A stretch of 64,000 nt of DNA from Negaprion brevirostris (Eukaryota): contig JARDVH010000084.1 in the NCBI GenBank assembly GCA_030324005.1, forward strand, positions 91,434,129-91,498,128, in the 5' to 3' direction. The notes beneath the pieces were generated by a model. That model searched no databases, was not told where the DNA came from, and worked only from the letters and a program-made list of their open reading frames with translations. Shown one piece after another: positions 1 through 64,000 of the stretch. Positions within the stretch are counted from its first letter, which is position 1; every line of letters begins with the position of its first letter. A program made the position numbers and the translations under genes.

Positions 1-150
1 CAGGGAAGAAGCTGTTCTTGAATCGGTTGGTACGTGACCTCAGATTTTTGTATCTTTTTTCCGAAAAGAGAATGCCCAGGATGCCGGTGGTCCCTAGTTA
101 TGCTAGCTGCTTTGCCGAGGCGGGGGAAGTTTAGACAAAATGTAGACGTT
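1..150 (-). mobile_element. Rex1/Babar-type LINE 3' fragment
   Basis: Reverse complement resembles the Rex1/Babar 3' region also seen at 43795-44630; degraded. Confidence 0.45.
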
Positions 151-781
151 GATTGAGGGCGAAATATGGATGGAAATGGGGCCCATTCAGCCTGGTAGTA
201 AAATATGCCTGTAAGTTTGGCTGACAAGGTAAGGAGAAAAGATATTGCGGGTGGAGATTCAGAAGACGAACAATCATGAACAGCTGGTGAGAGTTTTTTT
301 TCGCGCACTTCGCAGTTGATACACCGTTGGGTAGAAGTTTAACATAAAATAAATTGAGTTTATAATTTATGTTCTACATAAATTGGCAGGGCTGGTGAGC
401 TTTAGAGTACCACGGTTTTCGTGTGTAAAAATGTGTCGGGTTTAGGGGACGTTGAATTTAAATCCACATGACATTAAACTATAAGGTTTCTTCCTTACAG
501 GCAAGTCGCGTACAGTGTTATGCTTAAAATTGTTATCAAATGGAAAAAGGAACATTGCAACCAGGAACGCCCACCATTCCATTTAGGCTAAATGCCCATT
601 GGGGGAGAAGGAACAGGACAGAAATAGACATTAGAGTAATATTTATATATCACATGCCGGCCTTGAAGCAAAATACACTGCTGTGAGTGCAAATACATTC
701 TGGCGGATCACAATCTCCATTGGCACAATGGGAGCTGCGAACTCTGCTGCTGGTTGTTCGATTATGTTAATAGAAACTTAC

Positions 782-808
782 TTTTCTGGCTTGCTTGAAG
801 TTCGAATG
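782..808 (-). CDS. 27-nt microexon of coiled-coil gene, (A)FELQASQK
   Basis: cttcttgttacag|CATTCGAACTTCAAGCAAGCCAGAAAA|gtaagt; phase 1 open; Leu at position 4 like other 27-nt exons. Confidence 0.6.
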
Positions 809-1228
809 CTGTAACAAGAAGTGCAATTCTATGAACGATATGCACTAAAATCAATTTCGCATCAAATCTGACGTTGCATTAATAGGGTGAAAATTAAAAC
901 ACAGATACTCAAAACATCGTTACCTCAGCCATGTGTCGTTTCTACATTGAGTGAACGAGATTAGAAAATTGGATGCGTGGCTCAATGGATGGTGTGCGGA
1001 AAAGGATGTGTCACACACTGCACGTAAGCATCTCATTCTCAGGAAAGCAGGCACCTTTCTGTTGAGGTCAGCGCCGCGAAAAGTCGTAGGAATTAAGCCG
1101 CATATCTCGAAGGACGGGAGGGACAGAGTGAAGTGAGATTCAGAAATCCAACGCGAAGAGTCGGGCACTAGAATATTGTGGCGATCTCTATAAGACCACA
1201 GGAACGCGCCAAGAATGGAATTAAAAAC

Positions 1229-1423
1229 AAAGAACAAAGAAAATTACAGCATAGGAACAGCACTTCGGCCCTCCAAACCTGCACCCACCATGCTGCCCTG
1301 CTTAACTAAACCCTTCCGCACTTCCGGGCACCACATCCCTCTATTCTCATCCAATTCATATATTTGTCAAGACGCCTCTCGCAAGTCACCACCGTATCCG
1401 CTTCCACTATCTCCCCCGGCACC
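1229..1423 (-). mobile_element. CR1 LINE 3' end
   Basis: agaacaaagaaaattacagcataggaacag...ttcggccc is the reverse complement of a CR1-type 3' tail; runs into gap. Confidence 0.65.
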
Positions 1424-1913
1424 NNNNNNNNNNNNNNNNNNNNNNNNNNNNNNNNNNNNNNNNNNNNNNNNNNNNNNNNNNNNNNNNNNNNNNNNNNNNN
1501 NNNNNNNNNNNNNNNNNNNNNNNTAGACAGAAGATCATGACTCTCTGCACCATTGAAGTCCATGCCAGAGACGTAGTTTTGAAACTCATCACACTAAAGG
1601 TTTGATCATGTTCATAATGTGTTACTGCATTGAGAAATCTGCGTGCACTTAACACGTTTATGCTTATGAACGGCCCAAAAAAAACACGTTGAAAACGATC
1701 TACCCCTGTGCATTACAATTATATTCTATAAAGTGTCGCATATCAGACTCGTGAGTAAATTAAGTAGAGCTCATGAAACCAAAGAGGTCAGAGGCAACAG
1801 TGATTCAATGCTGATTGGTTGGTAGTCCCAGGGAGTCGCAGTGAATCTTTGTTTGGACATGTTCGAAATGGAGATTTTTTTATATAGTTCTAGAAACTGT
1901 ACTCTTCCAGGGA

Positions 1914-2228
1914 TGGCATGATGTACAATGACCAGAATTGCTGCCTCACAACTTCAAGGACCTGCCTCAATTCCGGGCTTGGGTACCAATCTGTGTGCAG
2001 TTTGCGCACTCTCTGCATGTCTGCACCGGTTTCCTCCCAAATTCCAAAGAATTGCCGGTTGAGTGGGTTGTTCGTGCTAAATTGGTCGTTCGTGTCCCAA
2101 GATATGTAGGTTGGAAGGGATTAGAAGGATAGTGCGGGGGAGAGGGCCTAGGTAAGATATTCTTCCAAACTCGATGGGCCGAATGGTCTGTTATGCACTG
2201 TATTGATACTATGATTCGATGATTATAT
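1914..2228 (+). mobile_element. V-SINE (HE1-like) with CR1-type tail
   Basis: tRNA-like head, V-domain (tgtgtgcagtttgc...ggtttcctccc), tail ctcgatgggccgaatgg. Confidence 0.7.
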
Positions 2229-2299
2229 GATTAATAAGATGTAAACAGCGTCAGTTCCAAANNNNNNNNNNGCAGAGAATGTAAGTTTTAAGTATCGTG

Positions 2300-3200
2300 A
2301 AATAAGTGAAGATGGTGCGGGAAGACACAATTAAATGGAGATTTTGGCGGAGTGAGCGGAGAAGTAAAAGGTTACATTTAATGACAAGAAGTGCGAAGTG
2401 ATTCATTTTGGTAGGAACTTCAGAAATACGCTCTTCAATTCCAATGTTAGTGCAGGGGCAATGCAATCTCTGTTGCTCACACCATTCATGACGGCAGGGC
2501 AAGGTGAGGGAGCGGGTAATAAAGCCTTAAGCGTTAATGGCTTTAAAATACCGGCGCAGAAAACAAAAGAATGAAAGATAGGTTTATTATGTATCGTATT
2601 GTATTGGGTATTGGGTTGGCCTTAACCGGAATATTCATCCAATTATGGAAACAGTTTAAAAATGGCATGATGTCGTTACAGAGAGAGAGAGAGCAAATAC
2701 AGTTCACCAGAATGGTTATAGGGACACGTCTCTTTTATTAGATTCATAGGTTTCAAAGTAGGATTACTGTCCTTGGCAAATGAATGACTGAGAGAACACT
2801 TCAGAGGAGGATTCAACATCATTGTGCATTTTGACAAAATCGGTAGGGAACTCTTTCCATTGTTGGAGAGGCGGGGATAGGGAGGAGTGTGGTCAGTTGG
2901 CAGAAAGAACCATAGTTCACTGATTTAAGTTAATGAATCAATGATGACATGTAAGAAAGATAAATAGATAGGTGGTGTTTGCATCTGCAATCTACTGCTG
3001 GAGATTGTAATGAAGGCAACTTTATTAGATAAAGAGAAAAGCGAATTGGGTCAGGATCTGAAAGAAAAATAACGTCGTGTAAGTTTAGGCAGGATGCCGC
3101 AGGGAGTTGGGGTGGTGCTTTGTTGGATTGCTTTCTCCGTGAGCTAGCACGAATCGGACTCTCCCAACTGCCTCACCCTGTTTTAAAAATACTTTGATTC
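2300..3200 (+). mobile_element. Highly degraded CR1 ORF2 3' portion
   Basis: aagtgcgaagtgattcattttggtagg (KCEVIHFGR) and gttcaccagaatg motifs; many stops. Confidence 0.55.
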
Positions 3201-3842
3201 TGTGCCGAAAATCTTAGGCCTGGCATTCAATATTAATTGAACAGAAATTGTTGAAATTTTTGAAGTGACATCAGGTTTATTCCTTTAACTGGAAAACTCC
3301 TCTTAGACGTTTCCAATATCCAGATGAATTTAAATTTGGCTCAGTTGAGATCAATATATGTTCCTTGCATTACCATATCAGTCAGTACAGACCAAAGGTG
3401 GATAATTAGAATTGTGGAGGATAAAAGTTGTTGGATTCTACGGTTAAACAGCATATAACACCCCAGTAATCGATTCCTGCTCCAATCTCCCTTTCGATAT
3501 TTCATTGTTCCTTGCAGTTTTTTGACGAAAATTCGTGTGTTCCATTCCAGGCAATTTCTGAGTCCGCTTTCTGGTGACCAATGTCACCAGAAAGTCAGAT
3601 TTGCACGAGGCCTCCGAGGCTGATTGACTCTTTGGCCAGTTGAAAATCGTTTACATATTTCGCATGCAATTACAGTAGTATGCATAATACACAGTTATTC
3701 CTGGGTAAGATGCTCTTTCTGTGAGTTGGTGCAGACGCCGTGGACCGAATTGCGGCCTTCTGCACTGTCGGGCACCTATGACTATATGACTCTACAATGT
3801 GATGCTATTGAACTTCTGAAACGGGTGTACTCAGCGGAACTC

Positions 3843-3917
3843 TCAGCTATTTACCATTTATATAGATGATCTGGAGGAGGGAACCGAGTGTATGGTGTCG
3901 AAATTTGCTGATGACAC
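3843..3917 (+). mobile_element. CR1 reverse transcriptase fragment
   Basis: Translates QLFTIYIDDLEEGTECMVSKFADDT (FADD RT motif); ends at 100-N gap. Confidence 0.85.
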
Positions 3918-4034
3918 NNNNNNNNNNNNNNNNNNNNNNNNNNNNNNNNNNNNNNNNNNNNNNNNNNNNNNNNNNNNNNNNNNNNNNNNNNNNNNNNNNN
4001 NNNNNNNNNNNNNNNNNCCCCTGTAATATCTCAC

Positions 4035-4240
4035 CTCGTCTTTGATCCAGATATTGGTGCTCCTGTCTCAACAAGCCAGACGCTGCCATTGGCTGTCACA
4101 TTGGGATGGTGCAGGAGGTGGCAGTTGTTGGTGCTCAGTGGCAGGGTTCCCATCCGCTGGGGACTGGGTGGGTAGAGAATGCCCCCCACAGACACCCAGA
4201 GAGAAATGGCAATTCCAGCCACCACGCCTGAAAACGCACC
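4035..4240 (-). CDS. SLC5A5: Single internal exon of a sodium:solute symporter, most like sodium/iodide symporter
   Basis: ttctctctttgccag|GGT...ACGAG|gtgaga; GAFSGVVAGIAISLWVSVGGILYPPSPQRMGTLPLSTNNC matches the SLC5A5/6/8 'SLWV..G..LYPP...LP.S...C' segment; 206 nt, phase 0 to 2. Paralog assignment is from memory. Confidence 0.7.
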
Positions 4241-4581
4241 CTGGCAAAGAGAGAACACGGATCAGGAATCCCAATGAACACCCAGTTAAAGAACCCCGAG
4301 AAACGTTCAAACAACAGGAGAATGGTAGCTTCAGTCAGTGAACCAAAAGGTTGATGGGTTATTTTAAAGGAACACAACACAGAGGGCACAATTCCCCAAC
4401 ACTTCCCACCAATGGCATCTTCCAGCCCCAACGCAGTCAATAGCAATTTACATTCCTTGTCGTAATTACTGTCAGGGAACCTGCACTACAGCAAGAAGTC
4501 AACTTCGTTCAAGATCGGAAGGTAGGTCCTGCTGGGGGGCAGAGGTTGGCAAATTCCACCCATAGAATTTACAGAAACAGG

Positions 4582-4884
4582 TGTGATGGTACTGTGCCTT
4601 TAAGAAATGTATTTTAATCATGTTTCTCTGCAGAATCTTTTATTGGCACCGTGTTGTCTGCAGCCGGTGTCTTTTATTGTTACTGAAGCAGTATAATTAA
4701 CACTGTGTTGATTTTAATCTGGGCTAACGCGGTGTTCTGTGGCTTTAATACTCCTTTGGAAATTGCAAGATTACAGTGAGGATAATGGGTTGTATATTGT
4801 GAGAATTCAATTAATATATTAGGTTGTTTAGGGCTTTAGTGAATATATTTAAATGTGAGGTCTTTAAAATTTCAATGAGGATAT
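4582..4884 (+). mobile_element. LTR-like fragment
   Basis: Begins tgtgatggtactgtgcctttaag, resembling fish/shark Gypsy-type LTR starts; truncated by CR1. Confidence 0.4.
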
Positions 4885-5237
4885 TTGAGTGGAACTTATA
4901 AAATGTTGAGAGGAATAGATAGGGTGGATTCTCGAAGATTATTTCCCAGGGCTGAAATTGTCGCTACAGGAGGACACAGGTTTAAGGTGCTGGGGAGCAA
5001 GTACAGAGGAGATGTTAGGGGTAAGTTTTTCACTCAGAGGGTGGTAAGTGAGTGGAATCGGCTGCCGTCGGTGGTGGTAGAGGCGAACTCGCAGGCGTAT
5101 TTTAAAAGACTTCTGGATGAGTATATGGGAGCTAATGGGATTGGACGTTACAGATAGTTCTGTGGCTTGGCAAGTATAGATGTGATCGGCGCAACTTGTG
5201 GGCCGAAGGGCCTGTTTGTGCTGTAGTGTTCTATGTT
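4885..5237 (+). mobile_element. CR1 ORF2 C-terminus and 3' tail
   Basis: YKMLRGIDRVD...GHRFKV...FFTQRVVSEWNRLP...FKRLLD; tail gggccgaagggcctgttt...ttctatgtt. Confidence 0.9.
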
Positions 5238-5318
5238 ATTAAGTGGACAAAAGCAGTGTAAGGGCAGATGGACATTAAGGGAAACAAAAAACATAAGTGA
5301 TCTTATTCACTTTTTTAC

Positions 5319-5345
5319 CTCTCTCCTTTTCGTTCAATAGTTTTT
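5319..5345 (-). CDS. 27-nt microexon EKLLNEKER
   Basis: tattttgtttggcag|AAAAACTATTGAACGAAAAGGAGAGAG|gtaaaa; homologous to 22849-22875 and 18818-18844. Confidence 0.8.
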
Positions 5346-6039
5346 CTGCCAAACAAAATAGACAAAAGCAATCATCATAGAGTCGGAATGCAGTAGATGG
5401 CTTCGTGAGCAACTGATTGCTACAAAAAGTGAGGATAACTCTATGAAACTGTTTCAAAATTCAAGAGTTGTGTGCCTACGTTCATATTTAAATTAACGTA
5501 CATTTGATATCCAGGGACATTTTTAACTGCAGAATATGTTATGGTTCTTAGTTGTATAATGCACATGGAGTTTTCATCTCGGAGTTTTACACTGGCAATG
5601 AACTTCCTATAATTTCATGCTTAGTATACGCATGATAGTTTGTCTAGCACAAACAAAATCATATAAAAAGTGTGGTCAAATGTAAAGTGTAATAGCAGAT
5701 TAAATCCTTTGACACAGCTAAAAACAGTTTGAAATCATGGGATCGTTTTTCAAATTCTAATCACATGCTGCGAAATTGGAAAGTTCATATAACCAGCATT
5801 CACCACAAAACACAAGGCCTTATTCCCAAGTGACAAGTAGGAAGACGAATGGTGGCTTCATGCTAATTCCCGGAAGTCCTGATGATTGTTTTGAAAACAT
5901 TCACCTATTTGAGATTCTCACTGCGCCGTTATGTGCACAACATAATTCGATTTTGATCAACACATGTTCATTGTCATGGAGTGAAGTAATTTGCTGTGTA
6001 ATAGTGACATTAAATAGGTTATACTCAATTTAGCCATAC

Positions 6040-6066
6040 CCAGTTTTTGAAGTTTGCTCTGTAGAT
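6040..6066 (-). CDS. 27-nt microexon DLQSKLQKL
   Basis: T-rich tract ...acttttag|ATCTACAGAGCAAACTTCAAAAACTGG|gtatgg; phase 1 open. Confidence 0.8.
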
Positions 6067-6903
6067 CTAAAAGTAAAAAAAAAATTGGATTGCACGTTCA
6101 TTATAAGAGCTATAAGAAGTACAATGAAGAGTCCAGATGATTGATCCACCAGTAGGAAAATGATATGAACGATAAAACAGTAATAATCACTTCAATAAAA
6201 CGCAAAATGTATGTTAATTGAAAGGAATGTCTTTGAAGATCGCAGCTATATGAAAGACGGTCCTATATATTTTATGGACTCCCTGTGAAATCACATGCAC
6301 CAGAATGCTATTTACAGGTTACAACGTTCCTACATTTCAACTAAGTATTTTCAGTACTAACTTTGCAGTGTTTCTTTTCATGAAACCACGTCAGAAAAAT
6401 TTAGTTTCTATACACTTTAATCGAGTTAAAATTTCTGTCAATGGTGTTTTGTGTGCAGTAACAATGAATTCCCAAAACCGAGCATTTTCATTGTGCATTT
6501 TTTACCTTCATACCTGCACTGAACAAATTTTGTTCAACAGACGATAGGGAAAATCATCATCATACTTATTCACACGGCAAATTCTACGTGCTTATTCGTT
6601 TGTTCCGATAATAGCGAACTTTGCCCTTAGTTCATAACGTTACTCTTTCTTATCTTAGATGAGTGTAATATGTGAATGGCATCCTTTCAACACACACATA
6701 AAAACACACACACATACCACAGAAATAAAGTTTCTGGTCAATGGAATAGATTTTTCATGTATTGCAAAAGGAATAACATTGTATTGCACATTTTTCAATA
6801 TTTAGCGTTCTCAATGGAACATAAGAACGTAAGAATTAGGAGCAGGAGTATGCCATTTGGCCCCTCGAGCGTGCACAGTATGTGTCAAGGAAATTCAAGT
6901 AGA

Positions 6904-7860
6904 TCATGCCAGGTCCATGATTCTCGATTGCATGTTTTTCATCCACGAATATTTAGCACCAAAACTGCCCTTGTTTGTGTAAATTCTCCAAGCCACAACA
7001 ACACCAATTTTGTATTCGACACAATGCACATTGACGTGAGTGCACGATTTCGAATTTTTCATTTCTTCCTCACATGTATACTTTACAACCTTGCTTCACC
7101 CCACCAATTCGTCTGTTTGTCCTCTCACCAGATTTTGTATCTAGCTAGAATTTAAATACAATACAACGTAAATTATTCAGCTACTCGTTGCATAGTCTGC
7201 TCATTGACATTTACCCTGCAAGGAACTAGCTATCTCGGCGATGAGTTATTGTCATCCACGAATGTTGCTCAGTTAAACTAGTTTGGCTGAATGCCCTCCT
7301 TTAACACTGAAAATTCTGTTAATTTCTACAGGCAGGAATTACTGCAGGATTCATTCTTCAGATTATCAATTTGATTCCAGGAGCTTCAAGAGATTCAGAC
7401 TCTTTAGGTCAGAGATAGAGTGATGATACAGGAGAGAGGGTGTATAATATCGGGACTATTGGGGTCACTTCTGGAGAAGTTGGTCCCTCTACAGGTTGGA
7501 GTAGTAACATCTAAAAAGAGCTCTGACTGTATGTCTGGCGAGGTGCTAGACTAATTGAAAAAAACTTGGCGAAGGTTTAGGAATATGAAATGGTGATAGA
7601 GTAGAAAACCCAGATGTGGAGAAAACTGGGAGGGACTGGAATAAGTATAGTAACAAATAGTAAAGTTTTGTTAGAACACGTTCGGAAGAAATGCAACAAA
7701 TTCGAAATTTACGTTATCATGCACTCATGTCACTGTGCATAGTGTTGAATACAAAATTGGTGTCGTTGTGGCCTGGAAAATTGTCTCAAACAAGGGCAGT
7801 TTTCGTGCTAAATATCCATGGATGCAAAACATGGAATCGAAGATAATGGATCTGGTTTGA
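6904..7860. repeat. Diverged long inverted repeat (arms ~6904-7070 and ~7685-7860)
   Basis: atttagcaccaaaactgcccttgtttg...accaattttgtattc versus gaatacaaaattggt...caaacaagggcagttttcgtgctaaat. Confidence 0.85.
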
Positions 7861-8149
7861 ATTACATGAATGTTGAAAGAATAATAAAATTTATAAAGCA
7901 GACTTGTGACGAGAGTGAGAGCCTTTCGAATAAAAATAGGCTGTAGGAATATCGATGGATGCGAAGTTTATCTATTGTCAGGGGAAAAAGAGGAATGCTG
8001 AACAGTTGTTTATTGGACTATTATTAGACCTTTCGTTGCGTCTTAGAGTTCGAAATTAAAACCCTTGTTATTGTTACATTTTACTGTCGAAAGCCTTGGT
8101 ATGCAGGCTACACTGAATATTCGGAGATGTCACGAGTAGTGGACGAAAT

Positions 8150-10290
8150 CATAGAACTAAAGAGTCTTAGAATCACACAGTGCAATAAAGGTCCTTCGCC
8201 CCATCGAGTCTGCATCAACAAGAGAGAAATATCTGAAATTCTCCCTATTCCCGTTTATCTGCTCTTGGCTAATTAACTTGAATGTTATAACGTGCCAAGT
8301 GCTCATCCAGATACTTTCTAAAGGATTGAGGCAACCTTCCCAGGTAGCGCATGTCAGTCTGCACAAGCCTCTTCTTCATAAATGTCCTATCCCTCATCTT
8401 GAGCACGTGTCCCTTTGTGACAGACCCTTCAACTAAGGGAAACAGTTGCTACCTTCCCGCACTTTATATGCTCCTCATAATCTTGCACATCTTAATCGGA
8501 TCGCCCCTCAGTCTTCTGTGCTCCAACGAAAACAAACTATTATCGGACAACAAATTTTATGAAATTGAGCGCACAAAATGGAAGCAAGCTAAAGTTATCC
8601 TCAGAGCCTTCCACTAAATTCACAAAGTAACAGACTTGCCTACTTATCAGTAGGCAAGAGCATGCTTTTAGAATGCAAATGCGGGCTAGCACATAAGGGA
8701 AATTGGACAGGATGGCACCTACAGGAACTAAATTAAAGAACACATCGCCACCCCATCAAAATCAGCACTTCTAAACCAGTCAAACAACCCATGGAGACAC
8801 CTAAAATTAACAGAGTTAAGGAAACGTCCCTGGCCCCTCAAACCTCTTTGAGATCAATGACACACCTATGGTTCAAACCACAGAGATTCTAGACCATTGA
8901 TAACCAACCAGACAAAAACAATTAACACACACTTAAAACAATTGCTTCAACACTCGAAAACATCGAGACAGGATGGCTGAAGTCAAATACGGTAAATAAA
9001 GGATTAGCATTTGAAACGTGAAGTTCAGGTGTAACTATGGCCCATTGTGGGGGAGTCTTTAGAGCACTTTCGGGCCAGTCCGATTGTATGTCCTGACTGT
9101 GCTTCTCCGTCAACGTAAAAGAAATAAAGCTGTGTCATTATTGAACTTCACCCTGAGTCTGTAGTGGTCGTTTTACCTACTCACGCCAACAGTCATGATC
9201 TTTAAACTCTTTGGCAGGGCACTCTGTGCTACAGCAGGTAATGAGAATCAAGCAGTTTATTTTCATGGGTGTATTCCTGAAATCCTCATTCTGACCTACT
9301 GTAATGATGAACACTACAGACTTCATCAGGGACACAAATTAATGAGGAAAACTGTACAGAGACCCGCGGCCTCATCAGCCACCCTGGAATACCCATCAGC
9401 TATGCTAGTTCCTATATGTCTTCAATCTAAGAGAGAGATCCACACCCCTGGGGTGATTATCCACTCTCAGTCCCAATTGGTCCCTCAATCTAATTGGACC
9501 CTCTTCTGTCGTGTTGTCCTTGAAAGGACAATCATGACAAACACCACACCTGCTCCAGAAAACTGGGAGAGGACATAAGAACATAAGAAATAGGAGCAGG
9601 AGTAGGCCATGTAGCCCTTCGAGCCTGCCCCACCATTCAACAAGATCATGGCTGATCTGTCGTGGCTCAGTTCCACATTCCAGCCCTCTNNNNNNNNNNN
9701 NNNNNNNNNNNNNNNNNNNNNNNNNNNNNNNNNNNNNNNNNNNNNNNNNNNNNNNNNNNNNNNNNNNNNNNNNNNNNNNNNNNNNNNNNCACACTTAAAA
9801 CAATTGCTCCAACACTCGAAAACATCGAAACAGGATGGCTGAAGTCAAATACTGTAAATAAAGGATCAGCGTTTGAAACGCGAAGTTCAGGTATAACTAT
9901 AGCCCGTTGTGGGGGAGTCTTTAGAGCACTTTCGAGACAGTCCGATTTTATGTCCTGACTTTGTTTCTCCGTCGACGTAAAAAGAAAATAAAGCTGTGCC
10001 GTTTTTGAACTTCACCCTGAGTCCGTAGTGGTCGTTTCGCCCACTCGCGCTAACAAAACCAAGCCTATCCAAGCTCTGTTCAGAAATCAAATGTTCCTTC
10101 CAAGGCAGCAACCTGGCGAATATCGTCTGCACCCCCTTCAGTGCAATCACATTCTTCCTGTAATGTGGCGACCAGAATTGCACACAATACTTTAGTTGTT
10201 GCCTCACCAAAGTTCTGTACAACTCCAAGATGGCTTCAGTGCTTTTGAAACATATTCCTCGATCGACAAAGGCACGTGTCCCTTATGCGT
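8150..10290 (-). mobile_element. CR1 3' portion split by an LTR insertion (8150-8537 and 10056-10290)
   Basis: Minus strand LYRTLVRQQLKYCVQFWSPHYRKNVIALKGVQ; CR1 reads continuously if 8538-10055 is removed. Confidence 0.8.
8538..10055 (+). mobile_element. LTR with two diverged 3' halves (8538-9191; 9790-10055)
   Basis: Termini tattatcg...cgctaaca, internal AATAAA, 4-bp TSD aaac (8534-8537 / 10056-10059), ~260-bp direct repeat. Confidence 0.75.
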
Positions 10291-11640
10291 TGGAAGGACA
10301 GTGAATTGTGAGAACGACTGCATTCCCTTTCAGAAGGATAACTGATCGATAAAATGGGCAGATAAGCGGCAGGTATCAGTAATTAAGTGGTGTGCAAGGG
10401 CAATAGTACAAGGAATTATATAATTAAGAGTACAATACAGAAGAGGATCATATCTGCATGAATTATGCAAGTGGCAGAGTAAGTTGAGGGAGAGGGAGAA
10501 ATCAAAAAGCATCCGGAATCCTGTTTTTTTGTAAACAGAGGCATAGAGTGCAAACGCAGGGATGTTGCAAAAAACCCATGTAAAATGCAATGCACTAAAT
10601 GGAGGATTGTTTCTAGTTTTTAGAAATCATGTGAAGGCANNNNNNNNNNNNNNNNNNNNNNNNNNNNNNNNNNNNNNNNNNNNNNNNNNNNNNNNNNNNN
10701 NNNNNNNNNNNNNNNNNNNNNNNNNNNNNNNNNNNNNNNNNNNNNNNNNNNNNNNNNNNNNNNNNNNNNNNNNNNNNNNNNNNNNNNNNNNNNNNNNNNN
10801 NNNNNNNNNNNNNNNNNNNNNNNNNNNNNNNNNNNNNNNNNNNNNNNNNNNNNNNNNNNNNNNNNNNNNNNNNNNNNNNNNNNNNNNNNNNNNNNNNNNN
10901 NNNNNNNNNNNNNNNNNNNNNNNNNNNNNNNNNNNNNNNNNNNNNNNNNNNNNNNNNNNNNNNNNNNNNNNNNNNNNNNNNNNNNNNNNNNNNNNNNNNN
11001 NNNNNNNNNNNNNNNNNNNNNNNNNNNNNNNNNNNNNNNNNNNNNNNNNNNNNNNNNNNNNNNNNNTCAAATGCCTCAATCAATGCTATGAGTATTTGAT
11101 TCGATTTGAGGCTTGCTTTAAAATAACGTTTGATTCAGGACCTCCTTCGAAGGCAAAATATTAGATGATGTCAGGCTAGGACTGACGTCGTAAACTCTGC
11201 TTAAATGCCAGGCTGGATTTTGCAATTTGCCATTAAGTTAATCTTATTGAAATAGGCTCGTAGTGCTTACAAGATTTTCCAGGCATAAGTCCTGCCNNNN
11301 NNNNNNCTCCGCATTAGCTACAGCATGAGCTGTTTTATTTGCCTGTCACGTGGCAATTTTATTTTGTAGCATCATTGACTGTTTTTGGTAGGCATTAAGA
11401 CAACTGTACTTTGAAGGCGTTTCACTTTGCTCAAGATTTCCGCATGTAAATACTGTGAAATGTGGTCATACGCGGATGTTACAGAGATGGAATGCAACAT
11501 GCTTTCTGCAGCAAAGATTTCCTTTCACGTAATTGGTTTCACGAGATTGTCAGAATTCTCTTCTTGTCTTTTACCTCAATGACCTGTAATATTAAACAAG
11601 AAGGTTTCACGTAAAATGATTATCACTCAAGATATTTTAC

Positions 11641-11664
11641 CTTTCACTTGTTTCATCTTCTCCA
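11641..11664 (-). CDS. 24-nt microexon VEKMKQVK
   Basis: ttttcaatttatcag|TGGAGAAGATGAAACAAGTGAAAG|gtaaaa; counterpart of 33681-33704. Confidence 0.75.
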
Positions 11665-11769
11665 CTGATAAATTGAAAACAAATATGGACTAGAACGTGC
11701 GAATATGGAGTCGTCGGGAGTCATGAGAATTTTGCACATTATTGGGTAAGTTTAGCTCTGTGCAAATGT

Positions 11770-12075
11770 GCACAACTGGGAATGTTTAATTTCGCCTCAT
11801 AGCGCCAGAGGCTCAAATTCAATTGTGGCTTCAGGTGTCGTCTCTGCGGAGTTTGGGAAATTCTTCCCGTGTCTGCAAAGGTTTCCTCCGGGTGCGCTAG
11901 TTTCTTCTTGCAGTCCACACATCTGGACGTTAGTTGAATTGGTCATGCTAAATTGCCCTTTAGTTCTAGGTGGATTAGGAGGCTGAATTATGGGGATAGG
12001 GGCTGGGTCGGAAGTTGTCGGTGCAGGCTTGACGGGCCCAATGGCCTGTTTCTGCTCCGTAGGATTCTGTGATTC
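11770..12075 (+). mobile_element. V-SINE
   Basis: V-domain plus CR1-type tail gacgggcccaatggcctgtttctg. Confidence 0.7.
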
Positions 12076-12308
12076 TACAACCCACCCCAACGATTTTCAG
12101 AACCCAAGAAAGATGTGGTCCTGAGTTGCAAGTGTCTCCGACAGAGGCAGCAATAATTGAGAACAGCACCAGCTGCATGAAAGACATTACAGCTGTCGAA
12201 GTCAGTCTCCTTCGAGCCTACAAACTCAATCTTCACGATGTAAACTCAAATTAATAACACACCGTGTCACCATAAAACAAAATACTACATGGTCATTGGG
12301 TACTTTAC

Positions 12309-12335
12309 CGAGTTGTTTTCGATATCTTTCGCTTT
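12309..12335 (-). CDS. 27-nt microexon ESERYRKQL
   Basis: T-run ...ttcag|AAAGCGAAAGATATCGAAAACAACTCG|gtaaag; ends CAACTCG like 34798-34824. Confidence 0.8.
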
Positions 12336-12859
12336 CTGAAAAAAAGGGATGTAACAGACAAGTTATAATGCTCCAAGGAAAGGTATGGGATTATAACACA
12401 TAACAGAAATGCAGAATAAACTTAGCATCTGTGGAGAGAGAAACATAATTAACTTTTCATTTCCAAGTGACTTCTTCAGAATTGGGTAGTGATACATATT
12501 TCTTGTCCTTGCGCCATCAGCTAATGGGAATGTTTTCCTTATCTAACCACCAAATATGTCGTAAATTTGTACATCACTATATTTAAAAAAACTTCTCTTA
12601 TTCATCTTTGTTCCAACGAGAACAAACCCCGCAACCCCAAGCATATCTTGCAGGTAAACCTACCCATTCATGGATCGATTCATTGTAGATCATAAATTCT
12701 TACTTAAGTATACTCACCAATATTATGCTCTCATGGTGGCATAACTGAACATTTATAAAGCTGTTACTTCTGTCCTTTGTACCCAATGCTTCCTAATTGT
12801 TGGCACAAGGAAGGCCAGACAACGGGAAACGAAACTGTCGGACGTCTCCTTCGAAACTT

Positions 12860-13150
12860 AATCACTTCATTCGGCCCATCAAGTCTGGACAAACTCTCTG
12901 ACAGCATATTACCCAGGTCCTATCCCTGTATCCATACTTACTTACCCAACTAATCCCCCTATACTTCACATTCTGGGGCACTCAGAGGTGATTTATAATG
13001 AAAAGAAAAGACACGTAATATGCATATTGTAGGACCATAGGAGGAAACAGAGCATTCGGAAGAAATCCACGCAGTCACGGGGATAATGTCCAAACTACCC
13101 ACAGATGGTCAACCTAGATCACTGGCGCTATGACGCTACCCACCGTGACA
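12860..13150 (-). mobile_element. V-SINE
   Basis: Reverse-complement V-domain (gaggaaacagagcattcggaagaaatccacgcag). Confidence 0.65.
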
Positions 13151-15682
13151 CTGTGCCTGACCTTTGAAAGGTGAAAGAGAGCTGTCGGTGTTTGACTGGT
13201 CGTACGCTCTTGGCTGAGGAATATTGCACAACCGAGAAATCGAGGAGGAAATTGCCGAAGTTTGAGCGGGAACTCCGATATTTGGGTGCAGATTCCCTAA
13301 GTGGGACTTCATTTCAATGGGGCCAGTCCCACTACAATGAATGTAAAATTCCACCCATTGCGTGAAACCCAAGATTCCATTTAGTTTGCCTGCCACTCGA
13401 TCGATATATCCTCCGACCTTCAAAAGTCAAGGACCATTATATTCCAGACCCCTGTCTGCACTCACTATTTTGAATAATGCCATTAAAGCTTGATTCTTCT
13501 TTGCACTTCTACCACCGAAGTGCATCATCTCACTCATGTTAAACTCAACCTATCACTTCGCTGTTGTAGTCTGTTGGTATCACACTTGCTGTTTGTCACC
13601 CTTCCAAGTCTGGTATCAACGTTAAATTGTAAAGATTTTCTCTGCATTTCAAAACAATTGCTGCCCTCAATTCAAGTCTTTAATCCAATGGGACACCAAA
13701 CTTCATGTTCTCAAGTAGAAATATTGTTAATTAATCTTTTATGCAGCACTTTGCTGAAGAATTCCATCAATCCATATAGACGGTAATGATTACAATTGCT
13801 TTAGCAACATTGAATGTTACGTCACAAAACCTTAAATAGATAAGGCGAGAACTATCTGTCTTTTACATATCCATTCTCGCTAGACTTCCTCGAATTTAAG
13901 CTCTCCACCAAATATTATTTCTTAAACCTTAACCAAGGCAGGGATTAAACTAATTGGCCTGCAATTGCTACAACTGACCTGACATTCTTTCGTAATAACA
14001 CTGTCACGTTTTCCCTTCTCCAATTCCCCTTTCTGCCAGTATGTCATCGGATTCTTTTTAATTGCTCAACGTCAATATACACATTTCATTAGGTATGCTA
14101 GACTTTCCATACGCTTATCAGCACATCATATACTCTTTGTAGGACGAGGAGGTACTCCACCTCTAATTGCATTTTTCGACATCAGGTGTCGTCTGAGTTG
14201 AGGTTGACTTGCCTGTACACTAAAATCGTGTTCTGAAGTGACTGGGGATCTAATGTACGACATGAAGTGCGACATGTGGGCCAAACAACGCTTGGAGGTG
14301 TGGAGCTGTGAGAGCGTGTAGTGACTGGATTTCAACGTACTCATTATATACGTTTTACTTCACACCACATTCTGTTATATTTGGCGTGACGGTCGCTTGT
14401 AATTCAATTCAACTACATGCCTTTTGTGCATTCTTTTCAGTTTTCATTTCATCATTTATCTGAGTCATTGCCCATACAACAGTAGTCTTGCTTCCATTAT
14501 CGTTTTCCCTTATTGAGATATGTCCAGAATATACTTTAATCATTTTCTTAAAGTTCACCCATTGCCCATTATTTTTCCGGTAACTCTAAATTTCCACTTT
14601 GCCCTGGTTAGATCCCTCCTCATCTCATAGAAATTAACGCTCTTCCGTCATCAAATTATTCCTTGCTCTTCTGCATTATTCGCTTCAACCACATGAATCG
14701 GTATTGATTGTTACCATTTCCCCCCTCAGGGTGTTGCCCTCGAGAGTTCTCCATAATTGGAAACTGCAAGCCTCTTTTTACATTTAGAATATACAGTTTT
14801 AGGAAGTTAGAGAATCCACCGTTTGGCTGGGTGAATNNNNNNNNNNNNNNNNNNNNNNNNNNNNNNNNNNNNNNNNAATTCACTAAATTCATTCGTGGCA
14901 TGTTTTCCGTAATCCGCTTTTTGTACTCCTCATTGTCCTTTTTAGGCCACTCCTAAATTGAAGCAACTTCACTCCAATATTCTTATTTCATGTTACTTTT
15001 TCTTGTTTTCCGACTTTTTCTGGCGGCGCTTTTTCTGTGCCCATTAGTTGAATCCTTACACTAGCCACACGCCTTGCGTAGTCATTAATTACTGTCCTGT
15101 TGAGCAAGAAACGTCTCTTTCTGAAGAGTTGTCCCCTTCATCAGAACACGTACCCCTGCCCCAAGAATTTAAAGCACTGCCTCCTCCGATGCCATTCAAT
15201 GATCCTCCCTAATTTCCCATTTCTATGCAGCAATAAGTACCCCAACGTTTACTACCTTTTTGGTCTAACATTTGAAACGTTTTCGATACAAAATAAAAGA
15301 TACAATCATTAACAGAATACACTTGAAATTGGTAGGGTAGTTTGAAATGGCCAAACTATCACATGGTATTATGGGCATTGAATGAAGAAAAAGAACATAA
15401 AAATAGGAAATTTGTGATGAATTATCATATTTTTTCCTAATTTCTTCAGCTGGGACATTATATCCAGTCCTGATAAATAAGCATAGGCATGATATGAGCA
15501 TAAGGTAGAGGACACAGAAAAGATTTCTGAATTTTTTTTCCAGAAATGAGACATATGGATTGAATGGAAATACTGGCATACTTTTAAAGAGGACAAAGAA
15601 GACATTTCTTAATGGTCTTCATAACAACGTATGGTTTGGATAGAGCAAATAGTGAAAAATTCTCCCCAGTGGCTGTCGGACC

Positions 15683-15757
15683 AAGATGTGGAGATGCCGG
15701 CGTTGGACTGGGGTAAACACAATAAGAAGTCTGAAAAAACCACGGTTTATTGCAAAC
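15683..15757 (-). mobile_element. Penelope-like terminal repeat fragment
   Basis: gatgtggagatgccggcgttggactggggtaaacac, same family as 30948-31040 and 38120-38220. Confidence 0.6.
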
Positions 15758-16306
15758 NNNNNNNNNNNNNNNNNNNNNNNNNNNNNNNNNNNNNNAATTA
15801 GGTAAGCAACTGAAGAGGAAGAAAAACAAATAAATATACCTTTCTGGCCGCAGAGGGAAAGTGTTGCAAATCACTTGCAAGGAGGCGACAGGGACATGGT
15901 GGCAGTATGATCTCTATTATAACTTCTTTTTGATTCTATGGTTCTAACAGGCTCACATAAATGCTGCAATCATCCTAGATTAATAGGAATGGACATTCAC
16001 AACTTCCCACTTTTATTCGCAGTTATGAGATAGATGTGGTGCACGATGGAAGAATACTTAAATACACCATCCGAAAAATTAGAGGTTGACCAATGCACAT
16101 TAATTCATCCTACTTTTCATTTGGTCTTTTCCAATGCCGTTCTATGGACTGGTTGGTTCGCTTATGGTGACCAGAAAATGGCTTAGTGAGACATCGTACA
16201 TATAACCCGAATCAATCAGCACGATTGTATGCCATATATGTAAGAGATCATGTCAGAGTGCCGAACAGATGTTAAAACATATGTAAAAAAGAAACCCGCT
16301 CCTTAC

Positions 16307-16342
16307 CACTGTTAGCTGATTCTCTCTTGACTCTTACTTTTT
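16307..16342 (-). CDS. 36-nt microexon EKVRVKRESANS
   Basis: ttgttatttattttag|AAAAAGTAAGAGTCAAGAGAGAATCAGCTAACAGTG|gtaagg; only phase 1 is open; ends ACAGTG like 23575-23610. Confidence 0.75.
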
Positions 16343-17656
16343 CTAAAATAAATAACAAATATTCGTTCATCTATTGTATCTGACAACATGAATTACTGTT
16401 GACCTCCACTAAATTTTCTCTGATATCTTGCACTGCATTGTTCAAGCACGGCATAAACAATCGTTAACACTGTTTCTTAACGATTTCAAGACCTCTTCCA
16501 ACTTGAATTATACTTGGCATACAGTCGGCCGTGATGATTTTTAACTTTCGCGTTTTGAAATTGAAATGGAATTATTATTTTTTATTTATTGAGGAGTGGA
16601 TTCACTTTCGATGTTAGCATGCTCAAAATTGACAAGTTGAAATATTAACACTTTCTCATTATGTCCCGCCAATAAATTAGGCACAACTTCCGAAATTCAA
16701 ACTAGCAACTGCATCTTCTGCGCCATCTCGAAAGTGAGCCGCGACTTCTGCAGTAGCACGTTCCTTTCATGTGCTGTAAGCAGAGGTACTTTTAACTTTT
16801 GCTTGTAGTGTTAAGCTACTGTCATCAGATTTCCCTGTCGTGAAACACAATTTCTAGTTTCCTTGCCCATTGGCTTTAGCTGTTCCTTGCTTTTTCGCAC
16901 ATTAGAGACCTCAGGAAAATAAAGGTGGATGGGGTGTAACAAGAGAGTGTATATACAGATATAATAAAACAATGGTAGCCACTGAAGTTTCTTTCACGTT
17001 CTATCTATGTTAGCTTGTCCGAGTGTCCATGCAATAATTGAAATAATAAAATGCATCGCTAAATATTCAGAATGTCCCATTCGTTTACAAGGGAAAGCTA
17101 GCTACCAGGATCGGATATGTATACACTTGGAGCACCTGCTTGCATGACGAGCTTGGTAGTCCAGCAGGTTAAATCAATGCGTGGAAAATAACACCTGCAG
17201 GCTAAATCAATGTGTGGAAAATAACGCAGTTGATGATTTATATTCTGGCAGCGTCTGAGTGAAATCTGGTCAGAAGGAACAGGAAACCACATGCCGCTGA
17301 TGTTGTCAATTCTCAGATTTGTCAAAACGTTTAAAATCGAAATCATGACTGCAATATTTTCCTTCTTTTTAAATAGAACATTCGCGCCGTTTATACTTTC
17401 AGAGGGGCCACGTCTTCTACCAGGCCTCCCGATTAACTCCCACAGTGAGGCTTAATCACACACCGTTTGTAAAATCATGGAAAAGGAGCAGAAAAATCAT
17501 TGCACGTGGATAGCTCATTAAAAAAAAACACGTATCAGAGTTGATCAAGTGGGATCTATTCTGCTCTGCAACACTATGATTCTGTTCGATTTGTGAACGT
17601 GTTACCGCTCATCTGCAAACACCACTGATTTTACTTCCACATCATTTTTCTGTTAC

Positions 17657-17689
17657 CTTCAGTTGTGGATCGCTTTAATCTGTTCAAAT
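17657..17689 (-). CDS. 33-nt microexon DLNRLKRSTTE
   Basis: attttccttcacag|ATTTGAACAGATTAAAGCGATCCACAACTGAAG|gtaaca; KRS at the same position as in the 23575 exon. Confidence 0.75.
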
Positions 17690-18817
17690 CTGTGAAGGAA
17701 AATCGGTTAGATTTCACAAGTCACAGCAAGGACATTTTGAATACAAAATGTATATATTTTCTTCCCTTTTTTATGATGGAATGTAATCTTTCACTGTCGT
17801 TTATAACTTGTTCAAAATTATACATGGATTGATTTTCAGTATTTGCAATTATGATCGAAGTTGTAGTCCCATTGGAGAAGTTGGAAAACGACAAACATTT
17901 CCTTCAGTCATTTTACACTGAAAATAGCAGTCACTCACAGCGATGACAAATTTAAGTTAACAGGTAAAAAAGAAAACTAGATATGGTGAACAGATTTTGG
18001 CTTTAACGTCGTCTGTCCCATCTGACGCATGCATTTTTGCAAACTTAAGCTTTAGACAATACTGCAGCCCGTAAAATTAATGTTCATGCCGAGTGACTTG
18101 ATGCAGGAAACTGACTTTGACCCTATTGAAAATGTTCCAAATACATATACACCTAAACAAAGAATGAGATTAGCACCTTCGTCAAAATTATAATGTCATA
18201 CAGAAATTATGTTCAGTAGTGGCTTGCCTGTCTAAGTTCTGTTTTTAATATACAGCATTTGTAACCGCATTCAGAAAACCTGCAGCTGAATGCTTTGCAA
18301 CAGGTTGTGCATCCTTTCATTGCTGAGATTTTCAAATCGTACAGCCAGTGTGTTTTTACCGAATGATGCAATGCAAGTCTGGGATTTATTTTCGTTAATT
18401 GCAAGGTTGCGAAATGTGTATGGCATTGAGAACAGCGAGGTAGATTTTCAACGCAGGTTTTGGCATTAAAGAGCCCACTTGTACTGGGCAGATGTTGAAC
18501 TTCGCTTGCTGTAGCCGTTCTTTCTCCGTCCACACCTCGGAGAGAATAAAGCATTCCTCACCTCAGTCTCAAATTGGCACCCTTCATTCTAAACAATTTA
18601 ATTCAGTATGCAACAACACGTGAAGTATTTGAAAAGAAGAAGTTAAACCTTTGCAATATAGACGGAGTTAAGCATATCTGTACTAAATATTGTCATCTGC
18701 TGTACAACATATTTAAAACAATTGGAACATAAGCCATAATTAAATGAGTAAATAAGATTCTGAACTAAAGTGAAAATTACAGGAATATATTAGCTTATTG
18801 CGCGTTATAATATTTAC

Positions 18818-18844
18818 CAGCTTCTTTCTCATTAAGTTTCATTT
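18818..18844 (-). CDS. 27-nt microexon EMKLNEKEA
   Basis: catttccattaacag|AAATGAAACTTAATGAGAAAGAAGCTG|gtaaat. Confidence 0.82.
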
Positions 18845-19050
18845 CTGTTAATGGAAATGATTCCAGAAACATCTATAAATAATGCATCCGTGCTCTTGAT
18901 CGAAATGAAAACAAAACCAAATAACAAATAAATTGAACCTTGATTACTTGATATCCGGTAAATAAAAATAGTTACCGTATTTTAAGGAAGGTAAATGACA
19001 ACAGAAATATTTCTTGTGGAGCATTATTTCAAATACTGTTATCTCGATAC

Positions 19051-19080
19051 CTGCAAGTGAGAGGTTTCGTTCGGAAATAC
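19051..19080 (-). CDS. Partial (probably 36-nt) microexon ...ISERNLSLA, 5' end in gap
   Basis: Donor GCAG|gtatcg; aligns with VTKRSLVDS; the far side of the gap ends ttttgagcttgta (acceptor-like). Confidence 0.55.
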
Positions 19081-19799
19081 NNNNNNNNNNNNNNNNNNNN
19101 NNNNNNNNNNNNNNNNNNNNNNNNNNNNNNNNNNNNNNNTACAAGCTCAAAATGATCACTATTTGTTTTCTGTTGCAGCACACGCAGTTTCTTGGTAGAA
19201 TACTCAGTGCCGGTACCAAAGTAAGCATTACGGACTAATTATAAACAATTTTGCTCAGGCATAATGCCCCAGTTCCATTGTAATTATTAAATGATTACAT
19301 AACGTATTGAACTAATTTGAGGTGTTTGGAAAAAAAACATAAATATATGTTTCTTTTTCTTCTCAGGAAAGGGTCATCGCTACGCGTCCAGCTACCGATA
19401 GCCCATGGTTAGGTCTTCATTCTGTATCACCTGCAAATTTTCTTCATAACATATTGATGGAAGAGAGCGAATCCTGAGTCCAATGGTAGGAAATCCAATC
19501 AGCCAATACTTGCAAAAAGAACACGATCGAAGTTCCTGATTGATTTTTGCTGATGCCTACTGAAGAGAATAGTTAATACTCCATCACACTGTTTCAGTCA
19601 ACATTATTATGAGGTTTTCAGTTGCCTCGAGAATAGACAGTCAAAATATACGGATCTGAAAAAATACAATGCCGTTTCCCTTCTTGAAGGGGCAGCAATA
19701 AATCAGCTAGGGCTTCAAAATAATCTCGAAACATTTAAATGTATTCTCAGGCACTAGTCGATTATTACAACTTTTGTGTAAAGTAATATATTTTCTCAT

Positions 19800-20060
19800 A
19801 CAAAAACAGACAATGTTGGATAAGCTCAGGCGGTCTGATAGTATCCATGAAGAGAAATAGAGTTAGTATTTCGAATCTAAATGATCATTCTAAAGAACTG
19901 AAGAAACTCACTAACATACAGGAGTACGTAATTGGAAACAGGACAAAAGAAGTGGGGCAGAATAGAAGGCCAAGTATAGGTCAGGGTGGAGGAGATGTCA
20001 TTAAGTTTGTTATTGACGTAAAACAAAGTGGAGTTTCAATGGGGATATTAGGGGATTTTT
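19800..20060 (-). mobile_element. Degraded Penelope-like 3' region
   Basis: agagaaatagagttagtatttcga... similar to 12424-12480; decayed hammerhead-like core on minus strand. Confidence 0.45.
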
Positions 20061-20100
20061 AGCGCAGTACACAGGGTGACTGGTAGTGTCTAAAGTTTAA

Positions 20101-20696
20101 TGACCTTAGAGGGAATCTGAGAATGTTTATTTGAACTCTGGGCGGGGCGTCTGCGGCTATTAAGCAAACAGGGTGTGNNNNNNNNNNNNNNNNNNNNNNN
20201 NNNNNNNNNNNNNNNNNNNNNNNNNNNNNNNNNNNNNNNNNNNNNNNNNNNNNNNNNNNNNNNNNNNNNNNNNNNNNTAAAGATACATTTTTATACAAGA
20301 CTCACAAGGCAGGTATCGCGGTATAAAAATGTATCTTTATTTCAAGCAGCGGCTGCCAGGAGTTCATCAAATGATTAAGTAGCTCTGACATAGAGCAGCA
20401 AAAGTTCTCCGAAAATTCTGACAGTTAGTATCAAAAACAGATCAATTACAGCTTTTTCTTATCAACCAGTCCTGCCGTTCAATAAGTTTAAATTAATCAT
20501 CTTCAAGGTACATAATTCAAAAATAATACCTGACGAAAACTCTGGCCAATCGCATTCTAATCCTCAACATAACGGTATTTTACTAAAATCCAGAAGCTGG
20601 CACCTGTCTTAGCTGACCCCACACCCTGTTTGCTTAATAGCCGCAGACGCCCCGCCCAGAGTTCAAATAAACATTCTCAGATTCCCTCTAAGGTCA
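20101..20696. repeat. Element with perfect 77-bp inverted termini around a 100-N gap
   Basis: 20101-20177 is the exact reverse complement of 20620-20696. Confidence 0.8.
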
Positions 20697-21149
20697 CTGT
20701 CCCGTCAGACTAACTCATGATACTATACCTGAGCACCAGTGCATCTCGTCCGAACAGTGAATAAATCCTATCCACGAAAGATGATTAAATATTCTCAGCG
20801 TTCTTTCCAGCTGAAACTTTACCAGGTAAGAATTTCATATTTCCAAGTCCCAAATATTCTCTTGAAATATGGCTTTGCCACATTGCCATGTACCATGATG
20901 CCTTGCAGTAAACTGCCTTTGGCCAAAGCGAATCAATAATAAAACATTCAAAGTATCAGCACGTGTTTTGCAAACATAATCACTCATTTAAATTAATCAC
21001 GGCATTGCATATGAGTACATTGCTCTTGTTAATTATTTTTAAAGTAATTTAGTTTAATGCTGCCAGTGCCTTAACCTTTACTGAATTAAAAATCATACCA
21101 CTCATTCGAAGTTCGACTTGCAGGAATGAAGAGCGTCAATTGTTGCAAA

Positions 21150-21430
21150 AGATGGGCAGCAGAATTTGATATTGGGAGGAAATGAACAACCGGGGAAGAC
21201 AGCTAAGTGGAGGAGGGTGGGGTTGTACTGGGGCAAGTCAGGGAGCTGAAAACAAACTGAAAACAAATCACAAAAGAGGAAAGTTGTCATTATGAAGGGG
21301 CAGTTGTTTGCCTAAAGATTTTCAACTCAATGTTGAGTCCAGAGGGCTTTAACGTGCTTAATCGGAAGATAACATGCTGTTCTTCAAGTTTGCGTTGAGC
21401 ATCACTGGAGAATTGCAGCATGCCTACGAA
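21150..21430 (-). mobile_element. Penelope-like element, GIY-YIG endonuclease C-terminus
   Basis: Minus strand GMLQFSSDAQRKLEEQHVIFRLSTLKPSGLNIE, the typical PLE 'R...E...I..L.TL.P.GLN' motif. Confidence 0.8.
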
Positions 21431-21436
21431 AGACTA

Positions 21437-21662
21437 AGGGCACCACGGTGGCACGGGATAGCACTGCTGTCTCAAGCATCTGGTACCTGGGTTCGATTCC
21501 TGGCNNNNNNNNNNCTCAGGCATGCTGGCTGAATTTGTTGGCTTCTTAAAATTCTCTCTCAGTGTAACCAAGCCGGCAATGGACTATGGCGACTAGCGGA
21601 TTTTCACAGTACCTTCTTTGAACTCTTAATGTAAACCTACTTGTGCTACTAATGAATAAATA
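21437..21662 (+). mobile_element. V-SINE variant with non-CR1 tail
   Basis: Head gggcaccacggtggcac...gggttcgattcc; tail ggcgactagcggattttcacagt...ctacttgtg...aataaa. Confidence 0.65.
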
Positions 21663-22848
21663 AGCGTTAATTGGACATGTGAGCTTGATAGCAAGATATT
21701 GTTGTTCGTCCATCGTCATCGATGACGACCTTGACACCATTAGTCATTTNNNNNNNNNNNNNNNNNNNNNNNNNNNNNNNNNNNNNNNNNNNNNNNNNNN
21801 NNNNNNNNNNNNNNNNNNNNNNNNNNNNNNNNNNNNNNNNNNNNNNNNNNNNNNNNNNNNNNNNNNNNNNNNNNNNNNNNNNNNNNNNNNNNNNNNNNNN
21901 NNNNNNNNNNNNNNNNNNNNNNNNNNNNNNNNNNNNNNNNNNNNNNNNNNNNNNNNNNNNNNNNNNNNNNNNNNNNNNNNNNNNNNNNNNNNNNNNNNNN
22001 NNNNNNNNNNNNNNNNNNNNNNNNNNNNNNNNNNNNNNNNNNNNNNNNNNNNNNNNNNNNNNNNNNNNNNNNNNNNNNNNNNNNNNNNNNNNNNNNNNNN
22101 NNNNNNNNNNNNNNNNNNNNNNNNNNNNNNNNNNNNNNNNNNNNNNNNNNNNNNNNNNNNNNNNNNNNNNNNNNNNNNNNNNNNNNNNNNNNNNNNNNNN
22201 NNNNNNNNNNNNNNNNNNNNNNNNNNNNNNNNNNNNNNNNNNNNNNNNNNNNNNNNNNNNNNNNNNNNNNNNNNNNNNNNNNNNNNNNNNNNNNNNNNNN
22301 NNNNNNNNNNNNNNNNNNNNNNNNNNNNNNNNNNNNNNNNNNNNNNNNNNNNNNNNNNNNNNNNNNNNNNNNNNNNNNNNNNNNNNNNACTGGGAGGTAG
22401 TGGTGGTGACAGGCGAGGGGGGCGGGAGGGGGGGCGTGTGGTGGTGGGGGACGAACATGGTAGTGGTTGGGGGATGCGGGAGAATGGATGGGGGTGGGGG
22501 TGGGTGAGGGTAGCCGGCGGGGATGAGTGCAAAATATGATAATTGGCGGCAACATAATGGTTTTCTCAGAAATGGCGGAGGAGTCCACCTGCGGTGTTAC
22601 ATCAGCATTTTTTAAATTTTAGATTTCCAGTATCCACAGCATTTTGCTTTTATAATATTGTTGTAAAATGTTTGTCCGCCATTTGTGCTAGATTCTTCCC
22701 ATAACGGCGAGGCGTTGAACACATCTTTCCCAGATGTTTGCATTATATTAAATGCTACATAAACAAGATTCAAGTTCCGATTTGGGGAAATCAGTTTTCA
22801 ACAGTAATAGAAACGGTTTTGTAAAATGACACATTTTCAAACGTTTAC

Positions 22849-22875
22849 CGTTTTCTTTGTCTTTCAGAAGTTTTT
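22849..22875 (-). CDS. 27-nt microexon EKLLKDKEN
   Basis: tcttttcctcaacag|AAAAACTTCTGAAAGACAAAGAAAACG|gtaaac. Confidence 0.82.
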
Positions 22876-23574
22876 CTGTTGAGGAAAAGATGCAAACGGT
22901 AGAAGTTCTCAAGAGTATCATTGCTTCATGAACATTAATAAAATTAATGAAATGATGCTGCTTTTGGTGGAACATTTTGGATTAGTTGGAATGCAGTATC
23001 ATTGCGTTGCATCCGGCCTTCTTTCTTATAGTATATGTGTGAACTTGTCTGGGTTGGAGAACATCGAAATTAACCAATGCATTCATTCAGGACTTTATCA
23101 TTCTGGCCTTCGAGTGAAACGGAGTAATGGTAGAAAATTGCAATGAACATTTCGAATGCTTGGACGAGAACAACAATGTTCATGGATGTGTGCTTTGCTG
23201 AAATGCCTGCATTTGCTTTGTCCATCCCCATTTACCACAGAGAATTTCGTGGAATGGTACATTCTAGAATAAAAAACGAACAGCTAGCAAGAATACTTCA
23301 GAAGGGCAGTGAATGGTTAACCGCTTTTCTGTTCATCTCGAGATACATATAAAAGGGACCATTCCTAAACCAAATGCTGTTTTTACAAAACTCCTGCAGT
23401 TTCATCGTCCTCGTTGCTCAAGTGAATTTAATTTGTTCCAGCTGCCATCTTGACATTTAAAAATCTAGACCAGAGTCATTAATCAAAGCCTTTGGATTTC
23501 CACATGAGTAACTTAACCATTCTGATACAGCAGTGCTAATGCACTACAAATGCATTTGCCGCATATGGACTCAC

Positions 23575-23610
23575 CACTGTCCACAAGACTTCGCTTTGTA
23601 ACTTCATATT
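23575..23610 (-). CDS. 36-nt microexon EYEVTKRSLVDS
   Basis: tttcgatttatttcag|AATATGAAGTTACAAAGCGAAGTCTTGTGGACAGTG|gtgagt. Confidence 0.82.
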
Positions 23611-23631
23611 CTGAAATAAATCGAAACGAAA

Positions 23632-24135
23632 GATAAGACCAAAAGAACGAAGAGCAGAATTAGGCCATGTGGCCCGTCAAGCCTGCTCCGCCATTCAATA
23701 AGTTCATGGCTGATCTTTTCGTGGACTCAACTCCTCTTACGCGTCCGCTCAAAATAACGCTTAGTTCCATCACTGTTCAAAAATCTATCTGTATTTGCCT
23801 TAAAAAAATTCAACGAAGTAGCTTCAACTGCTTCACTGGGATAAGATTATACATAATCATGTGTGGCGAATTTATATGACGAATTTCACCTCAAACCAGT
23901 CCGAAGTCTGCTCCCCCGTAATTTGAGGTTATGCTCCCTGGTTCGATTTTCACACGCCAGTGGAAACAGCCTTCCTACTTTTATCTGATCGATTTCCTTC
24001 ATAAGTTTATGTTTCTGTAAAATTCTCTCCTCATTCTTTTAAATTCCGACGAGCATCGTCTCAATCTACTTTGTCTCTCCTCATACGTCAGACCTCTCAA
24101 TTCCGGAATCAACGCAGTGAAATCTCTTCTGTACC
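23632..24135 (-). mobile_element. CR1 3' end
   Basis: taggccatgtggcccgtcaagcctgctccgccattcaataag is the reverse complement of a CR1 tail. Confidence 0.75.
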
Positions 24136-26249
24136 CTACTTGACTGTTTTACTTTTCCTAAAGAAAATGAAATTGTTGCGAAGTGCATGCAATGGAATGC
24201 AGCGACAAAAGTCCGGCACAGGAATTAGCTACTAATATAAGCATTGCGAGAAAGGAAATAGGATTAAAGCGCAAGTATACGTTTGCTTTGGCAATGACAG
24301 GACTTAGCGCATGTTGCATTACATTCCATTTCCCCCCGTTACCATTCAAAAATAAGCAAATTGGGTGCAATATATAACAGTTCAGTGAATATTTAGGCCA
24401 GACAAAATCAACTTGATACTTCATACCCTCATAATTATGAGGATAATGTGAGTCAAAATTTGCAACGAAACTGAGTTGTGGAGTTGCTCCGAACAGTGTA
24501 CGAAATAAATTGACACGATTTAGACACAACACTTCCGTCTGAGCGAGATGTGACGGGGCAGCTCTTTGTAAAATTTATGCTCGTATCGTCTACTTACGTT
24601 TGGATACCTGCTTTTAAAATTCCTATGAACCTTGCAGACATTTCGATATATTCAAAGGAAATGTGGACTTTTAATTTGAACCGAATAAAATGTAATGACA
24701 TTTTCATTGAAAATTTTAGAAATACATGTAATAGTCTATTCCGAACTTATTGTGCTTAATAATTTTCAATAACTTTCTTTTCGATGAAATTGTCGACAGA
24801 TACTATTCCTGTTTCAAATCTTGAAGTGATACTTGAAATTAACAAGCGACACTGCAGCATCTCCACTCTATTTGATGTGTTTAACTGAATTATATTGCAA
24901 GTCGAGCTGTTGTCCATCTGAGAATTCTGGACCTCATTTTAAGTAGAGCTTTGCAAAAATACTTTCTGACAGGGTGAATGGAGCATTTCATTCAAAGCAC
25001 TGCTGATACATCTGACATGAAGTTACGGATAATTTGCAGAAATAAAAGTGCATTCTGCTCAACCTGTGTGGGCTAGTCATGTCCCGAAGCGTTTCTTAAT
25101 ACAAGACTTCACCTACTACTCTAAATGCAGTTCATTTCCTTACTCTCTATGACAGGTGCGCTGTGATATTTATTCACGTCTGCTTTCTCACTTGGTAGTG
25201 AGGTACACTTAGCATCCAGTTCCCCTGTCAGTGCATTTTTCTGAGAACACTGTTGAATTTATTGATATGTATCATATAGTTCTTGCCCCAAATTTCGCTC
25301 GTGGAACGTTGATTGCTCCCTTTTTGGACTACTTCCTGCCTTATCTTTTCTGACATTTAGACCTTCAGTCTATTGAGTTGTTTCGGATATTCTTTAATTT
25401 CATGTAGCTGATTAATCCCTGTAAATCAATTTTCTTTTGCATCTCTCCAGGACATGTGCTTTTCTTTTGCAACGCGGAGCCTAGACTTACACACTTTGCC
25501 CCTTATTTGTGCTCTATCAAAGAAACATATTCAAAGTTAATACAGTTTCCATGAATTCAAATTCCAACTTTCGATGAATAAACCTTTGTGTTTTATATTG
25601 ATGTTTGTTGCTTAGATGTCTGCGTTTTGTGAATGTGAAACCCTTCGACCCTTTGTCCCTTCAACCGTTTAGAATATGATTGACTGAGGCATTTATGGCC
25701 TCCTTACACTTCGTTACCAGCTCGGATTTATCTGGATCAAAATTTACAAGCGAATTCTGCCAATCATTTAGCAGAGCAATTCATGTTGTGGTGGCATATT
25801 CTGTACGAACGCTAATACGATACTGCAACCAGGAGCAACGTCAACATATCCACGCATTAAATGGTGCTGCGATGGAGGCATATGAAACATCATTTGTCAG
25901 TGTCTTTAGGGAGGGTCTTCGAGGAAGAAAGTGAACAGCGATTCAAACCCGATTCATGACAGTTAATCTATATTTTTGTGACTCAACAGCTGAAGGATTT
26001 GTGGTCTAAGGATTGCATTTAGGGTTGCTGCAGGGCCAGAATAAAGGAATAAGATTTTCTTGTGGTGTATGCATCCTAAGGAGATATCAGAAATAGGGAA
26101 AGTGAATACTTGAATGAATTACCATGCTAATGTCTGACAGGTGAAATAACTTGGAAAGCATTCTAAAGCAGAAGCAGATGTTGGATATGGAAATGTTCTT
26201 GGAGAGTGGACCGCAGTTGACCCAAAAGGAACGCAAATCAAAAATTCAC

Positions 26250-27096
26250 GGAGTCTTACCATTTTACCATTTTGATTCTAAGTGCTGAATCTGGGCGCAC
26301 TTCAGATCCGACTTCGAAAACCGCCGTCAGCGCCCCCATACGCACTGAGCCTGAAAAAATTCGGAGGTCTGAGTTGCACTGAGGGCGGGGCTTACCGCTC
26401 CCGGAAGGCTGCAGCTTCGATCGGAGCTTTGAACTGCACGGGGACTGTGGAACAAAATTGAAAAACGTGCCCCTGTCACGTCACTCCCAGGGCGCAAAAA
26501 ATCGAGAACGCGGTCTGGGACCAAAAAACGAGAGCGATGGCTCTCGCACCCCCACAACCTAAGTATGCCACTTATCCATCCATCCCCCCGATACCCAGAC
26601 CAATCGCGACTTTCTGCCCCCTCATTCCCCCCACCATTGTCCGCAGAGTGGCATTGGACCTNNNNNNNNNNNNNNNNNNNNNNNNNNNNNNNNNNNNNNN
26701 NNNNNNNNNNNNNNNNNNNNNNNNNNNNNNNNNNNNNNNNNNNNNNNNNNNNNNNNNNNNNCTGAGTCAGTGAGCTGTTGGAAGGTCTGAACTTACCTCT
26801 TTAGAAGCTCGAGCGGACTAATCAGCCCTTTGCCGAGCATGCCTGCTTCGCGCCGAATCTGGATGGGCGAACGCGATTGTAAAGGGGGAAATGTTGGTAA
26901 AGTTGAGCCGGTAGCCCATTAATTCAATTTAAATGCATGCATTTCCTGCGCTGCTCCTAGCGCGGGCATTTTCGGGCCTTGGTAAAGTGGGCATTTGCGC
27001 GGATGTGGCCATGGATCGCGCTGATCGCCTTCACGCTTGACTTTACCAAATTTTCGTGCCGGAAAACGGGAGTGACCTAATGGTACGATCCTGCCC
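26250..27096. mobile_element. Non-autonomous DNA transposon (PIF/Harbinger-like), inserted in an L2-like relic
   Basis: GC/CpG-rich body; right end tggtacgatcctgccc followed by taa; decayed left end ggagtcttacca. Confidence 0.45.
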
Positions 27097-28294
27097 TAAA
27101 AATAGTGTTTCAGCAGCAGTTGAACTGAGGAAAAGGCGGAGTCAGGCGTTGTCATGGAAGTGAAACTAAACAATATTCATGATGGCTTGGATCCTCGGTT
27201 CAAGCTGATCTTTAGGTCGAATGCATCATCACATTTCTGAAATGTCTGTCTCAGAATGACGATTGGAGGCAGGATGATGAAGCTACTCTAGGGAATTATC
27301 TGGTTAAAAGAAACAAATGAGATAGGAGATAGGCATCTAAGAAGCATTGGAGGAGGATGACGCAGTAATCAAATAAATCACCACTTCAAATTTCTCTCAT
27401 CATCGATATTGAATTGAATCTTTAATCTCGAGACGAAATTCCTGAAATATCAATGAAATACTCAAGTGAAAAAAAGTTTTCTGTTCTTAAAGAAAACTCT
27501 AAATCTGCATTTATTTACCTACTCGGCAAGAACAGGTATTGTTCATATACTCATTTGGGGGCCATTTCGAATATGTGGAATTATTTCACTTGACATTGAT
27601 GTTACATTGAGTCATTTTTGTATACAACATGAAAGAAATACTCAAACAATGTGTTATACTTTGGACAGATTTGTTAATTTGGAATTCTGGCTAATTTCAC
27701 CAGTTCAATATTTCTCCTTGAATTAACAACCTTCTCCTGAAGGTTGTTAACGATGACACATGATTAACCTACCAACTTGTTAAAGCACAGATAGAAAATG
27801 TTTTGTTGAAGGATGGGGATTGGAAAGTCAGTAACAATGTAAGATAATAGAATAATCCTTCCATTCACAAAGAAAGGGGGTCAACAACTCTCATTAAATC
27901 ATCGAGGTGAAATTTCATATTGGTTTGGAGGTAAATGTAAATGGCCCCATCGTAAATTTAATGCTGAAGAGCTCATATAATTGGGCATTGATCATGCCTA
28001 TAAAGATCTACAAGTGAGATTCAGACTGTTTCGTGCCTCTGCGCATATTGCTTTTCACTCCACCACACTACTGATCACGAAAACTCTTAAGTCCTTTCTC
28101 TCTGCTTTTTGAATCAAATGGTTGCCCATTTATGCTGATTTATATCTGTATGAGCGCGCATGTGCTCGAACATGTATCTCATCCAGTTAACAAAAATCTC
28201 AGCCGTTTCAACACTTGCATTGTGGAAAACACCATGTCGCAGAGAAAGGATGACAAGATATCTGAAGAAAGGATGCGCCTTTACGCCCTCTTAC

Positions 28295-28321
28295 CCTTCG
28301 CTTTTTCTCTGAGTTGTATTT
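28295..28321 (-). CDS. 27-nt microexon EIQLREKAK
   Basis: ttttaattactgatcgcag|AAATACAACTCAGAGAAAAAGCGAAGG|gtaaga; ExxLxEK class. Confidence 0.78.
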
Positions 28322-29139
28322 CTGCGATCAGTAATTAAAACAGCAAAATATTACCTCAGAATATATGTTTCAGACAAACTTAGAACCCTATAAATAGTCA
28401 GCCAGCCAGAACATATGCAATTATATTTAAAAAAGTCCTGGCTGTACGTTTCAGGTCAATGAGTTGCAATCACAGCCACCAGTTGGTGCCTGCGTATAAC
28501 CAATAGTGTCTGTTATAAGTTGAGTTATTTTGCAACTGCAATCTTTTACTTACATATTCACAACTGTAAATGTCAGTATATAAAGGCTCATAAAACCGAC
28601 CAAAGTCGTAAAGTTGATTTAATTTCTTTGTTGTGTAAGATCGGTGATCCACGTGAAATTGCAGCTCATGCTCATTCGTTATATTATTTTTAGAATGCAT
28701 CCCCTAATTGTTGATGTTGTAGCTGAAGCTACCAATAATATAGAAGAAATACTTTTCTCCTCCTTGTTGCGACTGATTTTCCCTTTGCAAAACATCCCGA
28801 AGCCCGTCGCTTATGGGAAACAATATTTGGTAACAATTCTAATGCCTCTGTTTGTTATAAAAATACTCTTTTTATTTCGGAACCATCTCCCCACAAACAG
28901 CAATAAAAAGAATAGCCATTTGCTACTGCGATCCAGTAATCTGGCTTTAGTTGATAATATTCAACTGTCAATCACTTAACGCGATAAATGCATTAAAATC
29001 AATGATTTATAATTGGCTGTGATGATGTATTAGGCCAAAAGTTTCCAAATTGGTTCCTGGAAGAAGAGCCAACAAACGTTGAGTGGTCCACAAACTGCCT
29101 TATTTGAATGCCTTCGTAGTTCTTAATGATAGTAGCGAA

Positions 29140-29645
29140 CGTAGACTCGGAAATAATTCCCTATGGCCCTAGACATTCCCACAAGGGGAAACACATCTCA
29201 GCCTCTGCCCAGTCAAGCATACAGAGAATCCAAAATGCTTCAACATGGTCGCCTCTCATTCTTCTGAACTACTGCGAGTAGAGGCACAACCACACCAACC
29301 TCTTCTCATAAGAAAATCCATCCATTCCCGAGATCAACCTGGTGAACCTTCTCTGGACTGTTTCCAATGCATCTTTCCTAAGATAAGGGGTCGCTCATTT
29401 GAAAGAAAGTTCAGGGGGATGTTTGATTTTTAGAGTTTCCTGAGCCTTTGTAACTTTCTTCCTCAAAAGACAGTGGAAGCAGAGTTCGTGAATATTTTTG
29501 AGACAGAGCTAGACAGATTATTGATTGACATGAGGGGGGGGGGGGGTAAACTGTTATCGGGAGTTAGCAGGATTAGCAAAGATTTACCCGAGTGGCAGAG
29601 GAGGCTGGAGTATCCAAGTGGCCTACCCTTGTTCTTAATTCATGT
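29140..29645. mobile_element. CR1 3' fragment with inverted 5' part
   Basis: ~29140-29390 reads CR1 on minus; ~29378-29645 continues the element on plus to the tail. Confidence 0.6.
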
Positions 29646-29783
29646 GTAAGGATAGTTGTAGATACAATATCGCCAATGTCATCGAGGGAACACATGTCAA
29701 ATTTCTTCCGTTCGACCATTGTCTGATGCAACAACTTTGCATACAAAGAAGTTTGATACGGTATTATATGTTATATGCAATAC

Positions 29784-29897
29784 TTAGCCACAAGCGTATT
29801 CCACTTTTTAATGTTAGATCTTTTTCATTGTCTGTTTTCTGATTCTTTGCAATCTTGTCATAGTGCAATTGATCGAAGTTACTTGAGTTCATTGTTG
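29784..29897 (-). CDS. Candidate 114-nt phase-1 exon ATMNSSNFDQLHYDKIAKNQKTDNEKDLTLKSGIRLWL
   Basis: Good pyrimidine tract ...ttcggtag and open frame, but weak donor AA|gtattg and not part of the repeated module. Confidence 0.3.
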
Positions 29898-30346
29898 CTA
29901 CCGAATAATTCAGGGAAAAAGAAACAAAGCTCCCAGTTCTGGTTTACTGGATGGTATTCAGCAACTATAAATCGGTTGCCCTCCAATATGAATCACAGTG
30001 TTATAATTTTGTATATAAAGGATACTTGGCTCATTAAGGCCAGGTGCATTTTTTTCAAAATCGACTGCCTGTTTTAATACTTGGGCTAATTGATTTAAAT
30101 GAATTGCAGATAGCCTTAACCAAGGCATTATACATTGGTCATTATAGCCATGCGTGCCACCATTGTGTAACAGTAACCAGGTAACGTAATGGCAGAACAC
30201 ATATTGAACCATGGAGCAGTCAAAAACAGTGAATGGATTCTGGCCAATTCAGAGACACTTATTTTCCAATATTTGACGGCAGAAAACATTCCAAAAATGT
30301 TGATTACATGCTTATAAATGAAATACGAGGAATCCATCACTCCTAC

Positions 30347-30373
30347 CCAAATTCTCTATTGTTCTCTTTTGTT
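30347..30373 (-). CDS. 27-nt microexon EQKRTIENL
   Basis: tatctctttctttag|AACAAAAGAGAACAATAGAGAATTTGG|gtagga; counterpart of 6040-6066. Confidence 0.78.
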
Positions 30374-30800
30374 CTAAAGAAAGAGATAATTATTCAACAG
30401 AACTACCGATTGCTTACATTAACAGTAGAAATATTCTCCTCAACCCATTCTCCAATCGTGCTGAAAACATGTTTACTTCGGAAAGGATACTCGGAACAGA
30501 GTACTTCCTACTCTTTACAGAAGCCTCTATATTACCTTTCTATATTACAGGTTGGTCCTGTAGTGAACTAACTGCTTCAGGTTGAAGAAAAAGAACACAG
30601 GGTTGGTTCAAGGTAAAATAACTAAGCTTGCTTAAAATTTCAGAGCGCACTGAAGTCACACTTGGTTTTAAAAAGAAACATTTTTATATTTGTCAATGTC
30701 CGCAACACATCTCTTTGTGGAAAGGTATGCACATCCTTTAATCAGTAATACAGCCTTTGCCTTGCCATCTTGGTGAGCTATCTCTGTTAATGGTTCTACT

Positions 30801-31040
30801 CAGTGAGAAGTCTGACAACACCAGGTTTCAGTCCAACCAATTTATTTGATAGTAAACTCANNNNNNNNNNNNNNNNNNNNNNNNNNNNNNNNNNNNNNNN
30901 NNNNNNNNNNNNNNNNNNNNNNNNNNNNNNNNNNNNNNNNNNNNNNNTTGTGAGTTTACTATCAAATAAACTGGTTGGACTGAAACCTGGTGTTGTCAGA
31001 CTTCTTACTGTGTTTACCCCAGTCCAACGCAGGCATCTCC
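30801..31040. mobile_element. Penelope-like inverted terminal repeats around a gap
   Basis: gaagtctgacaacaccaggtttcagtccaacc...gatagtaaactca NNN tgagtttactatc...ggttggactgaaacctggtgttgtcagacttc. Confidence 0.7.
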
Positions 31041-31954
31041 ATATAATGGTTCTACTGCCACATATTAGTGGAGCCATAATACATGTAACCGTGGATTGGT
31101 CACGATTTTGTTTTAATGCTGCAGTAAGTGTGACTGTTTTATTATGTTACTGTCTGAAAAACTAGATCAGCTGATTCTTCCAATGTTTGCTGTCAATTTA
31201 TACCTAACATTGTGGTTTCTGAAGCTCGTTCCACAAGCAATGGTTTCTCTGAATTACTGTTGTGATCCGCTCAAAATTAATTCTTCAAAGACTTCTAAAA
31301 TCGTTTTCTTATTTCTTTGCAAGCAATATTTTTATCCCGCGTGTCATCATTGTTTTGGAAATGCAACATGCTGGGTTTACTATAATTCTGAAAGTCGACT
31401 TCAAAATATTTAGCAACATATCGTAGAGCAGTTGCTTTATAATAGGGTCCTCATCATCGTTTGCTTTGACTCATGAGTTACGTTTCCCTGCAATTTGTAT
31501 GAAGATTAGTTAGAGGGATAGTCAATACTGACTATGACTGCTACAACAATAGAAGGATGACAAAAAATTGCAAAGAGTTAGACAATTTAGTTATATAGAT
31601 ATATCGAGGATAGTGCATTTTTGTAATGAGAATAGACAGGTCAGTTGTCATTGTCAATGCATAAGTCTACACTTGTTAATGGAATCAAAGGATTTTGGTG
31701 CTCAAATATCACAATCATTAACATGACTTTGTTAGAAAGGTTATCAAGGAAGCAGTCAGGCACATGGACCTATTTCCAGGGGACCAATTTGAACATGAGG
31801 GAGGTTATGATCAATCAGCATCGAATTTGGGTTAGATGGTACTTTGAGTATGCGTTCTTCCTGACCGATTTTTGAACAAGGCTGTAGGAGAATAGAAAAG
31901 GTGCAGCGAAGTTTGTGACGATGATACTGAGAATGAGTGGGGTGCATGTTAAAG

Positions 31955-32300
31955 CAGGATGGGTGGCACGATGGTACCGTGTTTAACGCCGCTGCCTCAT
32001 AGATCCAGGGACTTGGTTTCTATTTCCAGCTACGGAACTCTGTGCAGAGTTTTCGCGTTCTCTGTGTCTTCATGGGTTTCCTCTAGGTGCGCTGTTTTCC
32101 ACCCAAAGTCTAAAGATGTGCGGGTTTGGTGCATTGACCATNNNNNNNNNNNNNNNNNNNNNNNNNNNNNNNNNNNNNNNNNNNNNNNNNNNNNNNNNNN
32201 NNNNNNNNNNNNNNNNNNNNNNNNNNNNNNNNNNNNNNNNNNNNNNNNNNNNNNNNNNNNNNNNNNNNNNNNNNNNNNNNNNNNNNNNNNNNNNNNNNNN
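31955..32300 (+). mobile_element. V-SINE
   Basis: Head gggtggcacgatggtac plus V-domain; runs into gap. Confidence 0.65.
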
Positions 32301-32984
32301 NTTCTCCTTTTCTTAAGAGAGGATGAAAAATGTAAAAATATTCCTATCTAAAATTATGAATATTGCTGACAGATTGGACACTGGCAGGTTCGTTCCTTTT
32401 GCAGGGACTAGCATAACTACAGCATATCAATAAAATGTGGCCGCCTTTAAATCACCAGCGTAATTGCCACTTACTGACTCAAGATTGGATGTTGTCCAGG
32501 TCCTGACACATTTGTACATGGACCATTTCAGTATTTGAGAAGTTGTCCATAAGCAACGTATTTACACAAAGGGAAGCGGGAAAGTGGATCTCCGTTCGAA
32601 AATCCACGATTGAAGTGAATATCTTTCAAGAAGAAACCTGGCATACATTTGGGCACACACATATTTAGACTTCCAAAGGTATATTTAGATAACAACAAAA
32701 AGTAATTTGCATGAAACTTAGTGATAAAACTTTGCCTGTCCACGTTCCATGAATCAGTGAAAAAACACATTATTAGCCCTGCCCTCAAGGCTAATATTAC
32801 AAAACGATTCTGCTAAGTATTCCTTTTGCACCAGGGAATCTCGAAAATGTGGACTGCACTGTGGACACAAAAAATGTTCTATATGGCTTTCCTACATCAT
32901 CGATTTCCCGAACGTTAGTAACAAATGGGCTTTCAGAATACCTTTGAAAGCAATTAGCTTGATTTGTTTTTAATGGAGTTATGA

Positions 32985-33320
32985 TCATAGAATCGCAACA
33001 GGGCAGAAGAGGTCATTCGGCCAATCGAGGCTGGGCCGACAATTTGGAGTGTGTCACAGAGGCCCGATCCCCCGCCCAATCATTACAGCATGATACATTT
33101 CCCATGGCTAATCCACCTAAGCTACATATCCTGATGCAATCAGGGGCTATTTGGCACTGCCAACCCACAGAACCTGCACATCATTGGACTACAGGAAGGA
33201 ACTGGAGCGCCGAGAGGAAACCCAGATAGGCATCGGAGAATGTCCACACAACCAACCAATGCTGGAATTGAGACCTGTGGAGCTGTTAGGCAGCAATGCT
33301 ATCCACTGTGCCACCGTGAA
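32985..33320 (-). mobile_element. V-SINE with CR1-type tail
   Basis: atcatagaatc...cattcggccaatcgag ... ccactgtgccaccgtg. Confidence 0.7.
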
Positions 33321-33680
33321 CGACAGTCGTACAACAGAGCATTAGAATTAAGAAGACATATCAGACGATGTTGTGTTGCAAATTATTGACTAATTATCGT
33401 AAAATGAACCCTTCTAATGTGGCTGAAAACGACCATCTATTTAATAAATTCAGTTGCAGTGTGTTTAAAGCAACTATTTGATTCATACGTACTGGCTGAT
33501 TTTTCTTAAATTGTTTGCGGACAGCAGAATTTGCAATTTTAATGCTTTAATTGCATACGAGTGCACGGCTGGCGAGAGCTAAACCTTTGTGTGCTGTTCT
33601 TGAAATAATGAATTATCTTGAATCTATTTACTTCTACCAAAATATACCACTGATTTTTTGCATGTTGCCATGAAAATTAC

Positions 33681-33704
33681 CTTTATTTTCTTTGAACGTT
33701 GTCA
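33681..33704 (-). CDS. 24-nt microexon VTTFKENK
   Basis: ttctgctccattag|TGACAACGTTCAAAGAAAATAAAG|gtaatt. Confidence 0.72.
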
Positions 33705-33919
33705 CTAATGGAGCAGAATATATTCTCAATTAACGGACAACGTATGCCAACTTCAGGCGGACTTTACAAATTAGCACAAGCTGGACTGCAGATTCACCCA
33801 TCATTTTATTTTTCTCAATATTTTATTATCCCAGTAATGACTCTGGTAGAAAATTCATACCGACTGCATCATTTCTTCAGTCATGCCTTAATGCACATTA
33901 TTTCACCGTTATTAACGTT

Positions 33920-34215
33920 CATTTATTAGTGTCACACATAGACTTACTAGTGTCATACGTAGACTTAGCCGTGTAAAATTACTGTGAAAGTCCCCAGTCG
34001 CCACACTTGTTCGCGGTACGCTGAGAGGGAATTTAGCATGGCCAATGCACCTAATCAGCAAATCTTTCGGACTGTGTGAGGGAACCCGAGCACCCGGAGT
34101 AATCCCATGCAGACACGGGGAGACCGTACAGACTCAGCACAGACAAGCTGGAAATCGAATTCAAGTCTCTGGTGTTGTGATGCAGCAGTGCTTACCACTG
34201 TGCCACCATGTCGCA
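33920..34215 (-). mobile_element. V-SINE variant with non-CR1 tail
   Basis: tttattagtgtcac...ttactgtgaaagtccccagtcgccacac...ccactgtgccaccatg. Confidence 0.7.
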
Positions 34216-34437
34216 TTTATTTTACAGTGGCAGTTAGCTGAAGATAAGCACGTTTAAGTTTGTACTTTTGAATTTAATTCTGAGTTTCCAAAAAATCCAA
34301 CTGCATGAACGCATTCCTCTTTTTATCCCTCCCATTTGTGGTGATTTGAAGCACACTTTGTGACCAATCACCCTCTGAACACAAATCGCATTTGAACAAA
34401 TTTTTGACTTACTTAACCCGACAACCATTTCACTCAC

Positions 34438-34470
34438 CAAGTACCTCGCTCACGAGTGTGCCCAGGATCT
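34438..34470 (-). CDS. Candidate 33-nt microexon EILGTLVSEVL
   Basis: Strong donor TG|gtgagt, weak acceptor ggttcattcag; open in phase 1; absent from the second module copy. Confidence 0.35.
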
Positions 34471-34797
34471 CTGAATGAACCGCTGGTCCTCATGGACCCT
34501 CCAGTGTATGATGTTTGTCCTGTTGTTTTGAAGTTCCAAATCAAATATGTTGTAGGGAATAGAGGTTTGTTTTACATACTGTACCTGCCGATTGTAACTA
34601 ATCGTCCGCTATGGAGATTTACAGAGCATCTGATATTGAATTAAATTGATAGCAATATAACTGAACACTGGGCGGTGGGACTATTCACTTTCACGATGTA
34701 GTTAAACTCGTCTCAATGGAGAATGCAGTTTTCTTGTGTGAAAACATATTACCAATATCAACAATTATATGTGCTGTAAATCACTTCTATACTTAAC

Positions 34798-34824
34798 CGA
34801 GTTGCAGGCGAAGTACATCAGCTC
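34798..34824 (-). CDS. 27-nt microexon GADVLRLQL
   Basis: tctgttctatttcag|GAGCTGATGTACTTCGCCTGCAACTCG|gttaag. Confidence 0.72.
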
Positions 34825-35297
34825 CTGAAATAGAACAGATTAATTGACATAAAATCATCATTGTCTCAGATGGCCTTTGTCAGTAACTGGTGTTGATTTA
34901 ACCGGAGAGTTACCACACCTCAGGCGAGGGACAAGCATGAAAAGACGGGCCGTCATGAATAATTGCAACCAGTATGAGAATGTTGGCGCCGCTCTGCAAA
35001 ACTGACCAGTTCTCTCGTCGAGAACCAGACTGACCAGACCTAAACCGAGCAGAGTAGGACGCAAAGCGACTGAAATAATGTGACAATTTTTCGCTGAAAC
35101 ATTACCAGAAGTGTTTTTGCAGCAATCATGTTAGCTTAAATATTCGCATACAATACTTCAGTTTTACCATATGGGATGTTTCTCATTGTTGCATTAAAAA
35201 AATGCAAATTAATTAACTTCAAAAGCAACTAGTTGGATGAAAACGGTAAATAAACGGTGATAAGTGACTTGCTTCCTGATAGATGTAACTTTCTTAC

Positions 35298-35315
35298 CAT
35301 ACGAAGATTGCTTCA
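35298..35315 (-). CDS. 18-nt microexon (V/L)KQSSY
   Basis: ctcctttttggttttcag|TGAAGCAATCTTCGTATG|gtaaga; strong sites. Confidence 0.6.
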
Positions 35316-37099
35316 CTGAAAACCAAAAAGGAGAAAATTCGATCAATAAAGTCGTGCCCTAACAAAATTCAGCACCAAGGGCTACCTTTCAAAATACTTC
35401 CTGCAAGTCGATGAAAGTATCGCAATTCGCCGTCCCACAATGAAACAGTAGGTCGAGCTTTGAAAAAAAATTGTTACGAGCGGTAGAAGTTATTTTTCCC
35501 CTTGCAACGACCCTTTTGACGAACGTCGATTGATTCCGAGTGCGAATCAGGTTTCCAGCAAGGTGCTTGCATAAGAGGTGTACCAATCGAATTTTCATGA
35601 TTTGCATTCCGAAGGCACCGAATTCATGTTGCTCGAAATAATGTTTCACCCCAATTATCGCAATCGTCCCTTCTGAGGACTATTTTGAGGATTCGTATCA
35701 CACTAATTTGGGAAACACTGTGAGATCCGCTCATTTCTAAGCATTTAACGTCAAGCGTTTATCCTGAAGAGTAAGGAACGATCGACCAGGCATATTAATG
35801 TTGAAGACCTGCCTTACGTTGTTTCTCCGATTCTAATTTTTTGATCAGATTATATTTACTAAGCATAATTTGCACTTTAAATATATGATTATTATGAGTA
35901 TTTTAAACTGTAACCACGTTAGGTATTTGATGAATGTTATATAGTTGAGCAGCGAATTACTGGGGTGGTCTTCGGAGCATGTGATAGACCAAAGACCGTT
36001 CTCACAGGACTCCCCTCACTCGTCTGGCAAACCTTTGATATATATATGAAACAATTTCGAAATCCCCTACGCTGTGAGTCGCTTTGTTCCCCATTCAAGC
36101 AATTGTTAAATAAAGAATTAAAAGTTATTACAGAATTTCCGTTCCTCATTTCATGCGCTGATGAAGGTTCAGCTGGATTCGAACATTAGCTCTATTCGTT
36201 GTCCACAGCTGTTGTCGTACCTGATGCCAGCATCCGCAGTATTTTTCTTCGACCTTTGGAATTTTCATTACCTTGCTTGTTGCAGAACTGATTTTTTACG
36301 GAAGAGGCCTCCTGACGCATCTTTTCGTCTTGGAATCACCAGAATAGTTACCGGATTGCCAAATTTCGATGGCACAACAATTCTGCATGAAAAATTATGT
36401 TTCATAACTTGGCACTGCTTGATCAAAGCGTTACCTGGGGGAAAGCATCAGGGAGATGTGTACCTATTAATGCGTCTGGATCAAAATGGGCTCAAGTCCT
36501 GCTGAGATCAGTTCCCTGCATAGGATGACATTTAGTTTCTAGCATTTATAAATGTGACTCAGAACAAGCTCAATTGTGTATCGTGAATTGAACATTAGTG
36601 CAATTTTTAGCACAGTCGTGATCGTTGATTAAGCAGTGCCAAAACGGCGATTCATAGTCAATATATGGTTTGATTTTGCAAGTGCTGCCTTGTTGATTAT
36701 GGTCAGTTTTCAGCCTATTGCGAACAACCAAAGGGAGATGCTGTTTGAGATTATCGATCTGTGGTTGGGCCAAGTAAGCCAACTGCCTGGCATCGCGCCA
36801 GCACTGAGGTTCACATACCACATTATTACATTTTCATACACCAATCTATTTGAAAATGTATTTTATGTCTCAACAGCACATTTGCAATTGTTTTCCATCA
36901 TCTCATCCTGGCGTTGAACTTAAATGTGCTTCGCCTAGAAAGGAAAGGTAGTTAACGCCGTGGCATAGTTCAAGAGTTTGCCTAGTAAACAGAAGATTCT
37001 AAGTTCAAATCTCAGCGGTGCGTCGGTAAATTTGGCCGATGTATGAACTTTAAGTCACGACCACCTAAAAAGAGTTGGCAAAAATGTAATCTTAAGACA

Positions 37100-37400
37100 G
37101 CATGTGGCACTGTGGTTAGCGCTGCTGCTGCTTCTGAGCGCCACGGACCCGTGTTTGATTCCCGACTTAGGTCATTATCTGTGTGGCGTGTGCACGTTCT
37201 CCCCATGTCTTCGTGGTTTTCCTTTGGGTGCTGCGGTTTCCTCCCAAAATTCGACAGTTGGGCTGGTTAGATGGAATGGCCATGCAAAATTCTCCCTCAG
37301 TACCCGAACAGGCGCCGATGTGAGGCGACTAGGGGATTTTAACAGTAACTTCATTGGAATGTTAATGGAAGTCTACTTGTGACATCACTGAATAAACTGA
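37100..37400 (+). mobile_element. V-SINE variant with non-CR1 tail
   Basis: V-domain then cccgaacaggcgccg...ggcgactaggggatttt...ctacttgtgac...aataaa. Confidence 0.75.
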
Positions 37401-38119
37401 ATAATGTTTTACTTTTAGACTCCACCAAAACTTTTCAGTGAGTATACGTTTATATTCACCCCTTGAACATCCCTGCATAATGAAGAACTGATAATTATTT
37501 AGGTATTTCTACTTAACTGAACTCCAATATTCTGGACAATTCATAGGAAGCTTTTCTCTACCACGTTTGAGGCATTAAGAATTTTCTTAAACAAAGGTGC
37601 CGAGAATACAGGTCGACTTTCGTTGTTGGCTGGCCCAAGGATGTGAGGATGACATTTACTCGTGGTCGTCAGTTTCTGCCACTAACTTTCCTGGATTTGC
37701 AAATGCTTGGGCATATGGTACTTTGCGATAGTGGGATCCAGAATGCAACACTTCCGTCCAAGTATGGCATTCCCTGCTATTGCTGTCTAATCCGTTCAGA
37801 CATTTAGACTAAAATTATGGTTCATCATGATTTACAAGTTGTCACCTTCTTGAACAATTGGCATCAGCCTCCTCCCCAGCATTGATGTGAATACTGCTGT
37901 GATTCAAGTGGAGCTTCACGGTGATTTTGAAATATTTTCTTTCCTTTCCTTGGACTGCACGGAACTGACGACGAGTACACGTTTTCGCAATGCCGAGAAA
38001 TTGTCTAGTCGATCGCAATTAATGTTGCCGTCGTCTTGTCTGAATGTTTGTGGAGCTGGTTTCAGGATTGATAGAGTCAACAGCATTTATTCAACACTCC
38101 TCTGATTGGATCTAGATAT

Positions 38120-38220
38120 GACGTCGAGGTGCTGGCGTTAGATTGGGGTAAACACAATAAGAAGTCTCACAACACCAGGTTTAAGTCCAACCAGTTTATT
38201 TGATAGTAATCCCACAAGCT
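38120..38220 (-). mobile_element. Penelope-like terminal repeat
   Basis: ggggtaaacacaataagaagtctcacaacaccaggtttaagtccaacc...cacaagct, then gap. Confidence 0.7.
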
Positions 38221-39674
38221 NNNNNNNNNNNNNNNNNNNNNNNNNNNNNNNNNNNNNNNNNNNNNNNNNNNNNNNNNNNNNNNNNNNNNNNNNNNNNNNN
38301 NNNNNNNNNNNNNNNNNNNNNNNNNNNNNNNNNNNNNNNNNNNNNNNNNNNNNNNNNNNNNNNNNNNNNNNNNNNNNNNNNNNNNNNNNNNNNNNNNNNN
38401 NNNNNNNNNNNNNNNNNNNNNNNNNNNNNNNNNNNNNNNNNNNNNNNNNNNNNNNNNNNNNNNNNNNNNNNNNNNNNNNNNNNNNNNNNNNNNNNNNNNN
38501 NNNNNNNNNNNNNNNNNNNNNNNNNNNNNNNNNNNNNNNNNNNNNNNNNNNNNNNNNNNNNCATCGCTTTTCTTTCTTGCAAATGTTCCTCTTTTTCATA
38601 GAATTCAATATTTTTCCAGTTCTTTCGAATTCATAGCATCTTTCCTTCAACCTGAGTTCCACAGGCATGGTCTTCGCCAAAATATCGCACTTTTCCAAAA
38701 GATCCTTATCTCTCCTGACGATAGTCTTGATAATGGGCATTCACCAGCATTACCCATTAACGAACGTTGAATGCGAATTCTGTGCTTGTATAGCCGAATT
38801 TGGACAGCCAGTTACGTTGAGCATCAGAAAAGCTGCAGCAAACCTGCGTCTACTCTTTCTATAGTCAGAGCTTTACTTTAGCACGAGCGTGACGTTTGTA
38901 GCTTTCCATTCTCCTCAGAAGAATAGCCAATTATAACAAGATTATGTTTCAACCATGATTTTTTTCAGCCACACCATTGAATGTGTTGGACTTGGATTAT
39001 TTTGTATATTTAGTTTGGTCAACCTTGAAATCTGGAGGGTCACTTTCGCTGCCAGTTCTGCCCTGTCCTCATCCCGAAAAGAAAAATACAAAATACAAGC
39101 TTTGAACTGATGCAATAGTTTCATTTTGCGCCAACAGCCCCAGGAAAGTTTATATTCAATGAAGAATCTGTTAGGTATACGATAATGCAAAAGTTCATAG
39201 AAAGCACGTTGATGGATGACGTTCAATTATGTATACAGGATATTACTTTTTCTTGCAAATATTTAATTATAAAATTACCCAGGCCAGGTCTGCTCTCACT
39301 GTGCTTGTACTGGCCGCCCATTTATTAAGCACTATAAGTTACGGCCGTGCTTCTTCACAGCAGCTAAACCAATTCCTATTATGCTGTGATCATTTTTCCC
39401 TAATATGAGAGTATATACAATTGACCTACCTGACGACCTAATCGACGGGAATGACATCAAACAATTTCCCCTTACATGTTGAATATCTGAGCACATGATC
39501 AAGTGAATACTACGTAATACACGTTGAAACTTGTGAAAACTCTCCACTCATTACAGCACTGCAATAGCTCATTTTGAATATGCTTTACGTGACCTGCTCA
39601 CAAAGTCCCCAATACCGTGAAAATATTAAAATTCAAATAAGCTCTCCCTTTCGTCAATTTCCTCCCATACTTAC

Positions 39675-39701
39675 AATTGGCTGAAGAACCTTCCACTGGT
39701 T
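39675..39701 (-). CDS. 27-nt microexon EPVEGSSAN
   Basis: ctattttattaaag|AACCAGTGGAAGGTTCTTCAGCCAATT|gtaagt; non-helical, possible linker. Confidence 0.55.
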
Positions 39702-41371
39702 CTTTAATAAAATAGTAATTGATTATAATCGATGAAATATCAACGTTTTAGTTATAGTAAAATATTATCAATTAATGAGATATATAAATGGCATGGCATA
39801 TTTCTCTTTGGTTGCGCCGCTATAGATTGCACAATTATATGTTTGCACAACGGTTAGTTCGTCTTTATAATAAGTGGATGGAAAGTCAAACAAGAACAAA
39901 CATGGCAGAGGGGTACAGTGATGCTTAGATGTTGTATTCCTCTTTTTTTAAAATGCGGTGATGTGTTCGTTCCAAGATAATTAACATGTAGCTGAATTTG
40001 CTCACTCCAGCATTTTAGAGTCGATTCTATTGCAGAATGCTTAATTCCCGTTCCCTTGGAAGCAATGACCTGGGCCGGCATTCTCTGGCAGATAGGAAGT
40101 GCCCATATAGTGTTGCCCATCATGATTACTAGAAAGACAGTTGCTTTAACTTGCACCCACATACAAATATGATGACTTTTTCTTGTTTCGTGGGCGTCTT
40201 TTATTATTCATTGACATTTTCTGCTAACAAAGTTAAATTTTCCTCGTTAATCTCATGTGACTGTGCGTTTTCTGAAATTCTGCAGGCAATCTGGGCAGTA
40301 TTATCTAAGTGGATTCTTCCGGCTCACAGTGCATTTTACTTGTATTCGAGTAGAGAGTTGCTTTTCTTGCCTGCAGTGAACATATTCACAAATCAATTGA
40401 CTCTTTGAATGACGCGGATGCTTAACAAAGTTGTTTTACTCCAAATAGGTCCAATGCTAATAATGCTGGGATATCTGTTTCTGGACAGGATTTGGGGACA
40501 AATCTGCCTCCAAACTTGGGTAGCGACTCAAGTTATGAATTGCAATCGCCTCAAACTTTCTTTTAGTTTGTGTGGCTCATTGGTGTTTAGTTAGGCCAGG
40601 GAGGTGTGCCCTCAAAGACATTGCTTCTCCGCTTTCTCATAGAGCGTTTGCAGTGAATGGCTGAGCTCCAATGTGTGAATCTGAAACTGTTGCTTCAAAC
40701 AAGATCCAGAATATTTTTGGCAAATGGAGTAACTCCATCGCTTTATAAATATGCATCTCACACCTGCAATTACTTAATCGGCTCCGGCGTAATTTTATGA
40801 TGTGATGGAAAGTAATTCAACAAAGTCATTTATTTTTACCCCTGCATTCGTATTTTTAATCACTTAGGCATTCCTTTCCTCATCTGTTCGTTTGCACTTT
40901 TTCTGGTCTGGCAAAAACCACTGCGAATATTAGCATTTTGCACGGTTTCAACATCATTCATTGATTTGGCTGATGAGTCTTACCCTGCTTTGAGCATGCT
41001 GCTCATGAATTATCGCCTCCTTTCCTCATTGCTGTTTACTATCGCTTCTCATGATCTCATATTGTTTATGTTGTTCAAGGACCTTTGTTTCCAAACACTC
41101 GTCCTAGCTATTCCTGAATTCTCCCCGAAAGCCAATGCCTTTTAAACTTATTGATTTGGACCTTGTAAGAATGTATCAAAGTGATTCTCTTTTAATGGTA
41201 ACTACGTAGGGAATATGGCGGTCTAATGAGATTTAATACTTCATATAAACCAATCTATGAAATGTTGATTCCGAATACTGAAACATTCGTAAGGGACCGA
41301 AATGCTGAATCAGTCTAAGTGAAAATAAAAAGCAAGGATCGAAACCTCTTCNNNNNNNNNNTCAGGACTTC

Positions 41372-44300
41372 TGAAGTAGGGCATTATATAAACAAGTAAA
41401 TAATAACGGTTTGTAAGAAGATGTGACAGTAACTGAGTGATTTTAGCAAGCACATTGATACGATCAGTCAACTTGGCAAGGATAACCTTAAGGGAAGGTT
41501 CATAGAGTTTATGGCGGATTATTTCTTCGGGAAAAATGCGATGGAGCCAACAAGAAAACTGGCTACTTTAGATTTGGTATTACGTGACGCTGAAGGATTT
41601 ATAAACAGTCTTGTCGTTAAGTATCCTCTTGGAAGGAGTGAGCACAGCATGCTAGAGTTTCACATTTGAATTGCAGGAGTGAAGACAGAATCGGATAATA
41701 GGGCTTTAGTGTTTGGGAAAAGATAAACAGGCCTGAGGAAGGAGTTGGCCCTCATGGATTGGTCAAACATATTAAAGCGCTGGGAAGTTCAAGAGCGGTG
41801 GGAAATGTTTATGGGAGATACTAACTACCTCTCAATTTAAGTATATTCCTGAGAGGGAAAGGACATGAAAGAAGGGAAAAAAATCATCCAGGGCTTAACA
41901 AGGAAGTCAAGAATAAAGTAAAGTTCCAACTTCGGGCCTAAAATGCTCCAAAAGTTAGTGGGACTTTGGACGATTGGGACAATATTCAACATCAGCAAAT
42001 AATTACTAAAAACGAATCATAAAGATCCAGGATGAACTGCGAAAGGAAACTACCAGAAGACATAAGCATCAATTCCAGAAGTTTCTATAAGTATATACAA
42101 AGAAGAGAATAGTGAAAGTAATGTTACCATTTAGAGGACGATACTGGCGAGATAATAACTGGAAACCCAGAAATAGTAGAGATACTAAACCAGTACTTTT
42201 TCTCTGTATTCACTCTGTATTCTGGGGCAGCGGTAATGCCACTGCACTGGTGATCCAGACAGGTTGCTCAGGGGAACGGGAGTTCAAGACCCGCCAAAGC
42301 AGTGGGTGGAGTTTAAATTCAATTAATGACTTTAGGCTGGTACGGTGGCACAATTGATTAGCACTGCTACCTCCACAGTCTCTGTTCACTTTGTGGAGTT
42401 TGTCCGGTTTCTCGTTGTCTGCGTCGGTTTCCTCCGAGGGTTCCAATTTTCTCTCACAGTCGAAAGATGCGCATAATAGGTTGATTGACCATGCTAAATC
42501 GTCCATTATTTTCAGTGGGATTCAGCACAGTAAATATGTGGGGTTATGGGGATGGGGTTGGGTAGAATTGTTGTTGGTGTAGGGTCGATGGGGCAAGTGG
42601 CCTCCTTCTAAACTACAGTAATACTGTGAAGAAATAAGGGAAACAATAATGGGGAAGTATAGGCCAGGTGGTTCGACCTCTGTGGTGGGGAAATTGCGAC
42701 AGTCAAACATTAAAGAGGAGATAACTGAACAGCTAGAAAAACAAAGCTCAATTCATCGGTGTCAGCACGGCTTACTGAAGATTAAGCAGCGCTTGACAAA
42801 CTTGCGTAAGATCTTTGAAGATGGAATAAGAAATGTGGATTACGGGGATCCTGTGAATGTGGTATAACTAGGCTTTCATAAGTCATTTTACAAGGTGCCA
42901 CATAAAAAAAAAACTGATCCAGGAGATTAGATACCATGGAGTTTGAGGTAGAATATAGGGTTGGATATTGGATTGGCCGGCTGACAGAAAGCCGAGTGTT
43001 AGGAAAGTAGGTCGCTCTGGATGGCGAACTGTAACCAATGGGATGCTGCAGGATTGAGTTCTCTCGCTTGAGCAGTTTGCAAACCATATAAATGAGCTGC
43101 AAGTGGGGACAAAGTGTAAATTGGTAAAAGTGAGGAGTAGTACTAAAATAGGTGGGACAGAAGGCTGTGATGAGGACGAAAGGAGTTTACAGATGGACAT
43201 GATAGACTAGGAGAACGGGCCCGAATCTGGCAGATGAACTGTAATGTTGATAAGTGCGTGTTTATCCATTTTGGCAGGAAAAAAAAATGAAAAGTCAAAT
43301 TATTATTTAAACGAGAAGCAGATTGAAAGTGTGGCAGGGCCGAGGGATACGTGTGTCCTTGTGTTTGATTCGCAGAATTTGGATATGCAGTTGCAGCATA
43401 TAACAAGAAAGCCGAATGGGATCTTGACATTTATTGCAAAAGGGCTGAATATTAGAAGTAAAGAAGCGCTGTCACAAACTTATAAAGTGTTGCGGAGACA
43501 GGATCTGGAGTATTGTGCCCGATTTTGATCTCCTTTATTGAGGACGGATGTGGTGGCATTGGAAGCAGTTCAAGTAAGCTTCAGCAGATTGATTCCAGGA
43601 ATGAAAGCGTTATAGTACGGAAAATGATTGGATAGGTTGGGCTAGTACTCGCTAGAGTTCAGAAGACGGGGGTGGGGATGGGGGGGCTATCAGATTGAGG
43701 TATATAAAATGCTAAAGGTGATTGAAAGGCGGATGTTCAACAGATATTTACCCTTGTGGGATAATTTAGAACAGGAAGCGTAGAGGAAAACACGCCCCTG
43801 TCAACATCAAAGGCGACACTACAGTTAAGAAAGCCCACCACCGTTTTTACTTTCTCAGAAGACGAAGGAAATTTGGCATGTCAGCTACGATTCTCACCAA
43901 TAGATGCACCATCGAAAATATTCTTTCTGGTTGCATCACAGCTTGGTGTGGATCCTGCTCTGTCCAAGACACCAGGAAACTAAAGGTCCCTGAATGTAGC
44001 CCAATTCATCACGCAAACCAGCCTCGTATCCATTAACTATGTCTACCCTTCCCGCTGCTTCAGAAAAGCAGTCAACATAATTAAGAACTCCACGCACCGA
44101 GGGATATAGCCTTAAAAGTTAATTTGTTAGTCACAAGTAAGGCTGACATTAACATTTCGATGAAGTTACTGTGAAATTCTCCCAGTTGCCACAATCCGGC
44201 GCCTGTTCGAGTTAGCACCTAACTAGCACGTTTTTTGGACTATGGAAGGAAACCGATGCAGACACAGGAGAATATGCATACACCACATAGACAACGACTC

Positions 44301-44990
44301 AAACCAGGAATCGAACCTGGGCCCCTGACGTTATGAAGCAGCGGAGCTAACTACTGTGCTACCATGCCATCCCTTCTGTCTTCTTCTGTGAGGAAAAAGA
44401 AAGGTCATGTACCACCTCACTCGAGCACAACTTCTTCCCCGCTGCTATCAGATTTTTGAATGAGCCTACCTTGCACTAAGTTGATCTTTCTGTACACCCC
44501 AGCTGTGACTGTAACACTACATTTTGCACACCTTTCCTTCTCTATGAATGGTATGGTTCGTCTGTGTATCGTGCAAGAAACAATACTTCTCGCTGTATGC
44601 GAATATATGTGACAACAATAAATCGAATCANNNNNNNNNNNNNNNNNNNNNNNNNNNNNNNNNNNNNNNNNNNNNNNNNNNNNNNNNNNNNNNNNNNNNN
44701 NNNNNNNNNNNNNNNNNNNNNNNNNNNNNNGATGAGAGGTGGTAAGTTCAAAACTGAGATGAGGAGACCCTAATTCTCTCAGTGGATTGTAAATCTATGG
44801 AACTCAGTATCCCAAAGTGCAGTGGAGGCAGAAGCGTCAAGAATTTCAAGAAAGATTCAGATGACAAAACGGAATAAAGTCAGCAGCAGGAAAGTGGAGT
44901 TTCGGGAAGGATTCGAACAGCCTTGATCATGCTAAATGGTGGAGCAGACTCGAAATGCTGAATTGCCTGCTTCCGCCTCAAAATCAGTTT
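41372..44990 (+). mobile_element. Long degraded CR1 ORF2 with nested SINEs (42230-42330, 42340-42620) and a Rex1/Babar insertion
   Basis: LDLVL endonuclease-end motif, KPNGILTFIAKG...LEYCARF, tail near 44930-44990. Confidence 0.8.
43795..44630 (+). mobile_element. Rex1/Babar LINE 3' end with nested V-SINE (44120-44370, minus)
   Basis: VKKAHHRFYFLRRRRKFGMS...RCTIENILSGCITAWCG; tail gtgacaacaataaatc. Confidence 0.8.
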
Positions 44991-45549
44991 TTACTGTGTT
45001 CCTGTAATTCTGGAATATGAAGTAGACAAGGTTCCTTTTCTTCTGTTAATGCAGTCTCTGTTTCAAACTCGTTTGAAATAATGCACACAACTCTGTGAAA
45101 GACGCATTAGAATTCAGTCATTTGACATAGAAGAAGTGCAAGTTCTCCAGAGTCTTTTCATGAATCGAAAAGTTAGACAAAGAGGACTGACTGCATTAAG
45201 TACTTCTGCAGGATAATAAACTTAAATTAACTTACAATATTCTTGGAATATTAAATTTCACTAAGGTTTTTAGGATAATTATTAAAAGTTGATCGGCTAT
45301 ATGGAGAGGCGTTTTGCTGTTGCTGACGAAATCTAATGCGAAAGACATAAGTTTCTGAGTCAGATTTCCCTCCATACAATTATTGGACGAGTTTAGAAAT
45401 TAAGGCACCAGTTTCTTTCTGTGCTCAGGCGTCTATCTAAATGACATTGGTGACAACTTTGCTGGTATATATTATTTGATATTACGTTTCTAAGGAAAAT
45501 TACTTTCTCGTAAGTTACACATTGAAGATCTTTTGATGGCGTTTCTCAC

Positions 45550-45585
45550 CGCTCAGCTGTTGAAGTTTCTCGCATTTTTCGAGCT
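45550..45585 (-). CDS. 36-nt microexon ELEKCEKLQQLS
   Basis: ctttttaactttcag|AGCTCGAAAAATGCGAGAAACTTCAACAGCTGAGCG|gtgaga. Confidence 0.82.
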
Positions 45586-45956
45586 CTGAAAGTTAAAAAG
45601 CAGACTTAAGTGTAGAGTTCCAGAAATCCGGAATGGCCTTTCCATTTAAGCATAGTGCAGTTTGTGCCGTTCTTGGGAGAGATTAGAAATGAATTCTGGT
45701 GGTACATTTGCAGCCCTGACTTTTTCTTGCATTTATGCCAAGTTGTGTAAAAATCACATGTTTTCGGTTTCTGCCATTAGGAAAGTCACGTGGCAAAGTT
45801 TACAGTATAATCTTTTGATTTCGTATTACTTTGATGCATTTTATGTGATTGCTGCACTCCATGTTCAAACATCCATACTGCTCAGGCGGCCCTATATATT
45901 AAAACGGCTAAACATTGCATAAAGTAACTAGAATATTTTAAATTCCAGATTTTTAC

Positions 45957-45983
45957 CATGACTTGCATCTTGCAGTTGTGTCT
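45957..45983 (-). CDS. 27-nt microexon ETQLQDASH
   Basis: cattattatttcatag|AGACACAACTGCAAGATGCAAGTCATG|gtaaaa. Confidence 0.8.
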
Positions 45984-46484
45984 CTATGAAATAATAATGA
46001 AAGTAAGATAAATAAAGAGGGAAACGTAAACAGGTTGAATTTATATAACGATTTCAGTCTAACAAATCGTTCAATGGCACTTTTTAAACAATTATGAAAC
46101 AAAATACTACAGACGGACGATACCGTAGTTTTTTTAAAAAAAAATCCTTCCTGAAGGAATGGAAACAGCGAAGTACAGGAGGGAAGGGACGCGAGAATGG
46201 CAGACGGATGTATTTCAAAGGTCAGTGCCTTGACGGGTGGACCATCGCCTGTGGTGTGCTTAAAATTCGGAAGGGTATAGGGATTGGAAATAGCCGAGTG
46301 TAGTTATGAGGACGGCTGCAGATTGGCGCAATTCACACAGGTAAAGCGTAGAAACGCTTTGGAGGGTTCAATTAAGTGATCAACTAAATTAAGATTCTGA
46401 GATTTGCTTCAATCGAACGTGTTAAGTATGGCTAAGAGTGTTTTGAATGACTTCAAGTTTACACAAGGTAGCATTTCTTCTGGG

Positions 46485-46830
46485 GAGACAATGGCCAAGT
46501 GGTATTGTCGCTAGGCTATTGATCAAGAAACTCTGCTAATATTCTGGATTCGAATCCTACCACGCCAACCTGGTGGAACGTGAATTCAATGAAAAGTGGC
46601 TTGAAATTAATAATCTGCACGCAAGCATGAACGTATGATCGACTGTCGGAAAAATCCATCTGATTCACGAATGTCCTTTACGGATGGAAATTGGCTGCCC
46701 TACCTGGTCTGGCCTACTCTGGAACTCGAAAGGACTACTCTGGAGCCACAGCAATGTGGTTGACTGCCCTTGGGCAACTCAGGATGCAATAAATGCTGGC
46801 CAGCCAGCGACGCCCATGTCCCTTAAGTTA
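46485..46830 (+). mobile_element. tRNA-derived SINE of a second family
   Basis: Head tggccaagtggtattgtcgctagg...ttcgaatcctaccac; tail caataaatgctggccagccagcgacgccc; relatives at 42230 and 62025. Confidence 0.6.
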
Positions 46831-47169
46831 ATAGAATAAAACAGGACACTGGCTTGCTTAATGGCTAGAGCGTCCCGTTTGAAAATAGGAAGGTCTCTTT
46901 CCAATGTTACCTCTTTTCTTCGCAAAATTTTAATATGATGACAATTAGAGATGTGTGGAGCAAGCGAGCGAGCGAGAGATATATGGACCAGCCTGGAGTG
47001 CATTCGCATAATCCAATCTTGAGTTAACTAAATTATAATTGAAGTTTCAGCACCAGGTAAACTAAGAAAGTAACAAAGCTGGGTCATATTATGAAAGTGG
47101 ACCGAATGTATACGTTATATATGACGAAACATCATTGGTGAAGCAAGTTATTTAATTGCCCATTCTTAA

Positions 47170-48790
47170 GTGCTCATGAGAATATACTTCTCATGCGCTC
47201 ATGAGAATATACTTCTCATGGGCACTTAGGTCTACATTCTTAAATTGCAGAAACATATGTGGCGTAAGGTCAACCACAATACTGTTAGGGTGAGCGTGGT
47301 TTGAATCCACGACACTAAGAAACGGAACTATAGTTCCAAATGAGGACGGTGTGTGTGTTGGAACACGTCGCTGGCTTTTCCAAATATCTTCTAACCTGGC
47401 TATTCTCCGTGGCAGAATTTGCTGGTTTGTAAAGTGCTCACGGATGAGACTTAGTGAGTTGCTGCAGTACATCTTGTNNNNNNNNNNNNNNNNNNNNNNN
47501 NNNNNNNNNNNNNNNNNNNNNNNNNNNNNNNNNNNNNNNNNNNNNNNNNNNNNNNNNNNNNNNNNNNNNNNNNNNNNNNNNNNNNNNNNNNNNNNNNNNN
47601 NNNNNNNNNNNNNNNNNNNNNNNNNNNNNNNNNNNNNNNNNNNNNNNNNNNNNNNNNNNNNNNNNNNNNNNNNNNNNNNNNNNNNNNNNNNNNNNNNNNN
47701 NNNNNNNNNNNNNNNNNNNNNNNNNNNNNNNNNNNNNNNNNNNNNNNNNNNNNNNNNNNNNNNNNNNNNNNNNNNNNNNNNNNNNNNNNNNNNNNNNNNN
47801 NNNNNNNNNNNNNNNNNNNNNNNNNNNNNNNNNNNNNNNNNNNNNNNNNNNNNNNNNNNNNNNNNNNNNNNNNNNNNNNNNNNNNNNNNNNNNNNNNNNN
47901 NNNNNNNNNNNNNNNNNNNNNNNNNNNGGCGGTGGTGGAGGGAATGAATATAGAAGCTGTTAAATGGGTTAATAGCGAGGCAGGTTGCCTTGTTCCGGAT
48001 GGCATCGAGCTTACTGCGTGTGTTGAAACTGCACTCATCCGAGAAAATACAGAGTTCTCTATCACAGTCCATGCTTGTACCTTGGAGATGGATGACAGTC
48101 TTTAGGATGTCAGAAAATGAGTTAGTCTCCACAGAATGCTCAGCATTTGATCTGCTCTTGTAGTCACAGCATTTAGGTTGCTGGTCCAGTTCAGTTTCTG
48201 GTCAATGATAATGTCTGGATATTAAGCAATGTTCATGGCATTGAACGTGCAAGGGAGAAGGGTGGGTTTTTTAATGGAATGGCCATTGGCTCGCATTACT
48301 GTGGCGTATATGTTATATGCCAGTTATCAGCTGAAGACTGAACGTTGTCCTTGTCTTGCTGTGTTTGGAAAAGGTCTCCTTCAGAATGAATGGAGTCGTC
48401 ATTGCACAATAATCAGAATTCCTCGCGACTTCATTCATTCCGAAGCAACCCTTTTTCAAACACAGCAAGACAAGGACAACGAAAAATCTTCATCTGCGTC
48501 ATCAATGACTCTCCCTCCATCATAGGAAAACGATAGGCTAATACCCCTATCGTTTTCCGATGATTGGCTAATTGGCTAATACCCCTATCGTTTTCCGATG
48601 ATGGAGGGAGAGTCATTGATGACGCAGATGAAGATTTTTCGCTCAGGAAAATACCCTGAAGAATCGCAATCATGCTTCGCGATTGAACTAATTTACAGCT
48701 AATGGCAACAGCTACCCTGCTCTGTGGTGGGGATATGACTCCAATCACTGGTTTGTTTCTCCCATTAATTCCCATTGATTCCTTTTTGTA
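47170..48790 (-). mobile_element. LINE (L2/CR1 group) RT and 3' portion
   Basis: Minus strand KIFICVINDSPSII RT segment; same family as 59635-60600 (+). Confidence 0.6.
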
Positions 48791-49559
48791 GAGGACTTAT
48801 TCCATCAAATCGGTAAGACGTTTGAATGATCAAATTGACCAAGTGTCATTGGGCTTTGAATGGCCTAGTTTAACGTTCAATAATTTCCAGGGAGAGGGAT
48901 GGTGTCTGTAACTAGGGAATAGAATTTGGACCAAGGATAAAAATCAACATTTCAGTACTTGCAGTATTTAGTTGAATGAACGTTATGTCCCTGCAATTCT
49001 ATGTATTGGATAGACCGGAAATCTGGCAAATATAAAGCCGTTGGTAGAGGGGCTTTGGAGATAAATTGTGCACCCTGCGAAACGTTGATTGATCCTTGTA
49101 AACAGAAAAACGTTCAGTTCTGTTGATGACCATCGGGACGTGGGCAGTCACTGTCGATTATGATTAATATGGCAGCCGTGGCATTTCGGAATGAAGCATT
49201 TGAGAATTCCTGTCCCTCTTGAGTTCAAAGCACTGTGCAGCTTTAAGGTGAGCCTTTTAAAAAAAAAATGTTTGGCATTTTAAACTAGCTTTTAAGAATT
49301 CAATTCTATTTGAAATGATATACTCGTATATTAATAATATTACTTTTCACAAAAGTGGCACTAACGCCAGGATACAACAGAATGGCCGTTTTGTTTTACT
49401 GTGTTACACAAGGTACAACCTGCTGTAAATCAATTAGATTTCTGAAACGGTTGACGTTTTGTTATAGTTTTTAGGTTGCTCTAAAACTACGAGATTTATC
49501 GAAGTATTGACAGTGCTGGTGCAGAAAGAGAGTAAGCGTTTTTTGGTGCTTCATAGGCT

Positions 49560-50335
49560 TGGAGACACATAGCTCCAAAAAGGTCGCTGGGTGCATCGTG
49601 CCAAGCCCCGAACTATTCTAATCTCATTTTCCAGTACTTAGTAGCCTTAATAATATGGCTATTCAAGTGCTCATATCATTTCCTCTTAAATTCTCCGAAG
49701 GCTCCTGCCTCTATCACTCTTTGAGCTAATGACTTCCAGATTTCCACCACCCATTGAGTTAAAACTTTTTCCCCCTAAATCCTGCTCATTAACTGAAAAA
49801 TATGGCGCCTTGTTATTGAAACCTCTAGTAAGTGGAATCATGTTTTTCCGTTTACCCTATCTATGTCCTTTATAACTTTGTACTCCTCAATTATGTCCGT
49901 CTTCNNNNNNNNNNCTCCGTCAGCCATCTCTGCTCTAAGGGAAAAAAAACTCTAGCATAACCAGCGTCTCTTCATAATGAAAACGCTCCAGCATAGGCAA
50001 CATCCTGCTAAGTCTGCTCTGCAGGGTTTCCACTGTGATTAAATCCTTCTTATAGTATGACGTCCAGAAATGCACACAGTACTCGAGCTGTGAACTGACG
50101 CACATATTATAAAGCTTCATTATAACTCCCCCGCTCCTCTATCCTATCTATGCCTTGGCTAATGAAGATAAATATCCCTTATGCTTTTTATCCATATTTT
50201 CTATCTGTCCTTCTGCCTTCAGGGATCTATGCCCATGAACCCCGAAGTTCCTCTGATCTTATGTATTTCTGAACGTCCCACGGTTCCTTGCGTTTTTATC
50301 CTCCCAAAATGCATTATAGCACACTTTTCAGGTTT
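49560..50335 (-). mobile_element. CR1 3' portion
   Basis: QLEYCVHFWTSYYKKDLITVETLQSRLSRMLP. Confidence 0.8.
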
Positions 50336-51189
50336 AGTGACGTTTCATTAACTAAATTACTCTCTCCAGGGATACTTCCAGACATTGTAACTTTTTTTAC
50401 ATTATGGCTTACATACCTGCTACAAAACTATCACATTCTGTATCCATGAATGACCTCCTTCTGCACTGCAGGGATTCTATGATTCTGTTAAAAGAATGCT
50501 TTACTGAGCTGTCCTGAAACTATTACATTTATTATGCCTTGATATTTTTATGCGTAACACAAGAAATGCATTATTAACTGACGCAGCTCCTGTGGTGCTG
50601 TTGGAATTCTGAATGGATTGGCAATTACGATTGTTATTTGCACAGCTGATCTGATGTTGCATGACTTGCGAATGTGTTAACAAATTGTATTGCATGTTAT
50701 ATAGTAGCTCTAAAGACATTAAACTTCTGAAGACATTGAAAGTATTTTTCCGACTGATAAATGTAATATAAATGAACGCAACTGCTTGATATTCTCTGAA
50801 GCACAGGAGGGATTGTCAGTGGACAAATGATACTCGCTGTTGGGGTATAATGAGTGGGATGAATGGACAAAGAAAATGAGTGGTGGATAAAATTTTGGTA
50901 TAAAAATTGATGCTAAATTAAGTTAAATGAGACTTAGGGCATCGTGCTAGGTGGACTCAAGGACAATTTGTTCCACGAAGCCATGGGACTTTTGAATGGT
51001 ATTCGGAGCCTTGTATTAAGTTGTTCTTTCCCTACATACCAGCCATGACTGTAAAACTATATTCGGCAACCACTCCCTTCTCTCTCTCTTTACAGTAAAT
51101 TTTGTTTGCACAGCATGCAAGAAACAACATTTTCATTGCATGCTAATACATGTGACAATAATACAAAACAAATCAGAGTGTGGGTTGGG

Positions 51190-52555
51190 GCTGAATCTCA
51201 GGGAATCAGATTCGTGTTGGAGTTAATTTCCATTACTTAAGAAGGGAAGCAGGGATAATCGTATACATTACAGACCGGTCAGTCTGATGTCTATGGTGGG
51301 AAAGTTTTGAAGAAGACACTGGGGGGCGGGATATATGCACATTTGAAAGAAATGGAATAGCTAGTGACAGGTAGCATGGTTTTGTACGGGGAAGATCATG
51401 TCTCACCAACTTGATGGAGTTCTTTGAAGAGGAGTCAAAGATTATTGATGAGGGAAAGGCTGTGGATGTAGGTTATATGGATTTAGTAAGGCATTTGACA
51501 AGTTCCCACATGGAAGACTGACACAAAACTGAAATCACATGGGATTCGGGGTGGGCTGACTAGATGAATACAGAACAGGCTTGGTCCGAGGTGACAGAGA
51601 GTAATGGAGATCTGTCACTAGTAGTGTTCCGTGGGGATTATTGCTAGAATCGCTGTTGTTTGTAGTATATACAAGTATCTAGAAGAAAATGTTGGTAGTC
51701 TGATGAGGAAGTTTGTGGGTGACACGAAGGTTGATGGAGTTGCTGATAGAGCTGAGGATTGCCAGAGGATGCAACAAGATATCGATAGACTGGAGACTTG
51801 GGCACAGATGCATTTCGGAGGATCAAATTTCGGTGTGAAAATGTGAAGATACAGTGGGATCTGGGCTTCAGGTTCACATTTTCCTAAAAGGTGCAACACA
51901 AGTGTTCAAGGTGATTGAGAAGTTATGTGCCATGCTTGCCTTCATTGGCCATGACATTGAGTACACGAGTTGGCAAATCGTGCTGCAGCTATGTAAAACT
52001 TNNNNNNNNNNNNNNNNNNNNNNNNNNNNNNNNNNNNNNNNNNNNNNNNNNNNNNNNNNNNTAAGCTTTGAAAAGAGTGCAATGAATGTTCACCAGGATG
52101 TTGCCTGTTTTCGAGAGCGTTGACTATGAGGAGAGGTTGAATAAATTAGAGTTGTTGTCACTGGAAAAAACAGAGGTTAAGGGAAGACCTGATGGAGCTC
52201 TACAAAATTATGAGAGAGGTTGATATGATGGATCGACAGAAGCACTTTCCCAGGATGGAAGTGCCAATTACAAGAGCATCTCCATTTCGTGATTACGAGG
52301 GAGCAAAGGTTCAAAATGAGTTGGAGAAGTTTAAGGGCGATGCGTGGGGAAAGCTTTTCAAGCAGGTTGGTGGATGCCTGGAATGTGCTATCTGAAGAGA
52401 AGGAACATTAGCATCATCTAAGAGGAACCTGGATGTGTGTATGGAGAGGGAGGGAACAGAGAGATGCAGACTGAGTAAGGGCAGAAGTTTTATTTAGTGT
52501 AGTTAGAGCATCATGATCGGTGCGGGATGAAGGACTAAAAGTCGTTTACTTTGTT
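51190..52555 (+). mobile_element. CR1 RT and 3' portion
   Basis: YRPVSL, HGFVRGRSCLTNL, KFVGDTK motifs. Confidence 0.85.
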
Positions 52556-52775
52556 CTTGGTTGTTTGCTCAGCTTTGAAGTTGTGAAAGTGTACTTTGAA
52601 TAAATATTGCAGGAAATCCATTACGACATATTTCATTTGACAATATTGCGCTCATTTAACGTTTCCACGTTTTTTTTTCTTCGCACTCAGCTTGTAGAGA
52701 TATTATTCTTATCGGAATGACAGTCCAATAAAATACACATATATGTATGATAGAACCATTATCTGTATATTTCAC

Positions 52776-52811
52776 CTAAAGTTTGTACGGTTTGTTTCAG
52801 TTTATTCATTT
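52776..52811 (-). CDS. 36-nt microexon EMNKLKQTVQTL
   Basis: tttcttctttaatctttcag|AAATGAATAAACTGAAACAAACCGTACAAACTTTAG|gtgaaa. Confidence 0.82.
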
Positions 52812-53194
52812 CTGAAAGATTAAAGAAGAAACATTTGAGATTTTTTACTGTCTTGCACATTTATCGATTGCCATTAATTACAGTAAATTTAAGTCAAACA
52901 ATTAACAGGAAAATTATGTGCATCATGTTTTCATGGACTTTGCAATGATCAGCAGCGACCTTTTCCCAGGAACTGATAACATGGACAATAGGCACCACCT
53001 TCGTATTCTATTAACTTCAAGTCAGGCAACATTATGTAACTTCCATTCTACGCCCGCAGTGAGCATTCACTTGACTTGAAGCTTCAACAATGTTGAACAA
53101 GGCAACAATATCTGGCCAAAGTAGTTTGCTTGTTTAGGACTCCACACATAAAGATTTACTTTCTCAAATATGAGTTATAGAGGATTCAATTTTA

Positions 53195-56100
53195 AGGAGA
53201 ATAGACGGGCATTTCCGTGGACAGAAACGACACTACAGGATAGTACGATGCCTACCTTGTTCTAGGATGAAGGATGTCTCAGAGCTGTTACGGGGCATTT
53301 CTGAGGGGGAGGGTAAACAGCTTGTGGCTGTTGTACACATCGGGAACAATGACAAAAGTAAACAAATGGGTGAAGTCTGAAAAGCAGAATTGAGGGAGTT
53401 CACAATAAAATCAAGAAGGTTGTGAACCCAGGATCATTCCTTGTGCCATGTACTATTCGGTTTAAAAATATCAGGATATATTGGATTGTTACGTGGTTCA
53501 GCACATTCGGGGAGGATTTCCGATTCCTGGTGTACTTGAGCCGATTCTGGGGAAGGTGGGAACAGTATAAGCTACACCAGTATAAGCTAAATCAGTTACA
53601 CCTGGGAAGGGCCAGGGCTGATGTCTGAGCGCTTGCTAAAGTGGTTGGAAAGTGTTTAGATCAAAATGGCAGGGGAATGGGAACCTATGCAAGGAATCAG
53701 AAGAGGAGGAATCATGGTAAAAAACAAAGACAGAGAGGGAATAAGGAAAAGTGATTGGAAGAGAAAATAAGGGCTAGATTCAAAAAGTCATTCACTGAAA
53801 AGTATTCGGAACATGGTAAGTAATGTTGACAAGACGAACTGAAAGGGTTAGCGCCATAATGCGTGGAGCATTGGCAATAAAGTGGATGATTTAATCATGC
53901 GAATAAATGCAAATAGATATGATATCGGGAGCGGCAAGGTGGCACGGTGGATAGCACTGCTGCCTCACAGGTCAGAAACCGGGTTAAATTCTAACCTTGG
54001 GTTACTGTCTGTGTGGAGTTTGCACATTCTTCCCATGTCTGCATTGTTTTCCTCCGGGGGTTGTGGTTTCCTCCCACGGTTCAAAGATGTGCGGGTTAGG
54101 TTGATTGGCTGTGCTAAAAAATTACCCAGGTGTCAGGGGAATTAGTGGGGTAAATATGTGGGGTTACGGGAATACGTCCTGGATGGGGCTGTGGTCGGTG
54201 CGGACTCGATGGTCTGAATGGTCTCCTTCTGCACTGTTAGGGATTCTGTGATTCCATAATATAGCCGCGATTAAAGAGACATAGCTGCAGGCTGACCACG
54301 GATGAAAACTGGACATCCAGGGGTATTCAGTTTTAAGAATGGCGGGGAAGTAGAATTACTAGATAAAGGGGAAATTATACATCATGTTGAAGGAAGTTAG
54401 CTACGGCGATGTGGAATCGATATAGCTAGAGCTAAGAAACCCCAAGAAGCACAAAATGTTTGCAGCGGTTGTATATAGATCCTGGATTGTTGTTGTGATG
54501 TTACAAATTACATTAAACAGGAAATTAGAGATGCATGTGATGAAGGAACATCTTTAATAATGGGTCAATTTAACTTGCATATAGATATGGGGGCCACTCA
54601 TCTAACAAAGGGCAAAGCCCCAAAAGCTATTGGCATTTGCTACCAAAATTAAACCTGTTGGACTTTAACCTGGTGTTGTGAGACTACTTAATGTGAACAA
54701 CTGAATACATACCTTGGTTCTGTCTTAACAAAGGAGGATACACATAAATTACTAGAAACGTTGGGGAACACAGGGTGTAGATGATGCGTATTGAAGGAGA
54801 TCATATGAGTGGAGAAATGGTGTTGGGTAAACTGATGGGGATGAAGGACAATAAATCCCCAGGGCCTGATAACCTACATTTCAGTGTAATTATAGAAGCC
54901 ACCCAAGAAATAATCGATGAATGGCTGGTCATGTTCTAAGAGTGTATATACTCTGTAACAGTTCCTATAGATTAGAATGTAGCTCGTGGAAACCAAATAT
55001 TTTTAAAAAGGAGCTAAATAGAAAACAGTGAATTATAGACCAGTAAGGCTGACGTCAGCATTGGGGAAAATTCTAGAATCTATTATTAATGATTTTATCG
55101 AAAAACACTCTGAAAGCATTGACAGTTTTGGACAGAATTTAAGAAAAGTAAACATTGCGTGGCAAAGCTATTGAATTCCTTGAAGATGTAGCTGGTAGAA
55201 TTGATAAGTGGGAGACAGTGAATGTAGTTAATTTCGACCTTCTGAAGGCTTCTGATAAAATCCCATGTAAGAGATTTTAATTTTAAACTTCATTGGATTG
55301 AAGTTAATGCTTCAAGGTGGATAGAAAATTGGTTGGCAGATAGGATCCAAAGAGTAGGAAGAAATGGGTATTTTCCGAAATGGCAGGCAGTACCTACTGG
55401 GGTGCTGCAGAGATCAATGCTGGGACCCCAACTATACACGATATATATCAATGATTTAGACGAGGGAACTAAATGTAGTGTCTTCAAATTTGCAGATAAC
55501 ACAAACTGAGCTGTGAGGAGAATTTACAGATCTTTTAGCCTGATTTGGGCAAGTACAGTGAATAGCCAATACAGTATAACTTGAATATATGTGAGGTTAT
55601 CCAGTTTGAGAGCAATAAAGGGAAGGAAGATTACGAGCTGAAGGGCCATAAATTAGAAGAGGGGAATGTACAACAAATCCTACATACCCTCATGCATCAC
55701 CCACTGAAGTTAAGCATGTAGGTGTAGTAGGCAGTAAAAAAAGCATATGTTAATTTGGCCTTCGTAGTGCAGATTCAAATACAGGAAAGGGATTTCTTGA
55801 TGCAATTATTCAGCGGCTTGGTGAGGTCACACCAGGAACATTGCGTGAAGTTTTGGCCTGTTCAGCTGAGGAAGGATGTTCTTGCTTTGAAGAGAATGTA
55901 AGACGGTTTACGAGACTCATTCCTGGGATGGCAAGACTGACAATATTGGGATATTGAGTTAGTAAGGATTGCATTCACCAGAGTTCGGAGTAATGAGGCT
56001 GGGGTGGGGCGGGAGGGTACGGTGCTGGGGTGGGGGAGGAAAGGAGGGGATGGGGTTGATGCTGGAGGGCCTCCATTGAAACAGATGAAATTTGATGAGA

Positions 56101-56692
56101 TAGATGAAAACAACGACATTCCCACTGGTGGGAGTGCCCAGTCTGCTGAGAATAAGCGTAAACCATGTACGGCCGAGATGAGGATACATTTCTTTACGAG
56201 AGTTTGAGTTCACTTACTAGTGTCATAAGTAGGCTTACATTAACACTGCTACAAATTCATTGTGAAATCCCTGAGTCGCTACACTCCACATCTTGTTCGC
56301 ATACACTGAGGGAGAATTTTAGCGTGGTAAATACACCTAACCAGCACGTCTTTAGGACATTAGGAGGAAGCCAGAGCAGTCAGAGGAAACCCATGCATTC
56401 ACAGGGAGAAAGTACAGACTCCGCAAAGACCGTTACTCAAGCTAAGAATCAAGCGTGTGTCCCGAGCGCTGGGCAGCAGCAATGCTGTGTGACTGCAGTG
56501 ACAACTATGTCACTGTGCCGTCTGTTGTCAGAATTTGCTACCACAGAATGTAGTGAAGCCAAGCAATTGTATGTTTTCGGGAAAAATTCCGATATAGCAC
56601 TTAGGGGGAAGGGATTAAAGGGTCTGTGGTGAAGGTGGGGGTCAGGCATGATCATAATGAATGGCGAAGCAGCCTCGAAGGGCCGAATTTCC
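53195..56692 (+). mobile_element. Internally deleted CR1 including ORF1 esterase remnant, with nested V-SINEs (53930-54255 +, 56215-56510 -) and a Penelope fragment (54595-54693)
   Basis: CLPCSRMKDVSE...VVHIGNND (SGNH-like ORF1); LYTIYINDLDEGTKCSVFKFADNT RT motif. Confidence 0.8.
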
Positions 56693-57414
56693 NNNNNNNN
56701 NNNNNNNNNNNNNNNNNNNNNNNNNNNNNNNNNNNNNNNNNNNNNNNNNNNNNNNNNNNNNNNNNNNNNNNNNNNNNNNNNNNNNNNNNNNNNNNNNNNN
56801 NNNNNNNNNNNNNNNNNNNNNNNNNNNNNNNNNNNNNNNNNNNNNNNNNNNNNNNNNNNNNNNNNNNNNNNNNNNNNNATTTTATCAGTCCTGATTCACT
56901 TTAGGAAGTATTGTGGCCTTGAAGAGTGTAGTAAAAATGCAAACCTTCCCTTTTCCGATTCCTAAGGTACAATATTTGAAACTTTGTTGCATTGTTTACA
57001 GCCTCAACTTTGTGTTGGACTGCAGCTGACCTACAGTAACGGGGCACAACTTCACATGAATTGCAAAATCTTACTGAGAGTTTTTTGTCTCTTCCAATGG
57101 GTTCAATCCTTCATTATTTCCATTGAAACGGCATAGTTTTTGTGAGTTACGAATTGCAACTTGAAAATGGCATCTTATTTGCATTGATTTACATATTTGG
57201 ATGATAAAGGAAACCAATAGCCTTCCTGGCAAATGCATTGAAAATACTGTCGATTTTTTATACAAACCCTTCCGCAAACAGTTTGGACGGCAAATAACCA
57301 ACTCATATAAATTCCGCTGCCATATAAATTATAAATTGCAGATATATTTACCCTTGGCGTAACACAAAGGCACGAGATTTTAACAATTAATTGTGGTATT
57401 CTACTAATATATAC

Positions 57415-57441
57415 CTGCAGTTTTGTTCGAAAGTCGATTTT
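57415..57441 (-). CDS. 27-nt microexon ENRLSNKTA
   Basis: ttttgcattttgttttag|AAAATCGACTTTCGAACAAAACTGCAG|gtatat. Confidence 0.8.
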
Positions 57442-57874
57442 CTAAAACAAAATGCAAAATAACAAAATCTTAAATATGATAATCATTCTTGTTGTCATAA
57501 GAATTCGGCATCACTGGCAGGATCAACATTGATTGAAAATCTCCAATTGGCTCCTGATAGGTCAAATCATTTGCTTGTACAGTTGCAATTGATGGCGCGT
57601 GCTGAGACTCACTGTTCCTTTATTGAAGGGGCGGGGGAAAGGGCGGGAGTTTCATCCCAGTGACGTGTCCAATTGACTGTACATTTCACGGCACATGAAT
57701 AGAACGAAATGCAACACGTAAAGACAATGTTTACTTATTATCGCTTATTTTGATGACTGCGCAATTGAAATGGATCATTTGTCAATAGTAAACTGTTGCT
57801 TTACAGAAGGCAAGTTCAGCAAAGAACGTCAAGCTTTAGAGGTATATAAATTAACGTTTGATGATTTTGCTCAC

Positions 57875-57910
57875 CTTTATCTTGCTGATTGAGAAGTGCA
57901 GCGTTCAATT
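57875..57910 (-). CDS. 36-nt microexon ELNAALLNQQDK
   Basis: tttttgttttgataatag|AATTGAACGCTGCACTTCTCAATCAGCAAGATAAAG|gtgagc. Confidence 0.82.
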
Positions 57911-58362
57911 CTATTATCAAAACAAAAAGAAGAGATTTAAGACTGAAAAAAAAATCAGTTAATGATGTCTTATAGCAAAGCGTCCAGAAACACATAAACA
58001 ATACTTTAGGTACATGTCGGGTCTAATAGGGGAAGGTAAAACAGCACAAAATTAATTTGATTTGACAAGAATATTATATTATTTATGAATTTAATGCTAT
58101 TGCATTTTTAGAAGAAAGTCAAAACATTTGTTAAATGTCGAAACATCGTATTGAGTTTAAACAATTGATATGAACGATCTGGATTTTATTTGGTGCACAG
58201 GTTTCTGGAAAATGAATTAATCAAGATAAAAATATATGCAGCAATCTGCACGGAATAATAACATTTCTACGCAATCACTTGCATAATCAGTAATTTTGCA
58301 TGATATTAATAAATTAAATGGCAAGCAAATGCATTCATCATTAATCAAAATCAATGAAGTAC

Positions 58363-58389
58363 CATTGTCTTTGGCAAGCAGTTGCTGTT
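58363..58389 (-). CDS. 27-nt microexon (E/K)QQLLAKDN
   Basis: gttctttttcag|AACAGCAACTGCTTGCCAAAGACAATG|gtactt. Confidence 0.75.
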
Positions 58390-58606
58390 CTGAAAAAGAA
58401 CTTCAGAGATCAGTACACATGTTAACCATAACAGCATGCAGTAAAATTTGCTATCAGTTTACAACACTTTTCATGACAGTGGCAACCCTAAAATCGATGG
58501 TGAAGGCGTCAGTGATGGCAATCCCAAGAGAACATTGTTAGTTTCTTTTTTCCTGGAGATCGCCATTTCTGGCTGTTGCGTGGTATGAGTGATACTTGAA
58601 ACTAAC

Positions 58607-58672
58607 CAGAGCAAATTAAACTTTTCCTGAGTATTTTTGCCTTCTTCAGTATTTGAACATTTAAGACTGATA
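58607..58672 (-). CDS. Candidate 66-nt exon xSVLNVQILKKAKILRKSLICS
   Basis: cactttttcag|...CTG|gttagt; open in phase 1 and phase 2; atypical size. Confidence 0.35.
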
Positions 58673-59365
58673 CTGAAAAAGTGCTATTATCACTGTATCC
58701 TACTTATTAAATTTGGTATTGAAAAGTGTTATCATCAGTGAACATCCTACTTTTGAAATTATGTAAATGTTTGGTTATATTACATTGCTCTCCAAACCTC
58801 TGACAGTGATATCCTAATGCTGAAATTATTGAGTCCGAAGGATCGCAACCAATTATCTTTGTGATGAGTATTAGTTTAAGCAATGACAATTTTCTCCAGC
58901 GTTTCACTCTTACTTCCTACTGCTACATCAGGTAGAATGCAGTCTTGATTCCGTTGAATGACTCATCTCTGGAATTCAGTTGTTGTATGTGTTCGGATGT
59001 AATGCACTCTGGAAATGGATGGCCCTGATTCAACCTAAGTTTAGTGGTTGTGATCAATTTTTTGTTGAAGAAGTGAAGATACAACACAGATTTATTTGCT
59101 GTTACGTGGTGAAAGCAGCGTACATAAAAGAGCTAACCGATCCCACAACCAACGGTTCAGATCTCATTTTTGCAGTCCTGCTACACCCAGTTGCGAATGG
59201 TCATGGACAATTACACAACTAACTGAAGCAGTAGGGACCACAAATATCTCGATCGTCAACCAAGGTGAACTGGTCACATCAGTGCAAAAGACAAGGCTGA
59301 ATAACGGGCAACGATCTTCAGCCAGTCCTGCCAGATGCATGGTCAATCACTGACTGAACTCTCCA

Positions 59366-59405
59366 TTCACCTGACGAAGAGGGAGTCCCCTCGAAAGCTA
59401 GTGAG
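59366..59405 (+). ncRNA. Minimal type I hammerhead ribozyme in Penelope-like terminus
   Basis: ttcac CTGACGA a gaggg-agtc-ccctc GAAA gc TA gtgag: intact core, stems I and II, palindromic AGCU mini-helix III. Confidence 0.75.
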
Positions 59406-59634
59406 TTTACTATCAAATAAATCGGTTGGACTNNNNNNNNNNNNNNNNNNNNNNNNNNNNNNNNNNNNNNNNNNNNNNNNNNNNNNNNNNNNNNNNNNNN
59501 NNNNNNNNNNNNNNNNNNNNNNNNNNNNNNNNNNNNNNNNNNNNNNNNNNNNNNNNNNNNNNNNNNNNNNNNNNNNNNNNNNNNNNNNNNNNNNNNNNNN
59601 NNNNNNNNNNNNNNNNNNNNNNNNNNNNNNNNNN

Positions 59635-60600
59635 CATGACAACTAAGCAGTCACCTATTTGCCGAAGCTCCCACAGCTCCTGACTTCAATACATCCTTGT
59701 TAAAGCATGCACTCAAGAGGTGAGGTGACATCAAAGCTACATTTGACAGATTGTATGACCAAGGAACCCTAACAGAACTGAAGTTCACTGCAATCATGAG
59801 AAAAGTTTTCCACTACTTTGAGTCATACCTAGAAAAGTCGTAGCTGGTTGTTAGTGTTGGCGGTCATCCTCACAGTCCCAGGACTGCAGTTCATGTGATC
59901 CACAGGACAATGTTCGAGCTCTGCCCATCTTTAGTAGCTTCCTCAATCATTTTTTCTCCATTATTAAGTCAGGATTGCAGATGGTTGCTGATGTTTGAGG
60001 AATGCTCAGCACTATTGCTACCTGTACAGCTGTCCAGCTGTAAAGCAATCGTATCCATGTGCAGCAAGGACCGAAAAACGTTCAAACTCGGGCTGCATGG
60101 CTAGTAAAATGCATGTCACATAAACTGCAGGCAATGGCCATACCCACGCCTCGGAAATTAAACAATCCCGTCTTCATATTCAATTGCATTATGATCACCG
60201 GCTTGGTTGGCACTCGATTAGCAACCTCCAACACTCACTTCCTCCACCGCAGAGGCACAGCGGCAGTAGTACATGTCATCTATGTGATACGTTCCAGCAA
60301 TTTAGTAAGGCTGACTCGATAGCACCTGCCAACTTACGAACTCGACCACCTAGAAGGGCAAACATAGAAAATGAGTGGAACATGACCACGTGCAATTTTC
60401 CTACCCAGTGCATAACATTGGTCCTTGGAAGCATATTGCTCTTCCTTGAGCACCGCTGGGCAGCATCACAGAAACTCCTTCCTAACAGCACTGTGGGTAC
60501 ACCTACACCACATGTTTCAAGAGGGCGGCTCTCCTCCACCTTTTTAAGTGCCATTATGGATGCAAAATAAATTTGGCCGCTGCACTCAAGTGACACTTCC
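59635..60600 (+). mobile_element. LINE (L2/CR1 group) RT and 3' portion
   Basis: gacatcaaagctacatttgacaga (DIKATFDR); internally deleted; tail aaataaatttggcc. Confidence 0.65.
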
Positions 60601-60818
60601 AAATAGTCAACTAATCCCCTTTCAGCAGTATTGCCTGTTCACCGCTCCATGCGGTGCCTTGATCCAATTATACCCAGGTCCTTATCTATGCTTCAGATGA
60701 ACTCCAAGTTTCTGATTGCAGGTGTGCATCATCACAAGTGAATAACAGATATATACATTCAAGTGAAGTATCAGTTATCTAACGTACATTTTGACTTGGA
60801 TGCTGCTTCGATACTAAC

Positions 60819-60845
60819 TTGTGACTTCACGAAGTTTTTGAAGTT
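60819..60845 (-). CDS. 27-nt microexon ELQKLREVT
   Basis: ttatcttcttcatcag|AACTTCAAAAACTTCGTGAAGTCACAA|gttagt. Confidence 0.72.
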
Positions 60846-60987
60846 CTGATGAAGAAGATAATTTCAATTAGGTTGCATGATCCATTCTCTGAATGTAGAG
60901 ATAAAGAGCAACAAGCATATTGCCCAATATTAAAATATAGCACATGAACAACAATTCCACCGATTGGAAAGAGATTAAAGACATTAC

Positions 60988-61014
60988 CTGCCCTCAGTTG
61001 GATCAACCTCTCAT
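60988..61014 (-). CDS. 27-nt microexon DERLIQLRA
   Basis: cattccattttgcag|ATGAGAGGTTGATCCAACTGAGGGCAG|gtaatg. Confidence 0.8.
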
Positions 61015-62794
61015 CTGCAAAATGGAATGTTTTATTGGAATGTAATTGCTGATTTAGATAAATATTCAGAAATAAAGGAAAACAGTAACCCAACAATGTT
61101 CGCTTTTCAGTTCAATCATTCGAATCAACTCATGTTCCGTAGCATTGAAGGCCATACAACTGAAAGCAAATTATGCTCAAGTACTTTGAGTCATTTTGTG
61201 TCTACTATTTTTTCGAACAGTCAGTCCCTGAGCTCCACCAACCTCCAGGTGAAGAAACGCTTCTCTTCCGCTAGCAACTTGTGTGTCTTTACCATGAATC
61301 GACTTCCCTTGCTATGCATCCCTCAAGAAAAAACGAATGAATAGGCTTTATGAGGCATTCTATCCAGATAATTCATGATTGTACGTGTTTAGTTAGACTT
61401 GTTCTTCATCTATAGTGTTACAAAACCATATTCCGATCCCGTGCAAGCTTTCCTTATCCTTAAAACATATCAGTAAAGCAAAAACCCTCGTAATATCATT
61501 TCTATTCCTTCTAATGCAATCAAATCTTTCTTATCTTGACGTTCCAAAATTGCATCCAGCTGTTGAATTATTGCCAAGCCAATATTTTATGTTGTTTCAC
61601 CATAGCTTAGAAGCTCTGACATTCGTTCTAAGACTCATGTACTGAACGCAGGTTGCCTCGTAACTTCTACGTTTTCCAGGTATCAGAAATGTGTATATAA
61701 CCAGCATGCTACCTTTTTGATTTAATCTTCCTATTATCATATCATTTACCGTGGATTCAGTTGCTTGTCAATCTTCTTCAAATGTATTGCTTCAGATTTC
61801 TTTGATATGAATTGTCTTTATCACCGTCCACCCACGTGTCTTGTTCAATGATATCGTCCCTCAACTTACAGAACTTTGCTTCATAATCAAACACGCCTTC
61901 AATTTGCACGTTATTTGAAGTCGTCTTGATCATACTATCTGAGGGACGTTGGGCTACCGCCAGGTGAGGAACATGTTATCTTTTTTCTCGAACAAAACCC
62001 ATGATTTGCATGCTAGATGATATTTTCACTGGACCATTAATCTAGTGGCCAAGGCTATTACTCAACTTCCACCACGGCAACTTTCTGTTAATAATTTGGA
62101 ATTAAATGTGAGTCTCAGCAATGGTGACCATTAACTTGTTGCCAATTGTCATAATTACGTTCACAAACATCCTATCGGGAAGCAAATCAGATCTGTCGGC
62201 AAAATACGTAAAATAAAAATGAGTAATGCTCTGATCCAAGGCAAGTGCGTCTCATTCTTCAAGAACTAACAGTGTGAGTATTTGGACAGGGTAACAAGTA
62301 CGAACACAAAGAAGTTNNNNNNNNNNNNNNNNNNNNNNNNNNNNNNNNNNNNNNNNNNNNNNNNNNAATTGTTTTTTCTTTGTTGAGATCATTAAAAGTT
62401 GACATCCATTTCAGAATGTCGACAAGCCTCTCTAACAACGGAAATGAAGTGCAATCAAATATATACGTGATTGCATTGAAAATCTTAAAAGGTGAAATCA
62501 TGGCGCCCAGGATGAGAAAGGAGGAAAACACAAATTCAACAATGTTGTGTGTTCAAAACTTATTTTTAAAAGATCTGCTGCAAGTGATTACCGTGCTATG
62601 TGAAGCAAAACATAAATTTGGAGGAATCGGTTGGAAAAAATGACAGGACAGCATTATCTTAACAGAAAGGTTCCTAGAAAAAGGGCTAAACTTGGATGCA
62701 ATTACGTTCACGTTATACTTAGAAAATGTAGAAGGTTTGAAGAGAGACACAAGCATTAATATAGTTCTCAGGGTTCCATATATGCATATTACCG

Positions 62795-63110
62795 GGGGCG
62801 GCACGGTGGCACAGTGGTTAACACTGCTGCCTCACAACACCAGGGACTCCGTGTTCGGTTCCTGGCTTCGGTCATTCTCTGTGTGGAGTTTGCACATTCT
62901 CCCCGTGTTTGCGTGGGTTTCCTCCGGGTGCTCCGGTTTCCTCCCACAGTCCAAAATGTGCGGGTCAGGTGTATTGACAATGCTAACGTGCCAGAGGCAC
63001 TAGCTAGGGTAAGTGCATGGGGTTACAGGGATAGGGGCGGGGTGAGAATGTGGTCGATGCAGACTCGATGGTCCGAATGGCCTCCTTCTGCACTGTAAGA
63101 CTCTATGATT
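62795..63110 (+). mobile_element. Relatively young full-length V-SINE (HE1-like)
   Basis: gggcggcacggtggcacagtggttaacactgctgcctcac; near-consensus V-domain; CR1-type tail. Confidence 0.9.
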
Positions 63111-63205
63111 TAAGGCAAAGGCTAATAGACGGGCCACTTCAGTTTTTCGGCGAAGTTTGCTTGTTAGTTATGTAATACGTTATTAACATATTCCGCAGGA
63201 CTTAC

Positions 63206-63232
63206 CATCGGTTTTGTATTTCGTGTCCTGGT
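63206..63232 (-). CDS. 27-nt microexon DQDTKYKTD
   Basis: ttattgctctcactcag|ACCAGGACACGAAATACAAAACCGATG|gtaagt. Confidence 0.75.
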
Positions 63233-63379
63233 CTGAGTGAGAGCAATAATAAAAAATCATCTTAGCCACAATATAAAGCGTAGAATCAAGGTTCAGTATT
63301 GCTTTTGTCACTTCATTCATCCTTTAACAATACAGGAGGAAAGAACGATTTATTACTTGGAGAAAAAAAATCTTTTTAC

Positions 63380-63406
63380 CTTTCTTGGCGTCAGTGAGCT
63401 TTTTTT
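63380..63406 (-). CDS. 27-nt microexon EKKLTDAKK
   Basis: gatgtttctcaacag|AAAAAAAGCTCACTGACGCCAAGAAAG|gtaaaa. Confidence 0.78.
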
Positions 63407-64000
63407 CTGTTGAGAAACATCAACAATCACTTTGCTGTAATGCCGGAAAATATCTATGATTTGTGTTCATTGGCAATTCTTGATAATGTTTGCAACCACG
63501 ATATAGAAGAATGTCACTAACGTAATAGCGAAGCACTGCCGCTGCTGGAGGTCAGNNNNNNNNAAGAATAAGTAAAGAACGGACTGCAAGGACGCTGTGC
63601 CATTCGGTGAGAGTACGGACGATCTGATTGTGATTTCAAATTCACTTTCCTGTCCGCCAAAAACATTTACCTCCCTTGCATTTGAAAAAGCTATCAAACT
63701 TAGATTGAATGAGATGAATCGCCAAACGCTTTTTGGCGCAGAGAATTCGACAGGCCAATGATATTTGGAGAGAAATAATATATTTGAATCTATATTTCTG
63801 ATTGTTGAATTCTGATTTTAAACATTGTCCCCTCGTTCCAGACTGCCCACAAAATTATCATCTTCTTGCGCTGCATCTTATAAAGTCCCATCACGATATT
63901 TTATGTTTCAGTGACATCACCCTGCGTTCTGCAGAATTACAATGCATAAAGTATCTTGTACGCGAACATAAAATCGGAATGCTGCTCTATACCCATCGTA

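Follow-up and report, generated by a model that had tools for sequence, protein, structure and literature searches.

Long coiled coils encoded by many tiny exons are known from the chicken BG genes and the zipper protein, which, in the accessible text of three papers, form a tandem cluster with copy-number change and show variable tail splicing, the zipper protein being a soluble tail that acts on actin-myosin (PMC4046983, PMC5938342, PMC8813856). BG genes carry signal, IgV and transmembrane exons as well as 13–36 exons of 21 or 24 nt, and lack a B30.2 domain. Butyrophilins (BTN3A1, BTNL, ERMAP) have a heptad region followed by B30.2, and TRIM-B30.2 proteins (TRIM39, TRIM58, A33/xnf7, TRIM21, pyrin) join a cytosolic coil to B30.2. 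The mammalian enterophilins are soluble heptad-repeat proteins with a C-terminal B30.2 and regular heptads, and are much shorter than the product described here. Enterophilin-1 binds sorting nexin 1 and reduces surface EGFR, according to the available part of one report (PMC13749957).

The lemon shark gene analysed here shares features with each of these systems. Like BG and the zipper protein, it builds a coil from many tiny exons, lies in a tandem cluster and, in isoform models of a ray, varies in the splicing of the coil, but it has at least 100 exons, mainly of 27 and 36 nt, and a B30.2 exon, with no Ig or transmembrane part found. It differs from butyrophilins in the same lack of a detectable IgV/IgC or transmembrane part, in a rod of ~1,300 residues as against a few heptads and in a separate B30.2 clade. 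TRIM-B30.2 genes are its chromosomal neighbours and the source of its RefSeq names; it differs from them in having no RING or B-box, in spreading its coil over about a hundred or more microexons and in leaving Pfam PRY unmatched. Its likeness to enterophilins is one of architecture, not of sequence comparison.

The window, a stretch of 64,000 nucleotides from Negaprion brevirostris, holds 28 phase-1 microexon-like segments on its minus strand, from 782 to 63406 and 807 nt in total. The first-pass annotation had proposed about 28 such microexons of 18–36 nt; the number agrees, and the sizes span 15–45 nt (16 segments of 27 nt, six of 36 nt, two of 24 nt and one each of 15, 18, 33 and 45 nt). 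All five peptides that it had picked out (EKLLNEKER, EMKLNEKEA, EKLLKDKEN, EIQLREKAK, EQQLLAKDN) are present in the segments. An AG acceptor and a GT donor flank 27 of the 28; the acceptor of 19051–19086 falls inside an N run. Segments were scored with a generic splice-site matrix and compared, as had been suggested, with the plus strand and with 100 dinucleotide shuffles. Open 27- or 36-nt segments of at least 11 bits numbered 19 on the minus strand and 3 on the plus strand (shuffle mean 2.2, maximum 8), and at 13 bits or more the counts were 15 versus 1 (shuffle mean 1.0, maximum 5). Colinear chaining of a Scyliorhinus torazame protein (P0004) on the window candidates joined 22 minus-strand exons, 13 abutting exactly, with a score of 577; the plus strand gave 6 exons, none abutting (score 45), and reversed P0004 gave 11 (score 82). 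Twenty-four window exons have an orthologue score of at least 20 or a paralogue DNA match, and the array is confirmed as real. Artefacts of N runs or pieces of repeats account for the long open reading frames of the window.

Matches to both the catshark model (given as fractions where counted) and an upstream tandem duplicate, duplicate A, were found for 27-nt exons at 63380–63406 (AG/GT, 6/8; the gene extends 5' past the window), 63206–63232, 60988–61014 (8/8), 60819–60845 (7/8), 58363–58389 (6/8), 57415–57441 (8/8), 34798–34824 (7/8), 30347–30373 (6/8), 18818–18844 (5/8) and 782–808, where the overlap of two catshark gene models starts. The same holds for 36-nt exons at 57875–57910 (9/11), 52776–52811 (7/11), 45550–45585 (6/11) and 16307–16342 (6/11), for a 33-nt exon at 17657–17689 (8/10), for a 24-nt exon at 33681–33704 (5/7), and for the visible 30 nt of the 36-nt exon 19051–19086, whose 5' edge we infer because the acceptor and first 6 nt lie inside the N run. 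Duplicate A and the ray match the 27-nt exons 28295–28321 and 22849–22875 and the 24-nt exon 11641–11664; duplicate A matches the 36-nt exon 23575–23610 and the 27-nt exon 12309–12335, the latter missing from the catshark model; and the catshark matches the 27-nt exons 6040–6066 (5/8) and 5319–5345 (6/8). The calls of a diverged 27-nt exon at 45957–45983 and an 18-nt exon with strong splice sites at 35298–35315 are weaker and based on positional homology to duplicate A, where the latter aligns with an 18-nt exon. Two candidates are tentative, one of 15 nt at 44995–45009 (a strong acceptor but a weak donor, and only a weak match to the catshark) and one of 45 nt at 16790–16834, linker-like, kept in duplicate A and missing from the catshark model. 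No counterpart was found in the window for one 8-residue exon that the catshark model places between 5319 and 808, and the chained candidates 29348–29377 and 21099–21116 were discarded as overlapping, weak matches.

The gene was originally put at more than 60 kb; the gene stands, and its extent proves far greater. RefSeq models of two catsharks (S. canicula and S. torazame) and the electric ray Narcine match the array exon by exon, in keeping with the gene, strand, phase, coiled-coil product and elasmobranch origin first proposed, and exons abut exactly in the catshark proteins at 41/55 and 51/66 adjacent pairs. P0004 runs from a Met-Ala-Ala exon through the window, and the S. canicula protein P0001 runs from window exon 782–808 to an SPRY domain; the two overlap by more than 100 residues at 89% identity. 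From this overlap we infer one continuous transcript, with the window as the middle of a single gene of ~390 kb and at least 100 such exons; its splice junctions in lemon shark are those indicated by XP_ models, which are predictions from other species. The start exon lies 86 kb upstream of the window (contig C84, 91584299–91584430) and the last exon, encoding B30.2/SPRY, 238 kb downstream (C84, 91195599–91196119). The 100 supported exons include 55 of 27 nt, 28 of 36 nt, 10 of 24 nt and 2 of 21 nt. Since a good acceptor precedes the Met-Ala-Ala exon, whose frame is open ahead of the Met, and the S. torazame model has 22 extra residues there, an extra 5' coding exon may exist. Two 27-nt exons that contain Cys, at -54 kb and -69 kb, were rejected as gene ends because no B30.2 exon follows either, and a PRY match at -427 kb was rejected as the last exon because it is part of another gene, a TRIM with RING and B-box.

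The family occurs in sharks, in a ray and, as a short form, in a chimaera; the orthologue searches scored ~8,000 candidates each, so that absence of orthologues there is weak evidence. Our literature searches found no description of it, and RefSeq holds the gene as automatically named fragments only, which bears out its earlier description as uncharacterised. Almost every exon of the family is below 40 nt in length, which is why annotation splits and mis-names these genes. A vertebrate B30.2 family of cartilaginous fishes is thereby present in databases only as mis-named fragments; it is a parallel to the tail of chicken BG that uses other exon sizes and has B30.2 attached, and it bears on how B30.2 clusters diversify.

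The encoded rod has the periodicity of a coiled coil. Hydrophobic residues peak at 3.5 residues in all three proteins analysed, and in the 36-nt exons they occupy positions 2 (86%), 5 (96%) and 9 (75%). A 36- and 27-nt exon pair would supply 21 residues, or three heptads, and the gene may have expanded as exons of 27 and 36 nt were duplicated time after time. Neighbouring exon pairs are often of 9+9, 12+12 or 8+9 residues, which keeps the rod from being a single regular heptad series. Matches in the ESM Atlas are scattered generic coiled coils, and the domains specific to the families named in RefSeq (golgin, myosin, CENP-E, trichohyalin) are absent, P0001 having SPRY alone over cut-off and P0003–P0006 and P0014–P0016 no precomputed Pfam domain; we therefore rejected homology to these families. 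The rod would oligomerise, probably as a dimer, and so bring B30.2 domains together at one of its ends. As a spacer it could, if unbroken, measure up to ~190 nm (1,300 residues x 0.148 nm).

The C-terminal domain is an SPRY beta-sandwich (Pfam 37 bits, cut-off 26.3). A family profile matched 97 PDB sequences, the best being BTN3A1 (E 6.9e-33), TRIM7, TRIM21 and pyrin B30.2, and a structure model is of beta-strand with a mean pLDDT of 69 and a pTM of 0.70, residues 1–38 being modelled poorly. There is no Pfam PRY match; the profile (positions 2–165) aligned with the whole BTN3A1 B30.2, and a diverged PRY is therefore likely. In a B30.2 tree the domains of the family group as a clade of their own (SH-aLRT 100), which a long branch separates from TRIM and BTN domains and which contains orthologous subclades common to different shark species.

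The walk beyond the window that the first-pass annotation had suggested thus yielded a B30.2/SPRY exon but neither IgV, RING nor transmembrane exons. No RING is present in P0001 (Pfam), and the only RING matches of a tblastn search with a shark TRIM, one at -408 kb and a weak one at -317 kb, lie 3' of the last exon. No B-box was found in P0001 or the gene region, one pattern match at +539 kb being without tblastn support; the sole clear RING/B-box match is the separate downstream TRIM gene. Two IgV-B30.2 queries gave no tblastn match at E<=1 in the 1.26 Mb searched, within which N gaps remain (1–5 kb long upstream), and a genome-wide V-set search scored 150 of 927 candidates. The highest 19-residue hydropathy is 1.35 or less in all nine family proteins. 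By architecture, then, the gene is neither TRIM, sharing with that group a coil (hydrophobic period 3.5 residues) before B30.2 but having no detected RING or B-box, nor butyrophilin/BG, having no detected ectodomain or transmembrane helix and no heptad tail of 21-/24-nt exons. We consider it probable that the ~390-kb gene encodes a predicted cytosolic protein of ~1,500 residues, a coiled-coil rod followed by one divergent B30.2/SPRY, which would act as a non-catalytic tether or sensor. By analogy with the chicken zipper protein and enterophilin-1, B30.2 would bind a cytoplasmic ligand and the rod would engage cytoskeletal or trafficking partners.

The same gene could instead encode a TRIM-type innate-immune factor whose B30.2 recognises a pathogen or host ligand, while the rod builds a lattice or pairs with RING-bearing TRIMs that supply ubiquitin ligase. 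The locus lies within a B30.2-rich stretch of C84 (85–101 Mb), with a TRIM gene 170 kb downstream, and the family shows birth and death: upstream are duplicate A, whose B30.2 exon is broken, and then a third array (array C), with further members on another contig. Constraint is also relaxed, at dN/dS 0.44–0.72. In favour of the probable cytosolic rod, none of 62 paired exons has a stop in the phase-1 frame, whereas 39 and 27 of them do in the two remaining frames, and dN/dS between the gene and its tandem duplicate is 0.44 over 22 window exons (bootstrap 0.26–0.66), showing purifying selection there; over 20 exons downstream of the window it is 0.72, with an interval up to 1.21. Exon pairs were chosen at >=58% identity, 3 of 65 being dropped as doubtful. 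We nevertheless regard the immune role as a tentative alternative, because the gene itself lacks RING and B-box, a long branch sets its B30.2 clade apart from TRIM/BTN, the clade has orthologous subclades shared by shark species, and the rod far exceeds a TRIM coiled coil (~110 residues in P0002). In the accessible part of a proteome of shark skin mucus (PMC10707392), one protein, A0A401NX33 (55 kDa, one peptide), is named 'A33-like'. The table contains none of five family RefSeq accessions but uses UniProt ids, so this protein was not counted as a family member.

That the locus comprises two or more separate genes, one coil-only over the window and one joining coil to B30.2 downstream, is unlikely. 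RefSeq does divide the gene in two in S. canicula, S. torazame and Narcine, the three species that have long models, no database model spans the whole protein, and coil-only products may exist in the family since neither duplicate A nor array C has an intact B30.2 exon. The split point, however, differs between species, the two catshark models share more than 100 residues, and the exon series runs unbroken and in phase across the split, where no terminal or first exon was found. Least likely is a membrane protein of butyrophilin/BG type, with the array as an extreme cytoplasmic heptad tail and with exons for signal, IgV and transmembrane parts located farther 5' or hidden by assembly gaps: it would fit the butyrophilin layout of heptads then B30.2 (accessible text of PMC8813856 and PMC4046983), the best PDB match, the open acceptor of the Met exon and the upstream N gaps, but not the missing Ig matches and hydrophobic segments, the Met-Ala-Ala start of the S. 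canicula and Narcine models, the mere 37 kb between Met exon and the end of the upstream duplicate, or exons mainly of 27/36 rather than 21/24 nt.

For the probable cytosolic rod, the idea that symmetric exons make its length tunable by splicing stands in part. With at least 100 symmetric microexons, the gene offers a natural test of microexon recognition and of length tuning by skipping. A bolder proposal, which we hold only as a doubtful possibility, is of a chondrichthyan B30.2 family built of 9-/12-residue exon tiles, up to ~140 per gene and spanning >1 Mb in one cluster, in which tissue-regulated skipping would set rod length and register as a splicing-programmed molecular ruler; splicing would thereby set how far the B30.2 head reaches, how it pairs or how its lattice is spaced, and the ruler would be hidden from annotation in shark and ray genomes. 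RefSeq isoform models of Narcine do skip single exons in frame, but losing 8, 9 or 12 residues puts the heptads out of register, and a pattern of one exon at a time is as compatible with leaky splicing as with regulation. Skips of 8, 9, 12 or 18 residues also rule out a rule of skipping only 36+27 pairs. The ray counterparts of window exons 63206–63232 and 60819–60845 are absent from some isoform models, and those of 57415–57441 (by position), 22849–22875 and 11641–11664 are each skipped in one.

The array of about 28 short minus-strand segments reported in the first-pass annotation is real. The final set for the window (G000:C84:91434129-91498128, in a 2.69-Gb source genome) comprises 28 minus-strand segments totalling 807 nt, two of them tentative and one with its acceptor inside an N run. 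A generic splice-site scan of the window found 16 segments of 27 nt on the minus strand versus 3 on the plus strand, and open 27/36-nt segments of at least 11 bits numbered 19 versus 3, compared with a mean of 2.2 and a maximum of 8 in 100 dinucleotide shuffles; the excess thus holds in the strand and shuffle comparison that the annotation had proposed. Chaining a catshark protein across the window scored 577 (plus strand, 45; reversed protein, 82), and 41 of 55 and 51 of 66 neighbouring exon pairs abutted exactly on the catshark proteins.

The hidden gene of more than 60 kb proposed there exists but is larger than was seen, and the array extends past both window ends (outside coordinates are window-relative, positive values lying toward the gene's 5' end). 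The suggested walk beyond these ends found a last exon encoding B30.2/SPRY at -238 kb (-238529 to -238009, C84:91195599-91196119, minus strand; Pfam E 4.2e-9), intact and 5 kb past the array's downstream end at -233 kb. This exon is 62% identical to the C-terminal end of Scyliorhinus canicula XP_038671249.1 (945 aa, RefSeq name 'zinc-binding protein A33-like'), whose colinear match to the microexons starts at window exon 782-808 and reaches the SPRY exon. S. torazame XP_072329363.1 (730 aa), 89% identical to it where they overlap, spans the window exons. Its first exon matches at +150171 to +150302 (C84:91584299-91584430, minus strand), so the gene spans ~389 kb. Pieces of predicted Narcine isoform models also map to window exons, bearing out the earlier assignment to an elasmobranch protein. 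Counting exons with an orthologue score of at least 20 or a paralogue match, we obtained 100 supported exons (55 of 27 nt, 28 of 36 nt and 10 of 24 nt; 2,952 nt). The two catshark models combined predict ~1,490 residues, implying that ~30-40 further exons are weak, diverged or inside gaps. The S. canicula and Narcine models begin with Met-Ala-Ala; because this exon has an acceptor and an open frame ahead of the Met, there may be an additional 5' coding exon. We regard the gene and its architecture as very probably correct.

Upstream lies a tandem copy, duplicate A (+523086 to +187300, C84:91.62-91.96 Mb, minus strand), with intact microexons but lacking the last third of the rod; its B30.2 exon is frameshifted, in pieces in three frames, and its product, judged from sequence, may be a coil-only protein resembling a BG tail. 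It pairs with 65 exons, of which 62 were retained; these contain no stops in the phase-1 frame versus 39 and 27 in the other two. Identity between the copies is 77% in exons, a value biased upward because pairs were picked at >=58% identity, and 64% in the flanking sequence. Overall dN/dS is 0.55, with 0.44 (0.26-0.66) for window exons and 0.72 (0.42-1.21) for downstream exons. Over 16 window exons, catshark identity is 74% for the gene's copy and 62% for duplicate A. Window site 35410-35433 corresponds to a candidate 24-nt exon in duplicate A and has lost acceptor and donor; it looks like a decayed exon.

A third array, C (at least +783 kb to +581 kb, minus strand), carries internal 27/36/30-nt repeats as well as seven consecutive Asp/Arg-rich 27-nt exons, and no B30.2 exon was found for it; the cluster therefore exceeds 1 Mb. 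Six more family members, one at C84:93.46-93.53 Mb and five on a second contig (C121:6.2-10.95 Mb), each have a divergent B30.2 exon, all six with candidate coil exons of 21-36 nt upstream. Relatives occur in Cetorhinus, Hemiscyllium, Rhincodon, Narcine, S. canicula and Callorhinchus, and the family has two further members (P0042, P0052). In a quick IQ-TREE run on 91 of 158 domains, picked on score to the family profile, 17 family rows formed one clade (SH-aLRT 100) separate from RING- and IgV-bearing proteins. No bony-fish or tetrapod member appeared among the named hits, a minority of the 150; Latimeria, the sole named non-chondrichthyan hit, fell outside the clade. The family is likely chondrichthyan-specific. 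Against the PDB the family profile matched 97 sequences, BTN3A1 best, then TRIM7, TRIM21 and pyrin.

In three proteins hydrophobic residues recur with a peak periodicity of 3.5, and in nine family proteins the hydropathy of every 19-residue stretch stayed at or below 1.35. Positions 2, 5 and 9 of the 36-nt exons are hydrophobic; in the 27-nt exons Leu falls around 4-5 and Lys at 7. Together a 36-nt and a 27-nt exon encode 21 residues, or three heptads; neighbours of 9+9, 12+12 and 8+9 residues are also frequent, so register breaks are built into the rod. RefSeq isoform models are predictions that draw on RNA-seq introns. Among 15 Narcine models compared with the longest, 13 have in-frame deletions (8, 9, 12 or 18 residues) and 2 have different ends; deleted pieces were placed on window exons 63206, 60819, 45550, 22849 and 11641, with a sixth placed positionally (57415). 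The proposal that splicing tunes rod length is thus partly supported in that predicted models skip exons in frame, but most skips remove one exon and put the heptads out of register, a pattern as compatible with leaky splicing as with regulation.

By analogy, we moderately favour a product that would be cytosolic and oligomeric, a rod bearing B30.2 heads at its end and working as a tether or sensor. A TRIM-type immune factor is an unlikely alternative; tblastn found no RING or B-box of the gene's own, all matches lying 3' of the last exon. That the locus is split genes rather than one is improbable: since the two catshark models overlap, we infer a single transcript. A butyrophilin whose 5' exons went unfound is the least probable, with 0 Ig matches across 1.26 Mb. 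On architecture the gene lies outside both TRIM and butyrophilin. Enterophilin is a soluble heptad-repeat protein with a C-terminal B30.2. The shark gene is a new version of the heptad-exon plus B30.2 design. BG genes carry 13-36 exons sized 21 or 24 nt, along with IgV and transmembrane exons, and lack B30.2 (PMC8813856, PMC4046983, PMC5938342), whereas the shark exons are mostly 27/36 nt and end in B30.2; the literature consulted also included PMC12841164, PMC13749957 and PMC10707392. No description of the family was found in the titles and abstract openings of CC-licensed PMC papers and bioRxiv preprints.

Downstream lies an ordinary TRIM gene with RING, B-box and PRY-SPRY (-407894 to -427433, minus strand), and a weak further RING match at -317 kb. 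At C84:99.565-99.573 Mb (plus strand), a butyrophilin-like IgV exon and B30.2 exon stand 8 kb apart, with no microexon array between them. Within the window, a 206-nt minus-strand segment (4035-4240), not phase-1 and outside the array, has strong splice sites and a hydrophobic peptide that we take to resemble a transporter; it is possibly a retrocopy fragment. Positions 9887-10282 are a LINE-like reverse-transcriptase fragment, and 47163-47220 hold two copies of a 25-bp tandem repeat.

Follow-up and report, generated by a model that had tools for sequence, protein, structure and literature searches.

The question raised by this locus is which gene contains six very short exons of alternating length, and what rule their arrangement follows. 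The window is a 64,000-nt stretch of Negaprion brevirostris contig JARDVH010000084.1 (C84). It holds the following exons.

58363..58389, minus strand: 27-nt phase-1 micro-exon, class Y (core residue 4, usually Lys at 7), also in the duplicate gene and in XP_072329363.1
57875..57910, minus strand: 36-nt phase-1 micro-exon, class L (core 2, 5, 9, 12), also in the duplicate and in XP_072329363.1
57415..57441, minus strand: 27-nt phase-1 micro-exon, class Y, identical peptide in XP_072329363.1
52776..52811, minus strand: 36-nt phase-1 micro-exon, class L, also in the duplicate and in XP_072329363.1
45957..45983, minus strand: 27-nt phase-1 micro-exon, class Y, diverged from the ortholog, flanks match the duplicate gene
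45550..45585, minus strand: 36-nt phase-1 micro-exon, class L, in which the predicted helix of the ortholog model ends

This 27-36-27-36-27-36 run, noted in a preliminary description, proved to be real. Each exon has a pyrimidine tract and AG acceptor, a G/GT donor and phase 1-1, and the introns between them measure 452, 433, 4603, 6792 and 371 nt, including 706 N. In one scan of 1.664 Mb, 152 of 199 candidates on the minus strand were 27 or 36 nt long, compared with 4 of 36 on the plus strand, and because of this excess the six exons are not attributable to chance. All six, with lengths and order kept, recur in a duplicate gene about 367 kb upstream. The Scyliorhinus torazame model XP_072329363.1 contains a 9-12-9-12-9-12 run at residues 377-439 with nothing interposed; chaining matched five of the six exons, and its fifth is diverged from the window copy and close to that of the duplicate. 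Six further splice-like candidates lie in the introns of the run; all are absent from XP_072329363.1 and fall outside the segments shared with the duplicate. The run alone gave a dN/dS of 0.68. In genomic-type contigs of a relative one of 36 substitutions fell in the 90 exon bases and was synonymous, which is too few to weigh; no exon joints were visible in the two contig sets behaving as genomic DNA, and Tandem Repeats Finder returned nothing relevant. The six segments are confirmed as conserved exons from the middle of a shark gene encoding a predicted helical rod and a B30.2 domain.

This gene, here gene B, and its duplicate are laid out as follows, with the numbering continued beyond the window (C84 position = 91434128 + coordinate).

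1..64000, minus strand: gene B, spanning the whole window and continuing past both ends
+150,210 to +150,302, minus strand: ATG exon of gene B, outside the window
63380-63406, 63206-63232, 60988-61014 and 60819-60845, minus strand: four 27-nt exons directly upstream of the six
782..34824, minus strand: 14 more curated micro-exons of 27, 24, 27, 27, 36, 27, 27, 33, 36, 27, 24, 27, 27 and 27 nt
-238,009 to -238,526, minus strand: intact terminal B30.2/SPRY exon of gene B, outside the window
+523,074 to +187,328, minus strand: duplicate gene A, whose B30.2 exon stops after 53 codons
+1,108,848, minus strand: third start exon, outside the window

Gene B extends over about 389 kb and comprises at least 105 micro-exons between its ATG exon and its terminal B30.2/SPRY exon. 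Loose matching of exons to orthologs was noisy, with many plus-strand matches, and collinear chaining to orthologs was used instead; chain members scoring below 12 were dropped and 12 exons with strong splice signals were added by hand. The curated set has 105 exons and 3,039 nt, with a single exon of 21 nt. The chains follow two shark protein models collinearly, starting at the ATG exon and continuing through the B30.2 exon; the joining of exons is taken from this collinearity in the genome and from automated models. The ATG exon carries an acceptor and, in three of three copies, a 14-nt leader open in phase 1; the acceptor therefore implies at least one exon further upstream that was not found in DNA consisting of 15-27% N.

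Gene B belongs to a cluster of like genes of about 2.2 Mb, located 3.2 Mb from MHC class I matches at 81-88 Mb of C84; a search for MHC class II gave no match anywhere and is uninformative. TRIM genes crowd the scaffold around the cluster, and further family paralogs are found at 93.46 Mb of C84 and on C121. Gene A is a repeat of gene B at the level of single exons, and the two show a dN/dS of 0.44 over 54 exons. It is very unlikely that the whole array is one transcription unit in which internal starts and ends are read through, yielding a rod several thousand residues long that carries a single B30.2. Such a unit would fit the occurrence of micro-exons on one strand from -231k to about +1,972k (between +1,264k and +2,024k, 19 of about 76 ten-kb stretches were covered), the presence of only one intact B30.2 in that span and a possible in-frame entry into the ATG exon. 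However, the start exon is present three times and one terminal exon has decayed, which marks gene borders; gene A is an exon-by-exon duplicate, and a weak search found no relative of 1,655-4,725 residues.

The preliminary description had placed L,L,Q,L,M,V,L,L,Q at every seventh residue of the six-exon peptide, and recomputation returned the same track. The heptad signal of this peptide is modest. Its second core track is weak (K,A,K,K,L,L,A,C,S), its power at period 3.5 was reached by 82 of 10,000 residue shuffles, and its periodicity is maximal at 3.41. Skip scores within the six exons alone were 0.56 for the complete run, 0.33-0.56 for single skips and 0.42-0.67 for pair skips, with overlapping ranges.

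The rule becomes apparent at the level of the whole gene, where it is shown statistically to consist of two alternating register classes and not of 27+36 lengths. Lengths alternate only weakly, at 39 of 73 junctions: 31 adjacent pairs are 27+27, and the 27-27-27-27 run at 60819..63406 on the minus strand breaks it. The register classes, labelled by our own hydropathy rule, alternate at 61 of 73 junctions, a value reached by none of 20,000 shuffles (mean 36.8). Alternation was also found without ortholog guidance (40:15; 15 of 20,000 shuffles) and in the distant paralogs from +880k to +1,264k (23:6; 49 of 20,000), and was not significant in the block from +530k to +760k (10:6) or in the repeat block (7:5). 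Class L is hydrophobic at positions 2, 5 and 9 in fractions of 0.84, 0.92 and 0.72, and 28 of 42 class Y exons have Lys at position 7. A class-free test, in which junctions overlap and p-values are thus optimistic, gave a heptad fit of 0.604 at natural junctions (n=73), 0.505 with one exon skipped (n=60) and 0.603 with two skipped (n=50). Since one skip worsens the fit, two restore it and 21-residue duplications exist, the idea that register depends on exon pairs holds gene-wide.

In this grammar, "entry" exons (36-nt class L and 27-nt class X) have core residues at 2, 5 and 9, and the core continues at position 4 of the exon that follows; "return" exons (27-nt class Y), with core residue 4 and Lys at 7, lead back to position 2. 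An L+Y pair supplies 21 residues, or three heptads, and an X+Y pair 18 residues, presumably a heptad plus an 11-residue hendecad with a built-in stutter. Any gain or skip of an exon stays in frame, with the register being kept only by alternation. The duplicated units are single exons (about 45 tandem copies), pairs, triplets and whole genes. The suggestion that a two-exon cassette is the unit of duplication therefore stands in part: 27+36 duplications of 21 residues do exist, as in the 36+27 pair found twice in tandem near +631k/+637k and in one additional 27+36 unit in S. torazame, but with 31 pairs of 27+27 and copying on the other scales this is not the general unit. Some differences between orthologs, as in Narcine compared with catshark, consist in the loss of a single 27-nt exon, which speaks against the grammar. 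Selection appears to have kept the alternation through single, pair, triplet and whole-gene duplication.

Neighboring 27- and 36-nt exons had also been expected to be co-included or co-skipped as obligate pairs, so that transcripts would vary by three-heptad units. This expectation draws on the effect of skips on heptad fit, on the 21-residue duplications and on the spacing of only 370-450 nt between several 27/36 neighbors. Yet none of ten internal deletions among RefSeq isoforms of relatives (9, 9, 7, 6, 9, 12, 11, 23, 8 and 8 residues) had the pair length of 18 or 21 residues; these are automated models, all ten deletions lie outside the orthologs of the six exons, and several hit linker exons. 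Obligate pairing is thus unlikely, and single-exon skips may represent local kinks or splicing noise.

Several predictions support the view that the micro-exons of gene B code in frame for a helical rod with heptad repeats. Fourier peaks fell at 3.47-3.54 in six of seven ortholog segments and at 3.35 in one. Single-chain AlphaFold models of low pTM (0.23, 0.26) show one helix for ortholog residues 353-432 (pLDDT about 72-82) and long helices in a chain with short breaks between them for the catshark protein. A Pfam match to the cGMP-kinase zipper was sub-threshold (18.4 bits, cut-off 35). Core periodicity of heptad or hendecad type together with long predicted helices is the pattern of a parallel two-stranded coiled coil, and we infer that the rod pairs in this way. 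If extended, it would be roughly 150 nm long.

The product is likely a cytosolic protein of about 1,200-1,500 residues. None of 15 family models has a segment of transmembrane strength (maximum 19-residue hydropathy 1.48, controls 2.22 and 3.17), and neither a type II transmembrane anchor nor a signal was found in these models and the three start regions, with gaps of 15-27%. No TM-like exon was detected upstream of the three ATG exons, by a rule which does detect the butyrophilin TM exon of the same genome. No Ig motif was present in the 1.664 Mb scanned and no RING motif in the micro-exon array; none of 99 B-box matches lay inside the array (150 of 289 candidates scored), and none of the V-set matches in the cluster (150 of 927 scored).

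That the array is instead the cytoplasmic tail of a membrane receptor of butyrophilin or BG type, with signal, Ig and TM exons inside assembly gaps, seems quite unlikely to us. The phase-1 heptad micro-exons resemble those of BG as far as the accessible parts of PMC5938342 and PMC4046983 describe them, a gap of 4-5 kb occurs at corresponding positions in both gene A and gene B, upstream of the last shared segment, and in this genome's own butyrophilin a 27-nt phase-1 exon follows the TM exon. The top PDB match is the BTN3A1 B30.2 (E 2e-14), barely above TRIM21 (3e-13). Besides the failure to find Ig and TM exons, models with multiple isoforms from catshark, electric ray and chimaera begin without them, and the family B30.2 domains form a separate clade (100/100), with 12 family rows on one side of the branch and 8 BTN- and 31 TRIM-labelled rows on the other. 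The tree, with labels assigned by motif, a midpoint root and unsettled bootstrap, favors neither a BTN nor a TRIM ancestry.

Altogether, the observed exon anatomy, order and conservation, the terminal B30.2, the tandem paralogs and the MHC class I matches on the same scaffold are probably best explained by a near-MHC shark gene of about 389 kb for a likely cytosolic, segmented helical rod, presumably paired, which follows a two-class exon grammar and ends in a target-binding B30.2/SPRY domain. The protein would resemble a butyrophilin or BG tail without the membrane part, its B30.2/SPRY end binding targets. By analogy, and tentatively, it may serve as a spacer or scaffold that presents two B30.2 heads to partners in innate immunity or trafficking. 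A more far-reaching reading is doubtful: duplication and regulated splicing of a two-letter exon alphabet would give combinatorial rods differing in length and kink position, with or without the B30.2 sensor, gene A would be a headless partner or decoy, and the cluster a splice-programmed molecular ruler of immunity.

These results point to a large mis-annotated gene family adjoining the shark MHC and to a testable rule by which a coiled coil can be built without one-heptad exons, the register being carried by alternation of two complementary classes. They extend the design of BG and butyrophilins to the cartilaginous fish, where it ranges from a chimaera form of 230 residues up to rods of more than 1,000, and the family offers a natural setting in which to test whether coiled-coil register is respected by splicing.

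The leucine-zipper stalk of CD23 has 21-residue repeats on single 63-nt exons, and the phase-1 symmetric exons and 21-residue period found here would fit an extracellular lectin stalk of this kind. This comparison fails and such a stalk is extremely improbable: the coil is followed by B30.2 both in the genome and in the catshark model, TM and signal were not found, and none of 36 Lectin_C matches lies in the cluster, the nearest being about 1.56 Mb past its end.

TRIM-B30.2 proteins (TRIM21, TRIM39, TRIM69) likewise combine a cytosolic coiled coil with B30.2; they differ from the array in RING and B-box, and a neighboring TRIM has exons of 96, 23 and 116 nt in other phases. An attempt to trace the array back to the 27-nt exon ahead of B30.2 in TRIMs was unsuccessful: in the neighboring TRIM a 1.6-kb gap occupies that place, and the accessible part of PMC4378998 gives no exon size there. 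Family members carry database labels such as "TRIM39-like" or "zinc-binding protein A33-like".

Among known systems, the heptad-exon tails of butyrophilins and chicken BG come closest. Butyrophilins such as BTN3A1 have a heptad region followed by B30.2, as does gene B, whereas signal, IgV, IgC and TM exons were not found here, the rod has about 1,000 residues instead of a few heptads, and its B30.2 does not group with BTN. Guinea pig enterophilin-1 is cytosolic and combines a leucine zipper of many heptads with a B30.2 domain. It is mammalian and much shorter, and was compared by description only; the part of PMC13749957 available confirms that it exists and binds SNX1. Butyrophilins adjoin the MHC, in cartilaginous fish too, according to the accessible part of PMC12841164.

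Chicken BG genes, as far as covered by the accessible parts of PMC5938342 and PMC4046983, encode the coil in 13-37 exons, each of one heptad (21 nt), that follow Ig-V and TM exons and, together with a soluble "zipper protein", likewise form an MHC-linked tandem cluster with exon number varying between genes. The same sources describe a coiled coil in many phase-1 micro-exons, with the split first codon outside the core as it is here, and gene A resembles BG in being without an intact B30.2. Of these features, phase-1 coiled-coil micro-exons were found in the shark gene; 21-nt exons as the rule and Ig-V plus TM without B30.2 were not. Its exons number more than 100, measure 27 and 36 nt and belong to two complementary classes, and gene B keeps its B30.2. 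The chondrichthyan models (XP_038671249.1, XP_072329363.1, XP_072329362.1, XP_069775418-28, XP_038672306-10 and XP_042191566-8) are orthologs or paralogs of gene B that databases list in pieces under unrelated names (golgin-like, trichohyalin-like, A33-like), none covering the whole gene, and they have both the 27/36-nt phase-1 exon units and the B30.2 clade in common with gene B.

The run of alternating exons pointed out in the preliminary description is real, and its extent is larger than first reported. Positions marked + or - beyond the window continue its numbering (position on the scaffold, G000:C84 or contig JARDVH010000084.1, = 91434128 + coordinate).

Location of the run in the Negaprion brevirostris genome (2.69 Gb)
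G000:C84:91434129-91498128: the window
45550..58389 of the window, minus strand: six exons of 27-36-27-36-27-36 nt

All six peptides were found there, each exon being phase 1-1 with AG and G|GT borders, and the track of every seventh residue is as originally written. For the second core track (K,A,K,K,L,L,A,C,S) the pattern is weak, and the period-3.5 power of the peptide was matched by 82 of 10,000 residue shuffles. In a protein model of S. torazame the six exons correspond to residues 377-439 with nothing in between. Scanning 1.664 Mb for coiled-coil-like phase-1 exons resulted in 199 minus-strand candidates, including 97 of 27 nt and 55 of 36 nt, compared with 4 and 0, respectively, among 36 plus-strand candidates.

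The window lies entirely within one gene, termed gene B. Chaining of candidate exons on two shark proteins resulted in a collinear gene from the ATG exon (+150,288) to a B30.2 exon, spanning 388,827 bases with 7.8% N. Downstream, the micro-exon array stops at about -231k and the terminal exon at -238,009 then encodes SPRY/B30.2, whose closest relative is a 945-residue catshark protein with coiled coil and SPRY (domain identity 62%); the upstream part is matched by an S. torazame model. The curated set comprises 105 micro-exons (63 of 27 nt, 25 of 36, 11 of 24, and 6 others), 24 of them inside the window. Since these total 3,039 nt, a minimum protein length of about 1,200 residues follows; placing both ortholog models end to end would give about 1,500. 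Single-sequence AlphaFold predicted one helix for ortholog residues 353-432 (pLDDT about 72-82); models throughout consisted of long helices with short breaks, at low global confidence (pTM 0.23 and 0.26).

The 36-nt exons (class L) carry hydrophobic residues at positions 2, 5, and 9. A rule that takes only each exon's own sequence divided the 27-nt exons into class X (n=21; core at 2, 5/6, and 9) and class Y (core at 4; Lys at 7 in 28 of 42). Of 73 junctions, 61 showed alternation of L or X with Y (mean of the shuffles 36.8; reached by 0 of 20,000), and 39 showed alternation of exon length (mean of the shuffles 30.1; reached by 142 of 20,000). Class alternation persisted when ortholog guidance was dropped (40:15) and was also present in gene A, the tandem duplicate of gene B (28:8), and in distant paralogs (23:6); it did not hold in two further blocks (10:6 and 7:5). 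The proposed equivalence of a 27+36 pair to 21 residues, or three heptads, applies to L+Y, including the six exons. X+Y pairs comprise 18 residues, which probably represent a heptad plus a hendecad, an established coiled-coil geometry. In a class-free test the gene-wide heptad fit, 0.604 at natural junctions, fell to 0.505 when one exon was skipped and was 0.603 when two were skipped, with p-values of 2e-4 and 5e-4 that are optimistic because exon pairs overlap. This agrees with the class alternation. Hence, at the level of gene-wide heptad fit, the argument that skipping a pair keeps the register and a single skip breaks it stands. The two-class register grammar goes beyond the preliminary description.

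The two-exon cassette proposed as the unit of duplication stood in part. Pairs were duplicated, as seen in an additional 21-residue 27+36 unit in S. torazame and a 36+27 pair in tandem in the N. brevirostris genome, but single exons, triplets (9+9+12 recur), and whole genes were copied too. Obligate co-splicing of 27/36 pairs is without support yet, since none of 10 distinct internal deletions between RefSeq isoforms of electric ray, catshark, and chimaera members (9, 9, 7, 6, 9, 12, 11, 23, 8, and 8 residues; alternative N- and C-termini left out of the count) had the pair size of 18 or 21 residues; these isoforms are automated models, none spanning the six exons. On the minus strand from +762,000 to +879,000 (G000:C84 about 92.20-92.31 Mb), one 27-nt exon is repeated in tandem about 45 times; it is rich in Asp, Arg, and Met and is not coiled-coil-like. 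This block is a recent amplification of a single exon inside an upstream paralog.

Gene B belongs to a multi-gene cluster of 2.2 Mb with a headless duplicate, which the preliminary description did not cover. The ATG exon occurs in three genomic copies (+150k, +523k, and +1,109k). Gene A (+523k to +187k) matches gene B exon for exon, including the six, with flanks about 70-80% identical and a dN/dS of 0.44 over 54 exons and 0.68 over the six. It is without the last third of gene B, and its B30.2 exon hits a stop after 53 codons; possibly it is a functional headless rod. The decayed B30.2 exon is located at +187,328 to +187,819 (minus strand), and the gene A micro-exons are under purifying selection. 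Micro-exons run on through contiguous sequence to +1,263k and beyond this were present in about 50% of the stretches sampled, as far as about +1,972k. The next B30.2 is part of a paralog at +2,027k.

The ATG exon is preceded by an acceptor, its 14-nt leader is open, and genes A and B have assembly gaps at a matching place upstream, a caveat for the TM search described below. Across the three start exons (+150,288, +523,074, and +1,108,848) the first 15 codons are strongly conserved, with no difference between genes A and B, and they encode an acidic tyrosine motif presumably resembling an SH2-binding site. A 300-base non-coding segment shared by both genes at 70% (+151,986 to +152,291 and +524,618 to +524,918) lies some 2 kb ahead of the ATG exon and is a candidate promoter or first exon.

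The scaffold also carries MHC class I matches at 81-88 Mb, of which the closest is 3.2 Mb off the end of gene B; numerous TRIM genes surround them, together with at least one true butyrophilin. Between these MHC class I matches and the cluster, six single-exon C-type lectin matches lie in tandem (G000:C84:89.59-89.64 Mb). The next gene seen downstream of gene B (-317,212, minus strand) consists of one exon and encodes a RING protein whose C-terminal part has a hydrophobic segment; we take this protein to resemble RNF183/RNF186-type ligases. A complete-looking butyrophilin (L184-L185, G000:C84:99564944-99573160, plus strand) consists of IgV, IgC, a 22-nt exon, a TM exon, a 27-nt phase-1 exon, and B30.2. 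Other family members with 27/36-nt exons are located on scaffold C121, which may be an MHC-paralogous region. At L196-L201 (G000:C121 about 8.78-8.88 Mb) two family B30.2 genes face each other, one preceded by 27/36-nt exons.

On the features tested, gene B is outside the BG, BTN, and TRIM groups. Motif searches detected neither Ig nor RING within the array, and B-box and lectin searches gave no match within the cluster, with 150 of 289 B-box candidates scored. A TM segment was found neither in 15 family models nor upstream of the three starts in a search with the TM exon of the genome's own butyrophilin as positive control. The family B30.2 domains formed their own clade in a 51-row tree. Its rows comprised the family, two controls taken from the N. 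brevirostris genome itself, and those hits that combined one B30.2 with either an Ig or a RING motif; the remaining hits were left out. No published description of this rod-B30.2 family was found in the literature covered, in which subscription journals are thinly represented and which included PMC12841164 and PMC7348870; supplements of shark MHC papers may name these loci. In BG proteins the tail is a coiled coil encoded by 13-37 exons of 21 nt each, and actin-myosin is regulated by one soluble BG tail (PMC5938342, PMC4046983). By analogy, the micro-exon array may work like the heptad-exon tail of BG and butyrophilin proteins.
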